Below the pieces are notes generated by a model. That model saw only the letters and a program-made list of their open reading frames with translations, did no database searches and was not told where the DNA came from. Source: Nemertoderma westbladi (Eukaryota > Animalia > Xenacoelomorpha). Taken from it: 49,150 nucleotides of DNA. This document shows positions 1-49,150 of the stretch, in pieces (the stretch's first letter is position 1; every line of letters begins with the position of its first letter). The stretch is from assembly GCA_032718475.1 (NCBI GenBank), contig JAUCBJ010003922.1, positions 1-49,150 of the forward strand. The letters are read 5' to 3'. Made by a program: the position numbers and the translations under genes.

Positions 1-1609
1 CAGTTCGACCCTTAAGACCAAGAAGTGACAAGGCTGCCCCATTTTTGCCCTGGGGCAAACCCTATGGAGTGCCCGCCCCACCCACCCCCAGATTGACCTT
101 CCATACATTAATTAAGCCTAAAACAAGTTTTGTACAATAAATAAACTGATTTAAAAAAAATATAGTTATAATTAATATACTTGGTCTCTTCTGGAAGCCA
201 ACACATTTACGTATGTTTGTTTGGTTTGAATTTGAGATGTTGCAGTTGCAATGGTGACTACACACTATTTCGATCGCTACAGTCATATCCCATGTAGGCC
301 TATGTTTATATGCCGCAATTTTCGAACGTGGGTTAACATCTGACAATAGGTGTGTCGGTTCAATGACTACACGAGTGTCGATCTCGGTCATTCACCCTAA
401 ACGAACGAGCAAGGCGATTTTTTTGTGCCAAATTGTATTAAGGACAGGATTATACTCCGAGATTTTTTCTAAGCTCGTTATCCTCCAACCCACCACGCAC
501 AAATCCGTCACCATGTTACACTAGCGCGGTAGGAAGCCTGGCAAATCTACGTTCTACTTTGTGTCCTGTAAATTTAATATCAACCAAGGCTATTACATTG
601 TATGGAATTACCGCATCATACAGAGTAATAGATTGAAAACCAACTAATGGTGAATGAAAACAACGTATAATTACTGCATAATTGCAATTCGCAACGGAAG
701 AGCTCTCTGTTAAAAATTATTAAGCAATTTGCACCTCGTAGTCGCTTCGTAGTCCTCGTTGTAGTCGCCGTGACTCAAACAATTCTGGCAGGTGAACCCA
801 TTTCCCATACCCCTATGCTTTGTTGCCTTTCATTTGGCTATCTATATTCCTTGTGACAGGAAATTCACTTCCCCTGCGGGGATACACGATTAGTCCCGTG
901 TACTGCGGGATTAGGCCATTACGTTCTATACGTTGGGGATGACAGCCACTTTATAAAATAGTTTGGGGACAAGGCAGTTTGCTTGTGCTTCCCTGTTGTG
1001 TGTACCGTGATATTTGTGATACCTACGTGTCTTGGTAACCATCAAGGGGGAATTACACGCGGGGAGATTGTTAATGGCGAACTTGAGTTGGAAATGTCAA
1101 TTTTATTTGCTACATTATTATGTTCAGTTTGTATTGTAGAATGAAACATTTTCTGTGGAGTGGCTCGCAGAAAAAAATAATATTAAGAAAGTATTATATC
1201 ACGTTTAATAAAGTAGCGCTTTATAGAAAACTCGAGTAGGTGTAGGCCTACTCGTGAAACGAATCGTAGCCACTAAAATATATAAATTCTGTTCTACTAG
1301 AATTGTTCTACTTTTCTACCTGACATTTCATCCACAATTGAAATATAATTTAAATTTATATAGAAATGGTAAAGGTAGATAGATTCCCCTTTCCCGTTCT
1401 ACTAAAATCTTTAAAATAGTTTAAGAAATTATTGAGAAGTATGTTTTTTTTAATGATTGAAATACAAATTAATACTAATCTGAAACGAGCTATCCAAACC
1501 AATGATCAAGCTGTGGAATCTAGACACGAAATTAGATCCTAAAAGCGAACATTGATTAAAAAAAGGCAGGGCTAAGGTAGATACAAGTACGCTAAAACAT
1601 TGCATTTCA

Positions 1610-3526
1610 AGTCTTTGCACACCCATAACAATTATGACTAATAACTCTCTGCAGAGTGGTACAGTCCCAGATATTTGGAAAACAGCGCAGGTCTCCCCAT
1701 TACTAAAAAAAGTTAGTCTTGACTCGACTCTGAAGTTTAACTTCCGACCTGTTAGCGGTTTGCCCTTCGTTTCAAAAATTGCAGAAAGAGCGGTGGTGTC
1801 GCAATTTCTCCCCTATATAAACGAACATCATCCCTTGCCAACCAACGAATCTGGATATCGAAAATTTCATAGCACAGAAACAGCACTGATTAAAGTCCAA
1901 TCAGATATTCTTATAAACATGGATAAGAAAAAAGTGACATTTCTAGTACTTCTAGATCTCAGCTCCGCCTTCGACACCGTCGACCACGATCGCCTTCTGC
2001 GTGTGTTCGAATCTGACCTGGGAATTTGCGGCACATGTCTACGGTGGTTCTCATCCTTCCTCCGGGGGCGCCGCCAACACGTAACAACTCTCGGTTCCAA
2101 TTCCAGAGAACACGTATTGGAATACGGCTTCCCCCAGGGTGCATGCTTATCCTGTCACTATTTCAGTAATTTCGGGCGGGGTCTATTTACTATCATTGAG
2201 AACCACTTGCCAATCGCCTTACATGGATATGCTGATGACAAACAAACATACCATGCGTTTCAGCCATCAAGTGAATCCAACGAAACAGATGCATTACAAG
2301 CCCTCCAGAGATGTATTGCAGATATACGTAGGTGGTTTATTGTAAACAAACTTAAAATAAACGATGATAAAACCGAGTTCATAATACTGGGAACACCTCA
2401 ACAACTCTCTAAAGTATCTACACAATACCTAAACGTTGGTAACTTTAAAATACGCCCTGCAAAATTTGTAAAGAACCTCGGCACATGGTTCGATCCAAAT
2501 CTCACCATGGGAAAATTCATATCCAAAACTTGTAATGCCGCGTTCTTCCACATCCATAATATTCGCCGTATCATCAACTTTCTTGACCAAAAGTCCGCTA
2601 AAACAGTTATACATTCACTTATTTCAAGTCGGATTGACTACTGTAACGGCCTCCTCTATGGGGTGTCTAGCTACCAACTAGCAAAATTGCAACGTGTGCA
2701 AAACTCGGCCGCCCGCCTACTAACTAGGGTTCACAAGTATGACCACATTACGCCGAGTCTCAAAGAATTACATTGGCTACCAGTGCGTAAACGCATTGAG
2801 TTTAAATTGCTTCTCCTTGTCCACAAGTCCACCTTAGGTCACGCACCACAGTACATATCTGACATGCTTGTCCGGGTCAATCGCAATAACAACACTACAA
2901 GGAATTGCTCTACACTCACTTTCGTTGAGCCGCGATTCAACTGTCAAACCCTAGGGCGCCGGGCATTCCCAGTAGCCGCCCCACGACTCTGGAACAAACT
3001 CCCAAAAGATATCCGCTCGATTTCCGACACCACAATTTTTAAACAGCGACTCAAAACACATCTTTTTGAAATTGCATATAATTAAACTCCAAAACATGAA
3101 CTCTCTAATTATTTTATTCCAACTCTAGATATTCAATCAACTCTCCAAAAACTGTAAACTTCTTTTAATTTGTTCTTCATGCGTTTTTTAGTGTTTCTGT
3201 TCATTTTATTACCCCATCGCTCGTTTTTATTGTTTCAGTACGTCCGTCAACTACACTTTTTAACTATGCTAATTAATTTTTTTATTACATATTTTTTACT
3301 GTACGTTTCATTTACGGCGAGTATATTTATCAATTTGTACTGTATGTTCCACTTTTTAACGATTGTAATAACTTTTAGTCATTTCGAACTGCACGTTTTA
3401 TCGTTAGTGACGACTATAATTTTTTAATTTCTGTACTACTTGCACTGCTAGTTTTAATGTTATATTGCTTGTGACGTAAGCGCCTTAGCATACTTCTATT
3501 GTTGTAAATTCGGCGCTATACAAATG

Positions 3527-3559
<33 letters not shown>
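1610..3559 (+). mobile_element. 5'-truncated CR1/L2-group LINE with 3' UTR and (ATT)n tail
   Basis: RT ORF 1634-3085, then an AT-rich UTR ending GTAAGCGCCTTAG...CGGCGCTATACAAATGC followed by (ATT)n at 3528-3559, the typical L2/CR1-group 3' end. No endonuclease domain upstream and no clear TSD. Confidence 0.85.
1634..3085 (+). CDS. LINE ORF2 reverse transcriptase fragment (483 aa, open frame)
   Basis: Motifs NFRPVSGLPFVSKIAE, HSTETALIKV, LLDLSSAFDTVDH, GFPQG, YADD, KNLG, SRIDYCN, LQRVQNSAARL, HITPSLKELHWLP, RAFPVAAPRLWNKLP. Confidence 0.85.
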   Translation: MTNNSLQSGTVPDIWKTAQVSPLLKKVSLDSTLKFNFRPVSGLPFVSKIAERAVVSQFLPYINEHHPLPTNESGYRKFHSTETALIKVQSDILINMDKKKVTFLVLLDLSSAFDTVDHDRLLRVFESDLGICGTCLRWFSSFLRGRRQHVTTLGSNSREHVLEYGFPQGACLSCHYFSNFGRGLFTIIENHLPIALHGYADDKQTYHAFQPSSESNETDALQALQRCIADIRRWFIVNKLKINDDKTEFIILGTPQQLSKVSTQYLNVGNFKIRPAKFVKNLGTWFDPNLTMGKFISKTCNAAFFHIHNIRRIINFLDQKSAKTVIHSLISSRIDYCNGLLYGVSSYQLAKLQRVQNSAARLLTRVHKYDHITPSLKELHWLPVRKRIEFKLLLLVHKSTLGHAPQYISDMLVRVNRNNNTTRNCSTLTFVEPRFNCQTLGRRAFPVAAPRLWNKLPKDIRSISDTTIFKQRLKTHLFEIAYN

Positions 3560-3746
3560 CCTAGTTGTGAACTAAGTTTCTATACGCGAACTTACCTGTT
3601 GGCTATGTCGCGTAAGTTTTCGGATAAAATAGACGCTGCGGCTGCAAATCTGATACATTATACTGTATCTATATTACTTTTTACAAGCTATTTATTATTT
3701 ATAACATGCCGTAGGGTACCAATGTTTTGCGTTAAATGTATAACAT

Positions 3747-5864
3747 TACACCAAAACACGTTCTCACACACGGATAAACTATTTTATGTGTTTTCACACA
3801 CGTATAAACTATTTTAGGTGTTCTCAAACACGTATACACTAATTTAGGTATTCTTACGCATTTATGCACTATTTTAGGTGTTCTTACACACGTATACACC
3901 ATTTTAGTTGTTCTTACACACGTATACCATATTTGGTGTGTTTTCACACGTGTATAAACTATTTTAGGTGTCTTACATATGTATACACTATTTTAAGTGT
4001 TCTTACACATGTATACACAATTTTAGTTGTTCTTACACACGTATACCATATTTGGTGTGTTCTCACACACGTATACACTTTTTTAGTTGTTCTTACACAC
4101 GTTAACCATATTCGGTGTGTTCTCACACACGTTTACACTATTTTAGCTGTACTCACTCACGTATACCATATTTGGCGTGTTCTCACACACGTGTACACTA
4201 TTTTAGGTGTTCTTACACACGTATACCTTATTTGGTGTGTTCTCACACACGTTTACACTATTTTAGCTGTACTCTCTCACGTATACCATATTTGGTGTGT
4301 TCTCACACACGTTTACACTATTTTAGCTGTTCTCACACACGTATACACTATTTTAGATGACTTACACATGTATACACAATTTTAGGTGTTCTTACACACG
4401 TATATACCATTTTAGTTGTTCTTACACACGTATACCATATTTGATGTGTTCTCACACACGTGTACACTATTTTAGGTGTTCTTACACACGTATACCATAT
4501 TTGGTGTGTTCTCACACACGTTTACACTATTTTAGCTGTTCTCACACACTTATACACTATTTCAGATGTCTTACACACGTATACACTATTTTTGGTGTTC
4601 GTACACACGTATATACCATTATAGTTATTCTTACACACATATACCATATTTTAGGAGTTCTCACACACGTTTACACTATTTTAGCTGTACTCACACACGT
4701 ATACCATATTTGGTGTGTTCTCACACACGTTTACATTATTTTAGCTGTTCTCACACACGTATACACTATTTTAGATGTCTTACACATGTATACACTATTT
4801 TAGGTGTTCGTACACACGTATATACCATTATAGTTATTCTTACACACATATACCATATCTTAGGAGTTCTCACACACGTTTACACTATTTTAGCTGTCCT
4901 CACACACTTATACACTATTTTAGATGTCTTCACATGTATAATATTTTATGTGTTCTCACCAACGTATACACCATTTTATGTGTTCTCACACACGCATAAG
5001 CTATTTTAGGTGTTCTCAAACACTTATACACTATTTTAGGTATTCTTACGCATTTGTGCACTATTTTAGATGTTCTTACACATGTTTACACCATTTTAGT
5101 TGTTCTTAAACACGTATACCATATTTGATGTGTTCTCACACACGTGTACACTATTTTAGGTGTTCTTACACACGTATACACTATTTTAGGTGTTCTTACA
5201 CACGTATACACAATTTTAGGTGTTCTTACACACGTATACCATATTTTATGTGTTCTCACACACGATACACTATTATAGGTTTACTTACACACGTATACAC
5301 TATTTTAGGTGTTCTTACACACGTATGCCATATGTGGTGTGTTCTCACACACGTATATACTATTTTAGGTGTTCTCACATACGTATATACTATTTTAGGT
5401 GTTCTCACACACGTATACCATATTTTTGGTGTTCTTACACACGTATACCATATTTTATGTGTTCTCACACACGTATACACTATTTTAGGTTTTCTTACAC
5501 ACGTATACACTAGTTTAGGTGTTCTTACACACGTATACCATATGTGGTGTGTTCTCACACACGTATATACTATTTTAGGTGTTCTCACACACGTATACGC
5601 AATGTTAGGTGTTCTTACACACGTATACCATATTTTATGTGTTCTCACACACGTATACACTATTTTAGGTTTTCTTACACACGTATACACTATTTTAGGT
5701 GTTCTCACACACGTATACCATATGTGGTGTGTTCTCACACACGTATATAATATTTTAGGTGTTTTCACACACGTATATACTATTTTAGGTGTTCTCACAC
5801 ACGTATACCATATTTTAGGTGTTCTCACACACGTATACCATATTTCAGGTGTCCTCACACACGT
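3747..5864 (+). repeat. 30-bp minisatellite (~70 units) derived from the Epac acceptor site plus exon start
   Basis: Unit TATTTTAG|GTGTTCTCACACACGTATACAC/CA. The last unit is the real acceptor TATTTCAG|GTGTCCTCACACACGT. Period is exactly 30 bp from about 5290 to 5864 and more degenerate upstream. Confidence 0.95.
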
Positions 5865-6006
5865 TTCCAAAGAGTTTGAATTTCGGGACGATTATCTGTT
5901 TTACCGCTTCCGGGAGGATGACCAAGGTTTGGGAAGTATACCGGGGGGTTTGGAAAGAAAAGATGCAGAAGATTCACTAGAGGATACGTTGCAGATACTC
6001 AGTCAG
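5849..6006 (+). CDS. RAPGEF4: Epac exon (end of DEP domain)
   Basis: tttcag|GT...CAG|gtaagg; encodes (G)VLTHVSKEFEFRDDYLFYRFREDD...LEDTLQILSQ; 158 nt, phase 1 to 0. Confidence 0.9.
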
Positions 6007-9000
6007 GTAAGGGATAGATTAAAGATACTGTACTTAATTATAGATACTCAGTCAGGTAAGGGATACATTAAAGATAATGTACTTAATTATAGATACTCAG
6101 TCAGGTAAGGGATACATTAAAGATACTGTACTTAATTATAGATACTCAGTCAGGTAAGGGATACATTAAAGATACTGTACTTAATTATAGATACTCAGTC
6201 AGGTAAGGGATACATTAAAGATACTGTACTTTATTATAGATACTCAGTCAGGTAAGGGATACATTAAAGATAATGTACTTAATTATAGATACTCAGTCAG
6301 GTAAGGGATACATTAAAGATAATGTACTTAATTATAGATACTCAGTCAGGTAAGGGATACATTATAGATACTGTACTTAATTATAGATACTCAGTCAGGT
6401 AAGGGATACATTAAAGATACTGTACTTAATTATAGATACTCAGTCAGGTAAGGGATACATTAAAGATACTGTACTTAATTATAGATACTCAGTCAGGTAA
6501 GAGATACATTAAAGATAATGTACTTAATTATAGATACTCAGTCAGGTAAGGGATACATTAAAGATACTGTACTTAATTATAGATAATCAGTCAGGTAAGG
6601 GATACATTAAAGATACTGTACTTAATTATAGATACTCAGTCAGGTAAGAGATACATTAAAGATAATGTACTTAATTATAGATACTCAGTCAGGTAAGGGA
6701 TACATTAAAGATACTGTACTTAATTATAGATAATCAGTCAGGTAAGGGATACATTAAAGATACTGTACTTAATTATAGATACTCAGTCAGGTAAGAGATA
6801 CATTAAAGATAATGTACTTAATTATAGATACTCAGTCAGGTAAGGGATACATTAAAGATACTGTACTTAATTATAGATACTCAGTCAGGTAAGGGATACA
6901 TTAAAGATACTGTACTTAATTATAGATACTCAGTCAGGTAAGGGATACATTAAAGATACTGTACTTAATTATAGATACTCAGTCAGGTAAGGGATACATT
7001 AAAGATACTGTACTTAATTATAGATACTCAGTCAGGTAAGGGATACATTAAAGATACTGTACTTTATTATAGATACTCAGTCAGGTAAGAGATAGATTAA
7101 AGATACTGTACTAAATTATAGATACTCAGTCAGGTAAGAGATAGATTAAAGATACTGTACTTAATTATATATACTCAGTCAGGTAAGAGATAGATTAAAG
7201 ATACTGTACTTAATTATAGATACTCAGTCAGGTAAGAGATACATTAAAGATACTGTACTTAATTATAGATACTCAGTCAGGTAAGGGATACATTAAAGAT
7301 AATGTACTTAATTATAGATACTCAGTCAGGTAAGAGATACATTAAAGATACTGTACTTAATTATAGATACTCAGTCAGGTAAGAGATACATTAAAGATAC
7401 TGTACTTAATTATAGATACTCAGTCAGGTAAGAGATACATTAAAGATACTGTACTTAATTATAGATACTCAGTCAGGTAAGAGATACATTAAAGATACTG
7501 TACTTAATTATAGATACTCAGTCAGGTAAGAGATACATTAAAGATACTGTACTTAATTATAGATACTCAGTCAGGTAAGAGATACATTAAAGATACTGTA
7601 CTTAATTATAGATACTCAGTCAGGTAAGAGATACATTAAAGATACTGTACTTAATTATAGATACTCAGTCAGGTAAGAGATACATTAAAGATACTGTACT
7701 TAATTATAGATACTCAGTCAGGTAAGAGATACATTAAAGATACTGGACTTAATTATAGATACTCAGTCAGGTAAGAGATACATTAAAGATAGTGTACTTA
7801 ATTATAGATACTCAGTCAGGTAAGGGATACATTAAAGATACTGTACTTAATTATAGATACTCAGTCAGGTAAGAGATAGATTAAAGATACTGTACTTAAT
7901 TATAGATACTCAGTCAGGTAAGAGATAGATTAAAGATACTGTACTTAATTATAGATACTCAGTCAGGTAAGAGATACATTAAAGATACTGTACTTAATTA
8001 TAGATACTCAGTCAGGTAAGAGATACATTAAAGATACTGTACTTAATTATAGATACTCAGTCAGGTAAGAGATACATTAAAGATACTGGTACTTAATTAT
8101 AGATACTCAGTCAGGTAAGAGATACATTAAAGATACTGTACTTAATTATAGATACTCAGTCAGGTAAGAGATAGATTAAAGATACTGGTACTTAATTATA
8201 GATACTCAGTCAGGTAAGGGATACATTAAAGATAATGTACTTAATTATAGATACTCAGTCAGGTAAGGGATACATTAAAGATACTGTACTTAATTATAGA
8301 TACTCAGTCAGGTAAGGGATACATTAAAGATAATGTACTTAATTATAGATACTCAGTCAGGTAAGGGATACATTAAAGATACTGTACTTAATTATAGATA
8401 CTCAGTCAGGTAAGGGATACATTAAAGATACTGTACTTAATTATAGATACTCAGTCAGGTAAGGGATACATTAAAGATAGCCTACTGTACTTAATTATAG
8501 ATACTCAGTCAGGTAAGGGATACATTAAAGATAATGTACTTAATTATAGATACTCAGTCAGGTAAGGGATACATTAAAGATACTGTACTTTATTATAGAT
8601 ACTCAGTCAGGTAAGGGATACATTAAAGATACTGTACTTAATTATAGATACTCGCAGTCAGGTAAGAGATAGATTAAAGATACTGTACTTAATTATAGAT
8701 ACTCAGTCAGGTAAGAGATAGATTAAAGATACTGTACTTAATTATAGATACTCAGTCAGGTAAGGGATACATTATAGATACTGTACTTAATTATAGATAC
8801 TCAGTCAGGTAAGGGATACATTAAAGATAATGTACTTAATTATAGATACTCAGTCAGGTAAGGGATACATTAAAGATACTGTACTTAATTATAGATACTC
8901 AGTCAGGTAAGGGATACATTAAAGATACTGTACTTAATTATAGATACTCAGTCAGGTAAGGGATACATTAAAGATACTGTACTTAATTATAGATACTCAG

Positions 9001-12000
9001 TCAGGTAAGGGATACATTAAAGATACTGTACTTAATTATAGATACTCAGTCAGGTAAGGGATACATTAAAGATACTGTACTTAATTATAGATACTCAGTC
9101 AGGTAAGGGATACATTAAAGATACTGTACTTAATTATAGATACTCAGTCAGGTAAGGGATACATTAAAGATACTGTACTTAATTATAGATACTCAGTCAG
9201 GTAAGGGATACATTAAAGATACTGTACTTAATTATAGATACTCAGTCAGGTAAGGGATACATTAAAGATACTGTACTTAATTATAGATACTCAGTCAGGT
9301 AAGGGATACATTAAAGATACTGTACTTAATTATAGATACTCAGTCAGGTAAGGGATACATTAAAGATACTGTACTTAATTATAGATACTCAGTCAGGTAA
9401 GGGATACATTAAAGATACTGTACTTAATTATAGATACTCAGTCAGGTAAGGGATACATTAAAGATACTGTACTTAATTATAGATACTCAGTCAGGTAAGG
9501 GATACATTAAAGATACTGTACTTAATTATAGATACTCAGTCAGGTAAGGGATACATTAAAGATACTGTACTTAATTATAGATACTCAGTCAGGTAAGGGA
9601 TACATTAAAGATACTGTACTTAATTATAGATACTCAGTCAGGTAAGGGATACATTAAAGATACTGTACTTAATTATAGATACTCAGTCAGGTAAGGGATA
9701 CATTAAAGATACTGTACTTAATTATAGATACTCAGTCAGGTAAGGGATACATTAAAGATACTGTACTTAATTATAGATACTCAGTCAGGTAAGGGATACA
9801 TTAAAGATACTGTACTTAATTATAGATACTCAGTCAGGTAAGGGATACATTAAAGATACTGTACTTAATTATAGATACTCAGTCAGGTAAGGGATACATT
9901 AAAGATACTGTACTTAATTATAGATACTCAGTCAGGTAAGGGATACATTAAAGATACTGTACTTAATTATAGATACTCAGTCAGGTAAGGGATACATTAA
10001 AGATACTGTACTTAATTATAGATACTCAGTCAGGTAAGGGATACATTAAAGATACTGTACTTAATTATAGATACTCAGTCAGGTAAGGGATACATTAAAG
10101 ATACTGTACTTAATTATAGATACTCAGTCAGGTAAGGGATACATTAAAGATACTGTACTTAATTATAGATACTCAGTCAGGTAAGGGATACATTAAAGAT
10201 ACTGTACTTAATTATAGATACTCAGTCAGGTAAGGGATACATTAAAGATACTGTACTTAATTATAGATACTCAGTCAGGTAAGGGATACATTAAAGATAC
10301 TGTACTTAATTATAGATACTCAGTCAGGTAAGGGATACATTAAAGATACTGTACTTAATTATAGATACTCAGTCAGGTAAGGGATACATTAAAGATACTG
10401 TACTTAATTATAGATACTCAGTCAGGTAAGGGATACATTAAAGATACTGTACTTAATTATAGATACTCAGTCAGGTAAGGGATACATTAAAGATACTGTA
10501 CTTAATTATAGATACTCAGTCAGGTAAGGGATACATTAAAGATACTGTACTTAATTATAGATACTCAGTCAGGTAAGGGATACATTAAAGATACTGTACT
10601 TAATTATAGATACTCAGTCAGGTAAGGGATACATTAAAGATACTGTACTTAATTATAGATACTCAGTCAGGTAAGGGATACATTAAAGATACTGTACTTA
10701 ATTATAGATACTCAGTCAGGTAAGGGATACATTAAAGATACTGTACTTAATTATAGATACTCAGTCAGGTAAGGGATACATTAAAGATACTGTACTTAAT
10801 TATAGATACTCAGTCAGGTAAGGGATACATTAAAGATACTGTACTTAATTATAGATACTCAGTCAGGTAAGGGATACATTAAAGATACTGTACTTAATTA
10901 TAGATACTCAGTCAGGTAAGGGATACATTAAAGATACTGTACTTAATTATAGATACTCAGTCAGGTAAGGGATACATTAAAGATACTGTACTTAATTATA
11001 GATACTCAGTCAGGTAAGGGATACATTAAAGATACTGTACTTAATTATAGATACTCAGTCAGGTAAGGGATACATTAAAGATACTGTACTTAATTATAGA
11101 TACTCAGTCAGGTAAGGGATACATTAAAGATACTGTACTTAATTATAGATACTCAGTCAGGTAAGGGATACATTAAAGATACTGTACTTAATTATAGATA
11201 CTCAGTCAGGTAAGGGATACATTAAAGATACTGTACTTAATTATAGATACTCAGTCAGGTAAGGGATACATTAAAGATACTGTACTTAATTATAGATACT
11301 CAGTCAGGTAAGGGATACATTAAAGATACTGTACTTAATTATAGATACTCAGTCAGGTAAGGGATACATTAAAGATACTGTACTTAATTATAGATACTCA
11401 GTCAGGTAAGGGATACATTAAAGATACTGTACTTAATTATAGATACTCAGTCAGGTAAGGGATACATTAAAGATACTGTACTTAATTATAGATACTCAGT
11501 CAGGTAAGGGATACATTAAAGATACTGTACTTAATTATAGATACTCAGTCAGGTAAGGGATACATTAAAGATACTGTACTTAATTATAGATACTCAGTCA
11601 GGTAAGGGATACATTAAAGATACTGTACTTAATTATAGATACTCAGTCAGGTAAGGGATACATTAAAGATACTGTACTTAATTATAGATACTCAGTCAGG
11701 TAAGGGATACATTAAAGATACTGTACTTAATTATAGATACTCAGTCAGGTAAGGGATACATTAAAGATACTGTACTTAATTATAGATACTCAGTCAGGTA
11801 AGGGATACATTAAAGATACTGTACTTAATTATAGATACTCAGTCAGGTAAGGGATACATTAAAGATAGCCTCTGTACTTAATTATAGATACTCAGTCAGG
11901 TAAGGGATACATTAAAGATACTGTACTTAATTATAGATACTCAGTCAGGTAAGGGATACATTAAAGATACTGTACTTAATTATAGATACTCAGTCAGGTA

Positions 12001-15000
12001 AGGGATACATTAAAGATACTGTACTTAATTATAGATACTCAGTCAGGTAAGGGATACATTAAAGATACTGTACTTAATTATAGATACTCAGTCAGGTAAG
12101 GGATACATTAAAGATACTGTACTTAATTATAGATACTCAGTCAGGTAAGGGATACATTAAAGATACTGTACTTAATTATAGATACTCAGTCAGGTAAGGG
12201 ATACATTAAAGATACTGTACTTAATTATAGATACTCAGTCAGGTAAGGGATACATTAAAGATACTGTACTTAATTATAGATACTCAGTCAGGTAAGGGAT
12301 ACATTAAAGATACTGTACTTAATTATAGATACTCAGTCAGGTAAGGGATACATTAAAGATACTGTACTTAATTATAGATACTCAGTCAGGTAAGGGATAC
12401 ATTAAAGATACTGTACTTAATTATAGATACTCAGTCAGGTAAGGGATACATTAAAGATACTGTACTTAATTATAGATACTCAGTCAGGTAAGGGATACAT
12501 TAAAGATACTGTACTTAATTATAGATACTCAGTCAGGTAAGGGATACATTAAAGATACTGTACTTAATTATAGATACTCAGTCAGGTAAGGGATACATTA
12601 AAGATACTGTACTTAATTATAGATACTCAGTCAGGTAAGGGATACATTAAAGATACTGTACTTAATTATAGATACTCAGTCAGGTAAGGGATACATTAAA
12701 GATACTGTACTTAATTATAGATACTCAGTCAGGTAAGGGATACATTAAAGATACTGTACTTAATTATAGATACTCAGTCAGGTAAGGGATACATTAAAGA
12801 TACTGTACTTAATTATAGATACTCAGTCAGGTAAGGGATACATTAAAGATACTGTACTTAATTATAGATACTCAGTCAGGTAAGGGATACATTAAAGATA
12901 CTGTACTTAATTATAGATACTCAGTCAGGTAAGGGATACATTAAAGATACTGTACTTAATTATAGATACTCAGTCAGGTAAGGGATACATTAAAGATACT
13001 GTACTTAATTATAGATACTCAGTCAGGTAAGGGATACATTAAAGATACTGTACTTAATTATAGATACTCAGTCAGGTAAGGGATACATTAAAGATACTGT
13101 ACTTAATTATAGATACTCAGTCAGGTAAGGGATACATTAAAGATACTGTACTTAATTATAGATACTCAGTCAGGTAAGGGATACATTAAAGATACTGTAC
13201 TTAATTATAGATACTCAGTCAGGTAAGGGATACATTAAAGATACTGTACTTAATTATAGATACTCAGTCAGGTAAGGGATACATTAAAGATACTGTACTT
13301 AATTATAGATACTCAGTCAGGTAAGGGATACATTAAAGATACTGTACTTAATTATAGATACTCAGTCAGGTAAGGGATACATTAAAGATACTGTACTTAA
13401 TTATAGATACTCAGTCAGGTAAGGGATACATTAAAGATACTGTACTTAATTATAGATACTCAGTCAGGTAAGGGATACATTAAAGATACTGTACTTAATT
13501 ATAGATACTCAGTCAGGTAAGGGATACATTAAAGATACTGTACTTAATTATAGATACTCAGTCAGGTAAGGGATACATTAAAGATACTGTACTTAATTAT
13601 AGATACTCAGTCAGGTAAGGGATACATTAAAGATACTGTACTTAATTATAGATACTCAGTCAGGTAAGGGATACATTAAAGATACTGTACTTAATTATAG
13701 ATACTCAGTCAGGTAAGGGATACATTAAAGATACTGTACTTAATTATAGATACTCAGTCAGGTAAGGGATACATTAAAGATACTGTACTTAATTATAGAT
13801 ACTCAGTCAGGTAAGGGATACATTAAAGATACTGTACTTAATTATAGATACTCAGTCAGGTAAGGGATACATTAAAGATACTGTACTTAATTATAGATAC
13901 TCAGTCAGGTAAGGGATACATTAAAGATACTGTACTTAATTATAGATACTCAGTCAGGTAAGGGATACATTACAGATACTGTACTTAATTATAGATACTC
14001 AGTCAGGTAAGGGATACATTACAGATACTGTACTTAATTATAGATACTCAGTCAGGTAAGGGATACATTACAGATACTGTACTTAATTATAGATACTCAG
14101 TCAGGTAAGAGATACATTAAAGATAGCCTACTGTACTTAATTATAGATACTCAGTCAGGTAAGGGATACATTACAGATACTGTACTTAATTATAGATACT
14201 CAGTCAGGTAAGGGATACATTAAAGATACTGTACTTAATTATAGATACTCAGTCAGGTAAGGGATACATTAAAGATACTGTACTTAATTATAGATACTCA
14301 GTCAGGTAAGGGATACATTAAAGATACTGTACTTAATTATAGATACTCAGTCAGGTAAGGGATACATTAAAGATACTGTACTTAATTATAGATACTCAGT
14401 CAGGTAAGGGATACATTACAGATACTGTACTTAATTATAGATACTCAGTCAGGTAAGGGATACATTACAGATACTGTACTTAATTATAGATACTCAGTCA
14501 GGTAAGGGATACATTAAAGATACTGTACTTAATTATAGATACTCAGTCAGGTAAGGGATACATTAAAGATAGCCTACTGTACTTAATTATAGATACTCAG
14601 TCAGGTAAGGGATACATTAAAGATACTGTACTTAATTATAGATACTCAGTCAGGTAAGAGATACATTAAAGATACTGTACTTAATTATAGATACTCAGTC
14701 AGGTAAGGGATACATTAAAGATACTGTACTTAATTATAGATACTCAGTCAGGTAAGAGATACATTAAAGATACTGTACTTAATTATAGATACTCAGTCAG
14801 GTAAGGGATACATTAAAGATACTGTACTTAATTATAGATACTCAGTCAGGTAAGGGATACATTAAAGATAGCCTACTGTACTTAATTATAGATACTCAGT
14901 CAGGTAAGGGATACATTAAAGATACTGTACTTAATTATAGATACTCAGTCAGGTAAGAGATACATTAAAGATAATGTACTTAATTATAGATACTCAGTCA

Positions 15001-18000
15001 GGTAAGGGATACATTAAAGATACTGTACTTAATTATAGATACTCAGTCAGGTAAGAGATACATTAAAGATACTGTACTTAATTATAGATACTCAGTCAGG
15101 TAAGGGATACATTAAAGATACTGTACTTAATTATATATACTCAGTCAGGTAAGGGATACATTAAAGATAGCCTACTGTACTTAATTATAGATACTCAGTC
15201 AGGTAAGGGATACATTAAAGATACTGTACTTAATTATAGATACTCAGTCAGGTAAGAGATACATTAAAGATACTGTACTTAATTATAGATACTCAGTCAG
15301 GTAAGGGATACATTAAAGATACTGTACTTAATTATAGATACTCAGTCAGGTAAGGGATACATTAAAGATACTGTACTTAATTATAGATACTCAGTCAGGT
15401 AAGGGATACATTAAAGATACTGTACTTAATTATAGATACTCAGTCAGGTAAGGGATACATTAAAGATACTGTACTTAATTATAGGTACTCAGTCAGGTAA
15501 GGGAAACATTAAAGATACTGTACTTAATTATAGATACTCAGTCAGGTAAGGGATACATTAAAGATACTGTACTTAATTATAGATACTCAGTCAGGTAAGG
15601 GATACATTAAAGATACTGTACTTAATTATAGATACTCAGTCAGGTAAGGGATACTTTAAAGATACTGTACTTAATTATAGATATTCAGTCAGGTAAGGGA
15701 TACATTAAAGATACTGGTACTTAATTATAGATACTCAGTCAGGTAAGGGATACATTAAAGATACTGTACTTAATTATAGATACTCAGTCAGGTAAGGGAT
15801 ACATTAAAGATACTGTACTTAATTATACATACTCAGTCAGGTAAGGGATACATTAAAGATACTGTACTTAATTATAGATACTCAGTCAGGTAAGGGATAC
15901 TTTAAAGATACTGTACTTAATTATAGATACTCAGTCAGGTAAGGGATACATTAAAGATACTGTACTTAATTATAGATACTCAGTCAGGTAAGGGATACAT
16001 TAAAGATACTGTACTTAATTATAGATACTCAGTCAGGTAAGGGATACATTAAAGATACTGTACTTAATTATAGATACTCAGTCAGGTAAGGGATACTTTA
16101 AAGATACTGTACTTAATTATAGATATTCAGTCAGGTAAGGGATACATTAAAGATACTGGTACTTAATTATAGATACTCAGTCAGGTAAGAGATAGATTAA
16201 AGATACTGTACTTAATTATAGATACTCAGTGAGGTAAGGGATACATTAAAGATACTGTACTTAATTATAGATACTCAGTCAGGTAAGGGATACATTAAAG
16301 ATACTGTACTTAATTATAGATACTCAGTCAGGTAAGGGATACATTAAAGATACTGTACTTAATTATAGATACTCAGTCAGGTAAGGGATACTTTAAAGAT
16401 ACTGTACTTAATTATAGATATTCAGTCAGGTAAGGGATACATTAAAGATACTGGTACTTAATTATAGATACTCAGTCAGGTAATAGATAGATTAAAGATA
16501 CTGTACTTAATTATAGATACTCAGTGAGGTAAGGGATACATTAAAGATACTGTACTTAATTATAGATACTCAGTCAGGTAAGGGATACATTAAAGATAGC
16601 CTGCTGTACTTAATTATAGATACTCAGTCAGGTAAGGGATACATTAAAGATACTGTACTTAATTATAGATACTCAGTCAGGTAAGGATACATTAAAGATA
16701 CTGTACTTAATTATAGATACTCAGTCAGGTAAGGGATACATTAAAGATACTGTACTTAATTATAGATACTCAGTCAGGTAAGGGATACTTTAAAGATACT
16801 GTACTTAATTATAGATATTCAGTCAGGTAAGGGATACATTAAAGATACTGGTACTTAATTATAGATACTCAGTCAGGTAAGAGATACATTAAAGATACTG
16901 TACTTAATTATAGATACTCAGTGAGGTAAGGGATACATTAAAGATACTGTACTTAATTATAGATACTCAGTCAGGTAAGGGATACATTAAAGATTCTGTA
17001 CTTAATTATAGATACTCAGTCAGGTAAGAGATACATTAAAGATTCTGTACTTAATTATAGATACTCAGTCAGGTAAGAGATACATTAAAGATACTGTACT
17101 TAATTATAGATACTCAGTCAGGTAAGAGATACATTAAAGATACTGTACTTAATTATAGATACTCAGTCAGGTAAGGGATACATTAAAGATTCTGTACTTA
17201 ATTATAGATACTCAGTCAGGTAAGGGATACATTAAAGATTCTGTACTTAATTATAGATACTCAGTCAGGTAAGAGATACATTAAAGATACTGTACTTAAT
17301 TATAGATACTCAGTCAGGTAAGAGATACATTAAAGATACTGTACTTAATTATAGATACTCAGTCAGGTAAGGGATACATTAAAGATACTGTACTTAATTA
17401 TAGATACTCAGTCAGGTAAGAGATACATTAAAGATACTGTACTTAATTATAGATACTCAGTCAGGTAAGAGATAGATTAAAGATACTGTACTTAATTATA
17501 GATACTCAGTCAGGTAAGGGATACATTAAAGATAGCCTGCTGTACTTAATTATAGATACTCAGTCAGGTAAGGGATACATTAAAGATACTGTACTTAATT
17601 ATAGATACTCAGTCAGGTAAGGGATACATTAAAGATACTGTACTTAATTATAAATACTCAGTCAGGTAAGGGATACATTAAAGATAGCCTGCTGTACTTA
17701 ATTATAGATACTCAGTCAGGTAAGGGATACATTAAAGATACTGTACTTAATTATAGATACTCAGTCAGGTAAGGGATACATTAAAGATACTGTACTTAAT
17801 TATAGATACTCAGTCAGGTAAGGGATAGATTAAAGATACTGTACTTAATTATAGATACTCAGTCAGGTAAGAGATAGATTAAAGATAATGTACTTAATTA
17901 TAGATACTCAGTCAGGTAAGGGATACATTAAAGATACTGTACTTAATTATAGATACTCAGTCAGGTAAGGGATACATTAAAGATACTGTACTTAATTATA

Positions 18001-19740
18001 GATACTCAGTCAGGTAAGGGATACATTAAAGATAGCCTGCTGTACTTAATTATAGATACTCAGTCAGGTAAGGGATACATTAAAGATACTGTACTTAATT
18101 ATAGATACTCAGTCAGGTAAGGGATACATTAAAGATACTGTACTTAATTATAGATACTCAGTCAGGTAAGGGATACATTAAAGATACTGTACTTAATTAT
18201 AGATACTCAGTCAGGTAAGAGATACATTAAAGATACTGTACTTAATTATAGATACTCAGTCAGGTAAGGGATACATTAAAGATACTGTACTTAATTATAG
18301 ATACTCAGTCAGGTAAGGGATACATTAAAGATACTGTACTTAATTATAGATACTCAGTCAGGTAAGGGATACATTAAAGACTGTACTTAATTATAGATAC
18401 TCAGTCAGGTAAGGGATACATTAAAGATTCTGTACTTAATTATAGATACTCAGTCAGGTAAGGGATACATTAAAGATAATGTACTTAATTATAGATACTC
18501 AGTCAGGTAAGGGATACATTAAAGATACTGTACTTAATTATAGATACTCAGTCAGGTAAGGGATACATTAAAGATTCTGTACTTAATTATAGATACTCAG
18601 TCAGGTAAGAGATACATTAAAGATACTGTACTTAATTATAGATACTCAGTCAGGTAAGGGATACATTAAAGATACTGTACTTAATTATAGATACTCAGTC
18701 AGGTAAGAGATACATTAAAGATACTGTACTTAATTATAGATACTCAGTCAGGTAAGGGATACATTAAAGATACTGTACTTAATTATAGATACTCAGTCAG
18801 GTAAGAGATAGATTAAAGATACTGTACTTAATTATAGATACTCAGTCAGGTAAGAGATACATTAAAGATACTGTACTTAATTATAGATACCCAGTCAGGT
18901 AAGGGATACATTAAAGATACTGTACTTAATTATAGATACTCAGTCAGGTAAGGGATACATTAAAGATACTGTACTTAATTATAGATACTCAGTCAGGTAA
19001 GGGATACATTAAAGACTGTACTTAATTATAGATACTCAGTCAGGTAAGGGATACATTAAAGATTCTGTACTTAATTATAGATACTCAGTCAGGTAAGGGA
19101 TACATTAAAGATAATGTACTTAATTATAGATACTCAGTCAGGTAAGGGATACATTAAAGATACTGTACTTAATTATAGATACTCAGTCAGGTAAGGGATA
19201 CATTAAAGATTCTGTACTTAATTATAGATACTCAGTCAGGTAAGAGATACATTAAAGATACTGTACTTAATTATAGATACTCAGTCAGGTAAGGGATACA
19301 TTAAAGATACTGTACTTAATTATAGATACTCAGTCAGGTAAGAGATACATTAAAGATACTGTACTTAATTATAGATACTCAGTCAGGTAAGGGATACATT
19401 AAAGATACTGTACTTAATTATAGATACTCAGTCAGGTAAGAGATACATTAAAGATACTGTACTTAATTATAGATACTCAGTCAGGTAAGGGATACATTAA
19501 AGATACTGTACTTAATTATAGATACTCAGTCAGGTAAGGGATACATTAAAGATAGCCTACTGTACTTAATTATAGATACTCAGTCAGGTAAGGGATACAT
19601 TAAAGATACTGTACTTAATTATAGATACTCAGTCAGGTAAGGGATACATTAAAGATACTGTACTTAATTATAGATACTCAGTCAGGTAAGGGATACATTA
19701 AAGATACTGTATTTAATTATAGATTCTCAGTCGGGTAAGG
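5993..19740 (+). repeat. 49-bp minisatellite (~280 units, ~13.7 kb) derived from Epac exon end plus donor site
   Basis: Unit ATACTCAGTCAG|GTAAGGGATACATTAAAGATACTGTACTTAATTATAG. The first unit overlaps the last 12-14 nt of the exon. The core at about 8870-13960 is near-invariant. Confidence 0.97.
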
Positions 19741-19764
19741 ATTTGACGATAATAACCCAGTCAT

Positions 19765-20105
19765 TCATTGATGAAATTAAACCAAACTTGGTACGTATGT
19801 ACTCCGTCAAAGGAACCAAACTTAGTAAACATGTGGTCTGTCTAAGGTTTAGATTGTAGAGTTTTGTCAAAAAAGTCTTTCTGTTGGTACCGGTAGTTAA
19901 TAGTCTTTTGATAAAACCGAAATAAGTCTGCCAGTCATTGCTGACATGAAACCAGACTTGGTACTTATGCAGTAAAAGTTTAGAAAAAGTTGTAAAAAAT
20001 GAGACAGTCTTTCAGTCAGTACCGGTTGTTTCAGGATTTTGATAAAAACGAAATAAGTCCGTCAATTATTGATGAAATTTTACCAAACTTGGTACGTATG
20101 CAGTC
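19765..20105. repeat. Degenerate dispersed or tandem repeat, probable transposon remnant
   Basis: ACCA(A/G)ACTTGGTAC(G/T)TATG occurs 3 times (~19780, ~19950, ~20082) and TTTTGATAAAA-CGAAATAAGTC twice (~19906, ~20037). Confidence 0.5.
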
Positions 20106-20712
20106 TCGTGTTGGCGAAGAGGCCACACGAACATGTTGCGAATAAAAGTTTATTGAATTAATTGTTGTTTTATTGTAACTTGCTGTGATTAACTAAAGGA
20201 GACAGGGGGGGGGGGGAATGGTCGCAAATCCGATCTTGGCGAATTAATATCGCCTCAATGTTAAATTCTCAATTTAGGGAAAGGAGCAGGTTACATTGGC
20301 ACGTTATTTGAATAATAAACTAAATACAATAGAACAGGTTACAGTTTTATTTTTGAGAGTAATCATCTGTTATTTGCGTCCAATTTCCCCCGGAGAGGGA
20401 TTAATTTTTATTGCGTCCAGTCCCCCCCCCCCCCCCCCCCCCCTCCCATCTGGACTAAAGTTTAAGTTATTCCTTGGCCACCCACTGTTGTACTTCTTTC
20501 ATTATTATGTTATATACAGTACATATGTCTATGTGCTGTTTTTTTAAGTATTTTGTGCTAATAACTGTAAGCTGATCTGCAACCGGTAATATTCTGTATT
20601 CATTGATACTGTTAACGCGAACAACAATGGCTCTAATTGACGTGTCGAAATAAAACACAAACCTGAAATATTCCATGCTTTAGCATATTATTTATATTTT
20701 CGTGGTTCTTAG

Positions 20713-20947
20713 ATTGGGCCAGATGCCATTCTTCGGGTAAACCTTCGTAAAAGCCCTACCGACCGGTCTCCAGACGATCTGGAGATAATATATGATGAGT
20801 TAGTTCATATTAAAGCGCTAAGTCATCTATCCACCATGGTGAAGCGGCAGTTGGCCTCTGTTATTATTCTAGAATTCCATGAAAATGCAGGAACAGTGCT
20901 GTTCCATCAAGGGGAGGAAGGCCGTAGCTGGTATATCATACTGAAAG
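20713..20947 (+). CDS. RAPGEF4: Epac exon (start of cNMP-binding domain)
   Basis: ttcttag|ATT...AAAG|gtaagt; [50 protein letters not shown]...[16 protein letters not shown]; 235 nt, phase 0 to 1. Not in the ORF track. Confidence 0.93.
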
Positions 20948-21050
20948 GTAAGTGAGAAAAAGTTAATCAACCGTTGTTAATTAACGCCTTCTCTTTACGC
21001 ACCTACTGTAGTACCAGAAACCTGCAAACTTTCGGTATTTATCTACGCAG

Positions 21051-21249
21051 GTTCTGTAAATGTTATGATACGGGGGAAGGGCACCGTCTGCACATTGCAT
21101 GAAGGTGACGATTTCGGTAAACTTGCCTTGGTTAACGACGCACCCAGGGCCGCCTCTATCGTAATGAGGGAGGACTATTGCCACTTCCTTCGCGTCGATA
21201 AGGACGACTTCAACCGAATACTTCGCGATGTCGAAGCTAATACTGTGAG
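21051..21249 (+). CDS. RAPGEF4: Epac exon (cNMP-binding domain, phosphate-binding cassette)
   Basis: tacgcag|GT...GTGAG|gtaatt; [66 protein letters not shown](R); 199 nt, phase 1 to 2. Confidence 0.95.
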
Positions 21250-21424
21250 GTAATTATAAATTTACCCGCCTTTTACGTTATGGCCGTTCTTTACTTATTA
21301 CAGTAATTAGTTCGATTATATCAATGGCCAATTCAATTATGGTATATATTATTTTTCTTTCCAGATATATTCTTTATTTTCCAACAGTTAACTACTACTA
21401 CTACTACTACTCCCTACTACTGAA

Positions 21425-21630
21425 GGCGGGCTAGCTCGGTTGGTTGAGCCCCGGGCTTAGAATCTATTGGTTGTGGGTTCGACCCCCGCTAAGGTTAACT
21501 CACTCATCCTTCCATCCACTGGGGCCGATAAAATTAGTACCAGTTCACTTACTGGGAGCAAAACTTTGGTACCGCCCACCCCTACCCCCGAGTTGCAGCT
21601 ATCGAAAGAGGACCCTTAGGCTAAACTCAC
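21425..21630 (+). mobile_element. tRNA-derived SINE with Nin/Deu-like core domain
   Basis: A box TAGCTCGGTTGG (21432), B box GGTTCGACCCC (21476), then CATCCTTCCATCCACTGGGGCCGATAAAATTAGTACCAG resembling the Nin-SINE core, then an A-rich tail. Preceded by a (TAC)n tract at 21391-21420. Confidence 0.7.
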
Positions 21631-21689
21631 AAAAGAACCCAAAAAAAACAAAAGACCCCAATAGAACACCAAAAAGAACTCAAAGTAAT

Positions 21690-23000
21690 TGTGGTTGATT
21701 TTGTTCTACGCATCTCCTTAGACCATCTTAATAAAGATGGGTTGATGGTAACACCCCCTACTGGCACAAGAATTAGAGGAAATCCAGCAAAGTACCTTAC
21801 TGATCTAGACTTTGCTGATGACAATGGCGGGTACTGTCAGAATCACGAGAGGGAGCCAAAAGGCTCCTCTGCTCATTAGAGCAAGTTGCTTCTAGTGTTG
21901 GTCTTTTTGTAAATTCCAAGAAGACCAAAATCATGACAGTCAACCTAGACAGCCCTCAATAAATAGCTGATCGTAAGATCATATGCTCTAAGGATAGCTT
22001 GCTTGAGCACGTGGAGATGGATGACTTCTGCTACTTGGGATCATTAAAATACTTTCAGGTATACTCCGGGGGTGGAGAATCTGTTGGGGGTGTAGAGGGT
22101 CTTGCCACGAGTTATAAAAATATAAATGTTACCGTATGCGCATTTCACCCGTTGCGGGCGTCCTCAGCGGTTCATTATTATAATATTATATACATTAAAA
22201 TAGGAACATATCAATTTAAATAAAATGGTAGGACTACAGGTCTGCAGGTTATTGGGTGGGGTAGCAGTCTGCAAGCGGGCGGGCTGCCTGCGGCTGTTAG
22301 GTCGCTACCGGTATCAAGGATGCGGGCTGACGAGCTGATGCGGACAAGGGGGCTAAGGGCTAACTCGTGGCAAGACCCTATACACCCCCAACAGATTCTC
22401 CACCCTCGGAGTATACCTGAAAGTATTTTAATCATGCTTACGCCACGCTTGACGTCAACCAGAAACATTAAATATTTGGACTTGGGATCATGGATCAGAA
22501 AGTCAGGTGAAGGAAGTCCATAAGGAAGGCATGGGCAGCTTTAAATAGTCTGTCCAGGATTTGGAAGTCCCATAGAATAAAGTGGTACCTTAAGGTTCGA
22601 TTATTTATGGCAGCAGTAGTACCAGTACTCTTATGGGAGTCCATGCTGGGCTCTAACTGCAGCGGATACCAAATCTCTGGATGGCACATTCACAAGAATG
22701 CTACGCCGGGTTCATTGTGTCAAGTACAATAAACACATATCCAATCAGACTCTATACAACATTGGAGGTGTTCCATTACTCTCCCCTAGCTTGAAACTTG
22801 AATGGAACCTGGGAACCGCCCCCGCTTTGCAGGACATTGCTTTCGCCGTGAGGACCAGCCAGTGCATAATATGTTGTGCTTTGGCGCCCTCATGGAGCGA
22901 ATAAGAATGGTAAACCGCCAATGACTTTCTTAAGACGCATCTTAAAGGACGCTGTCCTTGAAGATGCGGATGATCTAGCAAATGTCATGGGCAATTACTT
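21690..23000 (+). pseudogene. Decayed RTE-like LINE RT fragment, interrupted by a MITE
   Basis: Frameshifted remnants: LTDLDFADD, VGLFVNSKKTKIM, DDFCYLGS / LGSWI, AWAALNSLSRIWKS, LDGTFTRMLRRV, RFAGHCFRREDQP. Confidence 0.75.
22043..22432. mobile_element. MITE-like element with 72-bp inverted repeats
   Basis: 22043-22114 is the reverse complement of 22361-22432 with 2 mismatches. A 12-bp direct repeat ACTTGGGATCAT at 22033-22044 and 22480-22491 brackets the whole insertion. Confidence 0.8.
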
Positions 23001-23355
23001 ACATTGACTGATTGATGAGATACTGTAGATGGTTTATAGAGTGATCCATGTTTATGGCGGGAATTTCAAATATCCTCAAACACGCCTAACTTATGTCCGA
23101 AGGTGCTAGCCGTTTGCCTGCATCCCTGCTGGCTGCACCCTGAACCTGTATCCGACACCAACACGGTCTGACGCACTGACGGTGGTTTACTTTGCTTATT
23201 GCAGTACTGCCAGACTGCAGTATTGTACAGTATTGACTGATAGCTACTTTCCTCGTGTCCTGCATAGTCCTGTAGTCCCTATACAGCTATATTTTAGGCC
23301 TAAGGAATTATACTGTAATAGCGCCAAATAGTAGGCCTAATATAATTGTTGAATT

Positions 23356-25695
23356 ATGACGAGTATTGAGGTTGAACCAATTTTTATTTGCGGTGGATGC
23401 AATCCAGGTTGTCACTCACTTTCCTGGGGACCCAATGGTGTTATCGCTTACGCTAGTTGCCACTCGGTGTACATTGTTCTGCGAGAGGGGAAAGAAAACA
23501 TACTGTCTGTAACATCGACAAATAATCGCCACAACGCTGCAGTTCGTTCCCTACGTTGGTCCCAATACGACAGCACTGATAACGCAGCCAATTGTTATCT
23601 GATTTCTGGAGCGAATGACGGCGAGGTGATCTTATGGAACCCGTCGAAGTGCGTTCGTCTACTGGACCTCCAATACCGATTTAAGGCTCATGAGGACGCC
23701 GTAATATCTGTAGATACGGTGTGGCGAGACGGTGGCGTTTTACTTTTAGCTTCCAGTGGCGCAGATAACAAAGTTAATTTATGGTCAATCAGTATTGAGG
23801 ATGGAAGATGTGTGGCATCTCTGTCAGACTCAGTAGATTTCGAAAGATCTTTTGTTCTTGATTTAGCCTTCCATAGTTGGTCGCTTAGCACCGATGTTGT
23901 ATTGGCTTGCGCTTCTTGTGACTCATCGATACGTCTATTTACTATAAACCGAGAAAGTATATTGAAAAGTGCAATCAAACTAGTTGGTCACGCAGATTGG
24001 GTGCGAGCGTTGAGCTTTAGCGCAGCGGGTAGTTCCACGGAGACACTCCTAGCTAGCGGTTCCAACGACGGGTTTGTTCGATTGTGGAGGTTTTCTTTAG
24101 CGCGAGTCGACGCGTTTACATCGAGTAACAAACTAAGGATTACCAGCAATAGATTCGCCGTTACCGCAGATACGGAGACTGTTTGGGTGACGGTTTGTTC
24201 CGAGGCTGTCCTCAGTGGTCACGACGCCACTGTGTACGGCGTCGCGTGGCAACCAAACAGCGAGGTGCTGTTGACAACGTCGGCGGATAAAACGTTGATT
24301 ATTTGGAGTCGTCAGGGCGGTTTAGAGCATTCCGTGTGGGAGGAGCAGAGCCGTGTGGGCGCTGTGGGCCCGGCCTCGTTCGCCCTGTATGGGGCGGTAT
24401 GGGAGCCCAATGGGGCGGCGGTGCTCGCCCACAGTTACAGGGGCGCCTTCCATCTGTGGGAGCGGAACGGTGGGGGTTGGGTCGCCGGTGTTGCACCACT
24501 GGGGCATGGCGCACCGGTCACCGGACTGGTCTGGGAACCGGGGGCGGGCCGCTACCTCCTCTCTGTATCGCAGGACCAGACCGCCCGGGTTTACTGCGAG
24601 TGGAGGCGAGCGGAGGGAGCCGTTAGCTCGTGGCACGAGGTCGCTCGTCCGCAGGTCCACGGACACGATATTGAGTGTGTCGCCGCTCTCAGCTCGCACG
24701 CGTTCGCAACCGGTGCAGAAGAGAAAGTCATCCGACTGTTCGCAGCCCCTCGTTCCTTTACTCGCAACCTATTCAATCTATCCGGTATCTGTTTACCTGC
24801 GTTGTCTGGGCAACCCCTAGGCGCCGCGGTCCCTCCGCTCGGGCTCTCTAATAAAGCGGTCGATCAAGAGAACTTAGACTCGGACGATATTGGCGCCTTC
24901 GTAGACTTTCAACTGTGTTCCCCTCCCACCGAGGAACACTTGGTTCAGAACACTCTGTGGCCCGAGACGCACAAACTTTACGGTCACGGTTACGAGTTGT
25001 ACAGTCTGGCTGCCAGTCCGGACGGCTCTGTGGTGGCGTCCTCGTGCAAGGCGAGCAGCGGAGAGCATGCGACAGTGCGGTTGTGGGACGCTGCGACGGG
25101 ACGACCCGTCGCCACGCTCCCGGGACATTCGCTCACAGTCACCGCGCTGCGCTTCAGTCACTCCGGCGATCAGATACTTTCAGTTTCGAGGGACCGCACG
25201 TGGTGTCTCTATCGGAGTGAGTCGCGCACAGACTGGAGGCTGGTCTACCGGTCCCCCGCCGGTAAGGCTGGTCTCCACTCTCGTGTCATCTGGTCTTGTT
25301 CCTGGTCCCATGACGATTCGTTATTCGTAACGGCGTCTCGCGATAAGAAACTCGTGGTTTGGTATCGCGGAAGCGACGTGGCGGATTCTGATTGGTCGGG
25401 CAGCCCATTGATCCTCCCATCTCCAGTCACGGCGGTTGATTTCGCACCTCGCTTCTCCAAGAGTGGCTCGTATCTCGTTGCATCGGGGTTGGAATCTGGT
25501 TCTATCTGTCTCCACACGTGGTCTATGGACTCAGGTTGGACTGAAAAACTTCGACTAGATACCTCTATAGCTCATTGCCTGAGCGTTACGTCGTTGCTAT
25601 GGAAACCTATAGACTTGAATTCATTGTCAGATAACTTATTACTAGCTAGTTCTTCCACTGATTGCGCAGTTAAGATTTACAAGGTTATGTTGTAA
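23356..25695 (+). CDS. ELP2: Elongator complex protein 2 (WD40 repeat), intronless, nested in an Epac intron
   Basis: 779-aa intact ORF with ELP2 signatures: LVGHADWVRAL, YLLSVSQDQTAR, WHEVARPQVHGHD, GAEEKVIRLF, LGLSNKAV, PPTEEHLVQNTLWPETHKLYGHGYELY, HSLTVTALRFS, HSRVIWSCSW, TASRDKK. Confidence 0.93.
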   Translation: MTSIEVEPIFICGGCNPGCHSLSWGPNGVIAYASCHSVYIVLREGKENILSVTSTNNRHNAAVRSLRWSQYDSTDNAANCYLISGANDGEVILWNPSKCVRLLDLQYRFKAHEDAVISVDTVWRDGGVLLLASSGADNKVNLWSISIEDGRCVASLSDSVDFERSFVLDLAFHSWSLSTDVVLACASCDSSIRLFTINRESILKSAIKLVGHADWVRALSFSAAGSSTETLLASGSNDGFVRLWRFSLARVDAFTSSNKLRITSNRFAVTADTETVWVTVCSEAVLSGHDATVYGVAWQPNSEVLLTTSADKTLIIWSRQGGLEHSVWEEQSRVGAVGPASFALYGAVWEPNGAAVLAHSYRGAFHLWERNGGGWVAGVAPLGHGAPVTGLVWEPGAGRYLLSVSQDQTARVYCEWRRAEGAVSSWHEVARPQVHGHDIECVAALSSHAFATGAEEKVIRLFAAPRSFTRNLFNLSGICLPALSGQPLGAAVPPLGLSNKAVDQENLDSDDIGAFVDFQLCSPPTEEHLVQNTLWPETHKLYGHGYELYSLAASPDGSVVASSCKASSGEHATVRLWDAATGRPVATLPGHSLTVTALRFSHSGDQILSVSRDRTWCLYRSESRTDWRLVYRSPAGKAGLHSRVIWSCSWSHDDSLFVTASRDKKLVVWYRGSDVADSDWSGSPLILPSPVTAVDFAPRFSKSGSYLVASGLESGSICLHTWSMDSGWTEKLRLDTSIAHCLSVTSLLWKPIDLNSLSDNLLLASSSTDCAVKIYKVML

Positions 25696-26518
25696 TTTAA
25701 ATTTTGGGAAGAATTAAATTATCTGCTTATAGAATTTCTTGCTTTTTATTTAATTTTTCGAATTATTTTGTGATGCGTTTAACTTGTGTTCGACTAGATG
25801 TTAATATATAGTTAACAAAGTCTAAAGGCGGGAGGATCATTATTATTCAACTGTAATACTTTTGAGCTGAATAGAGATTGTATATTTCCGCGGGCCTTTC
25901 TCATCCCTTAATAATTTATGTATATATCCAAGACTGCTGTTTGGAAAGTTTCTGCTCTTTCTGAATCTGTATTCTGATTATTTATTATTTCTAGCCCGAT
26001 AATTAATTATTTTTTAATTTACGAGCTAGCTTGTGATTTTTTTTCCAAAACTGACATTTACAAATTATCTATTATTATTGAAATATTTTCACAGTATTTT
26101 ATAGAGCCAACCACCTCATTGTCACAAAAATGGGAGTCGCAATATTCTTTAGCTGAATGTTTTAAATAACAGTTTGTCTGGTTATTGGTGTCGAGGTATG
26201 AATATATGATTTACTGTAAACAACTCTGACAGAAATTCTTCAGTCAACTCCTTGTATGTACGTCTTGGTAATAGTGAAAGTACCTTGGGGATTCTAGCAG
26301 CTTGTTGACAACTTGTTGACAACTTGTTAAAATAATATATTGTAATAGGAGCAATTGCAATCGAATAATAATAAATCGTGTATAGTAGAACTCTAAGCAT
26401 ATAATGGAAAATAACAATTATTATTGTACTGTGTAATGCTACTGATAAATGGGCTTAAGGACTGGTGGAATGGCTGAAAAATGGACTTGTTACATAAGTG
26501 ATTAATTAATTTGTTTAG

Positions 26519-26614
26519 ATTGAAGGAGCATGGACAAGATGTTCTTGTACTCGAGAAGATCCCAGTTCGCATGTTGGCCCCAACAACCACAACAGATATC
26601 AACACAAACCATCG
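26519..26614 (+). CDS. RAPGEF4: Epac exon (VLVLE hinge/switchboard)
   Basis: tgtttag|A...CATCG|gtatgt; (R)LKEHGQDVLVLEKIPVRMLAPTTTTDINTNH(R); 96 nt, phase 2 to 2. Confidence 0.92.
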
Positions 26615-26750
26615 GTATGTATTCTGTAAACAATAACTAATAAGACTAATAACAACTACAATCACCAACCTTATCCGTTGAGATTATTTCATTTTTTTGC
26701 TCCCAATTTTCTCTCCTGACCTAAACAACGACATCAATATATTTTTTTAG

Positions 26751-26891
26751 ATATTCAGTTATGGCGGGAACGCCGGAGAAAATGCTGGAATATCTTATGG
26801 AAACCAGAATAGATGAGAAACAAACTGGCCATAAAGACACCTTCCTTAGCGACTTTCTGCTAACTCATCCTGTGTTCCTAACTACATCTCG
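26751..26891 (+). CDS. RAPGEF4: Epac exon (REM domain start)
   Basis: ttttttag|A...TCTCG|gtaagt; (R)YSVMAGTPEKMLEYLMETRIDEKQTGHKDTFLSDFLLTHPVFLTTS(R); 141 nt, phase 2 to 2. Confidence 0.92.
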
Positions 26892-29800
26892 GTAAGTGTT
26901 CCTAACTACATCTCGGTAAGTGTTCCTAACTACATCTCGGTAAGTGTTCCTAACTACATCTCGGTAAGTGTTCCTAACTACATCTCGGTAAGTGTTCCTA
27001 ACTACATCTCGGTAAGTGTTCCTAACTACATCTCGGTAAGTGTTCCTAACTACATCTCGGTAAGTGTTCCTAACTACATCTCGGTAAGTGTTCCTAACTA
27101 CATCTCGGTAAGTGTTCCTAACTACATACATCTTGGTAAGTGTTCCTAACTACATCTCGGTAAGTGTTCCTAACTACATCTCGGTAAGTGTTCCTAACTA
27201 CATCTCGGTAAGTGTTCCTAACTACATCTCGGTAAGTGTTCCTAACTACATCTCGGTAAGTGTTCCTAACTACATCTCGGTAAGTGTTCCTAACTACATC
27301 TCGGTAAGTGTTCCTAACTACATCTCGGTAAGTGTTCCTAACTACATCTCGGTAAGTGTTCCTAACTACATCTCGGTAAGTGTTCCTAACTACATCTCGG
27401 TAAGTGTTCCTAACTACATCTCGGTAAGTGTTCCTAACTATATACATCTTGGTAAGTGTTCCTAACTACATCTCGGTAAGTGTTCCTAACTACATCTCGG
27501 TAAGTGTTCCTAACTACATCTCGGTAAGTGTTCCTAACTACATACATCTTGGTAAGTGTTCCTAACTACATCTCGGTAAGTGTTCCTAACTACATCTCGG
27601 TAAGTGTTCCTAACTACATCTCGGTAAGTGTTCCTAACTACATCTCGGTAAGTGTTCCTAACTACATCTCGGTAAGTGTTCCTAACTACATCTCGGTAAG
27701 TGTTCCTAACTACATCTCGGTAAGTGTTCCTAACTACATCTCGGTAAGTGACCCTAACTGTGTGCATCTCGGTAAGTGTTCCTAAATATATACATCCTGT
27801 ATGAATGTTCCTAACTACATCTCGGTAAGTGTTCCTAACTATATACATCTTGGTAAGTGTTCCTAACTACATCTCGGTAAGTGTTCCTAACTACATCTCG
27901 GTAAGTGTTCCTAACTACATCTCGGTAAGTGTTCCTAACTACATCTCGGTAAGTGTTCCTAACTACATCTCGGTAAGTGTTCCTAACTACATCTCGGTAA
28001 GTGTTCCTAACTACATCTCGGTAAGTGTTCCTAACTACATCTCGGTAAGTGACCCTAACTACATCTCGGTAAGTGTTCCTAACTACATCTCGGTAAGTGT
28101 TCCTAACTACATCTCGGTAAGTGTTCCTAACTACATCTCGGTAAGTGTTCCTAACTACATCTCGGTAAGTGTTCCTAACTACATCTCGGTAAGTGTTCCT
28201 AACTACATCTCGGTAAGTGTTCCTAACTACATCTCGGTAAGTGTTCCTAACTATATACATCTTGGTAAGTGTTCCTAACTACATCTCGGTAAGTGACCCT
28301 AACTACATCTCGGTAAGTGTTCCTAACTACATCTCGGTAAGTGTTCCTAACTACATCTCTGTAAGTGTTCCTAACTACATCTCGGTAAGTGTTCCTAACT
28401 ACATCTCGGTAAGTGTTCCTAACTACATCTCGGTAAGTGTTCCTAACTACATCTCGGTAAGTGTTCCTAACTACATCTCGGTAAGTGTTCCTAACTACAT
28501 CTCGGTAAGTGTTCCTAACTACATCTCGGTAAGTGTTCCTAACTACATCTCGGTAAGTGTTCCTAACTACATCTCGGTAAGTGTTCCTAACTACATCTCG
28601 GTAAGTGTTCCTAACTACATCTCGGTAAGTGTTCCTAACTACATCTCGGTAAGTGTTCCTAACTATATACATTTTGGTAAGTGTTCCTAACTACATCTCG
28701 GTAAGTGACCCTAACTACATCTCGGAAAGTGTTCCTAACTACATCTCGGTAAGTGTTCCTAACTACATCTCGGTAAGTGTTCCTAACTACATCTCGGTAA
28801 GTGTTCCTAACTACATCTCGGTAAGTGTTCCTAACTACATCTCGGTAAGTGTTCCTAACTACATCTCGGTAAGTGTTCCTAACTACATCTCGGTAAGTGT
28901 TCCTAACTATATACATCTTGGTAAGTGTTCCTAACTACATCTCGGTAAGTGACCCTAACTACATCTCGGTAAGTGTTCCTAACTACATCTCGGTAAGTGT
29001 TCCTAACTACATCTCGGTAAGTGTTCCTAACTACATCTCGGTAAGTGTTCCTAACTACATCTCGGTAAGTGTTCCTAACTACATCTCGGTAAGTGTTCCT
29101 AACTACATCTCGGTAAGTGTTCCTAACTACATCTCGGTAAGTGTTCCTAACTACATCTCGGTAAGTGTTCCTAACTACATCTCGGTAAGTGTTCCTAACT
29201 ACATCTCGGTAAGTGTTCCTAACTACATCTCGGTAAGTGTTCCTAACTACATCTCGGTAAGTGTTCCTAACTACATCTCGGTAAGTGTTCCTAACTACAT
29301 CTCGGTAAGTGTTCCTAACTACATCTCGGTAAGTGACCCTAACTGTGTGCATCTCGGTAAGTGTTCCTAAATATATACATCCTGTGTGAATGTTCCTAAA
29401 CTACATCTCGGTAAGTGTTCCTAACTATATATCCTGTATGAATGTTCCTAAACTACATCTCGGTAAGTGTTCCTAACTACATCTCGGTAAGTGTTCCTAA
29501 CTACATCTCGGTAAGTGTTCCTAACTACATCTCGGTAAGTGACCCTATCTGTGTGCATCTCGGTAAGTGTTTCTAACTATAAACATCCTGTGTGAATTTT
29601 CCTAACTACATCTTGGTAAATGTTCCTGGCCCATGTGAAGAATACCAGACTTTCTGCCGTTATATTTCACTTTGCAGTTACCCCCATGTGAAGAATACCA
29701 GGTTTTCACCAAAACCACAAGTTACAGAAGGACTGAATCTAACCAAAACAATAAATGTATTAGTATATGTACAGGTTATAAGACAGAAATAAGCGCTATA

Positions 29801-32237
29801 AAACACTTAATGAAGATAAATAAAAAAAAATAAAAAATCTTGATATATAAAATTCCAATAAAAAGTCGACCGAAAAGTGAAATCCTGGTATTCTTCACAT
29901 GGGCGATGTTCCTAACTATATACATCCTGTATGAATGTTCCTAACTACATCGTGGTAAGTGTTCCTAACTATATACATCTTGGTAAGTGTTCCTAACTAT
30001 ATCGCGGTAAGTGTTCCTAACTATGTACATCTCTGAGTTTTCCTAACTACATCTCGGTAAGTGTTCCTAACTACATCTCGGTAAGTGTTCCTAACTATAT
30101 ACATCTTGGTAAGTGTTCCTAACTATATACTTCATGTGTGAATGTTCCTAACTACATCTCGGTAAGTGTTCCTAACTATATACATCTTGGTAAGTGTTCC
30201 TAACTATATACTTCATGTGTGAATGTTCCTAACTACATCTCGGTAAGTGTTCCTAACTACATCTCGGTAAGTGTTCCTAACTATATACATCTTGGTAAGT
30301 GTTCCTAACTATATACTTCATGTGTGAATGTTCCTAACTACATCTCGGTAAGTGTTCCTAACTACATCTCGGTAAGTGTTCCTAACTATATACATCTTGG
30401 TAAGTGTTCCTAACTATATACTTCATGTGTGAATGTTCCTAACTACATCTCGGTAAGTGTTCCTAACTATATACATCTTGGTAAGTGTTCCTAACTATAT
30501 ACTTCATGTGTGAATGTTCCTAACTACATCTCGGTAAGTGTTCCTAACTACATCTCGGTAAGTGTTCCTAACTATATACATCTTGGTAAGTGTTCCTAAC
30601 TATATACTTCATGTGTGAATGTTCCTAACTACATCTCGGTAAATGTTCCTAACTACATCTCGGTAAGTGTTCCTAACTATATACATCTTGGTAAGTGTTC
30701 CTAACTACATCTCGGTAAGTGTTCCTAACTATATACATCTTGGTAAGTGTTCCTAACTACATCTGGGTAAGTGTTCCTAACTATATACATCTTGGTAAGT
30801 GTTCCTAACTACATCTGGGTAAGTGTTCCTAACTATATACATCTTGGTAAGTGTTCCTAACTATATATTCATCCTGTGTGAATGTTCCTAAACTACATCT
30901 CGGTAAGTGTTTCTAACTATATACATCTTGGTAATTGTTCCTAACTATATACATCCTGTGTGAATGTTCCTAACTACATCTCAGTAAGTGTTCCTAACTA
31001 TGTACATTTTGGTAAGTGTTCCTAACTATATACATCCTGTGTGAATGTTCCTAACTACATCTCGGTAAGTGTTCCTAACTATGCACATCTCTGAGTTTTC
31101 CTAACTACATCTCGGTAAGTGTTCCTAACTACATCTCGGTAAGTGTTCCTAACTACATCTCGGTAAGTGTTCCTAACTATACATCTTGGGAAGTGTTCCT
31201 AAGTATATACATCTTAACATCTTGGTAAGTGTTAACTATGTACATCTCTCTGGATGTTCCTAACTACATCTCTGTATGTGTTACTAACTAACTATATATA
31301 CATCTCTCTGAATGTTCCTAACTACATCTCTGTATGTGTTACTAACTAACTATATATACATCTCTCTGGATGTTCCTAACTACATCTCTGTATGTGTTAC
31401 TAACTAACTATATATACATCTCTCTGAATGTTCCTAACTATCTCGGTATGTGTTACTAACTATATATACATCTCTCTGAATGTTCCTAACTACATCTCGG
31501 TATGTGTTACTAACTAACTATATATACATCTCTCTGAATGTTCCTAACTACATCTCGGTATGTGTTACTAACTATATATACATCTCTCTGAATGTTCCTA
31601 AAACTACATCTCGGTATGTGTTACTAACTATATATACATCTCTCTGAATGTTCCTAACTATCTCGGTATGTGTTACTAACTATATATACATCTCTCTGAA
31701 TGTTCCTAACTATATCTCTGTATGTGTTACTAACTAACTATATATACATCTCTCTGGATGTTCCTAACTACATCTCTGTATGTGTTACTAACTAACTATA
31801 TATACATCTCTCTGAATGTTCCTAACTATCTCGGTATGTGTTACTAACTATATATACATCTCTCTGAATGTTCCTAACTACATCTCGGTATGTGTTACTA
31901 ACTAACTATATATACATCTCTCTGAATGTTCCTAACTACATCTCGGTATGTGTTACTAACTATATATACATCTCTCTGAATGTTCCTAAAACTACATCTC
32001 GGTATGTGTTACTAACTATATATACATCTCTCGGAATGTTCCTAACTACATCTCGGTAAGTGTTCCTAACTATACATCTTGGGAAGTGTTCCTAAGTATA
32101 TACATCTTAACATCTTGGTAAGTGTTAACTATATACATCTCTCTGAATGTTCCTAACTACATCTCGGTATGTGTTACTAACTATATATACATCTCTCTGA
32201 ATGTTCCTAACTACATCTCGGTATGTGTTACTAACTA
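26872..32237 (+). repeat. 24-bp minisatellite derived from Epac exon end plus donor site, degenerating distally into 28-bp and composite units
   Basis: Unit GTGTTCCTAACTACATCTCG|GTAA equals the last 20 exon nt plus the donor. About 110 near-perfect units to ~29560, then variant and higher-order units. Confidence 0.96.
29628..29905. mobile_element. 278-bp MITE with 20-bp TIRs and 8-bp TSD inserted in the 24-bp array
   Basis: GCCCATGTGAAGAATACCAG (29629) pairs with CTGGTATTCTTCACATGGGC (ends 29904). ATGTTCCT is duplicated at 29620-29627 and 29906-29913. An extra internal TIR copy lies at ~29683. Confidence 0.85.
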
Positions 32238-32389
32238 GTTGCATCCACCGGTATGTGATTCTTCCTAACTATTATTTATTGTAGATTGTTATCGGTTGGT
32301 TTTCCTAAGTTCTCGTAAGCGCTAACCGGATAAATATATTATATTTAATTAATATTCCTTTGGTTTTCACACACTAATATTTTTGCCAG

Positions 32390-32617
32390 ACTGTGCTCTT
32401 GGATTATGTCCTACTATCGCGCGGAAACTGCTATCAGCCCTACCCCAGACTACTGTCTCGCATGTAAACTTCGCGTCGTCCAATTCACCATGCACTGGAG
32501 TTCAATCGTTCCTTACAACTTCAGCGACGAGGCCGAACTTGGTCGGTTTCTCGACAAGGTTTACTCCATGGTTGTTAATGACTCTAGAACGTTCCCTACA
32601 CTAACAGACAGCGTCAG
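32390..32617 (+). CDS. RAPGEF4: Epac exon (REM domain)
   Basis: tttgccag|A...GTCAG|gttagg; (R)LCSWIMSYYRAETAISPTPDYCLACKLRVVQFTMHWSS...FLDKVYSMVVNDSRTFPTLTDSV(R); 228 nt, phase 2 to 2. Confidence 0.85.
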
Positions 32618-33144
32618 GTTAGGTTACCAGCCAAGTTGTGTTATATTATAACCGGTTGTGTTTTCCATTTTAAGGTAGTAACTAGGTAGTAAACCGACGA
32701 GAAAGTAACATTATTTAAATTATGATAATTTTTAATGAAATTGCCTCTGCCATTTATCTCGTTTATTGTTTTGGTTATATTAACTGGAAACTTTTCGTTT
32801 CTCACAATTAATGATAATTAACATTAATTAAATTTATCAAGATCGAGTCGCGAGTCGGAAAATGACAGAATCCCCATGGCTGAGGGAAAACGTGTAATGC
32901 ATTGAACCGAAACGACAGAAACTATTCACTGGGAAGCAGCACTGCAAACTTGCGCAATCGATTTTCTGCTTGTAATATGTTGCTAAAGCTAAATTAAAAT
33001 CAGATTTCTCTTAAAAAAAATTAAAAGATGGAGAAATGTTATCTGACTAACATTAAGTTTTGGTCTACATTAACCGAAAAATTGGTTTATGTTATTAAAG
33101 ACAAAAATATACATCAAAATAAATGCTGTTTATCTAACCTGCAG

Positions 33145-33301
33145 AATGATGGAAACACAAATCAATGGACTGAAAAACTGGCCATTCAACCGAAACACGC
33201 AACTCGGTAAGAAGAAAGCGAATATGTCGGGAATAATGAGAGGCACCGAGGATTATTCAGGTCGTCTACCAATCCAACATAACGACGAATTCGTGTTTAA
33301 G
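33145..33301 (+). CDS. RAPGEF4: Epac exon (REM-RA linker)
   Basis: cctgcag|A...TTTAAG|gttagc; (R)MMETQINGLKNW...RLPIQHNDEFVFK (cf. Epac2 RQPIRGSDEVLFK); 157 nt, phase 2 to 0. Confidence 0.85.
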
Positions 33302-36300
33302 GTTAGCTGATAGGGTCACAGACGGACTATAGCAAGGTGTTTAAGGTTAGCTGACAGGGTCACAGACGGACTATAGCAAGGTGTTTAAGGTTAGCTGACA
33401 GGGTCACAGACGGACTATAGCAAGGTGTTTAAGGTTAGCTGACAGGGTCACAGACGGACTATAGCAAGGTGTTTAAGGTTAGCTGACAGGGTCACAGACG
33501 GACTATGGCAAGGTTTTTAAGGTTAGCTGACAGGGTCACAGACAGGGTCACAGACGGACTATAGCAAGGTGTTTAAGGTTAGCTGACAGGGTCAGAGACG
33601 GACTATAGCAAGGTGTTTAAGGTTAGCTGACAGGGTCACAGACGGACTATGGCAAGGTGTTTAAGGTTAGCTGACAGGGTCACAGACAGGGTCACAGACG
33701 GACTATAGCAAGGTGTTTAAGGTTAGCTGACAGGGTCACAGACGGACTATAGCAAGGTGTTTAAGGTTAGCTGACAGGGTCACAGACGGACTATGGCAAG
33801 GTGTTTAAGGTTAGCTGACAGGGTCACAGACAGGGTCACATACGGACTATAGCAAGGTGTTTAAGGTTGGCTGACAGGGTCACAGACGGACTATGGGAAG
33901 GTGTTTAAGGTTAGCTGCGACAGGGTCACAGACGGACTATGGCAAGGTGTTTAAGGTTAGCTGACAGGGTCACAGACTGACTATGGCAAGGTGTTTAAGG
34001 TTAGCTGACAGGGTCACAGACGGACTATAGCAAGGTGTTAAAAGTTAGCTGAAAGGGTCACAGACGGACTATACTATAGCAAGGTGTTTAAGGTTAGCTG
34101 CGACAGGGTCACAGACGGACTATAGCAAGGTGTTTAAGGTTAGCTGACAGGGTCACAGACAGGGTCACAGACGGACTATGGCAAGGTGTTTAAGGTTAGC
34201 TGACAGGGTCACAGACGGACTATGGGAAGGTGTTTAAGGTTAGCTGCGACAGGGTCACAGACGGACTATAGCAAGGTGTTTAAGGTTAGCTGACAGGGTC
34301 ACAGACGGACTATAGCAAGGTGTTTAAGGTTAGCTGACAGGGTCACAGACGGACTATGGCAAGGTGTTTAAGGTTAGCTGACAGGGTCACAGACTGACTA
34401 TGGCAAGATGTTTAAGGTTAGCTGACAGGGTCACAGACGGACTATAGCAAGGTGTTTAAGGTTAGCTGACCGGGTCACAGACAGGGTCACAGACGGACTA
34501 TAGCAAGGTGTTTAAGGTTAGCTGACAGGGTCACAGACGGACTATGGCAAGGTGTTTAAGGTTAGCTGACCGTGTCACAGACAGGGTCACAGACGGACTA
34601 TAGCAAGGTGTTTAAGGTTAGCTGACAGGGTCACAGACGGACTATGGCAAGGTGTTTAAGGTTAGCTGACAGGGTCACAGACTGACTATAGCAAGGTGTT
34701 TAAGGTTAGCTGACAGGGTCACAGACGGACTATATAGCAAGGTGTTTAAGGTTAGCTGACAGGGTCACAGACAGGGTCACAGACGGACTATAGCAAGGTG
34801 TTTAAGGTTAGCTGACAGGGTCACAGACGGACTATGGCAAGGTGTTTAAGGTTAGCTGACAGGGTCACAGACTGACTATAGCAAGGTGTTTAAGGTTAGC
34901 TGACAGGGTCACGGACGGACTATAGCAAGGTGTTTAAGGTTAGCTGACAAGGTCACAGACGGACTATAGCAAGGTGTTTAAGGTTAGCTGACAGGGTCAC
35001 AGACGGACTATAGCAAGGTGTTTAAGGTTAGCTGATAGGGTCACAGACGGACTATAGCAAGGTGTTTAAGGTTAGCTGACAGGGTCACAGACGGACTATA
35101 GCAAGGTGTTTAAGGTTAGCTGACAGGGTCACAGACAGGGTCACAGACGGACTATAGCAAGGTGTTTAAGGTTAGCTGACAGGGTCACAGACGGACTATG
35201 GCAAGGTGTTTAAGGTTAGCTGACAGGGTCACAGACTGACTATAGCAAGGTGTTTAAGGTTAGCTGATAGGGTCACAGACGGACTATAGCAAGGTGTTTA
35301 AGGTTAGCTGATAGGGTCACAGACGGACTATATCAAGGTGTTTAAGGTTAGCTGACAGGGTCACAGACGGACTATAGCAAGGTGTTTAAGGTTAGCTGAC
35401 AGGGTCACAGACGGACTATAGCAAGGTGTTTAAGGTTAGCTGACAGGGTCACAGACGGACTATAGCAAGGTGTTTAAGGTTAGCTGACAGGGTCACAGAC
35501 GGACTATGGCAAGGTTTTTAAGGTTCGCTGACAGGGTCACAGACAGGGTCACAGACGGACTATAGCAAGGTGTTTAAGGTTAGCTGACAGGGTCAGAGAC
35601 GGACTATAGCAAGGTGTTTAAGGTTAGCTGACAGGGTCACAGACGGACTATGGCAAGGTGTTTAAGGTTAGCTGACAGGGTCACAGACAGGGTCACAGAC
35701 GGACTATAGCAAGGTGTTTAAGGTTAGCTGACAGGGTCACAGACGGACTATAGCAAGGTGTTTAAGGTTAGCTGACAGGGTCACAGACGGACTATGGCAA
35801 GGTGTTTAAGGTTAGCTGACAGGGTCACAGACAGGGTCACATACGGACTATAGCAAGGTGTTTAAGGTTGGCTGACAGGGTCACAGACGGACTATGGGAA
35901 GGTGTTTAAGGTTAGCTGCGACAGGGTCACAGACGGACTATGGCAAGGTGTTTAAGGTTAGCTGACAGGGTCACAGACTGACTATGGCAAGGTGTTTAAG
36001 GTTAGCTGACAGGGTCACAGACGGACTATAGCAAGGTGTTAAAAGTTAGCTGAAAGGGTCACAGACGGACTATACTATAGCAAGGTGTTTAAGGTTAGCT
36101 GCGACAGGGTCACAGACGGACTATAGCAAGGTGTTTAAGGTTAGCTGACAGGGTCACAGACGGACTATAGCAAGGTGTTTAAGGTTAGCTGACAGGGTCA
36201 CAGACGGACTATAGCAAGGTGTTTAAGGTTAGCTGACAGGGTCACAGACGGACTATGGCAAGGTGTTTAAGGTTAGCTGACAGGGTCACAGACGGACTAT

Positions 36301-39300
36301 GGGAAGGTGTTTAAGGTTAGCTGCGACAGGGTCACAGACGGACTATAGCAAGGTGTTTAAGGTTAGCTGACAGGGTCACAGACGGACTATAGCAAGGTGT
36401 TTAAGGTTAGCTGACAGGGTCACAGACGGACTATGGCAAGGTGTTTAAGGTTAGCTGACAGGGTCACAGACTGACTATGGCAAGATGTTTAAGGTTAGCT
36501 GACAGGGTCACAGACGGACTATAGCAAGGTGTTTAAGGTTAGCTGACCGTGTCACAGACAGGGTCACAGACGGACTATAGCAAGGTGTTTAAGGTTAGCT
36601 GACAGGGTCACAGACGGACTATGGCAAGGTGTTTAAGGTTAGCTGACAGGGTCACAGACTGACTATAGCAAGGTGTTTAAGGTTAGCTGACAGGGTCACA
36701 GACGGACTATATAGCAAGGTGTTTAAGGTTAGCTGACAGGGTCACAGACAGGGTCACAGACGGACTATAGCAAGGTGTTTAAGGTTAGCTGACAGGGTCA
36801 CAGACGGACTATGGCAAGGTGTTTAAGGTTAGCTGACAGGGTCACAGACTGACTATAGCAAGGTGTTTAAGGTTAGCTGACAGGGTCACGGAAGGACTAT
36901 AGCAAGGTGTTTAAGGTTAGCTGACAAGGTCACAGACGGACTATAGCAAGGTGTTTAAGGTTAGCTGACAGGGTCACAGACGGACTATGGCAAGGTGTTT
37001 AAGGTTAGCTGACAGGGTCACAGACTGACTATAGCAAGGTGTTTAAGGTTAGCTGACAGGGTCACAGACTGACTATAGCAATGTGTTTAAGGTTAGCTGA
37101 CAGGGTCACAGACGGACTATGGCAAGGTGTTTAAGGTTAGCTGACAGGGTCACAGACGGACTATAGCAAGGTGTTTAAGGTTAGCTGACAGGGTCACAGA
37201 CGGACTATGGCAAGGTGTTTAAGGTTAGCTGACAGGGTCACAGACTGACTATAGCAAGGTGTTTAAGGTTAGCTGACAGGGTCACAGACGGACTATGGCA
37301 AGGTGTTTAAGGTTAGCTGACAGGGTCACAGACTGACTATAGCAAGGTGTTTAAGGTTAGCTGACAGGGTCACAGACTGACTATAGCAAGTGTTTAAGGT
37401 TAGCTGACGGGTCACAGACAGGGTCACAGACGGACTATGGCAAGGTGTTTAAGGTTAGCTGACAGGGTCACAGACGGACTATGGGAAGGTGTTAAAGGTT
37501 AGCTGAAAGGGTCACAGACTGACTATAGCAAGGTGTTTAAGGTTAGCTGACAGGGTCACAGACGGACTATGGGAAGGTGTTAAAGGTTAGCTGAAAGGGT
37601 CACAGACTGACTATAGCAAGGTGTTTAAGGTTAGCTGACAGGGTCACAGACGGACTATGGGAAGGTGTTAAAGGTTAGCTGAAAGGGTCACAGACTGACT
37701 ATAGCAAGGTGTTTAAGGTTAGCTGACAGGGTCACAGACGGACTATAGCAAGGTGTTTAAGGTTAGCTGACAGGGTCACAGACGGACTATGGCAAGGTGT
37801 TTAAGGTTAGCTGACAGGGTCACAGACTGACTATAGCAAGGTGTTTAAGGTTAGCTGACAGGGTCACAGACGGACTATGGCAAGGTGTTTAAGGTTAGCT
37901 GACAGGGTCACAGACTGACTATAGCAAGGTGTTTAAGGTTAGCTGACAGGGTCACAGACTGACTATAGCAAGTGTTTAAGGTTAGCTGACGGGTCACAGA
38001 CAGGGTCACAGACGGACTATGGCAAGGTGTTTAAGGTTAGCTGACAGGGTCACAGACGGACTATGGGAAGGTGTTAAAGGTTAGCTGAAAGGGTCACAGA
38101 CTGACTATAGCAAGGTGTTTAAGGTTAGCTGACAGGGTCACAGACGGACTATGGGAATGTGTTAAAGGTTAGCTGACAGGGTCACAGACGGACTATGGCA
38201 AGGTGTTTAAGGTTAGCTGACAGGGTCACAGACTGACTATAGCAAGGTGTTTAAGGTTAGCTGACAGGGTCACAGACGGACTATGGCAAGGTGTTTAAGG
38301 TTAGCTGACAGGGTCACAGACGGACTATAGCAAGGTGTTTAAGGTTAGCTGACAGGGTCACAGACGGACTATGGCAAGGTGTTTAAGGTTAGCTGACAGG
38401 GTCACAGGCAGACTATAGCAAGGTGTTTAAGGTTAGCTGACAGTGTCACAGACGGACTATAGCAAGGTGTTAAAGGTTAGCTGACAGGGTCACAGACGGA
38501 CTATAGCAAGGTGTTTAAGGTTAGCTGACAGGGTCACAGGCGGACTATAGCAAGGTGTTTAAGGTTAGCTGACAGGGTCACAGACGGACTATAGCAAGGT
38601 GTTTAAGGTTAGCTGACCGGGTCACAGACAGGGTCACAGACGGACTATGGCAAGGTGTTTAAGGTTAGCTGACAGGGTCACAGACGGACTATACTATAGC
38701 AAGGTGTTTAAGGTTAGCTGCGACAGGGTCACAGACGGACTATAGCAAGGTGTTTAAGGTTAGCTGACAGTGTCACAGTCGGACTATAGCAAGGTGTTAA
38801 AGGTTAGCTGACAGGGTCACAGACGGACTATGGCAAGGTGTTTAAGGTTAGCTGACAGGGTCACAGGCGGACTATAGCAAGGTGTTTAAGGTTAGCTGAC
38901 AGGGTCACAGACGGACTATAGCAAGGTGTTAAAGGTTAGCTGACAGGGTCACAGACGGACTATAGCAAGGTGTTTAAGGTTAGCTGACAGGGTCACAGGC
39001 GGACTATAGCAAGGTGTTTAAGGTTAGCTGACAGGGTCACAGACGGACTATAGCAAGGTGATTAAGGTTAGCTGACCGGGTCACAGACAGGGTCACAGAC
39101 GGACTATGGCAAGGTGTTTAAGGTTAGCTGACAGGGTCACAGACGGGGTCACATACGGACTATAGCAAGGTGATTAAGGTTAGCTGACCGGGTCACAGAC
39201 AGGGTCACAGACGGACTATGGCAAGGTGTTTAAGGTTAGCTGACAGGGTCACAGACGGACTATACTATAGCAAGGTGTTTAAGGTTAGCTGCGACAGGGT

Positions 39301-41042
39301 CACAGACGGACTATAGCAAGGTGTTTAAGGTTAGCTGACAGTGTCACAGACGGACTATAGCAAGGTGTTAAAGGTTAGCTGACAGGGTCACAGACGGACT
39401 ATAGCAAGGTGTTTAAGGTTAGCTGACAGGGTCACAGACGGACTATAGCAAGGTGTTTAAGGTTAGCTGACAGGGTCACAGACGGATTATAGCAAGGTGT
39501 TTAAGGTTAGCTGCGACAGGGTCACAGACGGACTATAGCAAGGTGTTTAAGGTTAGCTGACAGTGTCACAGACGGACTATAGCAAGGTGTTAAAGGTTAG
39601 CTGACAGGGTCACAGACGGACTATAGCAAGGTGTTTAAGGTTAGCTGACAGGGTCACAGACGGACTATGGCAAGGTGTTTAAGGTTAGCTGACAGGGTCA
39701 CAGACTGACTATAGCAAGGTGTTTAAGGTTAGCTGACAGGGTCACAGACGGACTATGGCAAGGTGTTTAAGGTTAGCTGACAGGGTCACAGACTGACTAT
39801 AGCAAGGTGTTTAAGGTTAGCTGACAGGGTCACAGACTGACTATAGCAAGTGTTTAAGGTTAGCTGACAGGGTCACAGACAGGGTCACAGACGGACTATG
39901 GCAAGGTGTTTAAGGTTAGCTGACAGGGTCACAGACGGACTATGGGAAGGTGTTAAAGGTTAGCTGAAAGGGTCACAGACTGACTATAGCAAGGTGTTTA
40001 AGGTTAGCTGACAGGGTCACAGACGGACTATGGGAATGTGTTAAAGGTTAGCTGACAGGGTCACAGACGGACTATGGCAAGGTGTTTAAGGTTAGCTGAC
40101 AGGGTCACAGACTGACTATAGCAATGTGTTTAAGGTTAGCTGACAGGGTCACAGACGGACTATGGCAAGGTGTTTAAGGTTAGCTGACAGGGTCACAGAC
40201 GGACTATAGCAAGGTGTTTAAGGTTAGCTGACAGGGTCACAGACGGACTATGGCAAGGTGTTTAAGGTTAGCTGACAGGGTCACAGGCAGACTATAGCAA
40301 GGTGTTTAAGGTTAGCTGACAGTGTCACAGACGGACTATAGCAAGGTGTTAAAGGTTAGCTGACAGGGTCACAGACGGACTATAGCAAGGTGTTTAAGGT
40401 TAGCTGACAGGGTCACAGGCGGACTATAGCAAGGTGTTTAAGGTTAGCTGACAGGGTCACAGACGGACTATAGCAAGGTGTTTAAGGTTAGCTGACCGGG
40501 TCACAGACAGGGTCACAGACGGACTATGGCAAGGTGTTTAAGGTTAGCTGACAGGGTCACAGACGGACTATACTATAGCAAGGTGTTTAAGGTTAGCTGC
40601 GACAGGGTCACAGACGGACTATAGCAAGGTGTTTAAGGTTAGCTGACAGTGTCACAGACGGACTATAGCAAGGTGTTAAAGGTTAGCTGACAGGGTCACA
40701 GACGGACTATGGCAAGGTGTTTAAGGTTAGCTGACAGGGTCACAGGCAGACTATAGCAAGGTGTTTAAGGTTAGCTGACAGTGTCACAGACGGACTATAG
40801 CAAGGTGTTAAAGGTTAGCTGACAGGGTCACAGACGGACTATAGCAAGGTGTTTAAGGTTAGCTGACAGGGTCACAGACGGACTATAGCAAGGTGTTTAA
40901 GGTTAGCTGACAGGGTCACAGACGGATTATAGCAAGGTGTTTAAGGTTAGCTGACACGGTCACAGACGGACTATAGCAAGGTGTTTAAGGTTAGCTGACA
41001 GGGTCACAGACGGACTATAGCAAGGTGTTTAAGGTTAGCTGA
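33293..41042 (+). repeat. 44-bp minisatellite (~170 units, ~7.7 kb) derived from Epac exon end plus donor site
   Basis: Unit GTGTTTAAG|GTTAGCTGACAGGGTCACAGACGGACTATAGCAAG. The first unit overlaps the last 9 exon nt. Variants include a 12-bp internal duplication (GACAGGGTCACA). Confidence 0.97.
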
Positions 41043-41433
41043 TAAAGCACGTTCTGCCTCATCTCCTCTTCCACACCACCTGTTTCCGCACTCAAACTTT
41101 CTTGTAACAGTAGTATTCTGTACCAGATTCACTGTTTTATAAAACACAGATTTCAAAATCTTAACTATTACTTTTTTCATAGTTTGATTTCAAGACTTTG
41201 GAATTATGAAGTATTCAACATTTCAACTGATATTACTTCTTATGAGTTTTTAACCTTAACGTTTGAAACTGGTTTAGTTACGCCTTGCGTTTTTTTTGCA
41301 AACTATTATTTGTATTAAATAATTATAATTTAGTATAATTTTTAACTCCTTTTCGATTCACTTCATAGATTTTCATATTATCGGTACATATTTTGGTTTC
41401 CTTTAAAAATACTTTTAAACTCTATATTTCCAG

Positions 41434-41657
41434 GTACACTGCTCGGATATGCGGTACACCACGCTAAGAGTTAGCATAGACAGCACCGCAGGACAAATAG
41501 CTGAGTTAGCTGCGTCCAAATTAGGCTTGGGCCACCACGACCTAATTCTGGTGGAAGTCCGTAGCAGTGGGGATTACGTTCTCTTCGATCCGATGGATCT
41601 CAGTATCCCTACCAGTCTAAGTTGCAACGGAAGACTTTTCGTTACAGTCGCCGCAAA
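41434..41657 (+). CDS. RAPGEF4: Epac exon (Ras-association domain)
   Basis: tttccag|GTA...GCAAA|gtacgt; VHCSDMRYTTLRVSIDSTAGQIAELAASKLG...SIPTSLSCNGRLFVTVAA(K); 224 nt, phase 0 to 2. Confidence 0.92.
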
Positions 41658-41804
41658 GTACGTTTATATTTTTTATATAGCTGGAAGAATTAGTAGTAGG
41701 GAAAAGTCAACTTGCCAAGTCTACATATATTTACTGGTGTTCACATGTGTTAAAGCTTTCTAACCGTTTAGGCGCATGCCGCATAGTCATATCTGACCCC
41801 AATC

Positions 41805-42549
41805 GGGTAGGTGTAAAACGCGGATCCGGATACGGATCCGGATACGGATCAGGACCCGGATTTGCGAGTGTAAAAGGCGGATCCGGATTTACATACAATC
41901 CGTAACTGAGTGTAATATGCGGATTCTGAAATACGCAATCCGTATTGCAGTGTAAAACGCAGATTCATGTATTTTGTTCAATCCGGAATGGAGTGTAAAA
42001 TACGGATTTACGTTAATTACCAAGTTTTGTTGGATCCGGAATGGAGTGTAAAACACGGATTTTCGTTAATTACCAAGTTTTGTTGGATCCGGAATGGAGT
42101 GTAAAACACGGATTTTTGTTAATTACCAAGTTTTGTTGGATCCGGAATGGAGTGTAAAACACGGATTTAGGTTAATTACCAAGTTTTATTGGATCCGGAA
42201 TGGAGTGTAAAACACGGATTTACGTTAATTACCAAGTTTTGTTGGATCCGGAATGGAGTGTAAAACACGGATTTTCGTTAATTACCAAGTTTTGTTGGAT
42301 CCGGAATGGAGTGTAAAACACGGATTTTTGTTAATTACCAAGTTTTGTTGGATCCGGAATGGAGTGTAAAACACGGATTTAGGTTAATTACCAAGTTTTA
42401 TTGGATCCGGAATGGAGTGTAAAACACGGATTTAGGTTAATTACCAAGTTTTATTGGATCCGGAATGGAGTGTAAAACACAGATTCTTGTTAATTACCAA
42501 GTTTTGTTGGATCCGGAATGGAGTGTAAAACACGGATTTTCGTTAATTA
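41805..42549. repeat. 53-bp minisatellite (~10 units from ~41980) preceded by degenerate GTGTAAAA-CGGAT repeats; probable DNA-transposon subterminal region
   Basis: Unit GGATCCGGAATGGAGTGTAAAACACGGATTTTCGTTAATTACCAAGTTTTGTT. Unrelated to any exon boundary. Confidence 0.85.
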
Positions 42550-43069
42550 AAGACAAATAGGGCCTATGCTACTAGTGACCCAGATTGTTTTCTTCGCACA
42601 AAGTGGCACATAGTGTATTATATAGGACCAGCTAGTTTTTTTTTTTATAAAAGATAATAAAGTTTCCAGAGAATCATGAAAAATGCTAAATACTATTGAT
42701 ATAACAATAACTCATAAGATTTTAATACAAACCTTATTATTTTCTAAAATAAGTTCCAGAATAAAAATATTTGTTCTAGAACCTTATTTTTATAAACAAA
42801 TAGCTAACATGTTTTAGAGCATTTCAAAACAAGAAATTTTCAAAAACTATTAAGTATAAAAAATTTAGTATGTGTACACCACGCATACTGAACCAGTACC
42901 TAACCAATAACACACCCCCGCCCCCGTACCTCACCCAAACCAATCACACACCCCTGATAACTAATCACACATCCTCGTTAACCAATCACACAACGTCACA
43001 CCCAACGTCGCGCGGACAAACCAACATCTTGGTTTATTTACATACGAACTTTGGGTTTATTCATTACAG

Positions 43070-43319
43070 ATTGGACGAACTGCGACCCCTAACGGAACAG
43101 GATGGGCCGGACACCGGATCAGCCAACCAACTCGAGTTGATGTCTACCAAGGAGTTGGCCTACCAGATCACCCAACTCGACTTCGAGTTCCTCAACTGCA
43201 TCGACGAGTACGAGGTTGTCTACTACATCTTCGGGAGGATCCAGTACTCTAAGATCACGGCCAATCTCGATCTTCTTCTCCGTCGCTTCAACGATATCCA
43301 ATACTGGGTCGTCACGGAG
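43070..43319 (+). CDS. RAPGEF4: Epac exon (CDC25-HD start)
   Basis: cattacag|A...ACGGAG|gttcgt; (K)LDELRPLTEQDGP...LMSTKELAYQITQLD...ITANLDLLLRRFNDIQYWVVTE; 250 nt, phase 2 to 0. Confidence 0.94.
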
Positions 43320-43504
43320 GTTCGTAAACTCCGTGATTGGATTTCACTCATGTTTTATACCGATTTTAATATATACTTATTGAATATTGTTTCTTTAATC
43401 CAAACCATTTTGGAGCAATAAAACGTACATAATTTACAGTAAAACTAAGAATAAATAGATAAATAAAAATTAATTCAGACTATTAAAACATGTTAAAAAT
43501 GATG

Positions 43505-43930
43505 AGTTAGCCAGGGCGTTTCGAGATGTAAAGGGCCAGCGCCTTTTTAAGGATGTTTGGGAGAGAGGGAAGACCTGTGCAGTGGACCGCGTGGTCCAAC
43601 TCTGTAGCCGCATCCCCACGCAGAAAAGACAGATGCCTGCGGGTGTCGCCTTCCAACACTTTTTGTCCCGGCAGAACTTGTGGTGCGACCCATTACTGAT
43701 GATCTGGGCCGCTGCTCGACGCCTGATGCCAGTCAGTTTTGAAAGTGAAAGTAATGAAGGATCGCTTCGGTCCGGTGGGTTATCCACAGCATTTAGTATA
43801 GCTGTGGAGCTGGAGTACTTGCTGATCCCGCACCAAAGTTTCCAGAAGAAAGCACGGAGTTTCACTACATGTGCTAAATTATGGGCATCGTCAGCATTAA
43901 TGCCATACACACAACATCCGTAGGTTGTGG
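43505..43930 (-). pseudogene. Probable 3' fragment of a non-LTR retrotransposon ORF2 with CCHC zinc knuckle
   Basis: GC-richer island in an AT-rich intron. The minus-strand ORF ...PAGICLFC, continued after one frameshift as GDAATELDHAVHC, gives C-x2-C-x8-H-x3-C before a stop. Confidence 0.45.
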
Positions 43931-44294
43931 AAGGTTGTGGAGGTCTATAATATATACTTATATATTATACGATATGTAATTAATGTTGTCTGTCTATAGA
44001 CCAATACTTTTATAGTTTACTATTTCGGTTAATAGGTTTATATTCGGTTTTATAGAGTATTATTTCACATGGGTGGCGCAGGTACAAATCCGACTATGCG
44101 AAAGGAGTCTTCGGCGTTGGTTTTTTCTTTTCACTTTCGCGGAGTTTAATTTTACTTATTTAAACACAACAAACTAGTAAATTATTTCTAGCTAATTTTC
44201 AGCTCATCATTAAAGCGTAGGCCAGCGACTTAGTAGAGTGCGAGTACATGTTCGTATATTACCTAATTAACGACATTCTTTTCCTATTTTTTAG

Positions 44295-44524
44295 ATTTGT
44301 TTATCTGATATGCTTAGTAAACGAGTTGCGATCCTCCGTAAGTTCATAAAGATAGCGCAGCATTGCCGGGACTACCGGAACTGGAACAGCTTCTTCGGTA
44401 TCATTATGGGACTGAGCAACGTAGCTGTTAGTCGGTTGTCTCTCACCTGGGAAAAACTACCGAGTAAATTCAACAAACTGTTCCAGCAGTTCGAATCGCT
44501 TACAGATCCCACCAGGAACCACAG
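44295..44524 (+). CDS. RAPGEF4: Epac exon (CDC25-HD)
   Basis: ttttttag|ATT...CACAG|gtatct; [59 protein letters not shown]...DPTRNH(R); 230 nt, phase 0 to 2. Confidence 0.95.
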
Positions 44525-44861
44525 GTATCTACAGCGGTTGAATTACATCTAATTTATGTTATATTTATAATTATTTTTTATTTTAATAATTATTTAGTTA
44601 CAGAGCAATGGATGTCATTAAATAGTTTAATGTTCCCCCCCAAATTGAAATAAAATCCCTTTATCTTACATGAATAATGTACTATTAATGAAGTCTGTGT
44701 TATTTTATTACCACCCATAAACTACAATGCCAGTCGTAGGCGAGATTCCTGCTTATCTAGAACTAACAACTCATTGCCTTACTTTCCCATTCCAATAAAT
44801 GAGTATATAATATCTGTGTATACTCCCCATCTGCTTAGGAGGACAACAAAGTTCCGTTCTA

Positions 44862-44897
<36 letters not shown>

Positions 44898-46150
44898 ATT
44901 GTCGCGCATACCATTACACATGCGCGCAGATGCATAATTAGCTGCTTAACAATTATACTACTACTACTACTAGGTCGAGCGAACTCGGACAGTGGAAATG
45001 AGATCCTTCCAGGCTTCCCGATTCTCCATAGTTGTCGCATTTTCGTTTCTCCTAAGTTCAGTATCCCTTTCAAGTTGATCTATATATGTTATGGCAGGTC
45101 GTCCACGACTACGCTTTCCATGAGTTGGTTGCCAGAAAAGTAGATCTGGTATGACCTCGTCTTTACTTCGCCAGCAGTGCCCACTGAATCTTAATCTGCG
45201 TTCGCGGAGGGTGGTTGATACAGGCGGTATTGTACCATAAAGCTCGGCGTTTGTCTTGTGTTGTCTCCAGCTGATGTTTAGGGCTGCCCTTAGTAGTCTT
45301 GTGTAGCAACCATCAATTCGTTGTTCAAGTGATTTAGTCAGTGTCCAGGTCTCACCCCCGTATAAAAACACACTTTCCACTGTGGCTCGAAAGAACTTAG
45401 TCTTCAGGTGCCTGGAGGGATCTGATTTCCAGATAGTATCCATTTTTGATAGAGCTACCCAAGCCTTTGTTTTCCTAGCTTCTATGTCCTTTTTGCTACT
45501 CTCTATCCATGATCCAAGGTACTGGAAGTCATCGACCTTCCTTAGTTGATTATTATCAATGGTTGTCAAGTTTCCATCAACATTAAAGGTCATGAATTCG
45601 GTTTTGGTAGCATTTATATGCAATCCAACCTCCTTAGCAGCCCTCTCCACTTTATTTAGTAGAAGCTGTGCATCTGCTAGCGTATTAGAGAGCAGGGCGA
45701 TGTCATCCGCGAAGTCGGTGTCTGTGACTGTAGTTGCCGGATATCTACTACTTCTGCGTTCTTGAAGTGTGAATCCTAGATATTCACCCTTTGTGGCCGT
45801 CCTCATTGCGTAATCCAGCACAATTACAAATCATAATGGTGCTAATGTGTCACCTTGCAGTTCCCCAGCCAGGATTGAGAAAAACTCAGTTTCGCCATCT
45901 GGTGAGAGTACCTGCGCTTCTGTGTCACAATATAACAATCCAATGCCAGCAACAATTACTTCTGGTATTCCATAAGCTCTTAGGATTTCAAGCATTTTAC
46001 CTCTATGGATGGAGTCGAATGCCCTTTTGAAGTCCACAAAAGTCATGACTGTGGGGAGATTCTTTGACTTAATTCCTTCAATCAGTCTCCGTAGTGCAAG
46101 TATCTGAGCTATTGTTGATCTACTTGGTCGAAATCCGTTTTGTCTCTTAA

Positions 46151-47187
46151 GGCCCGTTTCTGCGCTGCTTTTTTATGTGAGGTATTCTGAGTTTTTTTTA
46201 AGCTTTTTTTTGAGCTTTTTCTCTAGCTTTTTTTGAGCTTTTTTTCAAGATTGTTTTGCCTTTTCTAACTTTCAGTTAAAATTGAGATATAATATGAATG
46301 TTCTAGAATTAGATCATTGGTCTCATTTAGTTGTTATTTTTAACTGAGATGGCTAGTACAGTTTATTTAATTACTTACTGCACACTTACTTGCACACTTA
46401 ATTTAAAGCAATTTCATCCCAAAAATTGAATTATGCGCACTAAGAAGTGCCTCAAATTATTGACATCACTGTGGGTAAACTATTATCTAGCTGCATTAGG
46501 AGCAAGTGGTGTATCATTAGCTACCAATGTACCTCGAAGTACGAAATGTACGGAGAAGGGCGAAGCTCACTTCCCGACGAACCCAGCGGAAGCACTCCGA
46601 ATAAGGCGTCTCATGCTTCTCAGACATGAGAATTCCAAGACGTTTGATAAACTTGGTTGTCATCGGGGAGAGTCCACCAAATGGCGAAAAAATCAAAGGC
46701 AAAGGCGTGAAGGTGGCGAGCTCGATCTCACGTACCCGTTCCTCATAGTGGTTGCGTTTGTGGGCCTCGTGGTGTAGATGGGCAGACTCGAGGGTTATGG
46801 TGGCATTCAACTGAGCCAGGGGATTGAATACCGAGACATCAAGGAATGTCTTTTGGTAATGAGATTCCCAAAACCCAGCAACAGGACAAGTCAAGACGAA
46901 AATACGTATAATCGTAATATTTTCAAAATTCGACCCAAAAATTTCAAAAATTTATTGAGCTTTTTTTCAAGCTTTTTTTCTAGCTTTTTTTTAAGCATTT
47001 TTTTGAGCTTTTTTTGAGCTTTTTTTCTAGCTTTTTTTTGAGCTTTTTTTCAAGCTTTTTTTTGAGCTTTATTCTAAAGTTTAGGTTTTAGTATTCGAAA
47101 ATTCGCAGATTCATCTTGAAGCAATTAATTTCTAGAAATTGCTTTAACTAAAAAAAAGCTTTAAAAAAAGCTGCGCGGAAACGGGCC
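46151..47187. mobile_element. ~1-kb non-autonomous TIR element inserted in the LINE
   Basis: GGCCCGTTTCTGCGCTGCTTTTTT pairs with AAAAAAGCTGCGCGGAAACGGGCC (24 bp, 2 mismatches). Flanks are TTAA and TTCA. AGC(T)6-9 repeats occur at 46190-46250 and 46955-47070. The LINE frame (KLLRE...QNGFRP) resumes on both sides. Confidence 0.8.
46517..46894 (-). pseudogene. Fragment resembling the restriction-like endonuclease C-terminus of CRE/NeSL-type non-LTR retrotransposons
   Basis: GFWE...FLDVSVFNPLA...HEAHKRNHYEERVREIELATFTPL..FSPFGG...KFIKRLG.LMSEK...YS...WVRREVSFALLR matches the motif order I recall for that domain. Confidence 0.6.
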
Positions 47188-48586
47188 TTCACGCAGTAGT
47201 TTCTCTATGTGAGGTCTAATCCGAAATAGAGTCATTATATTGTATATTTTGGCAGCTACCACAAGCAGACAGATCCCACGATAGTTTGTTGGTATACCGA
47301 GGTCTCATTTCTTGGGGAGAGGCTTTAGTTGACCTTTAGTCCAAATTGGTGGTGGCTTTTCCCCTTTTAACATCCGGTTGCAAACATTCAATAATGGTCT
47401 GTTTAGCACTCCTGTTTTCCATACCTCCGCTGGGATTTCATCTAATCCACTCGCTTTATTATTGGACATGCTTTTAATGCTTATTTGGAGTTCTTCGGGA
47501 CTATCGGCTTTGAGGCGCCCCTTTGCACAACATTTCCGACCAGATACCTCATTTACAGTTTGCCAGGTAAGTCTTGATTTTTGCTGTATGTGAGCAGTTG
47601 TAATTGCTTCAGTTTTATCCTGTATGTACTTTTCCTGGCTGATGTTGTACTTGTAGGCCAACTTAAGATCGTCCTTCGCTTTCTCAACCTTGTTAATGTT
47701 TTCGGTTGTTGGTTGTTTAGTTTTAACTTTGTAGGCTATCTTAAGATATTCTCTCTTACAAGTAACCTCAGAGTTTTGCCATGGCACATATTGTTTACGT
47801 TTAGGTTTCTGGGGGATATGCCTCTTAGCTGATTCCTTGTGGGCTGTTATTATATTCTGGTATATTGAATCAGTGGACTGGTCTTCATCCATTGACTGAA
47901 GTGCTTCAAAGCGGTTTTGAACTTCTACTGTATAAGCATCTTTTACAGCATTGTCAGTTCTGAGTTTCTCCCAGTCATTTTTGATTTGCTTGCTTGTCCT
48001 GGGTTTGCTGGCTCTCAAACTGAGTCTGATCTCTGCAGTCACAATTCCGTGTTCCGAACCAATTAGGTTGAACGAGCTGTATGCCTCGCAGTTGATCATG
48101 CTGTTTCACCACTTTTTGTTTATAAGGATGTAATCCAGTTGTGCTTTGGTTCCATTAGGGTATTGAAAGGTCCATAGCTTTCCCTTACTCTTTTCGAATG
48201 TGTTGTTTGTTGGTATCAATTCACATTCTTCCATTAGGTCTAAAAGTAAGTACCCATTTCTGCTGAGCTTGTTACTAACGTCCATCCATTTCCAATGTCA
48301 TTGTACTTCACGGCAGTGTCTTCATGACAAATCATTTAGACAAACCGGACGGGTTATAAACATTTTAATTCCGTTATCATACTCAGAACCCATTATATTC
48401 GGATTAAATTATTTTTTGACTTTAACTTAATTTTTTTAAGTTAAATTGTATAATTACAGAATTGTTAAAGAGAGAATAGCTGTAATAATCGTAATAAAGT
48501 ATTTCTGAATGAAACAAATCATTACCAAACTTTGGATATCATAAGTTGTTTTTTTTAGATTAGTTTTTTACTTTTTCGTTATACAG

Positions 48587-48760
48587 AATTTATCGTCAGG
48601 CTGTTAACAAACTTCAGCCACCAGTTGTTCCCTTTATGCCTCTTATGATCAAAGATCTAACCTTCATCCACGAAGGCAATAAAACTTACTTCGACCAGCT
48701 CGTTAACTTTGAGAAAATGCACATGGTGGCCCAGGCGATACGTCATTTACAGCATTGCAG
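48587..48760 (+). CDS. RAPGEF4: Epac exon (CDC25-HD end)
   Basis: atacag|A...TGCAG|gttggt; (R)IYRQAVNKLQPPVVPFMPLMIKDLTFIHEGNKTYFDQLVNFEKMHMVAQAIRHLQHC(R); 174 nt, phase 2 to 2. Confidence 0.92.
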
Positions 48761-48899
48761 GTTGGTTCCCTTGGTTACCACATCAAATTGGGCAACATTA
48801 TGATATGTGGCGATAAGTTTTATTTTTGCGAGACTATTGTTTATTCTTCCGTGCGAATTGATACGAAATGTTAAATGTTGTACTTCAGACAAGTTAGCA

Positions 48900-48949
48900 T
48901 ACTGTAGGCCGCCTGTACTGTAGGCCGCCTGTACTGTAGGCCGCCTGTA
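48900..48949. repeat. 16-bp tandem repeat x3
   Basis: TACTGTAGGCCGCCTG repeated three times. Confidence 0.8.
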
Positions 48950-49142
48950 GCTCGCTGTTTACTGTTTCCGCTGACATGATCAACCTACACAACCTTGTGT
49001 TGTGGCAACCAGCTGGTGAGAATATATACGTAGTGAAGAGCCAATGACTTTCCTCAATTTTCGTACAAACTGGAAGATTAATAATGGGTTCAGATGGCGT
49101 TCATACATTTCACTATTATTTTTTATGTGTTAATAATTTTAG

Positions 49143-49150
49143 ATCTCAAC
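49143..49150 (+). CDS. RAPGEF4: Probable start of next Epac exon (truncated by window edge)
   Basis: aattttag|A TCT CAA C gives (R)SQ, matching Epac2 RSQP in the correct phase. Only 8 nt are visible. Confidence 0.6.

Follow-up and report, generated by a model that had tools for sequence, protein, structure and literature searches.

Four large tandem arrays spanning splice junctions of an Epac gene in Nemertoderma westbladi, compared with amphioxus 'mirages'

Tandem repeats that span exon-intron boundaries are known from amphioxus as "mirages." In the excerpted accounts on which we draw, they occur in the globin genes BflGb6/BflGb9 and in Adh3, lie on both sides and leave splicing undisturbed, and the mechanism of their origin was called unclear (PMC3087553). 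A troponin C mirage and two arrays in lancelet PGBD5 have also been described (PMC3902484), and reported units measure 10-160 bp. In humans, intron 7 of F7 carries a 37-bp VNTR, for which the excerpted report gives the most-upstream donor as the one chosen (PMC1557585). A 25-bp VNTR in intron 18 of ABCA7 is reported to reach 10,678 bp, about 427 units, enlarging the intron eightfold (PMC5954066; review PMC11095487), and use of its second donor gives a premature stop subject to nonsense-mediated decay (PMC5954066). Finally, internal tandem repeats at boundaries within human segmental duplications are described as giving young paralogues new introns or alternative forms (PMC2812944). The original prediction held that the arrays we report here could be an undescribed route to larger introns; with the amphioxus mirages, F7 and ABCA7 on record, boundary-spanning repeats cannot be called new. 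We refer below to the whole 49,150-nt stretch of DNA that was analysed as the window.

Host gene, arrays and neighbouring features

The host gene is Epac (RAPGEF4). Eleven GT-AG exons on the forward strand, from 5849 to 48760, join into one stop-free frame of 696 amino acids, and the last coding exon lies outside the window, beyond 48760. Among 10 exon translations given to Pfam (the 96-bp exon was left out), 7 matched cNMP-binding, RasGEF_N, RA and RasGEF pieces, in that order, and RAPGEF4/Epac proteins were the best named matches in a sequence search with one exon. With 14 RAPGEF4-like homologues, chosen among 120 matches listed, the joined protein shares 52-58% identity, a range that is alike across all bilaterian groups compared. 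Its alignment with these 14 has no gaps at any of the four array junctions, and the repeat units contain pre-existing intron sequence; both observations bear on whether tandem genomic duplication could have created a new intron here. Both the frame and the homologues bear out the prediction that the units copy one acceptor and three donors of Epac: the gene and its junctions had been named correctly.

Tandem Repeats Finder (TRF) returned four large tandem arrays in the window, with units of 30, 49, 24 and 44 bp, all in forward orientation. The first two flank exon 5849-6006, which, as predicted, has both of its boundaries amplified. Array 1 (3747-5863; TRF 3760-5864, period 30, 70.5 copies) lies on the acceptor side and parses into about 71 full 30-bp units, each made of 15 intron and 15 exon nucleotides; its final unit carries the used acceptor at 5849, and with 79% matches it looks the oldest. 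Array 2 (5993-19740; TRF period 49, 279.4 copies) lies on the donor side, with 279 units of 49 bp and a partial final unit at 97% matches, each unit comprising 14 exon and 35 intron nucleotides around the donor at 6006. Exons 20713-20947, where the cNMP-binding domain starts, 21051-21249, also cNMP-binding, and 26519-26614 carry no array. Array 3 (26872-32237; TRF period 24 plus higher-order units) is seeded by the donor of the RasGEF_N exon 26751-26891; its about 210 units are pure 24-mers of 20 exon and 4 intron nucleotides near the exon, and 22-34-bp variants in distal higher-order blocks. Exon 32390-32617 is again without an array, and the donor of exon 33145-33301, which was assigned from the frame and the alignment with homologues, seeds array 4 (33293-41042; TRF period 44, 169.4 copies), with 169 units of 9 exon and 35 intron nucleotides, a partial final unit and block duplications of about 1.9-2.0 kb. 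The remaining exons (41434-41657, 43070-43319, 44295-44524 and 48587-48760), which encode RA and RasGEF domains, have no junction arrays.

Counted from 3747, the four arrays sum to 28,969 bp, or 59% of the window, in keeping with the anticipated 29 kb. Array 2 makes up 93% of its 14.7-kb intron, array 3 97% of a 5.5-kb intron and array 4 95% of an 8.1-kb intron, so that only 972, 152 and 391 bp of these three introns lie outside the array. "Gigantism," the word used beforehand, overstates introns of 5-15 kb. Array-free introns of the same gene include ones of 103, 136 and 527 bp.

Each unit is an unspliced exon-intron junction that lies next to its source in the same orientation. In all four arrays the splice junction sits within the unit rather than on its border, and the unit breakpoints are scattered 4-35 nt from the splice sites. 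The arrays had been described as seeded exactly on splice junctions; this stands insofar as the unit spans the junction, but not insofar as "exactly" places the junction at the unit's edge. When the units of these four arrays and of a smaller free array in the same gene were compared with one another, 10 of 10 pairs scored within the shuffled background. The units are therefore unrelated and their origins independent, as had been predicted, and a common origin of the array units is ruled out.

Several further features of the window deserve mention. An intronless gene for the Elongator subunit Elp2 (23356-25695, forward strand, 779 amino acids, best matches 38-41% identical) is nested in the Epac intron 21250-26518 on the same strand and is covered in run X4 by a separate contig of 2,449 nt; it is possibly a retrocopy, or else an intron-less original. 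LINE-type reverse-transcriptase remnants lie at 1556-3082 (forward), at 44973-46150 and 47190-48300 (reverse) and at 21387-23073, the last with very high depth in DNA runs, and RVT_1 was matched at 1637-3079 and 44973-45830. An element of about 1 kb at about 46150-47190, which seems to have landed in a LINE remnant, is bounded by terminal inverted repeats and carries 12-bp sub-terminal repeats; it is likely a non-autonomous DNA transposon. A tRNA scan of the window found no tRNA genes.

Splice sites used at the array junctions

Run X4 is labelled "DNA?", and we treated it as RNA because a 3,857-nt contig in it skips four GT-AG introns. This contig covers 5847-6006 without difference. Its loose end after 6006 is the exon at 20713, and the one before 5847 reads as a conserved upstream exon; hence splicing takes the last acceptor in array 1 and the first donor in array 2. 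The X4 piece over the RasGEF_N exon ends at 26891, where array 3 has its first donor. The exon-adjacent native site is thus the one used at all three junctions checked, of four (one RNA contig from one study, and contigs drop rare forms).

The intronic position of the extra copies follows from this first-donor or last-acceptor choice and is not separate evidence. The prediction is right in describing arrays that extend into the intron and leave the exon intact. As evidence of targeting this layout fails, because any duplication spanning a junction would look the same once splicing settles on the site next to the exon.

Origin and growth of the arrays

Inside the arrays, the same variant units come back in blocks that are nested and differ in length, and strings of variants are repeated. 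Exact matches within array 4 measure 635, 532 and 454 bp (offsets 2001, 1879 and 582), array 3 has one of 319 bp (offset 388), and array 2 has a run of 61 identical units. Nested recurrence of variant units is the pattern expected from repeated unequal exchange, and these block duplications, together with local homogeneity, point to turnover by unequal exchange and concerted evolution within the clusters. Homogeneity is higher beside the exon in array 1 (0.86 versus 0.76) and array 3 (0.94-0.96 versus 0.68-0.84), while arrays 2 and 4 have no such exon-side polarity. Where the seed is readable, its microhomology is 0-1 nt.

Some details of array structure can be added. Some distal units of array 3, between 29300 and 31000, also include a short stretch that matches the exon immediately 5' of the sequence in the 24-bp unit; this may be a trace of renewed copying from the exon or of an older, longer unit. 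The final unit of array 4 has the same minority variant as the first (5 of about 170 units). In arrays 2 and 4, the terminal partial unit (19721-19740; 41025-41045) stops 6-10 nt past a copy of the donor. Since both arrays end in this way, a 20-bp target-site duplication with filler was considered as their seed and set aside: truncation at a later time would look the same, and a dispersed repeat of high depth adjoins array 2.

Based on these findings, we propose that the arrays are probably four mirage-type minisatellites that arose by local DNA duplication, survived at the junctions of short introns, grew by unequal exchange and were anchored by the exon. The seed would have been a DNA duplication of 24-49 bp straddling the exon edge. 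Seeds spanning a junction could survive, while those internal to an exon would be purged; if introns were short, a large share of the survivable seeds would span a junction. Unequal crossover or exchange between sister chromatids may then have enlarged the arrays, with homogenisation acting locally, as the nested blocks suggest. Their presence is likely tolerated because splicing stays with the site next to the exon, as it does at the three of the four junctions covered by the spliced contig. Finally, anchoring on the exon might lengthen the life of an array, one end of which cannot decay or be deleted, and in this way junction seeds might become the large ones; this is a guess on our part and the weakest step of the scheme. 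Besides the spliced contig, the block repeats and the array-free short introns of the gene are in favor of the proposal. So are the greater homogeneity of arrays 1 and 3 beside the exon and the fact that amphioxus mirages and the F7 VNTR are reported with a like layout and no harm to splicing. The lack of polarity in arrays 2 and 4 and the scant microhomology count against it.

Whether the junctions hold more arrays than chance would give them depends on the size of the introns. In our null model, arrays were collapsed to one unit and exon-internal seeds excluded, and a seed then spans a junction with a probability of 0.03-0.07. With present non-coding lengths, P for 4 or more of 5 arrays at junctions is 3.7e-5, which upholds the predicted local excess and counts against our proposal; when hand-chosen stretches resembling mobile elements are masked, P is 9e-5 to 3e-4 (4 of 4). 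If introns were 100 or 200 bp long at seeding, P (4 or more of 5) becomes 0.27 or 0.04, as our proposal would have it. The excess weakens to P = 0.015 when the 14 non-coding tandem repeats with a period of at least 10 are all counted along with the four arrays. These 14, where only one small array had been predicted elsewhere, are the free intronic array (41972-42549, no strand assigned; 578 bp, 53 bp x 11, off any junction and resembling sub-repeats in its own 5' flank) and 13 others. The local excess is thus real under present intron sizes and fades with short ancestral introns, in a window that was picked after the fact for showing the pattern.

The same figures bear on the main alternative, possible though on balance doubtful, in which amplification itself is biased to junctions because exon-intron boundaries are hot spots of DNA breaks, of recombination ends or of repair coupled to transcription or splicing (R-loops). 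Large arrays sit at 4 of 22 junctions as against one free array of 11 copies, and the values of 4e-5 to 3e-4 at present sizes speak for such a bias, as does the exon-side polarity of arrays 1 and 3. A sharper signal comes from size: the junction arrays are the four largest of the 18 tandem repeats (rank P = 3e-4), a ranking that plain neutrality does not explain and that tells against our proposal; any bias would accordingly show in growth or survival, and not demonstrably in seeding. On the other side stand the scattered distances of the breakpoints, the fading of the excess with short introns or with all 18 repeats counted, the post hoc choice of the window and the other 18 junctions, at which there are no two-copy seeds (a count of low power, the control rate being 2.8%). 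A broader form of this idea, which we entertain only tentatively and think unlikely, would make boundaries genome-wide hot spots of amplification in this lineage, with growth to hundreds of copies coupled to transcription or recombination. Introns and the genome would then have grown in large part through mirage arrays rather than transposons, with first-donor choice and nonsense-mediated decay acting as the buffer. A search of the open-licence literature found no genome-wide test of enrichment of junction arrays, which is weak evidence that none exists.

It is improbable that selection keeps the splice-signal arrays as a regulatory device, whether as decoys, for recursive splicing, as an isoform ladder or for the timing of expression; the anatomy of the units does not support this candidate of the original prediction. 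The native donor 9-mer does persist in 225, 116 and 165 copies in the donor arrays, and CAG/GT occurs 276 times in array 2. Of the 554 decoy donors that match the native motif (274 + 116 + 164), however, none keeps the frame open in silico with the 11-exon model. Because every counted decoy leads to a stop, nonsense-mediated decay would hide any slips; these stops agree with the duplication scheme that we prefer. Array 1 has 48 upstream YAG sites, of which 13 would add in-frame, stop-free repeats of 10 residues, which could be of use to a device of this kind. The frame also stays open through the 19 units upstream of the exon (5279-5848). The single RNA contig shows native sites alone and none of these 13 acceptors in use. 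In addition, the acceptor A of array 1 matches in 82% and the G in 72% of its 71 units, compared with about 90-97% at most positions (units are not independent), and the CAG of the real site is present in 6% of units. The acceptor letters rank with the less conserved positions and so lend no support to selection on the signals. The excerpted ABCA7 report, in which the length of the VNTR alters splicing, counts in favor of such a role (PMC5954066).

It is very unlikely that junction RNA, lariats or cDNA were copied by rolling circle and put back into the source locus, even though the 61 identical units of array 2 are compatible with one burst: the units join exon to intron and are neither exon-exon joins nor intron-only lariat circles, and their anatomy gives this predicted candidate no support. 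RNA-based or spliceosome-cut origins fit poorly with unit edges 4-35 nt off the splice sites, with unspliced units and with nested blocks of several periods per array.

An assembly artefact, by which the 61-unit run could be inflated, is just as hard to credit, given that units of arrays 1 and 2 are present in runs X1, X2 and X3 (three short-read runs, two samples), that an X2 contig bridges the exon and both arrays (5816-6022) without difference, that variant joints of array 3 are found in X1, and that each array holds 37-59 distinct unit types. A 79-nt array 2 contig in X1 has a depth of 2,309 against 12.8-24.9 in single-copy neighbours, a 93-180-fold excess where the assembly predicts 199, although depth is not a copy number. 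Since this is so, and since X1 or X2 may be the source of the assembly, the short-read contigs, which hold units of arrays 1-3, support existence and high copy and not exact length. Run X8 yielded no piece matching the window.

Two observations from the reads may be noted in passing. At 5812, a contig found in X1 and X2 (two samples) joins an array 1 unit to about 90 nt resembling the LINE-like piece near 22490-22520. This stretch is absent from array 1 in the window; the contig represents either a LINE insertion in another array allele or a unit copied elsewhere. Between 19773 and 26901, long pieces of single-copy sequence in three samples, from three studies (e.g., 3,936, 2,892 and 2,449 nt), are identical to the window, from either very low diversity or a single line, and one of the samples may be the assembly source.

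Comparison with known systems

The locus offers an extreme natural test case of splice-site choice, with one real donor facing up to 274 near-identical decoys, and in array 1 a ladder of acceptors whose use would preserve the frame. It also bears on how mirage arrays arise. If a genome-wide, length-matched excess were true, gene structure would be tied to the birth or survival of repeats, adding a route of intron growth.

The Epac arrays have several of the features by which mirages are recognized. Their unit spans a true boundary in four of four cases, with RNA for three; it measures 24-49 bp, inside the reported range; and spare splice signals coexist with normal mRNA at the three junctions tested, in one contig. 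As in amphioxus, there are several per gene. The copy numbers differ: 2-7 are quoted for the globin and PGBD5 mirages in the excerpted reports, as against about 70-280 here, where three introns are 93-97% array and more than half of the window is repeat. F7, in the excerpt cited, is alike in that the first unit spans the exon-intron junction and the most upstream donor alone is used; it differs in having 5-9 copies in a single array, on the donor side only. ABCA7 likewise repeats a donor in every unit, but its unit, as excerpted, starts at GT and has no exon sequence, and its single, GC-rich array has a measurable effect on exon skipping. The repeats in human segmental duplications share with Epac a minisatellite growth at boundaries that changes gene structure. 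From what the excerpt relates of them they differ in outcome, since Epac appears to keep old, conserved junctions and no new intron is seen in it. The Epac arrays thus belong to a known type of repeat, within which they are remarkable for their size and density.

Follow-up and report, generated by a model that had tools for sequence, protein, structure and literature searches.

How is one acceptor chosen among dozens of near-identical copies of itself, and is it the only one in use? The question is raised by a stretch of 49,150 nt from Nemertoderma westbladi (GenBank assembly GCA_032718475.1, contig JAUCBJ010003922.1, positions 1 to 49,150 of the forward strand; hereafter the window), in which an exon encoding the end of a DEP domain is preceded by a long minisatellite of 30-nt units, many of them ending like an acceptor. 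A first-pass annotation of this DNA had suggested that upstream acceptors in the array could insert residues into the DEP domain in steps of ten, and that the cell must either discriminate on a C/T difference and exon definition or make a ladder of isoforms. The analysis described here indicates that the array is probably a splice-junction minisatellite of the kind called a mirage, derived from the intron-end/exon-start junction of the DEP exon, and that its decoy acceptors are likely bystanders that are mostly skipped.

The host gene

The window contains 11 exons of an Epac-like (RAPGEF3/4-like) gene on the plus strand (Table 1). Joined at splice sites read from the sequence, these exons give a stop-free coding sequence of 2092 nt. 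The Pfam matches and the alignment with Epac2 show the domain order DEP, cNMP-binding, RasGEF_N, RA and RasGEF, which is that of Epac / RAPGEF3-4 proteins. The N-terminal part of the DEP domain lies beyond the window.

The focal exon is bounded by the acceptor TTTCAG/GT and the donor CAG/GTAAGG (the slash marks the junction), has a unique core at 5865-5992 and is in frame with the 10 downstream exons. Its translation from 5851 to 6006 aligns with residues 258-309 of Epac2, the last strands of the DEP domain and the linker, over all 52 residues and with no insertion (E 5e-8). The acceptor had previously been placed at 5849; this is the first base of the exon, whereas the AG itself occupies 5847-5848. 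At +3, each of the gene's 11 real donors carries A or T, never G; the donors are loose from +3 to +6 (e.g. GTTCGT, GTATCT and GTTGGT).

Table 1. Exons and junction arrays of the Epac-like gene (window coordinates)
Feature	Position	Strand	Description
Acceptor-junction minisatellite	3758-5864	+	70 units of ~30 nt, then 16 nt of exon start that are still repeat
Focal exon	5849-6006	+	158 nt; codon phase 1 at start, phase 0 at end; encodes DEP end and linker
Donor-junction minisatellite of the focal exon	5993-19740	+	49-nt unit, 279 copies, 97% matches
cNMP_binding exons	20713-20947 and 21051-21249	+	Pfam E 2e-4 and 2e-9 (matches 20713-20952, 21050-21250)
RasGEF_N (REM) exon	26751-26891	+	Pfam E 9e-7 (match 26758-26892); aligned with Epac2 488-531
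Donor-junction minisatellite of the REM exon	26872-32237	+	173 copies of a 24-nt unit that joins the last 20 exon nt to GTAA
Exon whose last 9 nt, GTGTTTAAG, open the 44-nt array	33145-33301	+	Open frame and splice sites
Donor-junction minisatellite of exon 33145-33301	33293-41042	+	44-nt unit, GTGTTTAAG/GTTAGC onward, 169 copies, 88% matches
RA exon	41434-41657	+	Weak Pfam RA, E 4e-3, under the curated cut-off (match 41434-41658)
RasGEF catalytic exons	43070-43319, 44295-44524, 48587-48760	+	Pfam RasGEF E 9e-8, 4e-24, 1e-11

Structure of the acceptor array

Tandem Repeats Finder reports the array at 3760-5864 with a period of 30, 70.5 copies, 79% matches and a score of 2414. Segmentation backwards from the real AG divides 3758-5848 into 70 units, 64 of 30 nt, five of 29 nt and one of 26 nt. 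Each unit consists of 16 nt resembling the exon start, GTGTTCTCACACACGT, followed by 14 nt resembling the intron end, ATACACTATTTTAG. The repeat extends to 5864 and thus takes in 16 nt of the exon start; these match the unit consensus but for one position, a synonymous GTC for GTT. The real acceptor belongs to the last unit (5819-5848), at the exon-side edge of the array.

An AG closes 48 of the 70 units, namely 47 decoys and the real site. Juxtaposed AG/GT is found in 27 units and the longer TTTTAG/GT in 22. The sequence TTTCAG/GT occurs in one unit only, that of the real acceptor; a second TTTCAG ends at 4565 and is followed by AT. The 22 units lacking the AG have endings of eight kinds: TTTTAT and TTTGGT (six each), TGTGGT (three), TTTGAT and TTTTTG (two each), and TTTTAA, TTCGGT and TTTGGC (one each). 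The branch-like motif CT[CT]AC has 63 matches within the array. In 63 of the 64 units of 30 nt, its A occupies unit position 9, with the G of the AG 21 nt further on. The anatomy outlined in the first-pass annotation, with many junction units keeping TTTTAG/GT and CTCAC or CTTAC, TTTCAG/GT confined to the last unit and the AG lost from others, is thereby confirmed.

Longer periods are superimposed on the 30-nt unit. A period of 180 nt runs through 5279-5848 (identity 0.90 at this lag) and one of 209 nt through the middle part, about 4238-4950 (identity 0.89), while the distal part is built of 60-nt dimers. Higher-order blocks of 60, 180 and 209 nt are the expected mark of unequal exchange or replication slippage of multi-unit blocks.

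Three donor arrays in the same gene

The acceptor array had been regarded as a singular feature, but it is actually one of four splice-junction arrays in the same gene. The other three lie at donors, overlap their exons by 14, 20 and 9 nt, and have the real donor in the first unit. In the array of the focal exon, the unit joins 14 nt of exon end to GTAAGG and the next 29 nt of the intron. Over 13.7 kb this array holds 275 copies of CAGGTAAG, with the core donor CAG/GTAAGG, and a reading frame continued past the exon would reach a stop after 33 codons. The array of the REM exon holds 117 copies of CGGTAAG, and read-through stops immediately (CGG TAA, 0 codons). From about 30838 it passes into higher-order variants of 58, 168 and 388 nt. 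Its first donor copy is colinear with Epac2, the exon ending at residue 531 and the next exon, from 32391, starting at residue 534, which identifies this copy as the real donor. The third array holds 165 copies of AAGGTTAG, with a read-through stop after 2 codons.

Two details of the donor units were also observed. Each 49-nt unit has a TTATAG 12 nt before its donor and so resembles a 12-nt pseudo-exon. In the array of the REM exon, GGTAAG is changed to GGTATG in some units from about 30838.

The four junction arrays total 28,969 nt, or 59% of the window. Among the five arrays of at least 500 nt in the window, four end inside an exon edge. The chance of this is about 5e-7 by a rough estimate (22 edges x 20 nt / 49150 per array end); thus, the tie of the arrays to splice junctions is real. 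The sole large array off the exon edges is a 53-nt tandem array at 41972-42549 (10.9 copies, 95% matches), ~300 nt downstream of the RA exon.

The copy numbers of all arrays are those of one assembly and one haplotype, and mis-assembly of repetitive long reads might have inflated the length or copy number of the arrays, or the whole arrangement. The 97% uniformity of the 13.7-kb array is in line with this, as is an aberrantly assembled mirage in the amphioxus draft genome mentioned in a passage of Ebner et al. (PMC3087553). However, the units of the acceptor array have diverged and form structured sub-blocks, a pattern not produced by collapse or expansion artefacts. In addition, unique sequence flanks the arrays, and the colinearity of the gene is kept across the four. 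An artefact is therefore extremely unlikely.

Reading frame and strength of the decoys

A stop-to-stop frame of 332 aa (5110-6108) continues through repeats into the focal exon, as the first-pass annotation had stated for an ORF at 5125-6108. The GVLTHVYTIL repeats, which were said to run straight into the exon, do so from 5279 on; before this point, a 29-nt unit at 5250-5278 shifts the register. The 47 decoy AGs comprise 13 that are in frame with no stop, 10 that are in frame but run into a stop, and 24 that are out of frame. The 13 usable decoys end at 5278, 5308, 5368, 5398, 5488, 5518, 5578, 5608, 5668, 5698, 5758, 5788 and 5818, and their use would add, from the nearest to the farthest, 10, 20, 30, 50, 60, 80, 90, 110, 120, 150, 160, 180 and 190 residues. 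The proposal that an upstream acceptor adds n x 10 aa without nonsense-mediated decay (NMD) thus holds for these 13, whereas the other 34 lead to a frameshift or a stop. In cDNA, a junction with a decoy acceptor would read exon/GTGTTCTC and the authentic junction exon/GTGTCCTC.

The gene's 10 other acceptors were used to derive a crude scoring matrix. By this measure the real site reaches 6.0 bits; values for 12 of the 13 in-frame decoys range from 2.4 to 5.5 bits, just 0.5 to 3.6 bits less, and that of the 13th is -1.6 bits. Of the 52 AGs that precede the real one in the array, a single one attains its score. Between the nearest decoy, ending at 5818, and the real site, the stretch from -30 to +16 differs only at -3 and +5, where the decoy has T and the real site C; some use of this decoy would not be surprising. 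The C/T difference at -3 had been put forward as the feature by which the cell tells the sites apart, a role that these comparisons do not bear out. TAG is found at four of the 10 other real acceptors and is normal in this gene, so the difference would be at best a weak discriminator.

If the upstream in-frame acceptors were appreciably used, the gene would yield Epac proteins with 10 to 190 extra residues (VLTHVYTILG-like) in the last DEP strands. The open frame of the 13 decoys, the small score differences of 12 of them and the service of TAG acceptors at other exons are all compatible with such a ladder, and each of the 13 has its own CTCAC or CTTAC 21 nt upstream. The ladder is thus possible on paper, but several observations make it unlikely. 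Most of the 47 decoys break the frame or run into a stop, and the protein is colinear with Epac2 without an insert. The chance that a 30-nt period is stop-free in one given frame is ~1/3 x (61/64)^10, or about 0.2. Frame preservation is limited to the acceptor array among the four, about the chance level of one array in five, and since the other three arrays all give early stops, it is not a property of the class. Excerpts from the reports on amphioxus mirages also describe splicing that is undisturbed by the repeats (PMC3087553, PMC3902484).

The variation among the units points in the same direction. Units that contribute to a useful protein would be expected to differ mostly at third codon positions, which is not so here. 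Variation across the units is 0.150 at third positions vs. 0.103 at first and 0.105 at second positions (permutation p 0.17), and no codon-position bias was found in the 19 proximal units either (permutation p 0.35). Frame-breaking units of 29 and 26 nt account for six of the 70. A search of longer proteins with four units plus the exon as the query, which is weak evidence, gave 13 candidates and none with E <= 0.001. In the literature on acceptor-array ladders, the passages of PMC12350158 considered proved irrelevant. It is very unlikely, judging from these comparisons, that the array acts as a length-variable isoform generator, with the 13 in-frame stop-free decoys measurably used and the ladders differing with repeat number. 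If it did, a minisatellite would tune the membrane-targeting domain of a cAMP sensor.

Choice of the real acceptor

The last acceptor copy is probably chosen by exon definition, as no other copy stands directly before the unique exon body, and the first strong donor comes 158 nt after this acceptor. The slightly better base at -3 (C) may contribute a little to the choice. On the basis of this arrangement, exon definition is a reasonable and preferred candidate mechanism. A duplication of the junction would be tolerated while the copy contiguous with the unique exon body stays the chosen site, so that the array could grow only into the intron. Such duplications would survive because splicing continues to select the real sites. 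If the nearest in-frame decoys (+30, +60 and +90 nt) were used now and then, this would be splicing noise rather than a programmed ladder. The presumed silence of the decoys is an analogy drawn from other species and genes.

Masking of the decoys by RNA structure was considered as a further candidate and rejected: the fold of 5639-5900 has a z of -0.79, and 46 of 200 shuffles fold equally well.

The juxtaposition of AG and GT in the units raises the possibility of recursive (ratchet) splicing, in which a unit would serve as an acceptor and then as a regenerated donor, so that the array is removed stepwise and the final mRNA is normal. A recursive splice site consists of an acceptor juxtaposed with a strong donor consensus, AG/GTAAGT-like, and the units here read AG/GTGTTC. 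The number of AG/GT units and the looseness of the donors of this gene from +3 to +6 would allow such a process. However, the would-be donor GTGTTC has the G at +3 that is absent from all 11 real donors. The GT moreover stems from the exon's own first codon (G/GT GTC), and the AG/GT pairing needs no special explanation. The real exon start has the same GT and would run an equal risk, and the end of the upstream exon, which would form part of the regenerated site, is outside the window. Recursive removal of the array has, on this evidence, almost no likelihood.

Another possibility is that the decoys are mildly harmful and that purifying selection has shaped the array, with intron-end-like units tolerated mainly after loss of the AG. 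The AG is gone in 17 of the 21 units that have the ACCATAT-type intron part of the real site, whereas it is kept in 44 of the 49 units of the other type. Erosion of the unit peaks at -3, the A, the G and +1 (0.238 non-consensus vs. 0.101 elsewhere; permutation p 0.026, which is indicative only, as the units are related by descent), and the eight different endings of the AG-less units also agree with this reading. However, variants have been amplified in blocks of 60, 180 and 209 nt, so that a few events can explain the counts. A gradient of AG loss towards the exon was looked for across the units and none was found, the AG being kept equally near to and far from the exon (12/18 vs. 35/51), and the three nearest decoys are intact. 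Selection as the shaping force is rather unlikely, though the erosion of the junction suggests that the decoys may not be fully neutral. The reading of the decoys as mostly skipped bystanders of a junction minisatellite is retained below.

Other features of the window

An intronless gene for a WD40 protein of 779 aa, similar to Elongator subunit 2 (ELP2), is nested in an intron of the Epac-like gene on the same strand (23356-25695, plus). Among the 120 matches listed, its identity to named ELP2 proteins (from annelids, cnidarians, molluscs and insects) does not exceed 41%, and none of the 120 is from Branchiostoma. A quick tree of the query and 22 of the 120 matches, hand-picked across phyla, gave the protein a long branch (1.6) and placed it in no group. 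A retrogene origin of the gene is possible, as is descent in a fast-evolving lineage.

Upstream of the acceptor array there is an open frame of 509 aa for a LINE-type reverse transcriptase (1556-3085, plus; Pfam RVT_1 E 6e-23); its best matches have 51% identity and are all unnamed. A later intron contains minus-strand ORFs at 44970-45806 and 47305-48099 (278 and 264 aa). In this minus-strand retroelement region, 12-nt repeats of the (GAGCTTTTTTT)-like type at 46188-46257 and 46951-47076 flank ~700 nt. The inverted repeat 22040-22114 / 22361-22435 has arms of 75 nt with 96% complementarity and 246 nt between them, and looks like a small foldback or MITE-type intron insertion. Homopolymer runs of 31 C at 44867-44897 and of about 25 C at 20421-20446 are present, and no tRNA genes were found in the window.

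Implications for splice-site choice

Taken alone, the acceptor array adds a neat and very large case to a described repeat class and leaves existing knowledge unchanged. The locus as a whole is a natural experiment on splice-site choice, with a 158-nt exon placed between 47 spare acceptors and 275 spare consensus donors. The cell must select the last acceptor and the first donor among hundreds of near-identical sites. Donor arrays have a tested rule, in human F7, that the first copy wins, whereas acceptor arrays are without such a rule. The acceptor array is the more informative case, because 13 of its possible mistakes would be invisible to NMD and readable in cDNA. The locus is also a warning for annotators, as such arrays can derail gene prediction around short exons.

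Comparison with known splice-site repeats

Tandem acceptors of the NAGNAG type are closely spaced sites, 3 nt apart, that can give in-frame insertion or deletion isoforms without NMD. Whereas NAGNAG sites share one branch point and one pyrimidine tract, the decoys here are complete modules 30 nt apart, each with its own branch-like motif.

Tandem duplication of AG/GT-containing sequence is also a proposed route of intron gain, the Rogers model, which is treated in an excerpt of Hellsten et al. 2011 (PMC3265369) and to which Ebner et al. link mirages in a passage of their paper (PMC3087553). The likeness to the model, as far as it is set out in these excerpts, is that a tandem duplication carrying splice signals creates new potential splice sites. 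Unlike in the model, no new intron is evident here and the copies lie inside existing introns.

In intron 7 of human F7, a 37-bp VNTR has its first unit across the exon 7 donor, which is thereby repeated 5 to 9 times, according to the sections of the F7 paper used here (PMC1557585). These sections report, from experiments in mammalian cells, that the pseudo-donors are functional but silent and that the most upstream donor alone is used. They also cite conflicting early results on duplicated acceptors. The identical pseudo-donors after the real one in F7 match the three donor arrays here, in which the first copy is colinear with the protein. As described there, F7 differs in having donors only and few copies, whereas the acceptor array here needs the last copy to be chosen.

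The closest resemblance in structure is to the mirages of amphioxus. The acceptor array is a head-to-tail repeat, its unit spans the junction and carries the splice signal, and the authentic site lies at the exon-side edge, as the structural definition of a mirage has it. By its sequence organization, it is a large example of this class, already described in amphioxus. Passages of Ebner et al. (PMC3087553) describe mirage repeats at an acceptor boundary (BflGb6) and a donor boundary (BflGb9) of amphioxus globin genes and cite an earlier report of mirages in Adh3. They further describe concerted evolution of the copies, length differences between haplotypes and, by RT-PCR, regular splicing that is undisturbed. 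The same is reported for amphioxus PGBD5, with TnC cited, in an excerpt of Pavelitz et al. 2013 (PMC3902484). The parts of the two papers considered agree with the present arrays in the boundary-spanning unit with its splice signal, the occurrence at both acceptor and donor boundaries and the location in the intron next to the authentic site (PMC3087553, PMC3902484). Further likenesses, in the passages on the globin genes, are that many but not all copies keep AG or GT and that copies within a cluster evolve in concert (PMC3087553).

The arrays differ from the amphioxus cases in scale. They have 70, 279, 173 and 169 copies and reach 13.7 kb, whereas 3 to 6 copies are given for BflGb6 in the relevant passage (PMC3087553). 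Unit sizes in amphioxus, as given in the same source, are 10-72 bp in Adh3 and 150-160 bp in the globins, compared with 30, 49, 24 and 44 nt here. The presence of four arrays in one gene, as in the Epac-like gene, is unlike the amphioxus cases. Splicing and length polymorphism were tested in the amphioxus mirages, according to the portions of the reports consulted, whereas the description of the present arrays comes from sequence. The kinship of these arrays with the amphioxus mirages is of kind, not of lineage.
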